This document shows positions 1-64,000 of a stretch of 64,000 nucleotides of DNA, in pieces. Below the pieces are notes generated by a model. The model searched no databases. It had not been told where the DNA came from and saw only the letters and a list, made by a program, of their open reading frames with translations. The stretch lies in the NCBI GenBank assembly GCA_965202585.1, contig OZ241833.1, positions 27,528,001-27,592,000 on the forward strand, written 5' to 3'. The DNA comes from Thalia democratica. Taxonomy: Eukaryota. Made by a program: the position numbers and the translations under genes. The stretch's first letter is position 1; the number at the start of each line of letters is the position of its first letter.

Positions 1-785
1 ATAACTGTACTTGCTAAAAGGTTATGTTTCATAACATTACAACACATACAGTCTATATATTGTATTACCTTATATTATTCGGTTATTCTAACACAATTTT
101 CTGTAATATACTTAAATCATCTACATCAAGTAAGACTCTTAGGTTAATAGACTTTTATAAAAAGATAGATATTTGAAAACTTTGCTCAGTAGTTCCTACA
201 TTATTTTACTTAAAAGTATGTCTATTAAATGTTAAATACGACTAAAAAAAATTGTTTTGTTTCCAACTGCGTTAGACTCAATAAGGTAAAATTACGGTTT
301 TATACTTTTTCAAAATCTGGAGGTTATAAAAACTATGTTTTCACTCGATAAAAATTTTTAGTTAAAAAAATAGTTCAGAATTGTACAAATTTGAAAAATA
401 GTTAAAAAACATGGTTTAGTCTGTGTTTAAAACATTTTATTACTGAAATTTTCTTCAACTTTTGCATAAGAAACATACTTATTTGAATTTTTTTTCAATT
501 TCTACGAAGAACTTCTTTTCTCATTGATTTTTTTTTTGAAATTATAACAAAGTTATTATATATATATATTTACTTATGAACTTTTAAAGTGTACTAACTA
601 CCATAATACACTGTTTACACAAGTACATTTAGTTAAAACTATAACTTTTTAACAAAAGTGAGAATCCTATTTTATATTTCTAAAGCTAAATTTGATTTAA
701 AGCAGCCAGCTAAATAAAATATCTCGATACAGAAAAATTGTATTGAAAAATGAGAGAGGGTAAACTTTTTTCTTTTTTATTTCGA

Positions 786-1283
786 GAGAACCATGACGTG
801 CTGTTGTCTCGGTCGAAGCGATTTGTGAGCTCTCTGTAGTTTTCATTTCTTACCGTTTATTTTTGCTGCTATTTCGATTGACAGGCATACATTTCAAACG
901 AACCGTTTCCTACCGAGGCACCTGCGATATTTGAATGTTGGTGGAGCGTTCACCGTCAACTTTAAGTAAAAAACTCATTCAAGAGCGCAGTTGCGAATCA
1001 TTGGTTGTCTTAGCAAAATTGGATTTTTATGTAAATAAAGAATCTATCTTAAGACTTACGGTTGTAAAAATGACTATAGAACGTCGATTAAGTCGGGCTG
1101 TAAAACGACGTTTTCTTATTAGTCGTATGTTTTTAATACAGGCCTTAAAATAAACGGCAGCTAAATGTTGAATGCAAACTTTATTCACAAGGTATTTTAC
1201 TGACAGTTTATTTCGTTGACGAAATTTTTCCAGACTTCGTGCATTGTTCACTTTTTATGGCCTTTCGATTAAATTGTAAAAGT
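786..1283. promoter_or_regulatory. Conserved non-coding block 1 (spacer, upstream of exon 1)
   Basis: Higher in GC and much better conserved than its flanks in all four units (B ~21168-21663, C ~40528-41020, D ~59480-59968). No frame is shared by all copies. Confidence 0.5.
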
Positions 1284-1624
1284 TTTTTTAATTTTTTAGT
1301 ATATTTAAATTTTATATAATTTATGCTTAAAACTATTAAATAGAAAAAAACTTAAAATCTGAAATATTGATAAAAAAAACGATTTTTTTTAAAACACATA
1401 ACAACTTGGTTTTATTATTTTTTCATATCTGTTTAAAACAATATAACAATTGATTAATTTCGATAAAACTTCTACAAAATTGTAGTTATCAATTTTAAAA
1501 CTGTTTACTTAATTTACTTTGCCAAATTTTTGCAATATGCATCGAAAAATAAACTTATTTAATTGAATAAACGTTTTTCATAAACTAGAATTTGTATAAA
1601 AATTAAAATTTTACAAATTTATAA

Positions 1625-2180
1625 TGAAACTTCCTGTTCAGTAATTGGGTTGAAAATTCGATTCAGCAAGCTTCAAAGGCCGCACTTGACTTTCACTTCC
1701 ATTCTTAATACGCGAGCCACTTAAAAACAATTTTAAATTAATGAGAAACACGCAAGTTTATTGCGAGCAATTAAATCTGGCTAATTATATGAAAACAAAA
1801 TTGTGAATGACGCAAGATAAAAGGTGAGAAATTTTCACTTTGATCACAAGTTTTCACTACAGCTCTGTACACTCTCTTAATATAGTTTTGTTAGGGTTTA
1901 TGAAAGTTTTCAAGCCAAATCCTCGTGTTTTGAGCACAAGTTTTTACAAAAAGGGGGAAAGTTGTTATTGTTGTTCGCTGGTTCATTGCTTGCCCCACTT
2001 GATGGTTCAACAACCCTTCATTTTTGTGAAGGCTGAAGTTGTCTGCCTCAAGTCGAGTGTAATTAGCAGCAACTTGCTTTGTTCAAATCTACCAAGTGTT
2101 TAAAACTGCACTTGAATAATGCGGCTAAGAATATATTTGATTTTTTAACTCAATGAATTTTATGTGCTTGAGTCAAGCTT
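1625..2180. promoter_or_regulatory. Conserved non-coding block 2 (spacer, upstream of exon 1)
   Basis: Near-identical in B ~22010-22575, C ~41360-41925 and D ~60315-60890, while flanks are indel-rich. Confidence 0.5.
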
Positions 2181-2741
2181 TGAGATTTGAGATTTCAGTG
2201 CAAATTGAGAGAATATTAAATGTTGTTAAATAACAAAAATAGACAAAAAAAATTCAGGTATTTCACAAAAAAAGTTAAAACATTTTAAACTTTTTAAAAT
2301 TTAGTAATCTAAGTTTAAAATTTCTATCACAGTTGTTTTTTAAATAAAAGTTAATTATATACTTGTCCCAAGGATTGCTTTGTAAATAGAATGCGCATGT
2401 TAATTTTGTGTATACTAAATAATAAACACAACTAAAACAAAATAATTTATTTAGTAAACTAATTAATCTTCATTTAAACCAGAACAACCTACTTATAGTT
2501 TTTGTTTTAAAATGCATACCTTACTTTAGTAATTAGTATGGTTTAATTTGAAACAGTTTAATATTTTTAGTAAAACGGAATAAGTTTTTTATTAATTTAT
2601 GTCATTAATTTTTTTACATATTGAAGCAAAAATGTATATGTTTTAATACTAAACAGTGTTTTCTTGAAACGTAAACTTGGTGTATAAAATTATGTTGTAT
2701 ATCTATCGAAAAACAATGTATTTATCTGTCTCAAAATCTTT

Positions 2742-3134
2742 ACAGGGTGACCACAAAACCTGGAATCCTTGTAAACCTGGAATGTTTAATTTATGCTAAT
2801 AAAATCTCGAACTTGAAAAATTGTGGATAAAACCTGGAATTTTGAACAAAATCACTAAAAAATTAGGACAAACCTATTATTTTAAACAATTTTTACATTT
2901 AGTGAAATTTCAATTTGACACAAAAAATCTATCATTTAGTAAAACATTAGCTTTTATCAAAAAAAAACTTCATTAAAAAACACATCTAAAGTTTTTGAAC
3001 AGTATTTTTTCAATGTTATTATCTTATTTAACACAGTTTTTACTTTTAATTTTATATCAAACTAAATTAAACCTAAATATATGTACTTTCAAAAACCTGG
3101 AAGAAATTACAGGAAAAACACTTGGCCACCCTGT
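2742..3134. mobile_element. MITE (non-autonomous DNA transposon), copy A only
   Basis: 12-bp TIRs ACAGGGTGACCA (2742-2753) and TGGCCACCCTGT (3123-3134), with internal AAACCTGGAA repeats. It lies in a ~620-bp A-specific insertion. No clean TSD was seen. Confidence 0.7.
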
Positions 3135-3312
3135 TCATATATTGTTTTCTAGTAAAACAGTTAAACCATTACAAGATTTGTTTTTACAGTTTTAGCTAAG
3201 TAACCTCGTTTCTCATAAGGTTTTGTTCTATTTATAGTTGTTTCTTATAATATATATCTTATTTATAAACTTCATTAACCAACTAGTATCTAACTTGACA
3301 ATTTTACGATAG

Positions 3313-4485
3313 GTGAAGTGTTTGGGCCAACTGTGAGACAGTATTACCCTCAACCAATAGGAGAAGAGATTTCCAGAGTCATTATGTACGATGGAACAGT
3401 CGTTAAAAATATGAAGGATGGTTCAACACAAGTCAGATTAATTTTTCTATATAAGTATCTAAATCTGGGTTTATTTTCAGTAATTAAATCTAAAAGAAAA
3501 TTTTATACTGACAAAATATATTTTAATTTAAAGAAAAAAACTACAATAAAGTTAACTTCTACTATTTAATCATAAAGGTATCATACCGGTGCTTGCACAA
3601 AAATTACTATGTATGTAAAATACGCATGGTAAAGTTGTTTATACTAAATACTTTTACATAAAAAAAACTTCATTTAAATTCGTAAACCTCTATTTTAAAG
3701 CATCAAAATGTTAAATATTTTATACTATATGTATATATATAATTTATTAGAAAAATAAGATTCTAAAAGTACTGGTACACGTGTTTCATAAGACTAGACG
3801 CCTTAGTCTTCAGCCAGCTAAATTTAAAATAAAAAGCACTTTGCTAAACATAGAAGCAAAAGTTTTACAAAAAAACAAAAAACATTATGACGTAATATTG
3901 TGAATTACAAGAATTCAGTACAAAAAATTACTGAAAGAAATTACTAAAGATTAAGGCGTCTAGTCTTATGAAACACGTTTACCAGTATTTTTAGAATCTT
4001 ATTTTTCTAATAAACTATTTAAAAGCCCTTCAAGTGGGCTCAGTAGAAGGTGTTTAAGTTTAAATAACAACTTTATTATATATATATATATAAAAGTTTA
4101 TTTCAAGATGTAAAACTCAAAGGACTCGAGTTTCGTGTCTATGCACTCATCAGCTTCAAAACAAGTTTAAAATAAAGTACAAAACAAAACACACAAATGA
4201 AAGTAAAAAAAATTAGCAATAAATTATGACGTAATTTGAAACTATCAAAAATCATGCAAAACGGCTTGTGCAAAAATTATTTTACCAATCGACAATAAAC
4301 TGGCAAAAATTCATAAAACTTCATTGAGTAAATACATATTACGACAGATAATTGAAAGAGATAAAGATAAAATTAAGGTACAAATTGAAATTTAGATTAT
4401 TCTAAGATGAAATTAAAACTTGTTAAACTTTTAAAGCGTTTTTTTTATGTCTACAAGACGATACAAACTCGCTTCTTTTATTTAT

Positions 4486-4516
<31 letters not shown>

Positions 4517-7500
4517 AATTCATATTTCAACTGTTTATATTAAATATGCTACCAAAAAACAAAATTTATCTAACTTATTCATTCTCTATAAGAACCTAAA
4601 ATCACTTAAACCTGAAAACATTTTATGTACAGATTTTATGTTTGGACAGAACAGTTCACACAGCAGGTTTCGATGAAGGTAATTTCCCTAAAGACGACCA
4701 AAACACCCCAAATTCCCCAAGTTATGTTGGGGACAGTTACAAAAAGAGTGAGTTTAAGTTATATGTTTCTGAATAAGAATTCTATTTATCTCTTAGTAAA
4801 AATTTAAGCAGGATAAGCTTGATAAGTTCAAAATCTAAAGATTTTAACCAGGTTCTTAAAGCAACACAGAGCTTTAAAAAAATTATTATCATCGATGCTT
4901 CTGACTATTGTTTCGTCGCTATTTGCAGCAATTATTAAACAAAAAATAATGTTTAGCAAATGAATTTTAAAAAGACAATTATAAGAAGTAGTAAATTTTT
5001 ATATACATTACTAAAAGAACATAAATCTATTTATTTTTAACTATTAAAACAACAAAAATACAAAAGCCAAAGTTTTAGTATTAACTTATTATTTTAAATT
5101 TTACTGTGATATTAACTTAAAGTAAATCACAAAATATTTCGTTTATCAAGTTTAACGCCGAATTATAAACTCAAGAACGCTGTTGTCAACAGAGTTAAGA
5201 GTTAATCTTTAAAGAATTACTTCAAAACTTTTCTTTGCTGCAATCACCCCTTTTCATCGCCACTCGAAAATCTTTCACTGCAACTAATTTTCTCACGACA
5301 GACTCTGTGGTGCAAGGGGGCGTTGTGAAAGGAGGAAATGGGAGAAAATCCAACGCAAAGGAGGAGAAAAGGGCCTCCAACTCGCACCGGAATCCAGCAA
5401 TTTACCTCCAACCATCTGATATTTATAAGTTTATAAAACTGTTTATATATTAAAAAATTGGCAAACTTTAAGTGCTAAAACATTTATAAAATCTTTGCAA
5501 CAATACATAAAAACTTGTAACTAATTCTGCATGTTTCACTTTTTGGTTGTAAACTAAAAATATACTATATACCCATTAAATTTTGGAAACCCTCAGTTTT
5601 TCTTGATTTAATGTATTTGAATTTAAAGCTCATAATAAATTATAGGATGTTTTAAAAGAAAAGAATTTCTCTTAAATATAGTAGTAATTTCAATTAAAAA
5701 TAGAATAATGAAATGCTTTACATTTTCTACTGATACGTTGTCTTTTTATTCTAACTAATTAACCAATCACAGATTGGATAATGGAGATCATACGGACCAA
5801 TTGTGGCAGACTACGTCAATATGCGGTGACGTCAGCATCACGTGCCATAACAAACCTTCTCAGCCAATCACCAAGCGAGTTTGCTACGTCGCCAAGGACC
5901 CAATCACTAGAGAGGTGAGTTTGAAAAATAAAAGCAAAATTTTGTTTTATTTAAAAACAAGATTAGGTAAAACAATATTTTATATTTCCTAAAGATGGCA
6001 GTAAAAAATTCAAACAGCAATACTCATTTAGTTTCTAGATTAAATATTCAAACTAAACTATATCAAATTAAAATGTTTTTTTTAGGAAAAAAGAAAGGTT
6101 TTTAATATTAAATCGAGCGGCACTAATCCCAGCTGATTGATCCTTTTCTCTTATTTCAAACAAAATCTTGTTTGCAGTAAACAAATAGTTTATGCAAATC
6201 CTATGAAGTTCATTAAAATTGACATTAATTTTAATTGCTTTGTCTGCTTTATTCATGCGTTAAAGTGCATTAAATTGCATTTGAACTGCTTTAATTTTGT
6301 CTTCAATTTCTAAGATAAAGTTTCATACCCGGTTTAATTGACTTGTAATTCCATTTTACTATCTTGTAAGTTTTCTATTGACATTTTAATTATTTCAAAT
6401 TGTCAAAATATCCTGTATTTCAAGTTAGCAATTTTTTAACTTTAAACTGTTTAACCTGTTTTTATTATCAATATATTTTACAGCGTATAAATCATTTTTC
6501 TTCAATTTAACAAACTTTATAAATTTGAAAAGTACTAAAAAGAAGTTTTTTATAACAAGTAGATTTTCGTGTTCTTTTAACTACTTGCGGGTCAATATTT
6601 ACTTGTTTAATTTTTATCAACTTGGGGTGAATAACACAAGGGGTCAGCAAACCATCAATCACGTGACTGTTTGAGCGTAACCAATCACATCGATTCAATC
6701 TTCCGACAAACACAAATTGCGTCAAAAAAAAAGTTGATCGGTTTCGCAATTGGTGTCAGCTCGCTAATTCAATTTGCTTTTTTAGCTGCCGTGAGAAAAA
6801 ATCCCCTTTAAATCCAATTTGTGTGTGGCGATTCGATTTCACGGCGTGACGTAAAAATGTGACGTCACAACTAGCAGATGCGCGATTCCCACCAGCAGCC
6901 TGTCAACTTTCACACACATGAAAGGATTTAAAAGGGGATTTCCCTTCCATCAAAAGATTTTGCGCATGTTGGGGTGAATTTAAGATGACCCTTGAAATGT
7001 TTGCGCGTCTTTTGTCATCGCCGCCCTCAATCCAAACACTAGAACCTGACTTAAGCCACTTTTTATATTATAAGCCACGTTTTTTGTTTTATTTTCCGAA
7101 TAGTGTTTTTGTGATGCCGTCGAGCTAAACTTTAATCTATCATCATAAACGCGCTCATGTATGAGCTAGAATGAGCTTAAAAGCTGCATTTTGGTTGATT
7201 GGTTGAAGTCACTGATGTGTGACGAACCAATTGACGGTGATTGGCCAATTTCAAAGTGACAATATCATGCCAAAAGTTATAATGCCCAGGTGCAATTTTT
7301 CTATTTGCAAGCGAAAATATTAACTGATGTAAAAATATCACAACTATTTCAAGTAGCTTGTTGTGATTTTCAAAGGGTTGTCAAGTGTGAGCTATAAAAA
7401 TTTCATAATAATGTATAGATAGTTTGAGTTTTCTTTTGCAATTTAAATAAATAAAAAGCTAGTTGCATTTTATTGGGTAATAAAGTTATAAGTATTCTTG

Positions 7501-10500
7501 CGCAGAATTGGATATGTGAAACGAAAATGTTTGTGATTGATAAATTTGAATGTTTGCATACAAACAAAAAGTTATGATTTATTTTTAATTTTAAATATAA
7601 TTAGTTGCTTTGAATATGTTTCTCTACTTTCAATTTGTTTAGTTACTTTGTGCTTAAAATTTCAAAACAATCTAAAAGAATTAACATGGAGTAAACATTA
7701 CCAACTTTATAAAAGCAAAAGTTTGACTATTTATTTTTTAAGAAACAATTGTGTAACAATTTATAAATATTAAGTTTAATAAATTAAAAATCTTACTTAT
7801 ACACTTCGTCTTATAAGCTGCTGTTAAAGACATTACTTAGAAACTTTTATAAAAAATGTTAATAAACTTGTTTACTAATTAATTTAATGAAAGATATAGA
7901 AAACTTTGTAATAATTTTTTAAACATTTTTAGTTTTTAAGTGTGTAAATATTGTTCGTTTATATTATAATATATATTGTACAAGTATATTTGTAAGTGTA
8001 GATATCTTTGTTTTAATGAACTATTATTATTGTTTTTAACTTGAAATTTGTCTTAATACAACGCCAGAACAATAAAAATTTTCAAACATAAAGTAAAGTT
8101 CAAGCACTGAAAAATTTCCTTCTTGAAAAGCTGTTAACTAAGCTTGGAGTCTAGCTTAAATAAATTTAAAGATTTAAAAATATATTATGTAAATAAAACT
8201 ATATTTCCTTACATAACTTTTTTTTACTTATGTATACAGTTTTTTTATTCTGTTTCTAAATTTAAAATACTAAGACTGTTAAGCTAATTATTTTAAAAGT
8301 TTTTTTTCTATTTCATCAAGACGTTATAAAATTATAACTTATTATATTTTCCCAGGTAATGTACAGTTTAGAGGACAGTACAGTTCTGGTTGAAAGACCT
8401 GACGGTGGACTGGTTTGTGACCACGAAGACGGAACCAGAATAACCAAATTTTTCACCTACGACCAATTCGGTTAGAATTTTTTAAATATTTTATTTCTAA
8501 GGTATTTTTTGTTTTAAGCATTTTTTAAAACAAACTGTTTTACAAGGTTAAGTATAAAATAAAGTTTCTGAATACTAATTTTATGTGTTTTTACAGGCCA
8601 CATAGTATGGCTGGTTCGAGTTGAATGTGAAGGATTTGCCACTGTCACATTCGATCTGACAAATGGCGAGTCCATGACCTTATTTGGAAGTGGTACAACT
8701 CTGTCCATGTCTCAGGATCAGGACTACAAGGTTTAAATGGTTTTAAATAGTTTTCTTTTAATTAAAAGAAACTAGTTCTGCTATTATTTAGGCGTGTGAG
8801 TTTACTTATAACTGTTTTAATATTTTTCCTTGTTTTTACAAAAGCTCAAGTTCAGAAAAATTAGTAGAAAGCAACTAAATTTATTTAAAATAAAAGCACC
8901 AAAGTTATATTTTTATTTTCCACCAAATACTTTTCCAACATCAAATATTAAATAAACAATCAAACAAAAGTTGTTTATTAAAATTAAACCCAATCAACAA
9001 CAGCTGTCGCATTGGACGGGGGGAATCTTCGTGCTTTCCCGCGGCGGCACCGCCCTCTACCGACCTGCCCCCGAAACCCCACCGACCAGGAAGCGATCGG
9101 ACACGGACATCAGCAGGGAGAACGTCGGAGGTGAGGAGAACTTCTCAGGCGAGGAGGAGCAGGTCACTTATTTGTTACGTCACAATGACCCCGTCTGCTT
9201 CGAAATGAGCTACTTCGACGGCAACGTTTTTCAGGTTCAAGTTTTGTTTTTTTATAATTTATTTATTTTTGTATCACTTTAAAGTTTTTAAAACATTTAC
9301 ACATTGTCAAGTAATTTTTATAAACACGAAAAAAGTATCCACTTTTTCTCGAGCTAAACAACTTTCTCCCCACAGATCAGGAACAACAGGTGTGTGACGT
9401 CATACAACGCGCATCAGGGCTGCGTGGAGGAATATGAAGACGAGGAGGGGGAAAACCCTACAATGAATATCGAGGGTCAGCAAAAGTACCTGAAAAAATA
9501 CTCAAAACACCCGCCCAGGTGAAAATATGTGAACATTGGTTTGACTTATTTTAGAAAGATAAGTAGAGGTTTTTAATCAAAACTGTAAAAATGTAAGGCG
9601 AATCTATTTTTCATTTACTAAACAATTTGTTAAGTTTTTTACAACATTTATATTTTCTTATTTTCAAAATATTTGCTTTAAAAATCCATAAATGAAAACT
9701 TAAATGTTACTACTACCTTTATGCCGAAGTCAAAAACAGGCTTAATAAAATTTAGTTTCCTAGGACAAAATAATGAACCAGAATTTGCTTTTCTGCTGAA
9801 TAGGATTAAAAATTCTTAATTCAGTTTTGTTATGCCGTTAAAATTCATGCTGCGTAGATGAATTAAATATGCAAGTGTTTTTGTTCTTTGTGGGAATATT
9901 TTAAATTAGTGTTTCATAAGTAATCAACTGCTACAAGAAAGAAAAATTAAACATCTTTAAATAAATTTTAACGCGGCGCAACATTATATAAAATTTATTT
10001 CATGGTTGTAAAGTCATCATCAAAAGTAATTTATTATCAGTAGTTTAAAACGTTTCCTTGAAAATTTATTAAACATTGTTTAAATACATTTTAAATTTTG
10101 TAATAGTTCGTTTAAAGTTTGAATAAATGTTTCTTTTTTTCGTTCAATAGAGAAAACATATTTTTGTAACATATTTTTCTCATAAATTTGTAGTTTTGTC
10201 CACAGAATTTGCTAACTAAATGAACAAAAATAAATAAACTTAAAATATCAAATTAGAATATGTGAAACTAAAAGTTTAAAGTTGTGTACTCTAAAATAAA
10301 CAAACTAAAGTGCTTATTCTTTTTTTGCAGATTATTTGTAGTCAAGAATGACGGAAGCGGATACGAATTGTTACGTCATAGTGACGTCAAACCTTCCATA
10401 CAGGCTGCCGAATTGGACCAGTTCACTGCTGTTGTCAAGGACCAGTTGCTAGGTGACACAACCGCAGTTGGTACGTTGCACTCGTACATCAATTGCTAAA

Positions 10501-13500
10501 TTAATAAAGTTTTATTTTAGTTGTTTGTTACAGTTATATACTTTTATACTTGGTTTCTTACAAAGAGCGTTGTTGTATTGTAGTTTGCTTAAGCTTTTGA
10601 CTGGTTTATTTTATATTTAAGTATAAACAAATCTAGACCACTGGTTCAAAAACTTTATTATTGTGGACAGTAAACTACTTAAAAAAATTATGTGAATACT
10701 AGATAGATTAGTATAGGTTTTATGACCAAAAAAATATTAAGGCTGTCTTTATCATGTATAAATGCTTATTGAAAACATTCAAAAGTTAACTTTTCAACAA
10801 AAATTAGTATATGTTGTAACTAGTTTTTTTAGAAATATTACTACCCTCAAAATTTATGTGCAAAGTAAATTAGTTTCAACTACTACAGTACAAGGGTACA
10901 CTTTAGAAAATACTACAAGAGAAAGCATAATCCGTTTTTTTAATTTATTTTAGTATTACCAAGATAAAAATATTAATTCAAGACAGCAAAAAACAATTTT
11001 TTCAGGGTTGACAATAATGCGACCTCATCACAACGATCTCGGGCAAGTTTGGAAGTTGGACAAAATAGAAAGCGAAATAATCCCGCCAAATATCAGATCA
11101 CGTGACCTGCAAACCTACGACTTCTGGTTGGTTGTTTGTTTGAAGAGTTTCGTAAGAAAAAATGGTTGTTGTAACAATTTATTTTTATTTAAACTTGTAA
11201 AAAAATACGCATGCAAAGTTTTTCTAAACTAATAAAATAGAAACAGTGTACTATGTGTCTATCCTTTTCAGGAAGCCAGTCAGTGAAAAAATCTTCCAAT
11301 TCGGCCACAAAAAGGGCAGAGGACTAGCAATTGGGTCGTTGGAGCCGCCAAAACCCACACCAATGGCCCCAACTTGTCCCGATACATTGGAAGTGCGCCA
11401 ATTGGTCAGGCATCCGGAAATTTCAAACGGTAAGAAAATATCTGCAACAAAAATAATGCTTTAAAAGTTGTATTTTCTCATTTTAATCATCTTGGATTTT
11501 GACCTTTAAATTTTTAACACCTTTCACTTTCGGTTTTTGAATATATATGTGTCAATAATCTCTTAGCTGAAAGTAATGAAGTATCAACGGCTTTTTGTTT
11601 GTACTGAGATAAGTTTCAGTGCTCGACAAACATTTCCAATTGTGATTTGTTTACAATTTGCAGCTAAAATAAGTTTTGTCACCTGCCGTTGATTGCTTTG
11701 TAAATTTTCTAAACAAAACTTTTTTTGTGCTTAATTTCCTTTAATGCGCTTAAACAGACAATAAAATGTGCTTTATCAAACCTACTTGAGTTTTTTCAAT
11801 AAGAAATTTGTTGTTCCTTTCCAAGTTTTTATAAACAAGTTTAACTATGACTTAGCTATTTTTTAGGCTTGCTTTACATACCATTGAAGTTTAAATCATT
11901 TTAACAACTTATTAAATATTAAAGACAAAAGCATTTTTTATAAATTAGAATATCTAAAAAACGTCTTATAATTTTATTGTAAAAACACAAGTCAGGCCTA
12001 TTTAACGAAATACTAACGTTCAACATAAACTATTAAAATTAAGTAAAAAATAAGTACAGTTTCTATTTCATTTATGTATTTGAAATTTTTTGTTTTTCTA
12101 GTTATTCTATTAGTTTTCATACAAAGTTCATATTTTGATTCGTTTTATTTTTTTTAACCGTTATAGTGTAACACAAAAACAAATTTTATACAAAAATTTT
12201 CAACACAGAAACGCGTTCGATGCTTCAGAAGAGGTTCCTGGAGTTTGTGAGGAAGTTGTCGCGTGAGGAGATCCACAGGAAGCTGATGCAGATGGAAGAT
12301 CCGAGGGAGGAGGGAGAAGTAAGGAGGGCGGAGGATCTTCTTACCTTACTCCTCCACTACGACGACAATGTCAAAATGTTGTCTGTACGTTTATCAGTAA
12401 TATTTATTTATAGCAAATACAGGTGTTTGAGAAAGTTAGACAATTTATTGTTTAAAACATAATTTATAGTTGTCTAACATTGTTTTTTTAATATCTATTA
12501 TAACTTTTATCTTACAAAATCTGCAATGGCCGAATCATGCATCCAACTTATACGCATTGTCTAATGACACGTTTAATCGTCGACAATTCTTCTCTTTATC
12601 AAATGCAAACAACTTTCATATTTTAACTTGAATCAACAATTGAGGCCATTGTCATGTCTCTACAAAAAGTGAATCTTTTTTGATGGATTTAAAGTATCGA
12701 AATCCCATCTTTTGTCCATTTCATTGCCCATCAGTGATAGATCAAATATTTGTTTAGTCATTTGCATTTGAGCCTGGCAATAAAAAGTGGCGAAAAGTGG
12801 CAAGTGTTTGTTTTACGACACGAAATTGTTTTGTTTTCGCCGCCTAAGTGCTTTTTGTTTGGTCAGCAGTAAAGTTTGTTGGTTGGAAATTTGGGTTTTG
12901 TTTACAAACGAAAGCTTTTAATTCATCTGCTCAGCCGAAATTTAACCTGCCATTTTCTCTTACGATTAAACAAAAGTTTGTGCTTTTAAAGTCGTAAAAA
13001 ATAATTAACGTTTTTATGTCAGTCTACTTCATAGGAAGCAATTACTTAACGTTAAAGGGTGACAAATTACTTAAAAAAATTCGCTTCTTTTTTGACTCAC
13101 TATACATACATTTATTGATATAAAACTAAATTATTTAAAGATAATGCAAAACTTCTTCAACATCCAACGTAAGTGTTGCAAACTTTTTTCAGCCCCACAA
13201 GGACAGCAATGCCCCGATCGACCGCGAAGAAGAAATAGTTCCGACGAATGTTCAACCGCTAGGCGACGTTGTTTGCATGAAGCACAATTACGAGAAGGCG
13301 CTTTCACCCGAAAAACCCCCGACTCCGAGAAGGGCGTCGATTAATCTGACCAGGGAAGATTGGGATCAGATCAGAGAGGAGCTGCTGGAAGAAAGCTGCA
13401 ACAGGAACGCTCTCAGGTCGGAAAAAACAAATTATTTCAAATCTTAATTGTATGAACATGTTAAATATTTCGTTCATTGTGTTTTGGGCTCTTTTAAGGA

Positions 13501-16500
13501 AGTTAATATGTTATTTTTTATGCTGAGCGCTTTTAACTGATGTTTTTGTTCTTATCATAAAACATTCATCCAGTTTCCTTAAACTGTTTTATTCTGTTTT
13601 TTATTAATACATATAATATAGGGAAAAATTTAATAGAATAAACCATACAACCAGATATTTTAACGGTATTTTCAAAGCCATAAATATATGCTCATTTAGT
13701 GTCACAGTTGTTTGATCAGATAATTTTTTTTTTTACTTTCTAAAAACACCACATTTGTTATTATGACGTCACTATTTATTAACAGATACAAGAAAGTGCC
13801 AACGTACTTTCAGAGTGAGGAGGGCAGAGAGTGGTTACGGACGCAAACGGAGTTGCTCAACGAAGCCAGCAAGCGGCTGAAACCGCGGCAACAGATGAGC
13901 GTGTTGCTAGGCAACAACGACGAGAAGGTGTACGTGGGGAAGCACCCCATCGACAAGATGAACGTCACCAGTAACGGTAATGTGACGTCACTTTAAAGAA
14001 TTTCTTATTTTGAAGTTTTTTGTTTTTTTTTTATTATAAGTAAGATGTTTTAGCTTCTAATAACATTTAATTAAACAGCTGCAAGAGTAAAAACAATAAA
14101 AATTTTCTACTAATTTAAATTTTCTACTAACTTAAAACTGTAATTCTACTCTTAAAATAGACTTTTTATGTAAAGGTGAGTAGGTAGTATAACATATTTT
14201 ATTTGTGGAAAAACAGTTCAGCAAGTCTTAATGTTTATTGGTTTGTTTAAAAAAAAGGCAAAAATATAAAAGTTTGTATTTGTCTTTATTCCCTAATATA
14301 ACTTTAATTTTGTGTTTAAAATGTTATAACGTTATGTAAAAAATTGTTTGTTTCAAAACTAAAGCTTGCAAGTACTGAAGAAAAGTAAATTTTATTTGAA
14401 TTTTTAAGAGCTTAAACACTAAAGTATTAGTTTGAGTTGTCAAGTATTTTCAGAATATACTTTTATTTTTTAATATAATTGTTTCAGTTTTAATAATGCA
14501 AATAATTGTTAACTTTTAACGTTAATACTGATTTAATTGAAAAAGTAACCCTCAGTATATTGAAAGCATGAAATTTTGCCAAAATATTTGACCTCAAGTT
14601 AAACAGATGTTTTTTCCTTTTAAAAAATATCAGCACAACTTTAATTAACTTGCTCATATTGCTAGTTTTCTCGGGAAGCTTGCCAAAAATAAGTTCAAAA
14701 TGCCACAAACTTTCCAATTACTTTTGTATCACTAGTAGTTTCGCTTGAAGTTCAATTTTTTTTTTCTAAGCTGTTTATTATGTGAATGAACTTTTAATTG
14801 AATTGATGAATATGACGAACTAAAAACATTTTACTCAATAAAACGTACTAAAATGTATTTTTAACTTATAAACACAGCATTCTAAGCATATTTACTTTAT
14901 TTAAAAGACTAATAAAATAAGTGTATTAAATTTAAAACAACAAATTTATTATTACTAGTTAGTAAGTTAATGAAATTTTTGATAAATTATAAAAAATATG
15001 TGTTATAAAACTTTAGAGGAATCAATACTAGAAGTTAATGAACTGAGAAGAAAAAGTATGGCAGCAAAAGAAGAAAAATTACAGCGTAATTCAGGTGATT
15101 TTTATTTAAAAAATAAACATTTTACTATTACCTTTTTCCTACTAATAATTTTTGTATTTCACAGTTAATGCACAACAAAAGTCAATTTTGCAACAGATTA
15201 ATGAATCAGTATCCACTGATAATGAAAGTAAGTTACATTTATTTGTTTACAAATTGTTTTGAGACATTTAACTACAAATAAAAAGGTGTAATAATATCAC
15301 TTTTTGTTTTTAACCTTTACAAGAAAAAAAAGTTGTTTAAACACAATATTGTTTTAATATTAATCGTTTATATTAAATTTTTAACTCAATCATGCATAAG
15401 CTAAATTTTTTTAGTTTTATATGTTTAATAAATAAAATTACATGTATGCGGTTTTTAAATCAACTTCTATTTTAAACTTATTTTATAAAAGTAGAGCAAA
15501 TTAGATTATGACTTTATAAATTCAAATAGTATATCCCTTTTCGATACAAATAGTTTTATATGCAATTATATTACCGAGCAAGACCATTTTAAATTTATTC
15601 ACAAATTTGTTCGTTTTATCAAAAACCTCACAGCGAATTTTATCAAACCTTCCAAATCGATGGGAAAATTAAGAAGCATTTTGCTTTGCTGCGATGGAAA
15701 AAGTTAATCAATTTTTCGTAACATTTGCTGAATTAAAAGCACATTTTATTGATTATATTCCGCCTCTGTTTGCGTGCTATAAGGTAAATCGCAAATTTGT
15801 ATGGATTTTATAAACATTATAAAGCAGGCTTCTTATTGTATAAGTATGATATTTATTCGAGCCGATCAAAAATCAATAGAATTAATAAGCATCTCTTACA
15901 AATCTTACGTTTACTTGTTTTCTATCCTTTATTTGCATGTAGATTTCACGGTATTTACTTATTTAGTTTAATATGTAAATGTTTTAAAAAGCTACTGAAT
16001 AAATATAAGATATATTGTGTCTTAAAAACATAAACATTTTATTTGTAGTACTACTTTTTAACTAAATAGATTCGTTAAATATGCAAATTCTACCCTTAAT
16101 AAATAAGTATAAAGTATTTAATTTAAACTTAATTATTGAATTACTTTTACCTTTAAATAATTCGTTATATAAATTGCTTTCTATACTAAATGTAAGTTAA
16201 AACGTTTTTTTTTCAACTAATTTAATTTATCTATTTACAGAACCTTATAAAGAAAATGGTGAAGTTTTATCAAATCAAGCTACAAATGGATCTACAAAAC
16301 AAAGAGGTTAAAAATATGTTGATAGTTTTTAAACTTCCTTTGAAAATACTTAATTATTAGCACATTCTAATGATTGTAATCAAAGTTAATAATACCTTTG
16401 ACTTTTGTACGTTTTTTAGACGTAGCCTTTATTAATCTTACTAAAGTTAGATTTAATTTCCTAAAAAAATAAAAAGAACTAAAAAGTTAATGTTAAAAAG

Positions 16501-18617
16501 TACAGAATTTTTAAATACAGAAGTTTGATAGTTCAATAAAATTAAGTTTATGAAAAACAAAATATTTAAATAATAGTTGAGATTATTAATCACATAAATT
16601 TTGTTTTTTAAAACAGTTTTTAATTCAAACTTAATTCTGTACTAACGTTGTAAATAACGATCATAAGTAAACTGATATAAATTTTTAAGGACTAAGAGAA
16701 TTCATTAAAAAAATATTGGATACAAAAATGATCTTCCAAAAGTTAAAACTATTAAAAATGAAATGAAAAATAAAATCTTCATTTGTTCAGATTCAACATT
16801 CATCAATTCGAACGTCGAAGAAAACTTCCCCGAAAACAAAAATCCACCTCCGCCGTTGGAAACCGACGCGTTGCCTGGCAACGACGACGAGTGGAAGCAG
16901 CGGCGCTTCGACGTCATGAGCTGGCCCAATGACGTCATCGGTCCCCGCAGGAGCAGGCACCCGGTGGCACCCCCCATCGGCCGCCAAACGCAGGCGAGGC
17001 CCATCGACAGCGACGAGCACATTTTGAGGGATTTCTACCGGCAGCGGCGCCCCGGAGAAGTAAAGATGAATAAAACGGAAGCAGTGGTGCAGAAAGGCGG
17101 CAAAGTTAAAGGGGAGAAAGGCGTTAGTGACGTCATAATGCAGTCGCTGCTCGCTTTCAAGCCCAACGCGGTGCCAAACACCAAGGTATGTTGTGACGTC
17201 ATATCTATCTTAAATATCTGTTTATTTTTATTGTTTTGTTTTAGTATATAGAAATAGAGGAGCCGGTAAGAAAGCAGGTGAACAATGTGTCCATAGCAGG
17301 ACCAATAAGCAAGGGAAACATGAAAGTTATGAAAAGAGGAGTAGAACTTCATCCTAGACAAGTAATATTTTACTTCAAATTAAAACTAGTTGATCAGGAT
17401 TTTTTTTTTATTTAATGAAGTCCTGTAACAACTTTTTTAAATTTGATACATTTCAATATGAATTTAACTATTTAATCTTTGATTTTTTTAATTTTTAAGA
17501 CCATCTAGATTCTATAAATTATCATTTTTCTGGATCTATTTACTTTAGCATTTATTTTTTATTTTTAAACAGAAATAACAAAGCTAGTTTGACAAACTAA
17601 TGGGCTATGAAGTACTAAACAAAAAATTTAATTTTGTTTCAGTTGAATCTGGGAAAATTGGTGGAAGGTAAGATGTATTGCTGCACATTCAGGATTCGAA
17701 ATGTTGGCATCGATACCATCAAATACCGAATAAAATCCCCGCCAGTCAACACTGGAATCCGAATCAGATACGCTCCTAAAAAAGTTGGTTTCATTTTTGC
17801 AAGTTTTTGTAAACAACTTTTTGTTATGTATTTTCTGCAATAGGGAAATTATAGATAGAAGTTTAATAGTAGTAAAATATGAACAGAATGCAACAAATAG
17901 TTGTTTTAAATCGAATATGTTTAACAATTTTTTAAAGTCTAAATTGTTAGATGATTTAAGTTTTATAGATTTGAAATAACATTCACGGCTGTATATGCTA
18001 AAGTCTGATAAGTTTCTACCGTATGTATACAGCTCGTTATCGCACAAGTCGTCAAGTTAAGTATAAATTCTTTTTGAATATCAATAAAAGTGTTCTTATT
18101 TTTAAAACAAAAACTTTTAAAGATACCAGCCGGTTTGGAGCAGAAAGTAACGATAGATATTTGTGCGATTGCACCGAATGTGCTAGTTGGAGATATTGTT
18201 GGAAGTTTGAACTATCAGCTTCAAATTATTGCTGAAACTGAAATTATTCACCTTCCAATTCGAGCCACTATTCTTTTATGTAGTTTATTTTATCATTTAT
18301 AGTTATCTTACAAATCAGGAGTTCTTTGTTCTTCAAAAACTTTGTATTATCGTTGTTTTTATAGTTGTGTTTTATTTAAGTTGACTTTAAAACTTAAGAA
18401 AAACCTTGACTACCTATGCATACTTTATACATGAAGTTATTTTAAATTTTGCAGTTTAAATAAAACAATGAATAATAATGCACTAATTAGTTCTAATATT
18501 TTAATTGTAACAGCAAACGCGTACAACACCATTGAAAATGAAGAGGAAAAGTGTGCAGTTGTCAAATTTAATTCAAATGTTGATGTCAAATCTTGTGTTT
18601 CTGGCGATATGGTGTAA
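3313..18617 (+). CDS. SPAG17: SPAG17/PF6-like central-pair protein, C-terminal half only (module A; 22 exons, no 5' half within the unit)
   Basis: Exons assembled from AG/GT sites with consistent phases: 3313-3431, 4633-4747, 5302-5428, 5773-5914, 8356-8470, 8597-8730, 9004-9234, 9376-9518, 10331-10470, 11006-11126, 11272-11429, 12209-12384, 13193-13416, 13786-13976, 15017-15094, 15165-15227, 16241-16306, 16791-17185, 17245-17361, 17643-17783, 18123-18279, 18514-18617 (TAA). Total 3,257 nt, one open frame. Recognised SPAG17-type motifs: SRVIMYDGTVVKNMKDGSTQ, VERPDGGLVCDHEDGTRIT, PPRLFVVKNDGSGYELLR, IIPPNIRSR, YIEIEEPVRK, and the C-terminal Ig/PapD-like domain FRIRNVGIDTIKYRIKSPPVNTGIRIRYAPKKIPAGL...IIAETEIIHLPIRATIL. 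The family call is from memory of the human protein, not a search. Confidence 0.88.
3743..4014 (-). mobile_element. Penelope-like-element fragment with inverted partial terminal repeat (foldback), copy A only
   Basis: 68-bp inverted arms at 3743-3810 and 3947-4014 with 3 mismatches. The left arm carries the hammerhead and then AATAAA (minus strand, 3743-3748) next to TA repeats. It is absent at the same intron position in B, C and D. Confidence 0.6.
3771..3818 (-). ncRNA. Second minimal type I hammerhead ribozyme motif
   Basis: Minus strand reads GCUGG-CUGAAGA-C UAAG GCGUCUAGU CUUA U-GAAA-C ACGU G-UA/CCAGU. It has a CUGAnGA core, GAAA, palindromic stem III ACACGUGU, a GUA triplet, and 5-bp stem I GCUGG:CCAGU. 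The stem II closing pair is a C-U mismatch. Confidence 0.65.
4092..4492 (-). mobile_element. Penelope-like-element / retrozyme-like 3' fragment carrying a hammerhead, copy A only
   Basis: Lies between (TA)8 at 4077-4092 and (TA)12 at 4493-4516. On the minus strand it has a T-rich tract, then the hammerhead, then AATAAA (4097-4102). No ORF. Absent from B, C and D. Confidence 0.6.
4116..4160 (-). ncRNA. Minimal type I hammerhead ribozyme (Penelope-like-element type)
   Basis: Minus strand reads UUUGAAG-CUGAUGA-GUG CAUAGA CAC-GAAA-C UCGA G-UC/CUUUGAG. It has an intact catalytic core, stem II GUG:CAC, a 2-bp stem III with palindromic ACUCGAGU, a GUC cleavage triplet (cut between + positions 4123/4122), and stem I UUGAAG:CUUUGA. 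Confidence 0.85.
4493..4516. repeat. (TA)12 microsatellite
   Basis: Read directly. Shorter TA runs occur at 4077-4092 and around 3730-3740. Confidence 0.9.
6105..6330. promoter_or_regulatory. Conserved non-coding block 3 (intron 4), Fox/homeodomain/E-box motifs
   Basis: CAGCTGATTGAT, TGTTTGCAGTAAACAAA and several TAATT(A/G) motifs. Conserved in B ~25085-25400, C ~44445-44760 and D ~63375-63720. Confidence 0.5.
6510..7420. promoter_or_regulatory. Conserved non-coding block 4 (intron 4), promoter/enhancer-like motif cluster
   Basis: ATCAATCA 6654-6661, CACGTG 6660-6665, CCAAT 6681, TGACGTCA 6860-6867, CTGTCA 6900-6905, CCAAT 7227, palindromic ATTGGCCAAT 7240-7249. Conserved in B ~25560-26400 and C ~44900-45790. 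Confidence 0.55.
11560..11790. promoter_or_regulatory. Conserved non-coding block 5 (intron 11)
   Basis: Conserved in B ~30540-30770 and C ~49875-50095. Contains TGTTTAC, CTAAACAAA and TGTCACCTG motifs. Confidence 0.45.
12535..13060. promoter_or_regulatory. Conserved non-coding block 6 (intron 12), Forkhead-motif-rich
   Basis: Many TGTTT(A/G) sites, including AAATATTTGTTTAG and TGTTTAC (12899-12905). Conserved in B ~31610-32120 and C ~50940-51450. Confidence 0.5.
14510..14750. promoter_or_regulatory. Conserved non-coding block 7 (intron 14)
   Basis: Conserved in B ~33615-33835 and C ~52895-53125 relative to flanks. Confidence 0.35.
15620..15960. promoter_or_regulatory. Conserved non-coding block 8 (intron 16)
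   Basis: Conserved in B ~34700-35040 and C ~53975-54320 relative to flanks. Confidence 0.35.
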
Positions 18618-18703
18618 CTAAGTTGGTTCAACTGTAGTTTTTTTATGACTCGTGTTGTCACTGATAGTTCCAAACGCTTTATCGATTAATTTTACAGTTT
18701 CAG

Positions 18704-18750
18704 GTTTAAGCTGTGGACCCATCAATCAGAAAAATGTTAGACAAAAATGA
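18704..18750 (+). CDS. Putative terminal exon 23 of module A (G-LSCGPINQKNVRQK*)
   Basis: Conserved block behind a tttcag acceptor in all three full units (B 37801-37838, C 57094-57140). It is in frame if exon 22 is spliced at TCT G|G(C/T)GAT. The donor is GT only in copy C. Confidence 0.45.
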
Positions 18751-18823
18751 TGAAAAACTAAAATGTTTGTTCCTATTCACTTTGTTTTTATCTAACTTTT
18801 ATTTTTCACTGTGTTTTTTGTGT

Positions 18824-18857
18824 AATAAACTCTTTACTGTGTTTTTTATGTAATAAA
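18824..18857 (+). terminator. Polyadenylation signals of module A (two AATAAA in a short ~28-bp duplication)
   Basis: AATAAA at 18824-18829 and 18852-18857 amid TG/T-rich tracts, ~200 nt after the exon-22 stop. Confidence 0.5.
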
Positions 18858-21800
18858 CTCATTACTGTGATTTTGTTTTATATTATGCAATAAGTTACTT
18901 TAAAAAGATATTTTTTTGTGATGAGGTATAGAACTTGTATTCAAATTTTATAAACATCTAATATAAGTAAATGTTATTGATGAGCTTTATTAAAAATGAT
19001 TCATCAAACGAAATAATAGAAATGATAAGAAAAATGATTAAACAAACATAAATGTAAAGCATTAAGTTACATAATTAAATTTAAAATAAAATACAACAAT
19101 TCAAAAGACTTAGAATAAATTTTCAAGTATTTTGGAAGTTTATAAAAACAAACCATTTTAATTTCACCATTTGTGCAGCAAAAAAAAACAAATATTTTTA
19201 AATTAAAAAATAATGAAAACCACTTTTAACATTCTAGTGATCAATTTTATTGATTTAAAGTGTTAAGTTTATTTAAAATAGTTTTAGAATTATCGAATTA
19301 GTATAACCTGAATAAAAATAGTGATCTGATAAAAAAAAATTGTGTAGTTCGTCGTTAAATTGTCCTAACATACAGATAAATGAAAATTGTTTTGAATAAA
19401 GAAACTTTTTATGTTAACAATTTTAAATCATATGTTGTGGCCACTAGGTTAAAATTATCACTTTTTGTATTGATTTATCTCATTTAGCTTAAGCGTACTT
19501 TTACACTTGTCAGAAAAATATCAATTATGATTGAATGAACTTTTTCAAAATAAGATTTTATTTACTGTAAGAATTAAAATTTTTATATGGAACCTACAAT
19601 TTTTTATTTAAGGTCAGAATTTATTTGTAGGTAAATCAAACAATTATTTACACTTAACCTTACTTAATTTTTGTTTTTTTTAATATTTTTAATTGTATTT
19701 TATAAATGGTATGGGTTTGTTAAAAACTAAAACTGACGAAACAATATTTTAATTACAAAATAATTATAAAATGTGTGACCATAATTTATGCTTTGCAATC
19801 GTGATTTCAATGAATTAAAAAGTTTTTTTGAAGTTATATAGTGCAAACTTTTAAACAAAAGTTTTGACTTATTAATATCAAAAAATTGTTCTTCATTTTC
19901 GTATTAAACCTTTAGCAAATAGTGGCGTTAAAAAATTAAACATCTTAGTTTTTAACTAAGTCGTTAAATTCCAACTCGTAATTTAGTTCTTCTCAGACAG
20001 TTTTTATATAATATTTCTAAAGTATGTCTTAGTTGTTTTAATATTTAATTTATATTTAGTTCTTGTCAGTTTTAAAACTTCATTAAACTAATTTAAGAAA
20101 TACTCTAGTTTTGTAATGCATGGTTCTTAGTTATTTAGATTTATATTCGGTGCGTAAGTATTACTGAATACTTTTTAGCAATTTAAAATTTAAATTTTTA
20201 AAACATGTGTGTTATTCTGAGATCAAATTCTTTTGCACTTTTATAGCATACTTTTTTTGTGTTATAGTCTATAATTAGTATTTTGTAGAGGTAAAACATA
20301 AATTTTCGAACAATAGAAACTTCTTAGTGATCCGTCAAACCTCATATCTTTAAGAAAACTTTAGTCTTAATTATTTGTAATTTTTCTTCAAATAGTTGTA
20401 CTTTCTAAAAGGTTATGTACCATAATATTTAAAAATTTTATAGGTTGTCTTACCTTATATTGTTCGGTTATTCTAGCAAAACTTTATGCAATTTACTTAG
20501 ATTATCTACATCAAGTTAGACTCTTAGGTTAATAGGCTTTTACAAAAGAATAATTTTTTTTAAACTTTGCTCAGTAGTTCCTAGATTATTTTACTCAAAG
20601 TTTGTCTACTAAATGTTAAGTACGACTTAAAAAATATTATTTAGTTTCCAACTGCTTTAGACTTAATTCGGTAAAATCATAGTTTTATATTTTTTCAAAA
20701 TCTGTAAATTTTAAAAACTATGTTTTCAATCGATAAAAAACTTAGTTAATAATAAATAGTACACAGTTGTAAAATTTAGAAAAACAGTATAAAAACATGG
20801 TTTAGTCTGTGTTTTAGATCATTATGAAACTTTCAATTATTTTTTTTCAAATTTTGAGTAAGAAAATTACTTAACTAAAAAAAATTATTTGCACGAAGAA
20901 CTTTTTTCTAATTCATTTTTTGAAATTATAACAAAATTATTAAAAATACGTTTACACATGAACTTTTAAAGTGTACCAACTACCATAATACACTGTTTAG
21001 ACAAGTAAACTTAGTAAAAATTTTATTTTTCAATAAGATTGAGAATTCTTTTTTTTTATTTCTAAAGCTAAATTTGATTTAAAGCAGCCAACTGAATAAA
21101 AATCTCGATACAAAAAAATTGTACTAAAAAAAATGAGAGAGAATAAACTTTTTTTTTTTATTTCGAGTGAACCATGACGTGCTGTTGTCTCGGTCGAAGC
21201 GATTTGTGAGCTCTCTGTAGTTTTCATTTCTGACCGTTTATTTTTGCTGCTATTTCGATTGACAGGCATACATTTCAAACGAACCGTTTCCTACCGAGGC
21301 ACCTGCGATGTTTGAATGTTGGTGAAGCGTTCACCGTCAACTTTAAGTAAAAAACTCATTGAAGAGCGCAGTTGCGAATCATTAGTTGTCTTAGCACAAT
21401 TAGATTTTTATGTAAACAAAGAATCTATCTTAAGACTGACGATTGTAAAAATGACTATAAAACGTCGATTAAGCCGGACTGTAAAACGACGTTTTCCTAT
21501 AAATCGTATGTTTTTAATGCAGACCTTAAAATAAACGGCAGCTAAATGTTGAATGCAAATTTTATTCACAAGGTATTTTACTGACAGTTTATTTCGTTGA
21601 CGAAACTTTTCCAGACTTCGTGCATTGTTCTCTTTTTATGGCCTATCGATTAAATTGTAAAAGTTTTTTAATTTTTTAATATATTTGAAATTTTATATCA
21701 TTTTATGCTTATAACAAAAAAACTATTAAATAGCAAAAAACATAAAATCTTAAAAAATTATAAAAAAATGCATTTTTTTAAAACACATAACAACTTGGTT

Positions 21801-23133
21801 TTGTTATTTTTTCATATCTGTTTAAAACAATATAACAATTGATTAAATTCGATAAAACTTCTACAAAATTATAATAATCAATTTTAAAACTGTTTACTTA
21901 ATTTACTTTACCAAATTTTTACAATTTGCATCGAATAATAAATTTATTTAATTGATTAAAAGTTTTTCATAAACTAGAATTTGTATAAAAATTTTAATTT
22001 TACAAATTTATAATGAAACATCCTGTTCAGTAATTGGGTTAAAAATTCGATTCAGCAAGCTTCAAAGGCCGCACTTGACTTTAACTTCCATTCTTAATAC
22101 GCGAGCCACTTAAAAACAATTTTAAATTAATGAGAAACACGCAAGTTTATTGCGAGCAATTAAATTCTGGCTGATTATATGAAAACAAAGTTGTGAATGA
22201 CGCAAGATAAAAGGTGAGAAATTTTCACTTTGATCACAAGTTTGCACCAAAAGCTCTGTATGCTTTCTTAATATAGTTTTGTTAAGGTTTATGAAAGTTT
22301 TGAAGCCAAATCCTCGTGTTTTGAGCACAAGTTTTTACTAAAAGGGGGAAAGTTGTTATTGTTGTTCGCTGGTTCATTGCTTGCCCCACTTGATAGTTCA
22401 ACAACCCTTCATTTTTTGTGAAGGCTGAAGTTGTCTGCCTCAAGTCGAGTGTAATTAGCAGCAACTTGCTTTGTTCAAATCTACCAAGTGTTTAAAGCTG
22501 CACTTAAATAAAGCAGCTAAGAATATATTTGATTTTTGGCTGAATGAATCTTGTGTGCTTGAGTCAAGCTTTGCAAGTTGAGAAATTCAATTAATGTTTG
22601 AAAATATTATTAGTCATTTTTTTTTACTTTAATAATTGTTTTGAAACAATGTCTTTAAGATATTATTAGGTTTTGAAAAAATAACATGTTTAATAAAAGT
22701 TTCAGTCTTTTTAGATATTGACTTATATTATTCTAGATATTTTAAATTTACTATTTGAGTTGATTTTCAACTTCAAACTAATTATATACTTGTCCTAAGG
22801 ATTGGTTTGTAAACAAAATGCGCATGTTAAGTTTATGTGTACTAAATGTTCAAATACAAATAAAACAAAATAATTTATTTAGTAAACTAATTAATCTTCA
22901 TGAAATGATTAAAAGCAGAACAACCTACTTATAGTTTATGTTTTGAAATGAATACCTTACTTTAATAATAAGTATAGTCTAATTTTAAACAGTTTGAAAT
23001 GTTTAGTAAAAATTAATAATAACCTCGATTTCTCATAACCTTTTGTTCTGTTATTAATTGTTTCTTATAATATATATCTTATTTATAAACTTCACCAAAC
23101 ATACTTGTATCTAACTTGACAATTTTACGATAG

Positions 23134-26100
23134 GTGAAGTTTTTGGGCCAACTGTGAGACAGTATTACCCTCAACCAATAGGAGAAGAGATTTCCAGAGT
23201 CATTATGTACGATGGAACAGTAGTGAAAAATATGAAGGATAGTTCAACACAAGTCAGATTAATTTTTCTATATATATAGTTAATCTGGGTTTAGTTTAAG
23301 TAATGAGTCGATTTTTTTTTATATTGACAAAACATATTTTTACTTTAAGAAAAACAACTATAATAAAAATAATTTCTACAATTTAATTATAAAAATTTTT
23401 ATATATATAAAACACGCATGGTAAAGTTGTTTATACTAAAAAATTTTACAAAAAAATACTTTATCTAAGTTCTTAAACCTCTTTTTCAAAGCATCAAAAT
23501 GTTAAATATTTTGTAATATATTTGTAAACAATAGAAATATGCACTTAAATATTTCTACTGTTTACATTAAATATGAAACCATAAACCAAGTTTTATCTGA
23601 CTTAATGAATCTTCATATGATCACTTAAACCTGAAAACATTTTATGTACAGATTTTATGTTTGGACGGAACAGTTCACACAGCAGGTTTCGATGAAGGTA
23701 ATTACCCTAAAGACGACCAAAAAACCCCTAATTCCCCAATTTATGCTGGGGACAGTTACAAAAAGAGTGAGTTTAACTTATATGTTTCTGAATTAGAATT
23801 CTACTTATCTCTTAGGAGGATTTAGCAGGATTAGTTTTTTAAGCTCAAAATTTAAATAGTCTATCCAGGTTCATATTAAAGGCAACATAGAATTCAACAA
23901 CAAAAGTAAGTTGTTATCATCGATGTTTCTGACTATTGTTTCGTCGTTATTTGCAGCAACTATTAAAGCAAAAATAATATTTAGAAATAAATTTTAAAAT
24001 AAAACCATACATAGTGACATACTTTCGATATAAATTACTAAAACAACTTGAATTTATTTATTTTTTACTAGTAAAATCACAGAAAAAAAGCCTAAGTATA
24101 AGTACTAATTCATTATATTAAAGTTACTGGGAAATCAACTTAAAATAAATCATAAAAATTTTCATTTATCAAGTTTAACGCCGAATTAAAAACTCAATAG
24201 CGGTATTGTCAAAAGAGTTAAGAGTTAATCGTTAAAGAATTATTTCAAAGCTTTTCTTTGTTGCTATCACCCCTTTTCATCGCCACTCGAAAATCTTTCA
24301 CTGCAATTAATTTTCTCACGACAGACTCTGTGGTGCAAGGGGGCGTTGTGAAAGGAGGAAATGGGAGAAAATCCAACGCAAAGGAGGAGAAAAGGGCCTC
24401 CAACTCGCACCGGAATCCAGCAGTTTACCTCCAACCATCCGATATATACAAGTTTATAAAACTGTTAATTTTAAAAAGAAATTACTAAACTATAAGTTCT
24501 AAAACATTTATAAAGTCTTTGCAACAATACATAAAAACTTGTAAGTAAATCTGCATGTTTCGCTTTTAAGTTGTAAACTAAAAATATATTGAAAACCCAT
24601 TAAATTTCGGAAACCCTCTATTTTTCTTGAGTTAATTCATTTAACTTTAAAACTCATAAATGACAGGATGTTTAAAAAAAAAGCAGTTTTTTTAGATATA
24701 GTAGTAATTTCAATCAAAAATAAAATAATGAAATACTTAACATTTTCTTCTGATACATTATCTTTTTATTCTAACTAATTAACCAATCACAGATTGGATA
24801 ACGGAGATCATACGGACCACTTGTGGCAGACTACGTCAATATGCGGTGACGTCAGCATCACGTGCCACAACAAACCTTCTCAGCCAATCACCAAGCGAGT
24901 TTGCTACGTCGCCAAGGACCCAATCACTAGAGAGGTGAGTTTGAAAAAAAAGCAAATTGTTATTTTATTTAAAAACAAGATTAGATAAAACAATATTTTA
25001 TATTTCCTAAAGATGGCAGTAAAAAATTCAAACATCAACACTCATTTGGTAAAAAGTTTTTTAGGAAAAAACGAAAGGTTTTCAATATTAAATCGAGCGG
25101 CACTAATCCCAGCTGATTGATCCTTTTCTCTTGTTTCAAACAAAATCTTGTTTGCAGTAAACAAATAGTTTATGCTAAAATCGCCATCTATTTTGCCGGT
25201 AATTACCTTCACTTTGCTAGCAATTGTTACCCCAAACAAGCTTACAAAAATCCTATGAAGTTCAACTCAAATTGACATTAATTTTAATTGCTTTGTCTGC
25301 CTTATTCATGCGTTAAAGTGCATTAAATTGCATTTGAACTGCTTTAATTTTGTCTTCAATTTATAAGATAAAGTTTCATAGTCGGTTTAATTGACTTTTT
25401 ATTCCATTTTAGTATCTTGTAAGTTTTTGTTGACAGTTAAATTATTTTAAATACTTAAAATATCCTGTATTTCAAGTTAGAAATTTTTTAACTTTAAACT
25501 GTTTATCCTGTTTTTATTATCAATAAATTTTACAGCGCATAAATTATTTTTCTTCAATTTAACAAACTTTATAAATTTGAAAAGTACTAAAAAGAAGTTT
25601 TTTATAACAAGTAGATTTTCGTGTTCTTTTAACTACTTGCGGGTCAATATTTACTTGTTTAATTTTTATCAACTTGGGGTGAATAACACAAGGGGTCAGC
25701 AAATCATCAATCACGTGACTGTTTGAGCGTAACCAATCACATCGATTCAATCTTCTGACAAAAACAAATTGCATCAAAAAATAGTTGATCTGTTTCGCAA
25801 TTGGTGTCAGCTCGCTAATTCAATTTGCTTTTTCAGCTGCTATGAGAAAAAAATCCCCTTTAAATCCAATTTGTTTGTGGCGATTCGATTTCACGGCGTG
25901 ACGTAAAAATGTGACGTCACAACTAGCAGATGCGCGATTCCCACCAGCAGCCTGTCAACTTTCACACACATGAAAGCATAAAAATTTGAGATGACCCTCG
26001 AAATGTTTGCGCGTCTTTTGTCATCGCCGCCCTCAATCCAAACACTAAAACCTGACTTGAGCGACTTTTTATATTATAAGCCTTGTTTTTTGTTTTATTT

Positions 26101-29100
26101 TCCGAATAGTGTTTTGTGATGCCGTCGAGCTAAATTTTAATCTATCATCATAAACGCGCTCATGTATGATCTAGAAAGAGGTTATAAGCTGCATTTTGAT
26201 TGATTAGTTGAAGTCACTGGTGTGTGACGGACCAATTGACGGTGATTGGCCAATTTCAAAGTGACAATATCGTGCCAAACGTTATTATGCCCAGGTGCAA
26301 TTTTTCTATCTGCAGTTGCAAATATTATCTGATGTAAAAATATCACACAACTATTTCAAGTAGCTTGTTGTGATTTTCAAAGGGTTGTCAAGTGTGGGCT
26401 ATTAAAATTTCATAATAATGTATAGATAGTTTGAATTTTTATTGCAAGTTTAACAAATATAAAACTAGTTGCAATATATTGGGTAACAAAGTTATAAATA
26501 TTTTTGCGCAGAATTGGATATGTGAAGCGAAAATGTTTGTAATTGATAAATTCGAATGTTTGCATACAAACGAAAACTTATGATTTATTTATAATTTCAA
26601 ATGTTATTAATTGCTTTGAATATGTTTCTGTACTTTCAAATTCTTTTAGCTACTTTCTGCTTTAAGTTTAAAAACCACCGAAAAGTATTAGCATGGAGTA
26701 AACTTTTCAAAATTTGTAAAAGCAAAATTTTGGTTATTTATTTTTTAAGAAAGCAATTGTATAATAAATTATAATTGTTTAGTTCAATGAAAATTTTACT
26801 TATACAATTCGTTTTAAAAACTCCTGTTAAGGACATTTTTTAGAAACTTATATAAAAAATGTTGATAAACCTGTTTTTTTTTAACTTAATGAAAGATATA
26901 GAAAGCTCCGTAATCATTTTTTAATTATTTTTAGTTCTTAAGTGTGTAAATATTGTTGATTTATATATTAGTATATGTTGTAGAAGTATTTGTAAGTGTA
27001 GATAACTTAGTTTTAATAGTTTAACATTATTGTATTTACCTTTAAAATTTCTCTCAATGCAATCAAAATTTTGTAACATAAAGTAAAGTTTAAGCATTGA
27101 AAACTTTCCTTCTTGAAAAGCTGTTAGCTAAGCTTGGAGTCTAGCTTTAGTAAACTTAAAGATTTAAAACTATATTACATAAAACAACTTTTTTATTAGT
27201 ATATGTTTTACAAGTATTTGTAAGTGTAGATAACTTTGTTCCAAGGTAATTTAATATAATTGTTTTTACTTTTACTTTGAAATTAAATCAATACATTAAA
27301 ACAATAAAATTTTAAAACACAATATTTTTCCCAGGTAATGTACAGTTTAGAGGACAGTACAGTTCTGGTTGAAAGACCTGACGGTGGACTGGTTTGTGAC
27401 CACGAAGACGGAACCAGAATAACCAAATTTTTCACCTACGACCAATTCGGTTAGAATTTTTTAAATATTTAATCTCTAAGGTATTTTTTGTTTTAAGCAT
27501 TTTCTGAAACACTCCTTATTACAAGGTAAAGTATAAAATAAAGTTTCTGAATACTAATTTTATGTTTTTTTACAGGCCACATAGTATGGCTGGTTCGAGT
27601 TGAATGTGAAGGATTTGCCACTGTCACATTCGATCTGTCAAATGGCGAGTCCATGACCTTATTTGGAAGTGGTACAACTCTGTCCATGTCTCAGGATCAG
27701 GACTACAAGGTTTAAACGGTTTTATATAGTTTTCTTTTAATTAAAGATACTAGTTCTGCTATTATTTAGGCGTGTGAATCTACTAATAACTGTTTTAATA
27801 GTTTTTGTTTTGTTTTTACAAAAGCTCAAGTTCAGATAAATCAATTAAAAATAACTAAACCTATTTAAAATAAAAGCACCAAAATTATTTTTTGTTTACC
27901 ACAAAAGAAGTTCCAACATCAAATATTAAATAAACAATCAAACAAAGGTTGTTTATTAAAATTAAACCCAAACAACAACAGCTGTCGCATTGGACGGGGG
28001 GAATCTTCGTGCTTTCCCGCGGCGGCACCGCCCTCTACCGACCTGCCCCCGAAAGCCCACCGGCCAGGAAGCGATCGGACACGGACATCAGCAGGGAGAA
28101 CGTCGGGGGTGAGGAGAACTTCTCAGGCGAGGAGGAGCAGGTCACTTATTTGTTGCGTCACAATGACCCCGTCTGCTTCGAAATGAGCGACTTCGACGGC
28201 AACGTTTTTCAGGTTCAAGTTTTGTTTTTTTATAATTTATTTATTTTTATATCAGTTTAAAGTTTTTAAAGCATTTACAAACTGTCAAGTAATTTTTTTA
28301 AGCACAAAAAAAATATCCACTTTTTCTCGAGCTAAACAACTTTCTCCCCACAGATCAGGAACAACGGTTGTGTGACGTCATACAACGCGCATCAGGGCTG
28401 CGTGGAGGAATATGAGGACGAGGAGGGGGAAAACCCTACAATGAATATCGAGGGTCAGCAAAAATACCTGAAAAAATACTCAAAACATCCGCCCAGGTGA
28501 AAATATTTGAACATTGGTTTGACTTATTTTAGAAAGATAAGTAGAGGTTTTTAATCAAAACTGTAAAAATGTAAGGCGAATCTATTTTTTATTTACTGAA
28601 CAATTTGTTAAGTATTTTACAACATTTATATTTTCTTATTTTCAAAATATTTGCTTTAAAAATCTATAAATGAAAACTTAATTTAACTACCTTACGTACA
28701 AGTTAAGAACAGGCTTAATAAAATTTAGTTTCCAAGGACAAAATAATGAACCAGAATTTGCTTTTCTGCTGAATAGGATTAAAAACTCTTAATTCAGTTT
28801 TGTTATGCCGTTAAAATTTCATGCTGCGTAGATGATTTAAAAGTGCAAGTATTTTTGTTCTTTGTGGGAATATTTTTAAAGCAGTGTTTTTGAGTAATCA
28901 ACTGCTACAAGAAAGAAAAATTAAACATCTTTAAATAAATTTTAACGCGGCGCAACATTATATAAAATTTATTTCATGGTTGTAAAGTCATCATCAAAAG
29001 TAATTTATTATCAGTAGTTTAAAACGTTTCCTTGAAAATTTATTAAACATTGTTTAAATACATTTTAAATTTTGTAATAGTTCGTTTAAAGTTTGAATAA

Positions 29101-32100
29101 ATGTTTCTTTTTTTCGTTCAATAGAGAAAACATATTTTTGTAACATATTTTTCTCATAAATTTGTAGTTTTGTCCACAGAATTTGCTAACTAAATGAACA
29201 AAAATAAATAAACTTTAAATATCAAATTAGAATATGTGAAACTAAAAGTTTAAAGTTGTGTACTCTAAAATAAACAAACTAAAGTGCTTATTCTTTTTTT
29301 GCAGATTATTTGTAGTCAAGAATGACGGAAGCGGATACGAATTGTTACGTCATAGTGACGTCAAACCTTCCATACAGGCTGCCGAATTGGACCAGTTCAC
29401 TGCTGTTGTCAAGGACCAGTTGCTAGGTGACACAACTGCAGTTGGTACGTTGCACTCATACATCAATTGCTAAACTAATAAAATTTTATTTTAATTGTTT
29501 GTTGCAGTTATTTACTTGTATACTTGGTTTCTTACAAAGAGCGTTGTTATATTGTAGTTTACTTAAGCTTTTGACTGGTTTATTTTATATTTAAGTAAAA
29601 ATAAATCTAGACCACTGGTTCAAAAACTTTATTGTAGTGGACAGTAAACTACTTAAAAAAATTATATGAATACTAGATAGATTAGTATAGGTTTTATGAC
29701 AAAAAAAATATTAAGGCTGTCTTTATCATGTATAAATGCTTATTGAAAACATTCAAAAGTTAACTTTTCATCAAAAATTAGTATATGTTGTAACTAGTTT
29801 TTTTAGAAATATTACTACCCTCAAATTTATGTGCACAGTAAATTAGTTTCAACTACTACAGTACAAGGGTACACTTTAGAAAATACTACAAGAGAAAGCA
29901 TAATCCGTTTTTTTAATTTATTTTAGTATTACCAAGATAAAAATATTAATTCAAGACAGCAAAAAACAATTTTTTCAGGGTTGACAATAATGCGACCTCA
30001 TCACAACGATCTCGGGCAAGTTTGGAAGTTGGACAAAATAGAAAGCGAAATAATCCCGCCAAATATCAGATCACGTGACCTGCAAACCTACGACTTCTGG
30101 TTGGTTGTTTGTTTGAAGAGTTTCGTAAAAAAAAATGGTTGTTGTTACAATTTATTTTTATTTAAACTTGTAAAAAAATACGCATGCAAAGTTTTTCTAA
30201 ACTAATAAAATAGAAACAGTGTACTATATGTCTATCCTTTTCAGGAAGCCAGTCAGTGAAAAAATCTTCCAATTCGGCCACAAAAAGGGCAGAGGACTAG
30301 CAATTGGGTCGTTGGAGCCGCCAAAACCCACACCAGTGGCCCCAACTTGTCCCGATACATTGGAAGTGCGCCAATTGGTCAGGCATCCGGAAATTTCAAA
30401 CGGTAAGAAAATATCTGCAACAAAAATAATGCTTTAAAAGTTGTATTTTCTCATTTAAATCATCTTGCATTTTGACCTTTCAATTTAACACCTTTCACTT
30501 TCGGTTTTACAATACATAGTTGTCATTGACAGAAAAGCTCTAAGCTGAAAGTAATGAAGTTTCAACGGCTTTTTGTTTGTACTGAGATAAGTTTGAGTGC
30601 TCGACAAACATTCCAATTGTGATTTGTTTGCAATTTTCAGTTAAAATAAGTTTTGTCACCTGCCGTTGATTGCTTTGTAAATTTTCTAAACAAAACTTTT
30701 TTTTGTGCTTAATTTCCTTTAATGCGCTTAAACAGACAATAAAATGTGCTTTATCAAACATACTTGAGTTTTTTCAATAAGAAACTTGTTGTTGCTTTCC
30801 AATTTTTTATCAACAAGTTTTACTATAACTTAGCTATTTTTTAGGCTTGCTTTATATACCATTGATTTTTAAAACATTTTGACAATTTTCTAAATATTAA
30901 AGAAAAAACAATATTTTCTTATTAAAATATCTATAAAACGCCTTATATTTTTTTGTTAAAAGAAAATTAAGCACAATTTAACAAAATACTAACATCCAAC
31001 ATAAACTATTGAACTTTAGTAAAAAATAAGTACAGTTTCTATTTCATTTATGCAATTGAAATTTTTTGTTTTTCTAGTTATTCTATTAGTTTTCATACAA
31101 AGTTCATACTTTGATCGCTTTATTTATTTATTTTTTTACCGATATAGAGTAACATAAAAACAAAATTTTCACAACAATGTCCGCACAGAAACGCGTTCGA
31201 TGCTTCAGAAGAGGTTCCTGGAGTTTGTGAGGAAGTTATCGCGTGAGGAGATCCACAGGAAGCTGATGCAGATGGAAGATCCGAGGGAGGAGGGAGAAGT
31301 GAGGAGGGCGGAGGATCTTCTTACCTTACTCCTCCACTACGACGACAATGTCAAAATGTTGTCTGTACGTTTAACAACAATATTTATTTATAGCAAATAA
31401 AGGTGTTTGAAAATTTAAGGACAAACATTTAATTTTAGTATTTATATATTTTTTTTAATGGAATGTATGTGTAATACCTAGTATTATTTTAATATTGCAG
31501 TACTTTTTACTAATATATGTTTTATTGTTTGTCGTTATGATTTAAATATTGCTCATATGCCTCATTATACTTTCAATAGTTTTTAACGTTCAAAATCTAA
31601 AACAGCCAAGTCATGCATCCAACTTATACGCATTGTCTAGTGACACGTTTAATCGTCGATAATTCTTCACCTTATCAAATGCAAACAACTTTCACATTTT
31701 AACTTGAATCAACAACTGAGGCCATTGTCATGTCTCTACAAAAAAAGATGAATCTTTTTTGAAGGATTTAATGTAACAAAATCCGTTTTTTTGTCCATTT
31801 CATTGCCCATCAGTGATAGATCAAATATTTGTTTAGTCATTTGCATTTCGGCCTGGTAATAAAAAGTGGCGAAAAGTGACAAGTGTTTGTTTTACGACGC
31901 GAAATTGTTTTGTTTTCGCCGCCTAAGTGCTTTTTGTTTGGTCAGCAGTAAAGTTTGTTGTTTGGAAATTTGGGTTTTGTTTACAAACGAAAGCTTTTAA
32001 TTCATCTGTTCAGCTGAAATTTAACCGGCCATTTTCTCTTACGATTAAATAAAAGCTTGTGCTTTTAAAGTCGTAAAAAGTAATGAAAGTTTTTGTGTTA

Positions 32101-35100
32101 GTCTACTTAATAGGAAGCAATTATTAATGTTAAGGGGTGACAAGTTATTTTAAAAATGCGACTCTTAATTGACTCAAAATACATATATTTATCGTTATAA
32201 AACTAAATTATTTAAAGATAATGCAAAACTTCTACTAGATCCAACGTGAGTGTTGCAAACTTTTTTCAGCCCCACAAGGACAGCAATGCCCCGATCGACC
32301 GCGAAGAAGAAATAATTCCGACGAATGTTCAACCGCTAGGCGACGTTGTTTGCATGAAGCACAATTACGAGAAGGCGCTTTCCCCCGAAAAACCCCCGAC
32401 TCCGAGAAGAGCGTCGGTCAATCTGACCAGGGAAGATTGGGATCAGATCAGGGAGGAGCTGCTGGAAGAAAGCTGCAACAGGAACGCTCTCAGGTCGGAA
32501 AAGACAAATTATTTTAAATCTTAATTGTATTTACATGTTAAATGTATGTACTAGGGTGAATCTGTTGCCCCGACCTAAGAGTTCCTAAAAAACTAGGAAG
32601 TTCCTACGTTAATTTTTATTCTGAGTACTTTTAACTGATGTTTTTGTTGTAACCATAAAATATATAGCATTCAGCTAATTTCCTAAACTGTTTTTACTCA
32701 ATTTTTTATTAATACATATATTAATGGTAATAACTTAAGTAGTATACACCATATAACAAGATATTTTTAACGGTATTTTCAGAGTCATAAAAATTTGCTC
32801 ACTTAGTATCCCAGTTGTTTGATCAATCGAAAAGTATTTTCTTTTTTTATAAAAACCACACATTTGTTGATATGACGTCACAAATCATTAACAGATACAA
32901 GAAAGTGCCGACGTACTTTCAGAGTGAGGAGGGCAGAGAGTGGTTACGGACGCAAACGGAGTTGCTCAACGAAGCCAGCAAGCGGCTGAAGCCGCGGCAA
33001 CAGATGAGCGTGTTGCTAGGCAACAACGACGAGAAGGTGTACGTGGGGAAGCACCCCATCGACAAGATGAACGTCACCAGTAATGGTAATGTGACGTCAC
33101 TTTAAAGAATTTTGATAAAATAATTTAAACTTTTTGAATTTTTCTTTTTAATATGAGCAAGATGTTTTAGCTTTTAATAATTATAATTGATTAAACAGCT
33201 GCAAGAGTAAAAACAATAAAAAATTTCTACTAAGTTAAAACTGTAATTTTATTTTGAAAATAGACTTATTAAGTAAAAGTGAGTAAGTAGTGTAACATAT
33301 TTTATTCGTGGAAAAACAGTTCAGTAAGTCTTGATATTTATTTATTTGTTTGAAAAAGAGACAAAATATAAATCTATATGTGCTTCTACTTTTTAGTCTA
33401 ATTATTCATTTTGGGTATAAAGTTTGATAAACGTAATGTAAAAAATTGATTGTTTTAAAAACCAAATCTGTAAATACTGAAGAAAAGTAAACTTAGTTTG
33501 AAATTTAGAATGATTAAACATTAAAGTATTACTTTGAGTTGTCAACTACTTTCAGAACATTACTTTTATATTTATAGATAATTGTTTCAGTTTTAATAAT
33601 TGCAAATAATTGTAAATTTTTAACGTTAATACTGATTTAATTGAAAAAGTAACCCTCAGTATATTGAAAGCATGAAATTGTGCCAAAATATTTGACCTCA
33701 ACTTAAACAGATGTTTTTTCCTTTTAAAAAATATCAGCACAACTTTAATTAACTTGCTCATATTGCTAGTTTTACTTCGGGAAGCTTGCCAAAAATAAGT
33801 TCAAAATGCCACAAACTTTCCAATTACTTTTGTACCACTTTTAGTTTAAGGTTAACTTTTTTTCCAAGCTGTTTATTGTGTGATTGAGCTTTTAATTGAA
33901 TCAATGATAATAACGAATTATAAGTGTTTTACTTCTAAAAAGCGCATGAAATATTTTTATGACTATAAACACAGCATCCTAAAAATGTTTACTTTGTTTA
34001 AAAGACTAACAAAATAAAGGTATTATATTTTAAACTACAAATCTATTATTAATAGTTAGTTAGTTAATGAAATTTTCGATAAATTGTGAATAACATGTGT
34101 TATAAAACTTTAGAGGAATCAATACTAGAAGTTAATGAACTGAGAAGAAAAAGTATGGCCGCAAAAGAAGAAAAGTTACAGCGTAATTCAGGTGATTTAT
34201 ATTTGCAAAAAAAACATTTTAGTATTACCTTTTTCCTACTAATTAATTTTATATTACACAGTTAATGCACAACAAAAGTCAATTTTGCAACAAATTAATG
34301 AATCAGTATCCACTGATAATGAAAGTAAGTTACATTTATTTGTTTACAAATTGTTTTGAGACTATTCACATCAAATAAAAAGATATATTAATAAAACTTT
34401 TTGTTTTTATCAGCCTTTACAAGAAAAAAAAAATTGTTTAAACACAATATTGTTTCATTAATAATAGTTTATATTAAATTTTAACTAAAACATACATAAG
34501 CTGAAATTTTATAGTTTTATATGTTTAATAAATAAGTGTACTTCCAAGTATGCGTGATAAGATCATCTTCTATTTTAAACAAGGAAATTAGATCACGACT
34601 TTATTAATTCATATAATGTATCCCATTTCGATACAGCTAGTTTTATATGCAATTTCATTACCGAATATGAGGATTTTGAGTTTATTCACAAAATCGTTCA
34701 TTTTATCAAAACACTCACAGCGAATTTTATCAAGGCTTCCAAATCGATGCGAAAATTAAGAAGCATTTTGCTTTGCTGCGATGGAAAAAGTTAATCAATT
34801 TTTCGTAACATTTGCTAAATTAAAAGCACATTTTATTGATTATATTCCGTCTCTGTTTGCGTGCTATAAGGTAAATCGCAAAATTGTATGGATTTTTATA
34901 AAATACATTACAAAGCAGGCTTCTTATCGTATAAGTATGCTATTTGTTCGAGCCGATCAAAAATCAATAGAATTAACAAGAATCTCCTACAAATCTTACG
35001 TTTACTCATTTTTTATTCTTTATTTGCATGTAGATTTCACGGTATTATTGAATATAATATGTATATGTTTGAAAAAGCTACTGAATAGATATAAGATATT

Positions 35101-37714
35101 TCATGTCTTAAAAACATAAATATCTTGTCTGTAGTACTACTTTTTAACTATGTATATTCGTTGTATATGCGAATTCTACCCTTAATAAACAGGTATAAAG
35201 TTTTTGAACTTTAGACCTTTTTCATTTAATTACTTTTACCTTTAAATAATTTGTTAAATAAATTGCTTTCTATACTAAATGCAAGTTAAAACGTTTTTTT
35301 TTTTCAACTAATTTAATTTAATCTATTGACAGAACCTTATAAAGAAAATGGTGAAGTTTTATCAAATCAAGCTACAAATGGATCTACAAAACAAATAGGT
35401 TGAAATATTTGATAGTTTTTAAACTTCCATTGAAAATACATAGTTATTAGCACATTCTAATGATTATAATCAAAGTTAATAATACCTTTGTATTTATAGA
35501 CGTAGCTTTTGTTAATCTTACTAAAGTTAGATTTAATTTCCTAAAATAATAAAAACAACTAAAAAGTTAATGTCAAAAAATACAAAATTTCTAAATACAA
35601 AAGTTTGATAGTTCAATAAAATTTAGTTTATGTAAAACAAAATATTTGGATAATATTTGTGATATTAATCACACAAGTTATGTTTTTTAAAACAGTTTTT
35701 AATTCAAGTTTAATTCTGAACTCAAGTTGTGAAATAGAGATCATAAGTACACTAGTATAAATTTTTAAGGATTAAGAGGATTCATAAAAAAAATATTAGA
35801 ATCAAAAATAATCTTCCAAAAGTTTTAAAAATTTACGTTTAAGCTACCAAATATGAGAAAAAAAAAATCTTCATATGTTCAGACTCAACATTCATCAATT
35901 CGAACGCAGAAGAAAACTTCCCCGAAAACAAAAATTCCCCTCCGCCGTTGGAAACCGACGCGTTGCCTGGCAACGACGACGAGTGGAAGCAGCGGCGCTT
36001 CGACGTCATGAGCTGGCCCAATGACGTCATCGGTCCCCGCAGGAGCAGGCACCCGGTGGCGCCCCCCATCGGCCGCCAAACGCAGGCGAGGCCCATCGAC
36101 AGCGACGAGCACATTTTGAGGGATTTCTACCGGCAGCGGCGCCCCGGAGAAGTAAAGATGAATAAAACGGAAGCGGTGGTGCAGAAAGGCGGCAAAGTTA
36201 AAGGGGAGAAAGGCGTCAGTGACGTCATAATGCAGTCGCTGCTCGCTTTCAAGCCCAACGCGGTGCCCAATACAAAGGTTTTTTGTGACGTCATAACTAT
36301 TTTAAATATCTGTTTATTTTTTTTTGTTTTATTTTAGTACATAGAAATAGAAGAACCGGTAAGAAAGCAGGTGAACAATGTGTCCATAGCAGGACCAATA
36401 AGCAAGGGAAACATGAAAGTTATGAAAAGAGGAGTAGAACTTCATCCTAGACAAGTAATGTTTTACTTCAAACTAAAACTATTTGGTCAAGATTTTTTTT
36501 TTATTTAATGAAGTTTTGTAACAATTTTTTTAAATTCTAATACATTTCAATTTAAAACTAATTAATCTTTAGTTTTTCCCAGAATTTAAGACCGTCTAGA
36601 TTCTAGAAGTAAACGTTTTTCTGGATATATTTACCTTAGCATGTTTTATTTTATTTTAAATAGACATAACAAAGCTAGTTTGACAAACTTATGGACTATA
36701 AAGAACTAAATAAAATGTTGATTTTGTTTCAGTTGAATCTTGGAAAATTGGTGGAAGGTAAGATGTATTGCTGCACATTCAGGATTCGAAATGTCGGCAT
36801 CGATACCATCAAATACCGAATAAAATCCCCTCCAGTCAACACTGGATTACGAATCAGATACGCTCCTAAAAAAGTTGGTTTCATTAAATTGTCGCAAGTT
36901 TTTGTAAACAACTTTTTGTTATATATTTTCTGCTATCGGGGAATTACAGATAAAAGTTTAATAGTAGTAGTAAAGTATGAACAGAACGTAACAAATAATT
37001 GCTTTAAATCGAATATGTTTACCAATTTTTTTTTTTAATTGTTATATGATTTAAGTTTTATAGATTTGAAATAAGATTCACGGCTATATGTGCTAAAGTC
37101 TGATAAGTTTTTTTCCGTATGTATACAGTTATCGCACAAGTTGTCTAGTTAAGTATAAATACTTTTCAAAGATCATTTTTAGTCTTTTTTTTTAAACAAT
37201 AACTTACAAAGATACCTGCCGGTTTGGAGCAGAAAGTAACGATAGATATTTGTGCGATTGCACCGAATGTGCTGGTTGGAGATATTGTTGGAAGTTTGAA
37301 CTATCAGCTTCAAATTATTGCTGAAACTGAAATTATTCACCTTCCAATTCGAGCCACTATTCTTCTATGTAGTTTATTTTATTATTTTGTAATTATCTAA
37401 CCAATCACGACGTTATTTGTTCTTAGTCCTCAAAAAACTTTGTAATATTGTTGTTTTATAGTTTGGTTTTATGTAAGTTGAATTTAAAACTTAAGGAAAA
37501 GCTTGATTTATTAAAGCATACTTTATATATTTAATTATTTAGATTTTGCAGTTTAAATCAAAAAATCAATAATAATGTACTATTTAGTTCTAATATTTTA
37601 ATTAAAATAGCAAACGCGTACAACACCATTGAAAATGAAGAGGAAAAGTGTGCAGTTGTCAAATTTAATTCAAATGTTGATGTCAAGTCTTGTGTTTCTG
37701 GCGATTTGGTGTAA
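23134..37714 (+). CDS. SPAG17: SPAG17/PF6-like C-terminal half (module B; 22 exons)
   Basis: Exons 23134-23252, 23652-23766, 24325-24451, 24793-24934, 27335-27449, 27576-27709, 27982-28212, 28354-28496, 29305-29444, 29979-30099, 30245-30402, 31189-31364, 32270-32493, 32895-33085, 34114-34191, 34262-34324, 35333-35398, 35883-36277, 36338-36454, 36733-36873, 37212-37368, 37611-37714. Every exon has the same length as in module A and splice sites are kept. No frameshift or premature stop was seen. Confidence 0.87.
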
Positions 37715-37945
37715 CTAAGTTGGTTCAACTGTAGTTTTTTTATAACTCGTATTGTCACTGACAGTTCTAAACACTTTATCGATTAATTTTATAGTTTTAG
37801 GTTTAAGCTGTGGACCCATCAATCAGAAAAATGTTTGACAAAAATGATGAAAAATCAAAATCTGTGTTTTTTGTCGCTTTGTTTTTATCTAACTGTATTT
37901 TTCACTGTGTTTTTTGTGTAGTAAACTCTTTACTTTGTTTTGTGT

Positions 37946-37951
37946 AATAAA
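37946..37951 (+). terminator. Polyadenylation signal of module B
   Basis: AATAAA at the homologous position, followed by a GTGTTTTGG tract. Confidence 0.45.
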
Positions 37952-38083
37952 CTCTTAAGTGTGTTTTGGTTTTTTTTATTTGCAATAAGTTATATTTAAA
38001 ATAATAATAACATTTTAACTTACTTTAAAAGGCATATTTGTAATAGGTATAAAACTTGTATTCAAGTTTTATAAACATTTAAA

Positions 38084-38303
38084 TGGGACACTTTCAAAAT
38101 CCACCTGCGATCAAAATCCACCCGGGATCAAAGTCCACCCAGTCAAATTCGAAAACCGCTTACCGATCGAGGATTAGAGGTAACAGTGAAAGTTAAAAAT
38201 AAATAAAGAAAATGCAAAAAATATATAAAATAAATTAATAAATAAAGAAAATTTAAAAAAATTGGATGGATTTTCAACGCGGATAGATTTTGATAGCGTA
38301 CCA
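38084..38303. mobile_element. MITE with imperfect TIRs, copy B only
   Basis: Left end TGGGACACTTTCAAAATCCACC; the reverse complement of the right end is TGGTACGCTATCAAAATCTATCC. There are three subterminal TCAAA(A/G)TCCACC repeats. The site is empty in A (~18960) and C (~57308). Confidence 0.65.
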
Positions 38304-39639
38304 TCTGAGTATAAGTAAAAGTTATCGATGAGCTTTATTAAAAATTATTTATCAAACGAAATAATAGAAACTGATAAGAAAAATGGGTGAAAAAATATAA
38401 ATGTAAAATATCAAGTTACATAATTAAATTTAAAATTAAATACTACAATTCAAAAGCGTTAGATTGAATTTAAAGTATTTTAGAAGTTTATAAAAACAAA
38501 CCTTTTCAATTTCACGATTCGTACAGCAAGAAAATTTAATAATTTTTAAATTGAAAAATAATGAAAATCACTTTTATCATACTAGTGATCAATTATATTT
38601 TATAGAAACACTAAGTTTATTTAGAATAGTTTTATAATTATCAAATTAGTATAAAATGAAAAAATAAGATCTTATAAGTGAAGTTATGTGTAGTAATGTC
38701 GTTAAACTGTCCTAATATAAAGATATAAAAAATATTTTGAATGAAGAAACTTTTTAGGTAACAGTTTTTAATTGTAGTTGTGACTACTACGTTAAATTTA
38801 TTTTTTATTGATTTATCTCAATCAGCTTAAGCGTAATTATACTTAATAGAAAAACTCAAACATTATTTAGTTGACTTGTTTTTCAAAATAAGTTTTTTAT
38901 TTAACGTAAAAATTAAACTTTTTTTCTCAAACCTACAATTTTTTTATTTAAGGTCTAAAAGTTTATTTATAGATAAGTTAAAAAAGTATTTGCGCTTAAT
39001 CTTACTTAATCATTTTAGTTTTTTAAGATTTTTACTTTCTCTTAATAAATGACACATATAACAAAAAACGTTCGACCAAATAACATTAAATTTGTGAAAC
39101 TAGTTTATGCTTAGCAATAGTGGCATTAGTGTATTAAAAAGTTTTATTTTGAAGTTATATGGTGCAAACTTATAAACAAGAGTTTTGACATTTTAATATC
39201 AAGAAACTACTTTCCATTTTCGTGACAACCGTTTATCAAAAAGTTGCGTTAAAAAATTAAAAGTCATAACTTTTAGTTAAATCGCTAAATTTCAACTCAA
39301 ATTATACAGTAATCTTCCTTTATTCTACCAACATATGTTTCTGTGTGTCAACGAATCAACACACTTCAACTGGGTTGTTAATTGGAAAGATAACTCTTTT
39401 TTAGTTTTCTTTAAAGTTTAAAACATTTGTGATATTCTGAGATCAAACTCTTTTATAGCGTACAATTGTTTTGTTTTTGTTTAAAATTAGTATTTTGTAA
39501 AAGTAAATCACGTATTTGCGAACCAAAAAAAAACTTCTTAGTGATACGACAACTTCATGCCTTTGAAAATCTTATTTGAATTTTAGTTCTTATTTGTTTG
39601 TAATTTTTATTTTATTTTAATAATTATACTTTCTAAAAG

Positions 39640-39797
39640 TGGTGGTTTATTAAACAAAAACAAAAAAATAATCAATTTTTTTTGGTTCAAGGACCTGGAT
39701 ATGCAGAAAGACCTCTCGGTCATCGAGTTGCACACCCAACTTAATCAAAATTATAATGAGCAACAAATAAAATAAAAAACAAAAAAATTTTACAGTC
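39640..39797 (-). mobile_element. 5'-truncated non-LTR retrotransposon 3' end (LINE/SINE-like)
   Basis: 158-bp insertion flanked by an 8-bp near-TSD, TCTAAAAG (39632-39639) and TTTAAAAG (39798-39805). On the minus strand it ends with a GACC-GAGA-GGTC hairpin and ...AATAAACCACCA. The site is empty at ~20405 and at the window start. Confidence 0.5.
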
Positions 39798-42475
39798 TTT
39801 AAAAGGTTATGTTTCATAACATTTTACAGTCTATATATTGTATAACCTTATATTGTTCGGTTATTCTAACAACATTTTCTGCAATATACTTAAATTATCT
39901 ACATCAAGTATACTCTTAGATTACTAGACTTTTACAAAAACATAGATTTTTTAAAACTTTGCTCAATAGTTCGTAGATTATTTTATCTAAAAGTCAACTA
40001 CTAAGTTTTAAGTACAACTTAGAAATATTTGTTTAGTAACCAACTGTGTTAGACTCAATTAGGTAAAATTATGGTTTTATATTATATTAAGATATGGTTG
40101 TTATAAAAGCTAATTTTTCACTCAATAAAAATTTTTAGTTAAAAATAAACATAACAGAGTTCTACAATTTTTAAAAACAAAAACATGGTTTAGTGTGAGT
40201 TTTAAAACATTTCATTCCTTTCATTTATTTTTTCCTAAAGAACTTACTTAATTTAATTTGTATTTATTTGCACGAAGAACTTCTTCTCTAATTAATTTTA
40301 ATGAAAATATAACAAAATTATTTAATACATATTTACACATGATTTTTTAAAGCGTGTAAACTACCATAATACACTGTTTACACAAGTACATTTAGTAAAA
40401 ATTATAGTTTTCTTGTTTTATATTTCTAAAGCTAAATTTGATTTTAGCTAAATGTAAATTTCGATACAGAAAAAATGTATCGATAAAATTGAGAGAGGGT
40501 GAACTTTTTCTTTTTTTTTTATTTCGAGAGAACCATGACGTGCTGTTGTCTCGGTAGAAGCGATTTGTGAGCTCTCTGTAGTTTTCATTTCTGACCGTTT
40601 ATTTTTGCTGCTATTTCGATTGACAGGCATACATTTCAAACGAACCGTTTCCTACCGAGGCACCTGCGATGTTTGAATGTTGGTGGAGCGTTCACCGTCA
40701 ATTTTAAGTAAAAAACTCATTCAAGAGCGCAGTTGCGAATCATTAGTTGTCTTAGCACAAATAGATTTTTAATGTAAATAAAGAATCAATCTTAAGACTT
40801 ACGGTTGTAAAAATATCCATACAATGTAGATTAAGTCGGACTGTAAAACGACGTCTTCCTATAAGTCGTATGTTTTTAATGCATGCCTTAAAATAAACGG
40901 CAGCTAAATGTTGAATGCAAACTTTATCACAAGGTAGTGACAGTTTGTTTCGTTGACGAAATTCTTCCAGACTTCGTGCATTGTTCTCTTTTTATGGCCT
41001 ATCGATTAAATTGTAAAAGTGTTTTAATTTTTTAGTATTTTTGAAATTTTATATCATTTATGCTTATAACTATTAAATAGAAAAAAACTTAAAATCTGAA
41101 ATATTAATAAAAAAAACGATTTTTTTTAAAACACATAACAACTTGGTTTTATTATTTTTTTCATATCTGTTTAAAACAATATAACAATTGATTAATTTCG
41201 ATAAAACTTCTACAAAATTGTAATTATCAATTTTAAAACTGTTTACTTAATTTACTATGCCAAATTTTTACAATTTGCATCGAAAAACAAATTTATTTAA
41301 TTGATTAAAAGTTTTTCATAAACTAGAATTTGTATAAAAATTTTAATTTTACAAATTTATAATGAAATATCCTGTTCAGTAATTGGGTTAAAAATTCGAT
41401 TCAGCAAGCTTCAAAGGCCGCACTTGACTTTCACTTCCATTCTGAATACGCGAGCCACTTAAACACAGTTTTAAATTAATGAGCAACACGCAAGTTTATT
41501 GCGAGCAATTAAATTATGGCTGATTATATGAAAACAAAATTGTGAATGACGCAAGATAAAAGGTGAGAAATTTTCACTTTGATTACAAATTTGCACTACA
41601 AGCTCTGTACACTCTCTTAATATAGTTTTGTTAAGGTTTATGAAAGTTTTCAAGCCAAATCCTCGTGTTTTGAGCACAATTTTTTATGAAAAGGGGGAAA
41701 GTTGTTATTGTTGTTCGCTGGTTCATTGCTTGCCCCACTTGGTAGTTCAACAACCCTTCATTTTTTGTGAAAGCTGAAGTTGTCTGCCTCAAGTCGAGTG
41801 TAATTAGCAGCAACTTGCTTTGTTCAAATCTACCAAGTGTTTGAAACTGCTTTTGAATAAAGCAGCTAAGAATAAATTTGATTTTTGGCTGAATGAATCT
41901 TGTGTGCTTGAGTCAAGCTTTGCAAGTTGAGAAATTCAATTAATGTTTGAAAATATGATTAGTCATTTTTACTACATGTTTTGAAACAATGTCTTTAAGA
42001 TATTATTAGGATTTGAAAAAATAACATTTTTAATAAAAGTTTCTGTTTTTTTGGATATTTACTTATATTATTTTAGATATTTTAATTTTACTTTTTGTGT
42101 TGATTTTCAAATTCAAACTAATTATATACTAGTCCTAAGGATTGATTTGTAAACAAAATGCGCATGTTAAGTTTATGCGTACTAAATGTTTAAACACAAC
42201 TAAAACAAAATAATTTATTTAGTAAACTAATTAATCTTCATGAAATGATTAAAAGCAGAACAACCTACTTATAGTTTATGTTTTGAAATGAATACCTTAC
42301 TTTAATAATAAGTATAGTTTAATTTTAAACAGTTTGAAATGTCTAGTAAAAATTAATAATAACCTCGTTTTCTCATAACCTTTTGTTCTGTTATTAATTG
42401 TTTCTTATAATATATATACATTATTTATAAATTTCACTAAACATACTTGTATCTAACTTGACAATTTTACAATAG

Positions 42476-45400
42476 GTGAAGTTTTTGGGCCAACTGTGAG
42501 ACAGTATTACCCTCAACCAATAGGAGAAGAGATTTCCAGAGTCATTATGTACGATGGAACAGTAGTGAAAAATATGAAGGATGGTTCAACACAAGTCAGT
42601 TTAATTTTTCTATATAAATGATTATCTGGGTTTAGTTTTAGTAATGAGTCGAATTTTTTTTTATATTGACAAAACATATTTTTACTTAAAGAAAAACAAC
42701 TATAATAAAGTTAATTTCTACAATTTAATTATAAAAATTCTTACATATATAAAACACGCATTGTAAAGTTGTTTATACTAAAAATTTTTACAAAAAAAAG
42801 TACTTTATCTAAGTTCTTAAAGCTCTATTTTAAAGCATAAAAATATTATATATTTTATATTATATGTTATATGCATATTTCTACTGTTTATATTAAATAT
42901 GCTACCATAAACCAAATTTTATCTAACTTAATTAATCTTCATATGATCACTTTAACCTAAAAACATTTATGTACAGATTTTATGTTTGGACGGAACAGTT
43001 CACACAGCAGGTTTCGATGAAGGTAATTACCCTAAAGACGACCAAAACACCCCTAATTCCCCAAGTTATGTTGGGGACAGTTACAAAAAGAGTGAGTTTA
43101 AGTTATATGTTTCTGAATAAGAATTCTATTTATCTCTTAGTAAAAACTTTAGCAGGATTAGATTGATAAGCTCAAAGTTTAGATACTTTAACCAGGTTCA
43201 TATTAAAGGCAACACAGAGCTTTAAATAAGTTGTTATCATTGATGTTTCTGACTATTGTTTCGTCGTTATTTGCAACAACTATTAAAACAAAAATAATAT
43301 TTAGAAATAAATTTTAAAATAAAACCATACATAGTGACATACTTTCGATATAAATTACTAAAACAACTTGAACTTATTTATTTTTTACTAGTAAAATCAC
43401 AGAAAAAAAAGCCTAAGTATAAGTACTAATTCATTATATTAAAGTTACTGAGAAATCAACTTAAAATAAATCATAAAAATTTTCATTTATCAAGTTTAAC
43501 GCCGAATTAAAAACTCAATAGCGATATTGTCAAAAGAGTTAAGAGTTAATCTTTAAAAAATTACTTCAAAACTTTTCATTGTTGCTTTCACCCCTTTTCA
43601 TCGCCACTCGAAAATCTTTCACCGCAATTAATTTTCTCACGACAGACTCTGTGGTGCAAGGGGGCGTTGTAAAAGGAGGAAATGGGAGAAAGTCCAACGC
43701 AAAGGAGGAGAAAAGGGCCTCCAACTCGCACCGGAATCCAGCAGTTTACCTCCAACCATCCGATATATACAAGTTTATAAAACTGTTAATTTTATAAAAA
43801 AATTGGTAAATCAAAGTTCTAAAACATTTATTAAGTCTTTGCAACAATACATAAAAACTTGTAAGTAATTCTGCATGTTTCGCTTTTAAGTTGTAGACTA
43901 AAAATATATTAAACACCAATTAAATTTTGGAAACCCTCTGTTTTTCTTGATTTAATTCATTTAACTTTAAAACTCATAAATGACAGGATGTTTTAAAAGA
44001 AAAGCAGTTTTTTCAGATATAGTAGTAGTTTCAATCAAAAATAAAATAATGAAATGCTTAACTTTTTACTTTGATACGTTATCTTTATATTCTAACTAAT
44101 TAACCAATCACAGATTGGATGGTGGTGATCATACGGACCAATTGTGGCAGACTACGTCAATATGCGGTGACGTCAGCATCACGTGCCACAACAAACCTTC
44201 TCAGCCAATCACCAAGCGAGTTTGCTACGTCGCCAAGGACCCAATCACTAGAGAGGTGAGTTTGAAAAAAAAAGCAAAATTTTGTTTTATTTAAAAACAA
44301 GATTAGGTAAAACAATATTTATGTTTCCTAAAGATGGCAGTAAAAAATTCAAAAGCAATACTTATTTAGATTTTAGATTAATATATTCAAACTAAATGGT
44401 ATCAAATTAAAACATTTTTTTTTTTAAATAAAGGTTTTCAAAATTAAATCGAGCGGCACTAATCCTAGCTGATTGATCCTTTTCTCTTATTTCAAACAAA
44501 ATCTTGTTTGCAGTAAACAAATAGTTTATGCTAAATTTCGCCATCTATTTTGCCGGTAATTACCTTCACTTTGCTAGCAATTGTTACCCCAAACAAGCTT
44601 ACAAAAATCCTATGAAGTTCAACTCAAATTGACATTAATTTTAATTGCTTTGTCTGCCTCATTCAAGCGTTAAAGTGCATTAAATTGCATTTGAACTGCT
44701 TTAATTTTATCTTCAATTTCTAAGATAAAGTTTCATACCCGGTTTAATTGACTTGTAATTCCATTTTAGTATCTTGTAAGTTTTCTATTGACAGTTTAAT
44801 TATTTCAAATTGTCAAAGTACCCTGTATTTCAAGTTAGCTTTAAACTGTTTAACCTGTTTTTATCATCAATATGTTTTACAGCGCATAAATCATTTTTCA
44901 TTAGTTTAAAAAACTTTATACGTTTGAAAAGTACTAAAAAGAAGTTTTTTAGAACAAGTAGATTTTCGTGTTCTTTTAACTACTTGCGGGTCAATATTAC
45001 ATTTACTTGTTTAATTTTTATCAACTTGGGGGAATAACACAAGGGGTCAGCAAACCATCAATCACGTGAATGTTTGAGCGTAACCAATCACATCGATTCA
45101 ATCTTCCGACAAAACCAAATTGCATCAAAAAAAGTTGATCGGTTTCGCAATTGGTGTCAGCTCGCTAATTCAATTTGCTTTTTCAGCTGCCGTGAGAAAA
45201 AAAATCCCCTTTAAATCCAATTTGTGTGTGGCGATTCGATTTCACGGTGTGACTTAAAAATGTGACGTCACAACTAGCAGATGCGCGATTCTCACCAGCA
45301 GCATGTCAACTTTCTCACACCAACATAAAAGGATCGAAAAGGGGATTTCCCCTTCATCAAAAGATTTTGCGGTTGTTGGGGTGAATTTGAGATGACCCTC

Positions 45401-48400
45401 GAAATGTTTGCGCGTCTTTTGTCATCGCCGCCCTCAATCCAAACACTAGAACCTGACTTGAGCGACTTTTTATATTATAAGCCACGTTTTTTGTTTTATT
45501 TTCCGAATAGTGTTTTTGTGATGCCGTCGAGCTAAAATCATCATAAACGCGCTCATGTATGAGCTAGAAAGAGGTTAAAAGCTGCTTTTTGATTGATTGG
45601 TTGAATTACTGGTGTGTGACGGACCAATTGACGGTGATTGGCCAATTTCAAAGTGACAATATCGTGCCAAAATTTTTTATGTCCAGGTGCATGTTTTCTA
45701 TTTGCAAGCGAAAACATTAACTGATGTAAAAATATCACAACTATTTCAAGTAGCTTGTTGTGATTTTCAAAGGGTTGTCAAGTGTGAGCTATTAAAATTT
45801 CATCATAATTTATAGATAATTTGAATTTTTTTGCAAGTTTAATACATGAAAAGATAGTTGCATTTCATTGGTTAATAAAATTATAAATTTTTTTGCGCAG
45901 AATTGGATATGTGAAACAAAAATGTTTGTAATTGATATATTCTAATGTTTGCATACAAACGAAAACTTATGATTTATTTTTAATTTTAAATGTTAACAAT
46001 TGCTTTGAACATTTTCCAGTATTTTCAAGTTCGTTTAGTTACTTTGTGCTCTAAATTTAAAAATAACCGAAAATTAATACCATGGAGTAAATTTTAACAA
46101 ATTTGTAAAAGCAAAAGTTTGATTGTTTATTTTTTAAGGAAGAAATTGTATAATAATTTATAAATGCCAAGTTTAATAAAATATAAATTATATTACTTAT
46201 ACACTTCGTTTTATAAACTGCTGTTTAAATACATTAAGTAGAAACTGATATAAAAATTGTTAATAAACTTTTATTTTTAATTTAATGAAAAATATAGAAA
46301 ACTCTGTTATCATTTTTAGATTATTCTTAGTTCTTAAGTGTGTAAATATTTTTCGTTTATATATTAGAACTAATAGTAAAAGTATTTGTAAATCAAGACA
46401 ACTTTGTTTTGATAATTTAATGTTATTGTATTTACCTTGAATTTGTATTAATTCAACGCCAGAACAATCAAAATTTTCAAACATAAAGTAAAGTTCAAAC
46501 ATTGAATACTTTGCTTCTTGAAAACCAGTTTAAATCTTGGTTTCTTGCTTAAATGGATTCTAAGCTTGAATTCTAGCTTAAATTAACTTAAAGATTTAAA
46601 AATGTATTATGTAAACAAAACTACATTTCATAAAACAATTTTTTACTTATATATACTGTTTTTCTTCTATGTCTTAATTTACAATTTGAAGTCTGTTAAG
46701 CTAATTATTTTAAAAGTTTTTTTTTTTCAATTTCATCATTACGTTAAAACAATAAAATTTTAAAAAACTATATATTTTCTCAGGTAATGTACAGTTTAGA
46801 GGACAGTACAGTTCTGGTTGAAAGACCTGACGGTGGACTGGTTTGTGACCACGAAGACGGAACCAGAATAACCAAATTTTTCACCTACGATCAATTCGGT
46901 TAGAATTTTTAAATATTTTGTTTTTAAGGTATTTTTTGTTTTAAGCATTTTCTGAAACACACCTTATTACAAGGTAAAGTATAAAATAAATTTTCTGAAT
47001 ACTAATTTTATGATTTTTCACAGGCCACATTGTATGGCTGGTTCGAGTTGAATGTGAAGGATTTGCCACTGTCACATTCGATCTGACAAATGGCGAGTCC
47101 ATGACCTTATTTGGAAGTGGTACAACTCTGTCCATGTCTCAGGATCAGGACTACAAGGTTTAAATAGTTTTAAATAAAAAAACTAGTTCTGCTCTTTTTT
47201 AGGCGTGTGAATCTACTTATAACTGTTTCAATAGTTTTCTCTTATTTTTACAAAAGCTTAAGTTCTGAAAAATTAATAGAAAACAACTAAATTTATTCAA
47301 AATAAAAGCACCAAAATTAAATTTTATTTTCCACAAAAGAATTTTTGACCACCAAATGTTAAAGAAACAATCCAACAAAAGTTGTTTATTAAAATTAAAC
47401 CCAACCAACAACAGCTGTCGCATTGGACGGGGGGAATATTCGTGCTTTCCCGCGGCGGCACCGCCCTCTACCGACCTGCCCCCGAAAGCCCACCGGCCAG
47501 GAAGCGATCGGACACGGACATCAGCAGGGAGCACGTCGGAGGTGAGGAGAACTTCTCAGGCGAGGAGGAGCAGGTCACTTATTTGTTGCGTCACAATGAC
47601 CCCGTCTGCTTCGAAATGAGCGACTTCGACGGCAACGTTTTTCAGGTTCAAGTTTTTCTGTTTTTATAATTTATTTTTGTATTAATTAAATTTAATTTAA
47701 AGTTTTTAAAACATTTACAAATTGTCAACTAATTTTTTTAAGCACAAAAAAAATATCCACTTCTTCTGAAGCTAAACAACTTTCTCCCCACAGATCAGGA
47801 ACAACGGGTGTGTGACGTCATACAACGTGCATCAGGGCTGCGTGGAGGAATATGAAGACGAGGAGGGGGAAAACCCTGCAATGAATATCGAGGGTCAGCA
47901 AAAGTACCTGAAAAAATACGCAAAACACCCGCCCAGGTAAAAATATGTGAAAATTCGTTGGACTTATTTGAAAAAAGATAAGGATAGGTATTTAATCAAA
48001 ATTTTAAAAATGTAAGGCGAGTTCATTTTTAAATTACTGAACAATTTGTTAAGTTTTTTACAGCATTTATATGTTCTTATTTTTAAAATACTTGCTTTAA
48101 AAAACTGTAAATGAAAACTTAATTTAACTACCTTACGTACAAGTTAAGAACAGGCTTATTGAAACTTTAGTTTCCTAGGACAAAATAATGAACTAGAATT
48201 TGCTTTTCTGCTGAATAGGATTTAAAAAATTTAAATCAGTTTTGTTATGCCGTTAAAATTCATGCTGCGTAGATAATTTAAATATGCAAGTATTTTTGTT
48301 CTTTGTGTAAATATTTTAAATCAGTGCTTTATAAGTAATCAACTGCTACAAGATGAAAAATTAAACATTTTTTAAAATATTTATAAAACATTGTTTAAAT

Positions 48401-51400
48401 ACATTTTGAGTTTTAGTAATAGTTCGTTTAATTTTTGAAAACTTGTTTTTTTCTTTCGTTCAATAGACAACGTATTTTTGTAACATATTTTTCTTAAAAT
48501 TTTTTAGATTTGTCCACAGAATTTGCTAACTAAATGAACAAAATTAAATAAACTTTAAATATCAAGTTAGATTGTGTAAATAATAGTTTAAAGTCGTGTA
48601 CTGTGAAATAAACAAACAAAAGTGCTTATTCTTTGTTTGCAGATTATTTGTAGTCAAGAATGACGGAAGCGGATACGAATTGTTACGTCATAGTGACGTC
48701 AAACCTTCCATACAGGCTGCCGAATTGGACCAGTTTACTGCTGTTGTCAAGGACCAGTTGCTAGGTGACACAACTGCAGTTGGTACGTTGCAATCATACA
48801 TCATTTGCAAAATTAATAAAATTTTGTTTTAATTGTTCGTTGCAGTTATATACTTGGTTTCTTACAAAGAGCGTTGTTATATTGTAGTTTGCTTAAGCTT
48901 TTGACTGGTTTTTTATATATTTAAGTATAAATAAATCTAGACCACTGGTTGAAATTTTCATTATTGTGGACAGTAAAATAGTTAAGAAAAATTGTGTGCA
49001 TACTGGATAGATTAATATATATATTACAACAACATAATAAAAGTTATTCTTGTCCTTACTATGAATAAATTCTTATTAAAAACTATCAAAAGTTAGCTTT
49101 TCAACAAAAATTAGTATATGTTGTAACTAGTTTTTTTAGAAATGCTACTACCCTCAAAATTTATGTGCACAGTGTTTCAACTATGTACAGTACAAGCTTA
49201 CACTTTAGGAAACACTGCCATAGAAAACACATCCGTTTTTTTTTAGAATTTATTATAATGTTCTTAAGGTAAACATATTAATTTAAGTCATAAAAATACA
49301 ATTTTTTAGGGTTGACAATAATGCGACCTCATCACAACGATCTCGGGCAAGTTTGGAAATTGGACAAAATAGAAAGTGAAATAATCCCGCCAAATATCAG
49401 ATCACGTGACCTGCAAACCTACGACTTCTGGTTGGTTGTTTATTTGAAGAATGTTATACAAAATAATGGTTGTTGTAACAATTATTTGTTATTTAAATTT
49501 GTTCACAAAATACGCATGCAAATTTTATATTAGATTGGTAAAATAGAAATAGTTTATTATGTGCCTATTCATTTCAGGAAGCCAGTCAGTGAAAAAATCT
49601 TCCAGTTCGGTCACAAAAAGGGTAGGGGACTGGCAATTGGGTCGTTGGAGCCGCCAAAACCCACACCAGTGGCCCCAACTTGTCCCGATACATTGGAAGT
49701 GCGCCAGTTGGTCAGACATCCGGAAATTTCAAATGGTAAGAAAATATCTGCAACAACAACAAATAATACTTAAAAAGTTTTACTTGCTGGTTTAAACAGC
49801 TAGCATTTTGACGTTTTAATTTTTAACACCTTTCACTTTCGATTTTTCAATACATAGTTGTCATTGACAGAAAAGCTCTAAGCTGAAAGTAATGAAGTTT
49901 CAACGGCTTTTTGTTTGTACTGAGATAAGATTGAGTGCTCGACAAACATTTCCAATTGTGATTTGTTTACAATTTGCAGTTAAAATAATTTTTGTCACCT
50001 GCCGTTGATTGCTTTGTAAATTTTCTAAACAAAACTTTTTTTGTGCTTAATGGCGTTTAATCTTTGATTAATGCTTTTAAACAGACAATAAAATGTGCCT
50101 TTTTAGATGAGTTTGATTTTTTTTTAAAGAAATTTGCCTTTATTTTTGAATTTTATGTAACAAAATTTTAATCTGCTATTTCTTATATTTAGACTTCATT
50201 AATTATCTTAATTTCCATACCTTGAACAACGACTGAGTATTACCGATTTATATATAAAAAAATACTAAACATTATTAAAATGTTATGTTAGTTTAAGTCT
50301 CAATGTCAAGTATATTTTAAAAATAGATAACTGTACTTACAGTTTTACTTGGTAAAATTTATTTTAAAATATGAATTTAGTTTACTTAAATTTACTCTTG
50401 CTACAACTTATACTTTTAAGAACAGGCTGTTCTAATAATAAACTTCTGTATAAAAAGTTAATTTTTCACAACAATGTTCGCACAGAAACGCGTTCGATGC
50501 TTCAGAAGAGGTTCCTGGAGTTTGTGAGGAAATTATCGCGTGAGGAGATCCACAGGAAGCTGATGCAGATGGAAGATCCGAGGGAGGAGGGAGAAGTGAG
50601 GAGGGCGGAGGATCTTCTTACCTTACTCCTCCACTACGACGACAATGTCAAAATGTTGTCTGTACGTTTATCAACAATATTTATTTATAGCAAATAAAGG
50701 TGTTTGAGAAAGTTAAGAATAATCTCTAACATTGTTTTTTAATATCTAATTAAAACATTTGTTTTTTCTTAATGTTTAAAATTAATCAAGTGTTTGGAAT
50801 TTATGTGTAAAACCTATTTTTAATTTAATAATGCAGTACTTTTTACTAAGATATGGTTTATTGTTTGTCGTTATGATTGAAATATTGCTTTTTAATTATA
50901 CTTTCAATAACTTTTATCTTTCAAAATCTAAAACGGCAAAGTCATGCATCCAACTTATACGCATTGTCTATTGACACGTTTAATCGTCGATAATTCTTCT
51001 CCTTATCAAATACAAACAACTTTCACATTTTAACTTGAATCAACAGCTGAGGCCATTGTCATGTCTCTACAAAAAAAAAAGTGAATCTTTTTTGATGGAT
51101 TTAAAGTATCGAAATCCTTTCTTTTGTCCGTTTCATTGCCCATCAGTGATAGATCAAATATTTGTTTAGTCATTTGCATTTGAGCCTGGCAATAAAAAGT
51201 GGCGAAAAGTGACAAGTGTTTGTTTTACGACACGAAATTGTTTTGTTTTCGCCGCCTAAGTGCTTTTTGTTTGGTCAGCAGTAAAGTTTGTTGTTTGGAA
51301 ATTTGGGTTTTGTTTACAAACGAAAGCTTTTAATTCATCTGTTCAGCTGAAATTGAACCGGCCATTTTCTCTTATGATTAAACAAAAGTTTGTGCTTTTA

Positions 51401-54400
51401 AAGTCGTAAAAAATAATGAAAGTTTTTGTGTCAGTCTACTTGATAGGAAGCATTTACATAACGTTAAAGGGTGACGATTTACTTTAAAAATGCGCTTCTT
51501 TTTTGACTCACTATACATACATTTAATGATATAAAACTAAATTATTTAAAGATAATGCAAAACTTCTTCTACATCCAACGTAAGTGTTGCAAAATTTTTT
51601 CAGCCCCACAAGGACAGCAATGCCCCGATCGACCGCGAAGAAGAAATAATTCCGACGAATGTTCAACCGCTAGGCGACGTCGTTTGCATGAAGCACAATT
51701 ACGAAAAGGCCCTTTCACCCGAAAAACCCCCGACTCCGAGAAGAGCGTCGGTCAATCTGACCAGGGAAGATTGGGATCAGATCAGGGAGGAGCTGCTGGA
51801 AGAAAGCTGCAACAGGAACGCTCTCAGGTCGGAAAAAAACAAATTGTTTTAAATCTAAATTCTATGTACATGTGAAATATTTCGTTCATTGTGTTTTGGG
51901 CTCTTGTAAGGAAGTTCCTACGTTATTTTTTATGCTGAGCATTTTAAACTGATCCTATTTTTGTAATTGTAAAATTGAAGTTAACAGCTATTTTCCTAAA
52001 GTATTTTATTCAATTTTTTATTAATTCATATATTATGGAGAAAAATTTAATAGTATACACCATACAACTAGATATTCTAACAATATTTTCAAAGCCATAA
52101 AAAATTGATTATTTAGTGTCCCAGTTGTTTGACCAAACAGAAAATATTTTCTTAGCTTTCTAAAAACCTTTTTTGTAATTATGACGTCACTATTTATTAA
52201 CAGGTACAAGAAAGTGCCGACGTACTTTCAGAGTGAGGAGGGTAGAGAGTGGTTACGGACGCAAACGGAGTTGCTCAACGAAGCCAGCAAGCGGCTGAAA
52301 CCGCGGCAACAGATGAGCGTGTTGCTAGGCAACAACGACGAGAAGGTGTACGTGGGGAAGCACCCCATCGACAAGATGAACGTCACCAGTAATGGTAATG
52401 TGACGTCATATTAAAGAGTTCTGTAAAAATTAGTTTGAAGTTTTTTGAATTTATGTATTTAATTAGATTAGCTTTTAATAATAACCCTTAATTAAACAAC
52501 TGCAAGAGAAAAAACATTAAAAATTTTCTACTTATCTAAAACTGTAATTCTACTCTTTTAATAGACTTATTCAGTAAAAGTGAGTAAGTAGTATAACATA
52601 TTTTCTTTGTGAAAAAACAATTTAGTAAGTCTTAATTTTTTTTAATTTGTTTTAAAAAGAGGTAAAACTTTATTTTTTTATTTAACTATATATTTTGTGT
52701 TTGGAGTTTGATAAACGTAATGTTGAAAGTTCATTGTTTCAATAACTAAAGCTTGCAAACTAAACAAAACTAAATTTAGTTTGAAATATTTAGAAAGCTT
52801 AAACAATAAAGTATGAGTTGTCAAGTACTTTCAGAACAGTACTTTTCTATAAAAAGATAATTGTTTTATTTTTAATAGTTGCAAATAATTGTTAACTTTT
52901 AACGTTAATACTGATTTAATTGAAAAAGTAACCCCAGTATATTGAAAGCATGAAATTGTGCCAAAATATTTGACCTCAACTTAAACAGATGTTTTTTCCT
53001 TTTAAAAAATATCAGCACAACTTTAATTAACTTGCTCATATTGCTAGTTTTCTCGGGAAGCTTGCCAAAACTAAGTTTAAAATGCCACAAACTTTCTATT
53101 TACTTTTGTATCACTATTAGTTTCGCTTTTAGTTTAAGGTTAACTTTTTTCCAAACTGTTTATTGTGTGATTGAGCTTTTAATTGAATCAATGATAAAAA
53201 CGAATTATAAATGTTTTACTTCTAAAAAGCGCACTGAAATATTTTTTTAAGTTTAAACACAGCTTCCTAAAAATGTTTACTTTGTTTAAAAGACTAACAA
53301 AATAAAGGTATTATATTTTAAACTACAAACTTATTATAAATAGTTAGTAAGTTAATCAAACTTTTGATAAATTATGAAAAACATGTGTAATAAAACTTTA
53401 GAGGAATCAATACTAGAAGTTAATGAACTGAGAAGAAAAAGTATGGCAGCAAAAGAAGAAAAATTACAGCGTAATTCAGGTGATTTATATTTGGAATTTT
53501 AACATTTTAGTATTATTTTTTGTTTATTATTTATTTTATATTTTGCAGCTAATGCACAACAAAAGTCAATTTTGCAACAAATTAATGAATCAGTATCCAC
53601 TGATAATGAAAGTAAGTTACATTTATTTGTTTACAAATTGTTTTGAGACTAACAGTTAAAAATAAAAATATGTGTTAATAAAACTTTTTGTTTTTATCAG
53701 CCTTTGCAAGAAAAAAAAAGTTGTTTAAACGCAATATTGTTTCATTAATAATAGTTTACATTAAATTTCAACTAAAACATACATAAACTGAAATGCTATA
53801 GTTTTATATGTTTAATAAATAAGTGTACTTCCAAGTATGCGGTTTTTAGATCAACTTCTATTTTAAACTAGGAAATTAGATCACGACTTTATTAATTCAT
53901 ATAATGTATCCCTTTTCAATACAGCTAGTTTTATAATTTCATTACCGAACAAGAGCATTTTAATTTACTCACAAAATCGTTCGTTTTATCAAAAGCCTGA
54001 AAGCGAATTTTATCAAAGCTTCCAAATCGATGCGAAAATTAAGAAGCATTTTGCTTTGCTGCGATGGAAAAAGTTAATCAATTTTTCGTAACATTTGCTA
54101 AATTAAAAGCACATTTTATCGATTATATTCCGCCGCTGTTTGCGTGCTATAAGGTTAATGGCAAAATTGTATGAATTTTTATATATATTACAAAGCAGGC
54201 TTCTTATCGTATAAGTATGATATTTATTCGAGCCGATCAAAAATCAATAGAATTAACAATAATCTCTTACAAATCTTAAGTTTACTTATTTTCTATTCTT
54301 TATTTGCATGTAGATTTCACGGTATTTATCATTTAATTCTATATGTATATGTTTCAAAAAGCTACTGAATAAATATAAGATATATTGTGTCTTAAAAACA

Positions 54401-57007
54401 TAAACATTTTGTTTGCGATACTACATTTTTAACTATATGTATTCGTTTTATATGTGAATTCTACCCTTAATAAACAAGTATATGGTTTTTAAATTAAACT
54501 TAATTATGTAATTATTTTAACCTTAATAATATTTTGTTATATAAATTGCCTTCTATACTAAATGTAAGATAAAACGTTGTTTTTTTTTAACTAATTTAAT
54601 TTAATTTATTGACAGAACCTTATAAAGAAAATGGTGAAGTTTTATCAAATCAAGCTACAAATGGATCTACAAAGCAAATAGGTTGAAAATATTTGATAGT
54701 TTTTAAACTTCCTTTGAAAATATATAGATATTAGCACATTCCAATGATTGTAATCAAAGTTAATAATACCTTTGACGTTTGTACGTTTTTTAGACGTAGC
54801 CTTTATTAATCTTACTAAAATTATATTTAATTTCCTAAAATAATAAAAACAAATAAAAAGTTAATGTTACAAAGTACCGAATTTTTAAATACAAAAGTTT
54901 GATAGTTCAATACAATTTAGTTTATGAAAAACAAAATATTTAGATAATAGTTGAGATATTAATCACACAAGTTTTGTATTTTAAAACAGTTTTTAATTTA
55001 AATTTAATTCTGAACTCAAGTTGTGAAATAGAGATCATAAGTAAACTAGTATAAATTTTTAAGGATTAAAAGGATTCATAAAAAAAGATAATAGAATCAA
55101 AAACTATCTACAAAAAATTTTAAAAATTCAAGTTTAAGCTACCAAAAATGAAAACAAAACAAAAATTTTCATATGTTCAGACTCAACATTCATTAATTCG
55201 AACGTCGAAGAAAACTTCCCAGAAAACAAAAATCCCTCTCCGCCATTGGAAACCGACGCGTTGCCTGACAACGACGACGAGTGGAAGCAGCGGCGCTTCG
55301 ACGTCATGAGCTGGCCCAATGACGTCATCGGTCCCCGCAGGAGCAGGCACCCGGTGGCGCCCCCCATCGGCCGCCAAACGCAGGCGAGGCCCATCGACAG
55401 CGACGAGCACATTTTGAGGGATTTCTACCGGCAGCGGCGCCCCGGAGAAGTAAAGATGAATAAAACGGAAGTGGTGGTGCAGAAAGGCGGCAAAGTTAAA
55501 GGGGAGAAAGGCGTGAGTGACGTCATAATGCAGTCGCTGCTCGCTTTCAAGCCCAACGCAGTGCCCAATACTAAGGTTTGTTGTGACGTCATAACTAATT
55601 TAAACATTTGTTTATTTTTGTTGTTTCATTTTAGTACATAGAAATAGAAGAGCCGGTAAGAAAGCAGGCGAACAATGTGTCCATAGCAGGACCAATAAGC
55701 AAGGGAAACATGAAAGTTATGAAAAGAGGAGTAGAACTTCATCCTAGACAAGTAATGTTTTAGTTCAAATTAAAACTAGTTGGTCAAGATTTTTTTTTAT
55801 TTAATGAAGTTTTGTAACAATTTTTTTAAATCTAATACATTTCAACTTAAAACTAATTAATCTTTAGTTTTTCCCAGAATTTAAGATAGATTACCATCTA
55901 GATTCTAGAAGTAAACGTTTTTCTGGATATATTTACCTTAGCATGTTTTATTTTATTTTAAATAGACATAACAAAGATAGTTTGACAAACTTATGGACTA
56001 TGAAGTAGTAAATAAAAGTTTGTTTTTGTTTCAGTTGAATCTGGGAAAATTGGTGGAAGGTAAGATGTATTGCTGCACGTTCAGGATTCGAAATGTTGGC
56101 ATCGATACCATCAAATACCGAATAAAATCCCCTCCAGTCAACACTGGAATCCGAATCAGATACGCTCCTAAAAAAGTTGGTTTCATTCAATTGTCGCAAG
56201 TTTTTGTAAACAACTTTTTGTTATGTATTTTCTGCAATCGGATAATTATAGATAAAATTTAATAGTAGTAGTAAAATATGAACAGAACGTAACAAATAGC
56301 TTTTTTAAATAGAACATTTTTCCCTTTTATTTTTTTAATTTTATTTGTTAGATGATTTAAGTTTTAAAGATTTGAAATAACATTCACGGCTGTATATGTT
56401 AAAGTCTGATAAGTTTTTACCGTATGTATACAGCTTGTTATCGCACAAGTCGTCAAGTTAAGTATAAATTCTTTTTGAATATCAATAAAAGTGTTCTTAT
56501 TTTTAAAACAAAAACTTTTAAAGATACCAGCCGGTTTGGAGCAGAAAGTAACGATAGACATTTGTGCGATTGCACCGAATGTGCTAGTTGGAGATATTGT
56601 TGGAAGTTTGAACTATCAGCTTCAAATTATTGCTGAAACTGAAATTATTCACCTCCCGATTCGAGCCACTATTCTTCTATGTAGTTCATTTTATTATTTA
56701 TAGTTATCTTACAAATCAGGAGTTCTTTGTTCTTCAAAAACTTTGTATTATCGTTGTTTTTATAGTTGTGTTTTATTTAAGTTGACTTTAAAACCTTGAC
56801 TACCTATGCATACTTTATACATGAAGTTATTTTAAATTTTGCAGTTTAAATAAAAAAATCAATAATAATGCACTAATTAGTTCTAATATTTTAATTATAA
56901 CAGCAAACGCGTACAACACCATTGAAAATGAAGAGGAAAAGTGTGCAGTTGTCAAATTTAATTCAAATGTTGATGTCAAGTCTTGTGTTTCTGGTGATTT
57001 GGTGTAA
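42476..57007 (+). CDS. SPAG17: SPAG17/PF6-like C-terminal half (module C; 22 exons)
   Basis: Exons 42476-42594, 42977-43091, 43646-43772, 44114-44255, 46784-46898, 47024-47157, 47415-47645, 47794-47936, 48643-48782, 49310-49430, 49578-49735, 50486-50661, 51604-51827, 52204-52394, 53402-53479, 53549-53611, 54616-54681, 55181-55575, 55635-55751, 56035-56175, 56524-56680, 56904-57007. Lengths and phases are the same as in A and B, and the frame is open. Confidence 0.87.
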
Positions 57008-57213
57008 CTAAGTTGGTTCAACTGTAGTTTTTTTATGACTTGTATTTTTATAGATATTTACAAACGCTTTATCGATTAATTTAACAGTTTCAGGTTTAAG
57101 CTTTGGACCCATCAATCAGAAAAATGTTTTACAAAAATGATGAAAAAGCAAAATGTTTGTTCTTATTCACTGTGTTTTTATCTTACTGTTATTTTTCACT
57201 GTGTTTTTTAAGT

Positions 57214-57219
57214 AATAAA
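57214..57219 (+). terminator. Polyadenylation signal of module C
   Basis: AATAAA at the homologous position, followed by a CTGTGTTTTGG tract. Confidence 0.45.
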
Positions 57220-58706
57220 CTCTTTACTGTGTTTTGGTTTTTTATTTTGAAATAAAGTACTTTAAAAAGCTTTATTTGTGACTAGGTATAAAACTTGTAT
57301 ACAATATCTAAATATAAGTAAAATTTATTGATGAGCTTTATAAAAAATTATTTATCAAAATAAATAATAGAAACTGATTAGAAAAACTATTTAAAAAACA
57401 TAAATGTAAAACATCAAGTTACATAATTAAATTTAGAATAAAATGTTACAATTCAAAATCCTTAAAATTAATTTTCAAGTTTTTAGAAGTTTATAAAAAA
57501 AAAACATTTTGATTTCACCATTCGTACAGTAATAGAAGTTAATGATTTTTAAATTAAAAAATAATGAAGACCACTTTCAACATTCTAGTGATCAATTATA
57601 TTTGTATAGAATATTCAGTTTGTTTAAAATAGTTTTAGAGTTATTTATAAACTGGGTAAAAAACAATTATGCGTAGTTACGTCTTTAAACTGTCCTAATA
57701 TACAAATAAATAAATAAATTTTAAATTAAGAAATTTTCTAGGTTGATAACACGTTATTGTAGTTGTGGCCACTACGTTAAATTATTTTGTATTGTTTAAT
57801 CTAATTCAGGTTAAGCGTATTTTTATACTTGATAGAAAAAAATCAATCATGATTTAATTGACTTGTATTTCAAAATAGGTTTTTTATTTAACGTATTAAT
57901 TTAACTTTTTATCTTAAACCTACAATTTTTAATTTAAGGTCTAAAAGTTTTTTAATAGATAAATAAAAGAAGTATTTTATTTAATCTTACTTAAAAGTTG
58001 TTTTTATTTAAATATTTTTACTTTCTCTTTATAAATGATACGGGTTAATAAAAAGCTACAATCGATAAAGCAATATTTTAGTTACAATTTTTTTTTTAAT
58101 ATGTGAAATTAATTTATGCTTACTAATCGTGACTTCAATGTATTAAAAAAAAAATTTTAAGTTATATGGTGCATACTTATAAACAAAAGTTTTGATAGTT
58201 TAATAACAAAAAACTATTTTCCATTTTCGTGTCAACCCTTTAGCAAAAAGTGACGTTGAAAAACGTCATCATAGTTTTTAATTAAATCGTTAAATTTCAA
58301 CTAGTAATTTAGTTCTTTTCAGACAACTTTTAATAAATATGTTATAGTATGTCTTATTTGCTTTAATATCTAATTCATATTCAGTTCTTGTCAGTTTTGA
58401 AACTTGATTGAACTAATTCAAGAGTTATTTAAGTTTTGTAACGCATGTTTCCTAGTTATTTAAATTTATATTCTGTGCGTAAGTATTACTGCTTAACAAT
58501 TTATAGTTTTAAAACATTTGTGTCATTCTAAGACTAAACTCATTTGTAATTTTATAGCATCATTTTATGTGTTTTAGTTTAGAATTAGTATTTTGTAAGG
58601 TTAAATACATGTTTTCGAATCATAAAAACATTTTAGTGGTACAACAAATCTCATATTATAAAAAATGCTTAATCTTATTTATGTGTAACTTTTTTTAATA
58701 TTTTAA

Positions 58707-61700
58707 TAGTATATCCTTGCTAGAAGGCTATTTTTTATAACATTTTACAGTCTATAGATTGTTCAATATTCATTGTTCGGTTATTCTAACAAAATTTTAT
58801 GTAATATACTTAAACCATCTACATCAAGTTAGATTCTTAGGTTAATTGGCTTTTACAAAAGAAAAGATTTATTAAAACTTCGCTCAGTAGTTCCTTGATT
58901 ATTGTACTTAAAAGTATATCTATTAAATGTTAAGTACGACTTAGAAATATTTGTTTAGTTACCAACTGCGTTAAACTCAATTAGGTTAAATTATGGTTTT
59001 ATAGTTTTTCGAAATTTGTAGGTTATAAAATCTATATGTTCACTCGATAAGAATTTTTAGTTAAACATAAGTAATACAGAGTTCTATAATTTTTAAGATA
59101 GTAAAAAAAACATGATTTAGTCTGTAATTTAAAATATTTTATTACTTTCTTTTTTTTTTCCTAAAAACTTACTAAATTAAATTTGTTTTTATCTGCACGA
59201 AGAATTTATTTTCTCATTGATTTTTTTTTAATTATAACAAAATTATTGTATGTATATACATTTACACATGAACTTTTAAAGCGTACCAAATTTCATAATA
59301 CACTGTTTACACAACTACATTTAGTAAAAATTATATTTTTTAATAAAAATGATAATCCTATTTTTTATTTCAAAAGCTAAATTAGATTTAAAGCAGCCAG
59401 CTGAATGAAAATCTCGATACAGAAAAATTGTACTGAAAAATGAGAGAGGGTAAACTTTTTCTTTTGTTCTAATTCGAGATAATCATGACGTGCTGTTGTC
59501 TCGGTCGAAGCGATTTGTGAGCTCTCTGTAGTTTTCATTTCTGACCGTTTATTTTTGCTGCTATTTCGATTGACAGGCATACATTTCAAACGAACCGTTT
59601 CCTACCGAGGCACCTGCGATGTTTGAATGTTGGTGAAGCGTTCACCGTCAACTTTAAATAAAAAAACTCATTCAAGAGCGCAGTTGCGAATCATTAGTTG
59701 TCTTAGCACAAATAGATTTTTATGTAAATAAAGAATCTATCTTAAGACTGACGGTTGTAAAAATGACTATAAAACGTCGATTAAGCCGGACTGTAAAACG
59801 ACGTTTTCCTATAAATCGTATGTTTTTAATGCAGGCCTTAAAATAAACGGCAGCTAAATGCAAACTTTATTCACAAGGTAGTTTACTGACAGTTTATTTT
59901 GTTGACGAAATTTTTCCAGACTTCGTGCATTGTTCTCTTTTTATGACCTATCGATTAAATTGTAAAAGTTTTTTAGTTTTTTAATATATTTGAAATTTTA
60001 TATCATTTTATGCTTATAACAAAAAACCATATAGTAGCAAAAAATTAAAAATCTTTAAAAATAATTTAAAAAAGGATTTTTTAAAACACATAATAACTTG
60101 GTTTTGTTTTTTTCTTTTAAATCTCTTTAAAACTATATAACAATTGATTAATTTCGATAAAACTTCTACAAAATTGTAATTATCAATTTTTAAAACTGTT
60201 TACTTAATTTACTTTGCCAAATTTTTACAATTTGCATCGAAAAATAAATTTATTTAATTGATTAACAGTTTTTCATAAACTAGAATTTGTATAAAAATTT
60301 TAATTTATAAATGTATAATGAAACATCCTGTTCAGTAATTGGGTTAAAAATTCGATTCAGCAAGCTTCAAAGGCCGCACTTGACTTTCACTTCCATTCTT
60401 AATACGCGAGCCACTTAAAAACAATTTTAAATTAATGAGCAGCATGCAAGTTTATTGCGAGCAACTAAATCTGGCTACTTATATGAAAACAAAATTGTGA
60501 ATGACGCAAGATAAAAGGTGAGAAATTTTCACTTTGATCACAAATTTGCACTACAAGCTCTGTATGCTTTCTTAATACAGTTTTGTTAAGGTTTATGAAA
60601 TTTTTCGAGCCAAATCCTCGTGTTTTGAGCACAAGTTTTTATTAAATGGGGGAAAGTTGTTATTGTTGTTCGCTGGTTCATTGCTTGCCCCACTTGATAG
60701 TTCAACAACCCTTCATTTTTGTGAAGGCTGAAGTTGTCTGCCTCAAGTCGAGTGTAATTAGCAGCAACTTGCTTTGTTCAAATCTACCAAATGTTTAAAA
60801 CTGCACTTAAACAAAGCAGCTAAGAATATATTTTATTTTTTGCTGAATGAATCTTGTGTGCTTGAGTCAAGCTTTGCAAGTTGAGAAATTCAATTAGTGT
60901 TTGAAAAAATGATTAGTAATTTTTTTTTTTACTTTACTAATTGTTTTAAAACAATGTCTTTAAGATATTATTAGGTTTTAAAAAAATAACATGTTTAATA
61001 AAAGTTTCAGTCTTTTTGGATATTTACTTATATTATTTTAGATATTTTAAATTTACTATTTGAGTTGATTTTCAACTTCAAACTAATTATATACTTGTCC
61101 TAAGGATTGATTTGTAAACAAAATGCGCATGTTAAGTTTATGTGTACTAAATGTTCAAACACAACTAAAACAAAATATTTTATTTAGTAAACTAATTAAT
61201 CTTCATGAAATGATTAAAAGCAGAACAACCTACTTATAGTTTATGTTTTGAAATGATTACCTTACTTTAATAATAAGTATAGTCTAATTTTAAACAGTTT
61301 GACATGTTTAGTAAAAATTGATAATAACCTCGTTTTCTCATAACCTTTTGTTCTGTTATTAATTGTTTCTTATAATATATATATTATTTATAAACTTCAC
61401 TAAACATACTTGTATCTAACTTGACAATTTTACGATAGGTGAAGTATTTGGGCCAACTGTGAGACAGTATTACCCTCAACCAATAGGAGAAGAGATTTCC
61501 AGAGTCATTATGTACGATGGAACAGTAGTGAAAAATATGAAGGATGGTTCAACACAAGTCAGATTAAATTATATATATATATATTTAATCTGGTTTTAGT
61601 TTTAGTAATGAGTCGATTTTTTTTTTTAATATTGACAAAACATATTTTTACTTAAAGAAAAACAACTATAATAAAGTTAATTTCTACAATTTAATTATAA

Positions 61701-64000
61701 AAATTCTTATATATATAAAACACGCATGGTAAAGTTGTTTATACTAAAAAATTTTACAAAAAAATACTTTATCTAAGTTCTTAAACCTCTTTTTCAAAGC
61801 ATCAAAATGTTAAATATTTTGTAATAATATATATGCATTTAAATATTTCTACTGTTTACATTAAATATGAAACCATAAACCAAGTTTTATCTGACTTAAT
61901 TAATCTTCATATGATCACTTAAACCTGAAAACATTTATGTACAGGTTTTATGTTTGGACGGAACAGTTCACACAGCAGGTTTCGATGAAGGTAATTACCC
62001 TAAAGACGACCAAAACACCCCTAATTCCCCAAGTTATGTTGGGGACAGTTACAAAAAGAGTGAGTATAACTTATATGTTTCTGAATTAGAATTCTATTTA
62101 TCTCTTAGTAAAAGTTAAAGCAGGATTAGATTGGTGAGCTCAAAATTTAAACAGTTTAACCAGGTTCATATTAAAGGCAACACAGAGCTTTAAATAAGTT
62201 GTTATCATCGATGTTTCTGACTATTGTTTCGTCGTTATTTGCAGCAACTATTAAAGCAAAAATAATATTTAGAAATAAATTTTAAAATAAAACCATACAT
62301 AGTGACATACTATCGATATAAATTACTAAAACAACTTGAATTTATTTATTTTTTACTAGTAAAATCACAGAAAAAAAGCCTAAGTATAAGTACTAATTCA
62401 TTATATTAAAGTTACTGGGAAATCAACTTAAAATAAATCATAAAAATTTTCATTTATCAAGTTTAACGCCAAATTAAAAACTCAATAGCGGTATTGTCAA
62501 AAGAGTTAAGAGTTAATCGTTAAAGAATTATTTCAAAACTTTTCTTTGTTGCTATCACCCCTTTTCATCGCCACTCGAAAATCTTTCATCGCAATTAATT
62601 TTCTCACGACAGACTCTGTGGTGCAAGGGGGCGTTGTGAAAGGAGGAAATGGGAGAAAATCCAACGCAAAGGAGGAGAAAAGGGCCTCCAACTCTCACCG
62701 AAATCCAGCAGTTTACCTCCAACCATCCGAAATTTACAAGTTTATAAAACTGTTAATTATAAAAAAAAATTACTAAACTATAAGTTCTAAAACATTTATA
62801 AAGTCTTTGCAACAATACATAAAAACTTGTAAGTAATTCTGCATGTTTCGCTTTTAAGTTGTAAACTAAAAATATATTAAAAACCCATTAAATTTCGGAA
62901 ACCCTCTGTTTTTCTTGAGTTAATTCATTTAACTTTAAAACTCATGAATGACAGGATGTTTTAAAAGAAAAGCAGTTTTTTTAGATATAGTAGTAATTTC
63001 AATCAAAAATAAAATAATGAAATACTTTACATTTTCTTCTGATACATTATCTTTTTATTCTAACTAATTAACCAATCACAGGTTGGATGGTGGAGATCAT
63101 ACGGACCAATTGTGGCAGACTACGTCAATATGCGGTGACGTCAGCATCACGTGCCACAACAAACCTTCTCAGCCAATCACCAAGCGAGTTTGCTACGTCG
63201 CCAAGGACCCAATCACTAGAGAGGTGAGTTTGAAAACAAAAGCAAAATTTATTTAGTTTTATTGACTTTTCATGACTAGATAAAACAATATTCTATATTT
63301 CCTAAAGATGGTAGTAAAATTCAAACATCAATACTCATTTAGTAAAATGTTTTTTGGAAAAAAGAAAAGGTTTTCAATATTAAATCGAGCGGCACTAATC
63401 CCAGCTGATTGATCCTTTTCTCTTATTTCAAACAAAATCTTGTTTGCAGTAAACAAATAGTTTATGCTAAAATCGCCATCTATTTTGCCGGTAATTACCT
63501 TCACTTTGCTAGCAATTGTTACCCCAAACAAGCTTACAAAAATCCTATGAAGTTCAACTGAAATTGACATTAATTTTAATTGCTTTTTTTGCTTTATTCA
63601 TGCGTTAAAGTGCATTAAATTGCATTTGAACTGCTTTAATTTTCTCTTCAATTTCTAAGATAAAGTTTCATACCCAGTTTAATTGACTTGTAATTCCATT
63701 TTAGTATCTTGTAAGTTTTCTATTGACAGTTTAATTATTTTAAATAGTCAAAATATCCTGTATTTCAACTTAGCAATTTTTTAACTTTAAACTGTTTAAC
63801 CTGTTTTTATTATCTATATATCTTACAATGTTTAAATCATTTTTCATCAATTTAACAAACTTTATAAATTTGAAAAATACTAAAAAGAAGTTTCTTAGAC
63901 CAATTAGATTTTCGTGTTCTTTTAACAACTTGCGGGTCAATATCACATATACTTGTTTCATTTTTATCAATATGGGTGAATCACACGAGGGGTCAGCAAA
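58707..64000 (+). repeat. Tandem segmental unit D (partial)
   Basis: Collinear with the first ~5.3 kb of unit B, up to the start of the intron-4 conserved block. Confidence 0.95.
61439..63223 (+). CDS. SPAG17: SPAG17/PF6-like C-terminal half (module D; first 4 exons, cut off by window end)
   Basis: Exons 61439-61557, 61945-62059, 62613-62739, 63082-63223 have the same lengths and phases as exons 1-4 of A-C. The window ends inside intron 4. Confidence 0.85.

Follow-up and report, generated by a model that had tools for sequence, protein, structure and literature searches.

Tandem array of the SPAG17 3′ half with a single 5′ half in Thalia democratica

Layout of the array and the 22-exon module

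The window, i.e., the whole stretch of 64,000 nucleotides that was analysed (C9:27528001-27592000), represents the interior of a head-to-tail array with units of about 19 kb. Self-BLAST, and BLAST of a single unit against a 214-kb stretch of the scaffold, gave unit lengths of 18.4-22.7 kb and the following boundaries (in window coordinates), the origin of unit U1 being arbitrary.

-17759..5, + strand: unit U0 (BLAST against the scaffold)
6..20396, + strand: unit U1 (self-BLAST and scaffold BLAST)
20397..39790, + strand: unit U2 (self-BLAST and scaffold BLAST)
39791..58709, + strand: unit U3 (self-BLAST and scaffold BLAST)
58710..77610, + strand: unit U4, with 58710..64000 inside the window (scaffold BLAST)
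77611-100342: unit U5 (scaffold BLAST)
100343..~110484: remnant U6 (scaffold BLAST)

On the scaffold there are six full units (U0-U5) plus an old remnant (U6), which makes at least seven repeats of the 3′ half; further diverged copies are located on two unplaced contigs (C644 and C1438). The initial annotation had described a head-to-tail array of at least four units. BLAST confirmed this arrangement and extended it to seven units on the scaffold; the four units noted then (U1-U4) are real and intact but are not the total. Unit-to-unit identity is mostly 84-97% block by block and about 78% in the stretch 3′ of the poly(A) site; U1 is matched by U2, U3 and U4 along its entire length (mostly 84-95%, again about 78% past the poly(A) site). 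From the poly(A) site to exon 1 of the next unit it is about 4.5 kb, and the tail-to-head junction is present in six diverged versions. Similarity forms a mosaic with patches of 99.4-99.9% identity between differing pairs of units, the units being connected by gene-conversion patches. The introns show many indels between units, and intron 1 of U1 carries the following insertion.

3740..4480, strand not assigned: dispersed-repeat insertion in intron 1 of U1

This repeat has 3,418 first-look candidates genome-wide. Among the other array units solely U5 has a copy (C9:27609320, 94% identical).

Every module has the same 22 exons (3,272 nt, 1,089 aa), begins with a phase-1 acceptor and possesses its own stop codon and AATAAA signal, which follows the stop at a distance of 207-235 nt across modules. 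In U1 the module starts at 3313 (AG followed by GT GAA GTN TTT GGG, phase 1) and its stop is at 18617.

3313..18617, + strand: module U1, intact, 1,089 aa + stop (exon model, third-position bias of variable sites)
3313-3431, 4633-4747, 5302-5440, 5773-5914, 8356-8470, 8597-8730, + strand: exons 1-6 of U1
9004-9240, 9376-9518, 10331-10470, 11006-11133, 11276-11429, 12209-12384, + strand: exons 7-12 of U1
13193-13416, 13786-13970, 15017-15094, 15165-15227, 16241-16306, + strand: exons 13-17 of U1
16791-17185, 17245-17361, 17643-17783, 18123-18279, 18514-18617, + strand: exons 18-22 of U1
18824..18857, + strand: poly(A) signals of U1, two AATAAA (sequence; poly(A) of the RNA contig L016 just past the corresponding signal)
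23134..37714 (23134-23252 ... 37611-37714), + strand: module U2, 22 exons, intact (AATAAA at 37946)
42476..57007 (42476-42594 ... 56904-57007), + strand: module U3, 22 exons, intact (AATAAA at 57214 and 57251)
61439..63223, + strand: module U4, exons 1-4 in the window (exon model)

The remaining 18 exons of U4 are located outside the window and this module is intact through its stop at window coordinate 75919. Position 63223, the endpoint of the initial annotation, is the end of exon 4 in U4. Intactness of U1-U4 means equal exon lengths and phases, complete AG/GT sites and no stops. Thus the 22-exon model bears out the former description of identical exon lengths, phases and splice sites next to introns that differ by indels; the module size, however, is 1,089 aa in the spliced model instead of the ~1,085 aa proposed then. 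In U0, the unit closest to the 5′ half, exon 7 shows one TAA and has lost its donor (AT), and U5 is heavily damaged by frameshifts, stops and lost splice sites. The damage in U0 and U5 is recent, and U6 is an old remnant. The first ATG of exon 1 (Met24) is in frame in U0-U5. During exon modelling the acceptors of exon 3 and exon 13 were reset. Gene models based on composition or conservation alone were rejected since they over-predicted exons; likewise the candidate exons 6985-7104 and 12788-12899 were discarded, being devoid of third-position bias, interrupted by stops in some units and unneeded for phase.

Affiliation with SPAG17 and selection on the modules

SPAG17 is a protein of the C1a projection of the central pair. 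The C-terminus of the module matches residues 2133-2285 of mouse SPAG17 (PDB 9ijj_x, E 4.1e-22) with PF6 as second match (E 0.06), and the spliced C-terminal ORF P0002 gives a hit to the PapD-like family PF14874 (E 9.4e-11, 42 bits versus a cut-off of 27); exon 20 searched alone yields a weak match only.

17643..18279, + strand: exons 20-21 of U1, PapD-like (ASH) domain common to SPAG17 and PF6 (PF14874, 9ijj_x)

Because the C-terminus matches both SPAG17 and PF6 we regard the modules as SPAG17 3′ halves, which supports the identity proposed in the initial annotation. The demonstrated SPAG17 homology of the module comprises its last ~155 aa. No SPAG17 match was obtained from six single module exons (phmmer versus PDB) or from the middle and large exons in PDB and Pfam, and exon 18 (131 aa) compared with 1.8 billion proteins retrieved only two same-species fragments (95% identical) and one unrelated repeat protein. 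A passage in PMC7999657 locates the similarity between PF6 and SPAG17 mainly in the C-terminal part; the missing homology in the middle is therefore weak evidence against membership.

Extension upstream, proposed before as a way to find the 5′ half and to count units, showed that SPAG17 N-terminal exons occur a single time; they are on the same strand and precede the window by 24-51 kb. They resemble SPAG17 at residues 210-258 (E 1.3e-5) and, weakly, at residues 337-397 (E 0.07). Both tested 5′-half exons are single copy and lie outside all modules, in line with the previous statement that the units contain no N-terminal exons. The locus is a real tandem array of the SPAG17 3′ half, and its 5′ half is single. 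With about 1,000 codons in the 5′ half (a crude model) and 1,089 codons in a module the sum fits the 2,200-2,300 aa of known SPAG17, whose C-terminal PapD-like domain and its flanks the module also shares. The candidate last exon of the 5′ half (C9:27503789-27504124) ends in phase 1, the phase of the module exon-1 acceptor, and this phase match suggests that the 5′ half may be spliced to a module. Elsewhere SPAG17 is described as one gene, whereas here its last 22 exons occur at least seven times in tandem, four times intact, behind a single 5′ half.

Partial duplicates without a 5′ end are expected to die. Pairwise dN/dS between modules is 0.07-0.17, with dS of 0.06-0.10 compared to an intron divergence (K) of 0.09-0.17. 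Private changes per unit amount to 8-22 synonymous versus 4-9 nonsynonymous ones (the neutral expectation being 78% nonsynonymous), and unit by unit this synonymous bias has P values from 0.018 to 7e-11. Even U0 and U5, which have lesions now, still show synonymous-biased private changes. In a neutral simulation the probability of no stop was at most 0.002 per copy. Decaying partial-duplicate pseudogenes were thus rejected for U1-U4 (dN/dS far from 1, no stops or frameshifts), and the claim that the modules were retained is upheld by the same data. Each full unit evolved under purifying selection on its own. As four copies are intact and every copy shows purifying selection, more than one of them probably contributes to expression of the 3′ half. 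The diversification considered in the initial annotation is weak, as the modules are 97-98% identical in protein; the 4-9 private amino-acid changes per unit make RNA and peptides assignable to single units.

Upstream block, spliced leader and transcripts

Each unit contains a conserved non-coding block upstream of exon 1.

785..2170, + strand: conserved non-coding block of U1 (conservation across units)
21166..22561, + strand: conserved non-coding block of U2
40527..41910, + strand: conserved non-coding block of U3
59477..60864, + strand: conserved non-coding block of U4

This block is 92-99% conserved and was located only in units of the array. Its core (785-1000) is CpG-rich with 42% GC, and here each of the seven units shows 98.6-99.5% identity with the consensus. 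A gene or a known RNA was rejected since the variable sites show no 3-base periodicity, no ORF is common to the units, and there is no match in Rfam or among tRNAs; a clear RFX X-box was not detected either. Also a short coding first exon within the block (ATG 935, donor 966, phase 1) was discarded as a solution for the units in general, its GT being lost in U4 and U5. The block is conserved equally in the dead unit U6, so its conservation may partly reflect recombination instead of service to its own module. We consider it a candidate internal promoter or 5′ leader. The term “headless” used for the modules is correct in so far as they contain no N-terminal exons, but it may overstate the case because the CpG-rich block or a spliced leader could supply an own 5′ end.

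Tunicates perform spliced-leader trans-splicing of outrons and operons. The 16-nt Ciona-type tunicate leader followed by GT occurs 358 times in the genome versus 0 times for the control. Four inspected copies have no common downstream RNA body, so at least some leader copies are dispersed elements and not leader RNA genes. As expected for tunicate spliced-leader genes and operons, a leader is thus present in the genome and the module exon-1 acceptor has no upstream donor of its own unit; in contrast with the very short gaps in tunicate operons, about 4.5 kb separate the poly(A) site from exon 1 here.

The marine metatranscriptome contig L016 is spliced and polyadenylated and agrees with the module at the last seven exon junctions of the latter, which demonstrates that a close relative transcribes, splices and polyadenylates the 3′ end. 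Run searches retrieved no RNA from this species and yielded one marine metatranscriptome only, which holds the module 3′ end. RNA contigs of run X1 were found at 18514-18841; within the examined region 18450-24449 this RNA lies solely on the last exon and the 3′ UTR, and none covers exon 1. Two degenerate-pattern scans of the metagenome collection gave 0 matches to exon-1 contigs. No RNA over the upstream block or over a leader-exon-1 junction and no genomic retrocopy with such a junction were found.

Expression of the modules and competing explanations

The favoured explanation, with a probability of roughly 0.45, is that the modules function as autonomous genes for the C-terminal half of SPAG17, expressed by means of the CpG-rich block and/or by trans-splicing of the spliced leader to exon 1. 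The transcripts would originate in or close to this block, which lies about 2.4 kb before exon 1, or come as read-through from the preceding unit, and the exon-1 acceptor, which has no upstream donor, would receive the spliced leader. We infer that the modules are translated, in this scheme from the first AUG of exon 1 (Met24). Full-length SPAG17 would result from cis-splicing of the last 5′-half exon (candidate phase-1 donor) to a single module at its phase-1 acceptor. The array would be likely to pay off by raising the dose of the SPAG17 half in which the PapD-like domain is located and which, in Chlamydomonas PF6, is responsible for assembly: according to PMC7999657, where Goduti and Smith 2012 are cited, pf6 is rescued by truncated forms of PF6 in which the sub-C-terminal part is retained. 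Rather tentatively, the duplicated 3′ halves could even have become working genes at once by leader trans-splicing, because a donor-less acceptor is provided with a capped leader; in this case C-terminal cistrons would be lined up as in an operon and double as alternative 3′ ends for the single 5′ half.

In Drosophila, lola and mod(mdg4) have common 5′ exons followed by a row of alternative 3′ cassettes. The array could likewise belong to one long gene, whose transcripts begin at a single SPAG17 promoter and extend into the array; cis-splicing would join the last 5′-half exon to exon 1 of a chosen module, and the full-length SPAG17 from each choice would differ slightly in its C-terminal half. 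We consider this unlikely. It agrees with the single-copy 5′ half on the same strand, with the phase 1 of its candidate last exon that equals the acceptor phase of every module, and with selection on all modules, and as in the Drosophila genes one 5′ part precedes same-strand 3′ parts that each have a stop and a poly(A) signal. Also the nearest module, U0, being broken in exon 7, is in favour of it since an intact full-length protein can be made only if exon 7 is skipped or a module farther away is used. To reach U1-U4, however, transcription would have to continue for 36-95 kb and ignore one to four complete poly(A) sites. Moreover, the Drosophila cassettes consist of one or few exons and encode different domains, whereas the modules here are near-identical, with 15 kb and 22 exons each, and their protein similarity leaves little to choose from. 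A Dscam-type docking system finds no support, as the reverse-complement matches that the intron following the 5′ half has with sequence upstream of exon 1 did not exceed the same-strand control, and the presence of a CpG-rich block in each unit would be left unexplained.

That only a single module is functional and the others are silent young duplicates overwritten by gene conversion appears improbable. The patches of almost complete identity do indicate ongoing conversion or unequal crossing-over, and the lesions in U0 and U5 as well as the structural variants on unplaced contigs fit silent copies. Nevertheless, private changes postdate the last conversion and are still synonymous-biased in every unit, synonymous divergence is so close to intron divergence that the exons were not specially homogenised, and the four copies free of stop, frameshift or splice-site loss are hardly expected under neutrality. 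It is very improbable that the assembly joined haplotypes or pooled individuals into a false tandem and that the true locus has one 3′ half. Such an artefact could be suspected because C644 and C1438 hold more copies in other arrangements, haplotype divergence seems high (the C644 flank is about 93% identical to the scaffold) and no reads span two units, the DNA runs being short contigs that are unable to do so. On the other hand, the seven units diverge from one another by 5-15%, have private indels and repeat insertions, and are far more numerous than the copies that two haplotypes could supply; the six diverged versions of the tail-to-head junction, and the up to 4-5 variants at single places in short contigs from two differently labelled DNA samples, also contradict it.

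Products much shorter than full-length SPAG17 are known from mouse. In testis a smaller 97-kDa isoform occurs beside the full-length protein and is derived from a shorter splice variant (Zhang et al. 2005, quoted in bioRxiv 10.1101/2020.04.08.031393), and a mouse isoform with the C-terminal part is mentioned in PMC7999657. The mouse forms arise from one gene by alternative transcripts and processing, whereas in Thalia the putative C-terminal-half unit itself is amplified in the genome.

If the tentative operon-like reading is true, this locus would exemplify in nature the division of a gene into a single-copy and a multi-copy half. At least four 3′ halves of this conserved gene, which serves cilia and sperm, have remained under purifying selection, each with 15 kb and 22 exons. 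This raises the questions whether spliced-leader trans-splicing or an internal promoter can turn headless duplicates into genes, and whether the C-terminal half of SPAG17 acts alone in animals and gains from a higher dose.

Units of the array and structure of the module

The window is located at C9:27528001-27592000 of an assembly comprising 802 Mb with 28% GC. In self-BLAST of the window, head-to-tail units recur about every 19 kb. The sequence was extended by 70 kb on the upstream and 80 kb on the downstream side, and comparison of one unit against all 214 kb placed seven units on the scaffold, so that the tandem array of "at least four" units proposed in the initial annotation is confirmed and enlarged. 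The units are numbered from the single 5′ half of SPAG17 onwards (negative window positions lie upstream):

U0: window -17759 to 5
U1: window 6-20396
U2: window 20397-39790
U3: window 39791-58709
U4: window 58710-77610
U5: window 77611-100342
U6: window 100343 to about 110484, a deleted and diverged remnant

In the seven-way alignment of these units short blocks with 95-99% identity stand out against a background of about 88%. The exon chain was obtained by dynamic programming that required open frames and conserved AG/GT across units, and was then pruned and adjusted by codon-position bias and phase logic. The final model of the module, i.e. the SPAG17 3′ half inside each unit, comprises 22 exons with 3,272 nt (1,089 codons and a stop). 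In U1 it extends from a phase-1 acceptor at 3313 (GT GAA GTN TTT GGG) to 18617; each stop is followed by AATAAA signals at a distance of 207-235 nt. Exons reach 60-66% G+C per 200 nt (e.g. exon 18, 16791-17185) compared with 20-27% in introns, and because of these GC-rich exons long antisense open frames extend over the large ones.

In U1-U4 all exon lengths are equal, all splice sites are AG/GT and internal stops are absent. U0 has one TAA (codon 333, exon 7), an AT donor in exon 7 and a GC donor in exon 14. Since exon 7 has 237 nt and phase 0/0, its skipping in U0 would leave the frame unbroken. U5 carries frameshifts of -1 and -14 nt with many resulting stops and has lost three splice sites, and in U6 the majority of exons is gone.

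Copies, haplotypes and reshuffling of the array

When two module exons were used as queries against the complete assembly, the scaffold copies were recovered together with additional ones on the unplaced contigs C644 and C1438. Long stretches of these contigs share 84-93% identity with units of the scaffold; what they carry are additional diverged copies, none of which duplicates a scaffold unit. On C644 (1-41353) a nearly intact unit is followed by a U6-like remnant and the downstream flank, the latter about 93% identical to the scaffold, and this contig looks like the other haplotype with a different unit content. C1438 (1-19591) contains a unit whose exons 1-4 are degenerate and whose exon 7 has a TAA of the same kind as in U0. 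Both arrangements suggest that the array is structurally polymorphic between haplotypes.

An origin of the array itself as an assembly artefact from two haplotypes is contradicted by the divergence of its parts. Divergence among the seven units is 5-15%, every unit has indels and repeat insertions of its own, and the tail-to-head junction exists in six diverged versions, so two haplotypes cannot be the source. In two DNA samples with different labels, short contigs carry up to 4-5 variants at individual positions.

Which two units resemble each other most depends on the segment, and units that elsewhere share about 90% identity reach 99.4-99.9% in patches:

U2/U4: around unit position 6939-8385
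U3/U4: around unit position 9862-10671 and from 18957 onward
U4/U5: first 1.5 kb of the unit

These patches are tracts of recent gene conversion or unequal crossover. Within the array, U1 and U5 are the only units with a particular dispersed-repeat insertion in their intron 1 (U1: window 3740-4480); genome-wide this repeat is very abundant (3,418 first-look candidates). From the shifting closest pairs and this shared insertion we infer that the array grew and was reshuffled via unequal crossing-over and gene conversion. No hammerhead or other Rfam family reached the gathering threshold in window 1-23500, which covers the insertion.

The two halves of SPAG17

The 131-aa exon 18 gave almost no matches in an exhaustive protein search; one of them was the 213-aa open reading frame P0002 from the JGI metatranscriptome contig L016. 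This contig lacks the introns and aligns with every unit over seven consecutive exons, mostly at 93-98% identity and in the short exon 17 at 87-92%; its 3′ end is a poly(A) following AATAAA. These features mark it as spliced mRNA of a close relative, and by its alignment the last seven junctions between exons are confirmed. P0002 contains a flagellar PapD-like domain and matches residues 2133-2285 of mouse SPAG17 (PDB 9ijj chain x, 2,320 aa; E 4e-22), followed by Chlamydomonas PF6. The middle exons of the module have no match in PDB, so that homology to SPAG17 is demonstrated for the module end, while the assignment of the rest is based on position and length; in this sense the SPAG17 3′-half identity assigned initially is supported.

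Upstream of the array the following features were located:

window -56888 to -56568 (L002:3112-3432), + strand: open segment of 107 codons preceding the SPAG17 5′ exons, without Pfam match; may be part of a neighbouring gene or the start of SPAG17
about -51 kb to -23.9 kb, same strand as the array: open GC-rich segments
C9:27503789-27504124: candidate last 5′ exon
window -20241 to -18754 (C9:27507760-27509246; L006:2-385 and 968-1246), minus strand: LRR gene (Pfam LRR_8, LRR_4)

One of the GC-rich segments matches SPAG17 residues 210-258 (E 1.3e-5) and another one weakly residues 337-397, in the correct order. Both the exon matching residues 210-258 and the candidate last 5′ exon are single copy in the assembly, and the outgoing phase 1 of the latter (in a crude model) is compatible with the exon-1 acceptor. 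Extension of the window has thus located the 5′ half on the same strand, and single-copy upstream exons together with repeated modules depict the locus as one SPAG17 5′ half with several 3′ halves lined up behind it. The LRR gene sits in the interval of about 8 kb between the last 5′-half exon and U0, is not duplicated with the units and is probably nested in that SPAG17 intron.

Constraint and putative expression of the modules

Variable sites in exons are overwhelmingly third codon positions. Among U0-U5 pairwise dN/dS is 0.07-0.17 with dS of 0.06-0.10; beside this the intron divergence of 0.09-0.17 shows that exons were not simply homogenised. Changes private to single units comprise 8-22 synonymous versus 4-9 nonsynonymous ones, against a neutral expectation of 78% nonsynonymous (binomial P from 0.018 in U2 to 7e-11 in U5). 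Neutral simulation, with the coding sequence mutated according to the intron substitution spectrum, produced about 5-9 stops per copy (P of no stop 0.002 or less). Hence each unit has been constrained on its own as coding sequence, including the damaged U0 and U5, whose lesions must on this ground be recent. As had been supposed at first, the modules are retained rather than decaying, and since they are selected they are used.

A non-coding block of 1.4 kb, situated about 1.1-2.5 kb before exon 1, is present in all units and is 92-99% conserved; its 216-nt core lies 1-3 bases off the consensus in each of them. With 13 CpG per 200 nt (observed/expected 1.4) the block is rich in CpG. It has 42% GC versus 20-27% in its surroundings, was found nowhere else in the genome and shows neither coding periodicity nor an Rfam match. 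An internal promoter or leader exon would be expected to look like this, which makes the block a candidate for either. This argument is weakened by the dead U6, where the block is equally conserved and identity falls sharply right after it, which fits a recombination breakpoint. A second conserved non-exonic stretch (91-93%) lies in intron 4 of all units at the same place (U1: window 6190-7400); it is better conserved than other introns, has up to 14 CpG per 200 nt and is array-specific, not a dispersed repeat.

In organisms with spliced-leader trans-splicing the leader is normally spliced to an acceptor that has no upstream donor. Exon 1 of every unit has such an acceptor, and its first ATG (Met24) is in frame in U0-U5. 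The genome contains 358 occurrences of the 16-nt Ciona-type leader with GT directly behind it, and 0 of the control. On contig C26 (minus strand; 7129, 22214, 37299, 52384 and further) successive copies lie exactly 15,085 bases apart, and a second cluster lies on C4 near 80.16-80.42 Mb; both may be tandem repeats carrying leader RNA genes. Four other inspected leader copies share neither a common downstream RNA body nor flanking sequence. The sole RNA run with module words is a small marine metatranscriptome with contigs only on the last exon and 3′ UTR, and two pattern scans of metagenome contigs yielded no exon 1.

Alternatively, one long gene could choose among 3′ halves. The phases of the last 5′ exon and module exon 1 match, and U0, the nearest module, is broken. 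On the other hand, the complete poly(A) sites would need read-through, the nearly alike modules offer little to choose among, and a search for docking/selector complementarity found none. We favour autonomous modules, each of which would act as its own C-terminal-half gene; full-length SPAG17 would arise where the single 5′ half is cis-spliced to one of them. This preference is based on the conserved block, the spliced leader and the in-frame Met24, as well as on a smaller 97-kDa SPAG17 isoform described from mouse testis (bioRxiv 10.1101/2020.04.08.031393) and on the account of PF6 truncations that retain the sub-C-terminal part and rescue both motility and the assembly of C1a (PMC7999657).

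Partial tandem duplication, short C-terminal isoforms and alternative 3′ cassettes are known ingredients and the array is a variant of these. Its relevance lies in cilia biology and in how trans-splicing may rescue headless duplicates.

Follow-up and report, generated by a model that had tools for sequence, protein, structure and literature searches.

How can a gene that lacks its 5' half remain in use? SPAG17 is a C1a central-apparatus protein of motile cilia, and partial duplicates without a promoter and start codon normally decay. The window analyzed here, a 64-kb stretch of DNA from the salp-like planktonic tunicate Thalia democratica, is in its entirety a head-to-tail array of at least four units related to the 3' half of SPAG17. 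At least three 5'-truncated copies of this large cilia gene have thus remained intact over a divergence of ~0.07-0.10 per synonymous site, with purifying selection acting on each of them separately. Intact, selected half-copies imply that the genome must have a way to express half-genes. As candidate routes we consider capture of an orphan acceptor by a spliced leader, an internal promoter, or one shared 5' half. Whichever applies, the array is relevant to the question of how genomes with trans-splicing cope with segmental duplications and put them to use; if only C-terminal products are made, it is also relevant to the function of this half of SPAG17 by itself in cilia or sperm.

An array of SPAG17 3' halves

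The array has a period of ~19.0-19.4 kb, and its units are 88-92% identical to one another with introns counted in (Table 1). Each unit comprises the last 23 exons of SPAG17 (22 of them coding, with 1085 codons) together with a poly(A) signal of its own and a spacer of 4.3 kb. The first-pass annotation had counted 22 exons per module, which holds for the coding exons; a 3'-UTR exon behind a 76-nt intron brings the total to 23. The array may extend past the 5' end of the window, because sequence 5' of module A matches the spacers of the other units.

Table 1. Features of the SPAG17 array in the 64-kb window (positions are those of the window).
Feature	Position	Strand	Description
Spacer-like sequence 5' of module A	1..3312		6-2192 match spacers of other units
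Insertion private to module A	~2588-3188		
Module A	3313..18831	+	23 exons; intact 1085-codon ORF; stop ~18615-18617; AATAAA at 18824 and 18852
Module B	23134..37927	+	23 exons; intact 1085-codon ORF; stop ~37712-37714; AATAAA at 37946
Module C	42476..57241	+	23 exons; intact 1085-codon ORF; stop ~57005-57007; AATAAA at 57214 and 57251
Module D	61439..64000	+	cut by the window end; exons 1-4 intact and in frame
Exon 1 of module B	23134..23252	+	phase-1 internal SPAG17 exon, ~residues 1294-1333 of full-length relative; first ATG at exon offset 71
Exon 1 of modules A, C, D	3313-3431, 42476-42594, 61439-61557		all four copies 119 nt, AG/GT
Conserved acceptor region before exon 1, module B	23107..23133	+	1 variable site in four copies
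Same acceptor region, other modules	3286-3312, 42449-42475, 61412-61438		
Conserved proximal spacer upstream of module C	40506..42359		candidate promoter/regulatory region
Copies of proximal spacer	767-2588, 21150-23019, 59457-61324		
Near-invariant spacer core	40535..40770		~235 nt, relatively GC-rich
Copies of ~235-nt core	~795-1030, 21176-21410, 59485-59722		

Our main point of reference is a full-length SPAG17 of a close relative (P0048, 2382 aa), encoded by a 7373-nt metatranscriptome contig (L001). Nucleotides 3954-7372 of this contig align to every module exon by exon, and the module span corresponds to residues 1294-2382, the C-terminal 45% of the protein. The best named relatives of the modules are ascidian SPAG17 proteins, and the alignment is collinear both to these and to P0048. 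Structure matches to SPAG17 chain 9ijj_x place exon 1 at residues 1298-1326, exon 9 at residues 1659-1696 and exon 20 at residues 2180-2229. Every unit is thus a 5'-truncated copy of SPAG17, homologous to the C-terminal part of SPAG17/PF6, probably including the PapD-like/ASH Ig domain near its end. The match of this domain (PF14874) to a single module exon, with E = 0.0021 and 18.7 bits, lies under the Pfam cut-off of 27; precomputed annotation assigns it to the spliced relatives P0001 and P0048. The SPAG17 5' half (residues 1-1293) had no match anywhere in the window by blastn or tblastn, even at E <= 10. The known genes for SPAG17 are single units, the 49-exon gene of mouse among them (PMC7648611), whereas here the 3' half alone is present four times.

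Protein and contig collections yielded only two related transcripts, L001 and L002, neither of which is identical to any module. Each shares ~95% identity with A, B and C, and the two share 93.75% with each other, so we rejected them as proof that different modules are expressed. The exon joined to exon 1 from the 5' side, exon 0, is known from L001 (nt 3820-3953) and from a contig of a related genome (L003), and the two versions differ by 5%. Sibling species or populations are the most likely source of these sequences. Words spanning the exon-0/exon-1 junction matched only a genomic contig with exon 0. A search of sequencing runs for the locus yielded no RNA run. The metagenome collection gave no match to a protein pattern or to an exact exon-1 25-mer, and evidently does not hold the metatranscriptomes of L001 and L002.

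Reading frames under purifying selection

Modules A, B and C have identical exon sizes and only AG/GT splice sites, and across their 3 x 23 exons we found no frameshift, no stop and no lost splice site. Pairwise dN/dS is 0.09-0.12 at a dS of 0.07-0.10. When substitutions are assigned to individual branches, synonymous and non-synonymous changes number 19 and 9 in A, 12 and 10 in B, and 24 and 8 in C, with omega values of 0.13, 0.23 and 0.09, respectively (each P <= 7e-4 against neutrality). The A, B and C lineages are each separately under purifying selection, which suggests that these units are not dead duplicates, and hence that they are expressed and matter to the animal. Intact frames, kept splice sites and omega far from 1 led us to reject a decaying partial duplicate, or pseudogene. 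The module proteins are ~98% identical (20-23 differences in 1085 residues), so the modules add little protein diversity.

Exon 1, its acceptor and the spacer

The window contains four 3' units, each opening with a conserved phase-1 acceptor. The first-pass annotation had described the ~27 nt before exon 1 as almost invariant, and we find them identical in A, B and D, with one change in C (G to A at -5); a CTAAC motif before exon 1 can be read as a putative branch point. It had also noted a Val codon upstream of the first ATG that varies only synonymously (GTG in A, GTT in B and C, GTA in D). This codon indeed contains the sole variable position in the 71 nt before the ATG, and between the acceptor and that ATG the reading frame has neither a stop nor an earlier ATG. 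The proposal that exon 1 is reached from an upstream exon is borne out for the ancestral gene: the residues encoded ahead of the ATG align with residues 1298-1326 of mouse SPAG17, and the full-length mRNA of the close relative joins a 5' exon to exactly the exon-1 acceptor in phase 1 (L001 nt 3953/3954). Because this mRNA splices the 5' half to exon 1 in phase 1, exon 1 is an ancestral internal phase-1 coding exon.

Conservation of this site exceeds chance, yet is partly just recent common descent, because the whole window repeats at 88-92% identity. The near-identity of modules B, C and D also extends 200 nt beyond the acceptor stretch in the upstream direction. Among these three, 1 of the 71 pre-ATG sites is variable, compared with 8.2% of 2103 neighboring non-coding sites (binomial P = 0.017) and 3.9% of neighboring coding sites; the conservation signal beyond descent is modest. 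The stretch from -27 to -1 has one variable site among A, B and C, which is the level of the best-kept acceptors (range 1-14 for the other 22 introns). On a scoring matrix derived from the acceptors of this gene, the exon-1 acceptor reaches 4.0 bits and is the fifth weakest of 23.

Further upstream, substitution divergence is 5-6% in the proximal spacer, compared to 11-12% in introns and ~20% in the distal spacer. The conserved spacer is a candidate promoter, and could equally act as a splicing regulator. We rejected its ~235-nt core as an RNA gene: it has no Rfam match even at E <= 1, no tRNA and no covariation, and it folds no better than shuffled sequences (z-scores 0.15 and -1.1). Candidates for a first exon in the spacer were likewise discarded. 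The 28 ATG-to-phase-1-GT candidates kept in at least three copies are a number that arises by chance, and the neatest of them is missing its GT in the C-D spacer. The strongest conserved spacer donor lies at 41563, but the frame that it would need is closed by a stop five codons upstream.

Possible routes to expression of the half-genes

We tentatively propose that each unit is independently transcribed and that the array amplifies a C-terminal SPAG17 product, a reading that we slightly favor over a shared 5' half. The conserved 2 kb upstream of exon 1 would drive each unit as its own transcription unit, and in a primary transcript without an upstream donor the exon-1 acceptor would be an orphan. 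Spliced-leader trans-splicing could then supply the 5' end of exon 1, giving a ~120-kDa C-terminal SPAG17 translated in frame from the first AUG, with no AUG upstream; alternatively, a small spacer-encoded first exon could supply it. We favor independent units because constraint is equal on A, B and C, because each module has its own poly(A) signal, because the proximal spacer shows half the divergence of the introns and has a near-invariant core, and because the 71 nt before the in-frame ATG contain no other ATG. With proteins ~98% identical, the array would serve dosage rather than diversity, amplifying C-terminal SPAG17 rather than offering alternative tails to one 5' half.

Spliced-leader trans-splicing is active in tunicates, which is our basis for invoking it in this genome. 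An acceptor without an upstream donor is its normal substrate, as in the outron-bearing genes that are trans-spliced in Ciona (PMC1488885), and a 5'-truncated duplicate could in this way become a capped, translatable mRNA with its first AUG in frame. Unlike in such genes, the 71-nt leader here would be unusually well conserved. At the 5' end of L001, the transcript of a relative, a Ciona-type leader is absent. In B, C and D, the 71 pre-ATG nucleotides show the conservation of coding sequence, with synonymous changes only, which counts against independent units: a 5' UTR is not expected to evolve in this way, and the pattern is consistent with translation entering from an upstream exon.

The main alternative, which we consider unlikely but well short of negligible, is that one SPAG17 5' half can be joined to each of four or more near-identical modules of 15 kb and 22 exons, either by read-through in cis or by trans-splicing of the mod(mdg4) kind. 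If this is true, these would be the largest alternative 3' modules known, and they would be kept by selection against faulty products and not by a gain in diversity. The first-pass annotation had drawn this picture as the mirror image of the protocadherin and UGT1A loci, and the analogy does not carry over well. Those clusters are also tandem paralogous units, and the units here could likewise share a constant part; but they vary the 5' end, with a proven promoter per variable exon and diversified units, while the modules here are near-identical and equally constrained, each with a poly(A) signal. The conserved 2-kb upstream region also fits independent units at least as well.

In the cis form, which we regard as doubtful, one promoter and 5' half would lie upstream of the window, transcription would read through past proximal poly(A) signals, and the exon-0 donor would be joined to A, B, C or D in a mutually exclusive manner. 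Such an arrangement would agree with the phase-1 junction in the relative's full-length mRNA, with the coding-like pre-ATG codons and the acceptor conserved across copies, with selection on modules that have no 5' half of their own, and with the weakness of the acceptor, as regulated acceptors often are weak. It sits poorly with the AATAAA kept by every module and with the ~98% identity of the products, which leaves the choice between them without obvious use. Distal modules, 19-58 kb further on, would moreover lose to co-transcriptional splicing of the first, yet constraint on A, B and C is equal. In a limited test for docking/selector pairing between the spacers and 1.8 kb of post-exon-0 intron from the related genome (L003), we found no complementarity longer than in shuffled sequences.

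In the trans form, which we consider improbable, modules would be transcribed from their own spacer promoters and the exon-1 acceptor trans-spliced to a separate 5'-half transcript. This would reconcile the promoter-like spacer, the equal constraint and the coding-like pre-ATG segment. Gene-specific trans-splicing is rare, however, and to our knowledge that of the mod(mdg4) kind is unknown in tunicates. The mechanism itself is established for mod(mdg4), where independent promoters drive the 3' exons (PMC6237743, PMC13490949). In Drosophila mod(mdg4) and lola, common 5' exons are joined to one of many 3' exon sets (PMC6237743, PMC4387717, PMC13490949), and on one reading the Thalia array is similar, with several acceptor-led 3' units behind conserved upstream sequence, perhaps with their own promoters, and one 5' part. 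In contrast to the strongly diversified tails of one or two exons in those genes, each module here spans 15 kb and 22 coding exons and encodes a ~98% identical protein, and the common 5' part would lie outside the window. The 1.8 kb of post-exon-0 intron in L003 also contains no strong U1-type motif, which may count against the trans form.

Divergence along the array is a mosaic: over 28162-30136, A and B differ by only 2-4%, against ~10% for A-C and B-C, revealing gene conversion between neighboring units. Such conversion would also be expected if a single module worked and the rest were silent partial duplicates, overwritten and hence constrained in appearance. We give this reading little credence: exon dS is similar to intron divergence, indicating that most exons were not recently overwritten; the private substitutions of A, B and C are each strongly synonymous-biased; and not one of the 3 x 23 exons is damaged. 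Serial use of the modules, with exon 21 spliced to exon 1 of the next module and terminal exons skipped, would produce a giant SPAG17 in which the C-terminal half is repeated. The join would be in frame (exons 1-21 total 3153 nt, a multiple of three, and exon 21 ends in phase 1), but one join in three would fit by chance, every module has kept its terminal coding exon 22 and its poly(A) signals, and no such transcript is known, making this very improbable. An assembly artefact, whether false tandem copies or stacked haplotypes, is hardly credible, given copies 8-12% apart in introns with private insertions, and given that 0.61-0.62 of sampled words from a module-spacer-module stretch occur in two runs from the same organism, which may be source data of the assembly.

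Returning to independent transcription, a C-terminal-only SPAG17 product is biologically plausible. SPAG6 binds to the C-terminal part of PF6/SPAG17, and this part is enough for a partial rescue in Chlamydomonas, where PF6 truncations with a sub-C-terminal part rescue pf6 mutants (PMC7999657). A transcript-derived ascidian SPAG17 of 1199 aa starts with a Met at the equivalent of residue ~1204. In mouse, a C-terminal antibody detects a 97-kDa SPAG17 isoform, and mammalian C-terminal SPAG17 of this size, which is processed to 72 and 28 kDa, is seen in testis with C-terminal antibodies (PMC7648611). These mammalian products come from a splice variant and proteolysis of one gene, not from amplified genomic half-copies.

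Gene content of the array

On self-comparison, the 64-kb window proved to consist entirely of units repeated head to tail every ~19.0-19.4 kb, which are 88-92% identical with introns and spacers included. G+C content is ~28%, and N runs are absent. The start of the window matches the spacer of later units, so the array may extend upstream of the window, and unit D passes beyond its 3′ end. Two insertions are confined to unit A: one precedes exon 1 by ~125 nt, and the other falls in intron 1, in the region where hammerhead-like motifs had been noted in the first-pass annotation. Scanned in full against Rfam at gathering thresholds, the window returned zero family matches, hammerheads included.

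Single module exons match mouse SPAG17 collinearly (chain 9ijj_x, 2320 aa). An exhaustive profile-free search with the exon at 36733, which also shows a weak PapD-like match, identified a protein 90% identical to that exon (P0001). In the same 90% cluster is P0048 (2382 aa), encoded on L001, a 7373-nt metatranscriptome contig representing a full-length SPAG17 mRNA of a close relative. Among named proteins, those closest to P0048 are SPAG17 of ascidians (Clavelina, 33% over 83% of the query; Phallusia, 36%), which identifies the genome as that of a tunicate, probably a pelagic one since the related transcripts come from marine metatranscriptomes. Every module aligns exon by exon with L001 nt 3954-7372. 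The 5′ half of L001 (nt 1-3953) had no blastn match in the window, and the corresponding residues 1-1293 had no tblastn match there at E <= 10.

Using L001 as a guide, we modeled each module as 23 exons, comprising 22 coding exons (3261 nt in total) and a 3′-UTR exon followed by AATAAA. A, B and C share one set of exon sizes, their introns are all GT-AG (66/66), and the 1085-codon reading frame is open in all three; the four exons of D inside the window are also intact. The stop codon is followed by the last 4 nt of exon 22 and then by a 3′-UTR intron, which is too near the stop to trigger nonsense-mediated decay.

Features of the array, in window coordinates
Feature	Position	Strand	Description
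Exon 1 starts (A, B, C, D)	3313, 23134, 42476, 61439		matches mouse SPAG17 residues 1298-1326 (9ijj_x)
Exon 1 of module B	23134-23252	+	119 nt, AG/GT; acceptor and exon within 23100-23252
Exon at 29305	29305		matches mouse SPAG17 residues 1659-1696 (9ijj_x)
Exon at 36733	36733		matches mouse SPAG17 residues 2180-2229 (9ijj_x), E = 1e-6
3′-UTR intron	18622-18697, 37719-37794, 57012-57087		76 nt; present in each module and also in the mRNA of the relative
Spacer core	40535-40770; copies ~795-1030, 21176-21410, 59485-59722		~235 nt, relatively GC-rich, near-invariant in four copies; proximal spacer
Conserved spacer donor	41563		strongest of the conserved donors
Spacer-like start of window	6-2192		matches spacer of later units
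Insertions only in unit A	2588-3188, 3738-4484		upstream of exon 1; in intron 1
Low-divergence A-B tract	28162-30136 (vs 9180-11160 in A)		2-4%; other pairs ~10%

Selection on individual modules

Pairwise dN/dS is 0.12 for A-B, 0.09 for A-C and 0.10 for B-C, with dS of 0.07-0.10, similar to the divergence of 3′ UTRs (8-11%) and introns (~11%). We polarized private substitutions with L001 and counted 19 synonymous and 9 non-synonymous changes on branch A (omega 0.13), 12 and 10 on branch B (0.23), and 24 and 8 on branch C (0.09). Each branch departs from neutrality (P <= 7e-4), so each copy is separately under selection at the protein level, which excludes their being dead duplicates. The module proteins differ at 20-23 of 1085 residues, and the array does not diversify the C-terminus. 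Partial tandem duplicates, alternative-3′-exon loci and spliced-leader trans-splicing are all already known; the unusual feature here is that half-genes of 15 kb and 22 exons form an array in which each is under purifying selection and lacks its own 5′ half.

The 3′ half of L001 compared with the modules gives a dN/dS of ~0.33, three times the between-module ratio, reflecting either relaxed constraint on the L001 lineage or tighter constraint on the amplified copies.

Exon 1 and the inter-module spacer

Alignment of the four copies upheld what the first-pass annotation had described around exon 1. Over the 27 nt that lead into the exon, A, B and D are the same and C has a single change. Between the acceptor and the first ATG (71 nt), variation is limited to the third base of one Val codon (GTG in A, GTT in B and C, GTA in D); the frame is open from that ATG back to the acceptor, with no other ATG in the 71 nt. 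The acceptor itself scores 4.0 bits, which is weak though not unusually so (fifth weakest of 23). In L001 the pre-ATG segment is translated, its residues align with SPAG17 coding sequence (QPIGEEISRV versus PPLEQEASRV), and the junction falls in phase 1 (G|GT). Unless translation starts at its own in-frame ATG, exon 1 must therefore receive one base and a start codon from upstream.

Across the three downstream modules (B, C and D), 1/71 pre-ATG sites varies, compared with 8.2% of 2103 neighboring non-coding sites (P = 0.017); for neighboring coding sites the figure is 3.9%. This gives real but modest support to the proposal of the first-pass annotation that the segment is still translated. Caution is needed because non-coding sequence elsewhere in the unit is equally conserved; in addition, the in-frame ATG is the first one in the exon. 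The spacers (4.2-4.5 kb) comprise a fast-diverging distal part (~20%) and a proximal part of ~1.9 kb immediately upstream of exon 1. Divergence of the proximal part is only 5-6% in every copy, or half that of the introns.

The conserved proximal spacer looks regulatory, as a promoter or splicing control element. Its core holds a 14-bp long-range inverted repeat, in which GTCTCGGT.GAAGC pairs with GTTTCC.ACCGAGGC; the core had no Rfam match, no covariation, unremarkable folding energy and no clear ORF. It includes combinations of an ATG with a phase-1 donor, which are common by chance (28 in the spacers). The neatest such candidate for a first exon lacks the GT in one copy, and the strongest conserved spacer donor is preceded by an in-frame stop.

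Competing readings of the array

We tentatively read A, B, C and D as amplified independent units, at somewhat below even probability. A, B and C are equally constrained and have their own poly(A) signals, the upstream region is conserved and the products are near-identical; all of this fits independent units better than choice from one read-through pre-mRNA, in which the first module should dominate. The orphan exon-1 acceptor would take a spliced leader by trans-splicing, placing the first AUG in frame; such an acceptor is a natural spliced-leader substrate in a trans-splicing tunicate, as in Ciona (PMC1488885). In other systems, a product from the C-terminal part of SPAG17 is either known or plausible: mouse has a 97-kDa C-terminal isoform (PMC7648611), and truncations of PF6 rescue pf6 mutants (PMC7999657). 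A transcript-derived Phallusia mammillata SPAG17 (P0062, 1199 aa) covers only the C-terminal half, with its Met start at the equivalent of residue ~1204, which places it ~90 residues before the module boundary. The alternatives are that this model is truncated or that tunicates have a genuine C-terminal isoform.

A shared 5′ half, spliced to any module in cis as in the first-pass annotation or in trans as in mod(mdg4) (PMC6237743, PMC4387717, PMC13490949), is the less probable reading even with both versions taken together, although the coding-like pre-ATG segment favors it. Exon 0, the last exon of the 5′ half, is present on L003, a related genomic contig of an ENA metagenome, where it is 94.9% identical to L001 nt 3820-3955 and is followed by 1.8 kb of intron. 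L003 resembles no part of the window; its complementarity to the spacers does not exceed that of shuffles, and its 1.8 kb of intron contains no strong U1-type motif. Among sequencing runs, none of RNA contained the locus, and scans of a metagenome collection returned no match. Identity to the modules is ~95% for both L001 and a second related transcript (L002), and the two are 93.75% identical to each other; by these identities they most likely derive from sibling species or populations and so cannot tell which module is used.

That the modules are silent copies maintained by gene conversion is improbable. The mosaic divergence, with a recent gene-conversion or unequal-exchange tract between neighboring units A and B, indicates that conversion between neighbors occurs, but it cannot account for the synonymous bias of private changes. 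Serial joining of exon 21 of one module to exon 1 of the next would be in frame, since exons 1-21 total 3153 nt, yet we give it very little weight. An assembly artefact is the least credible reading.
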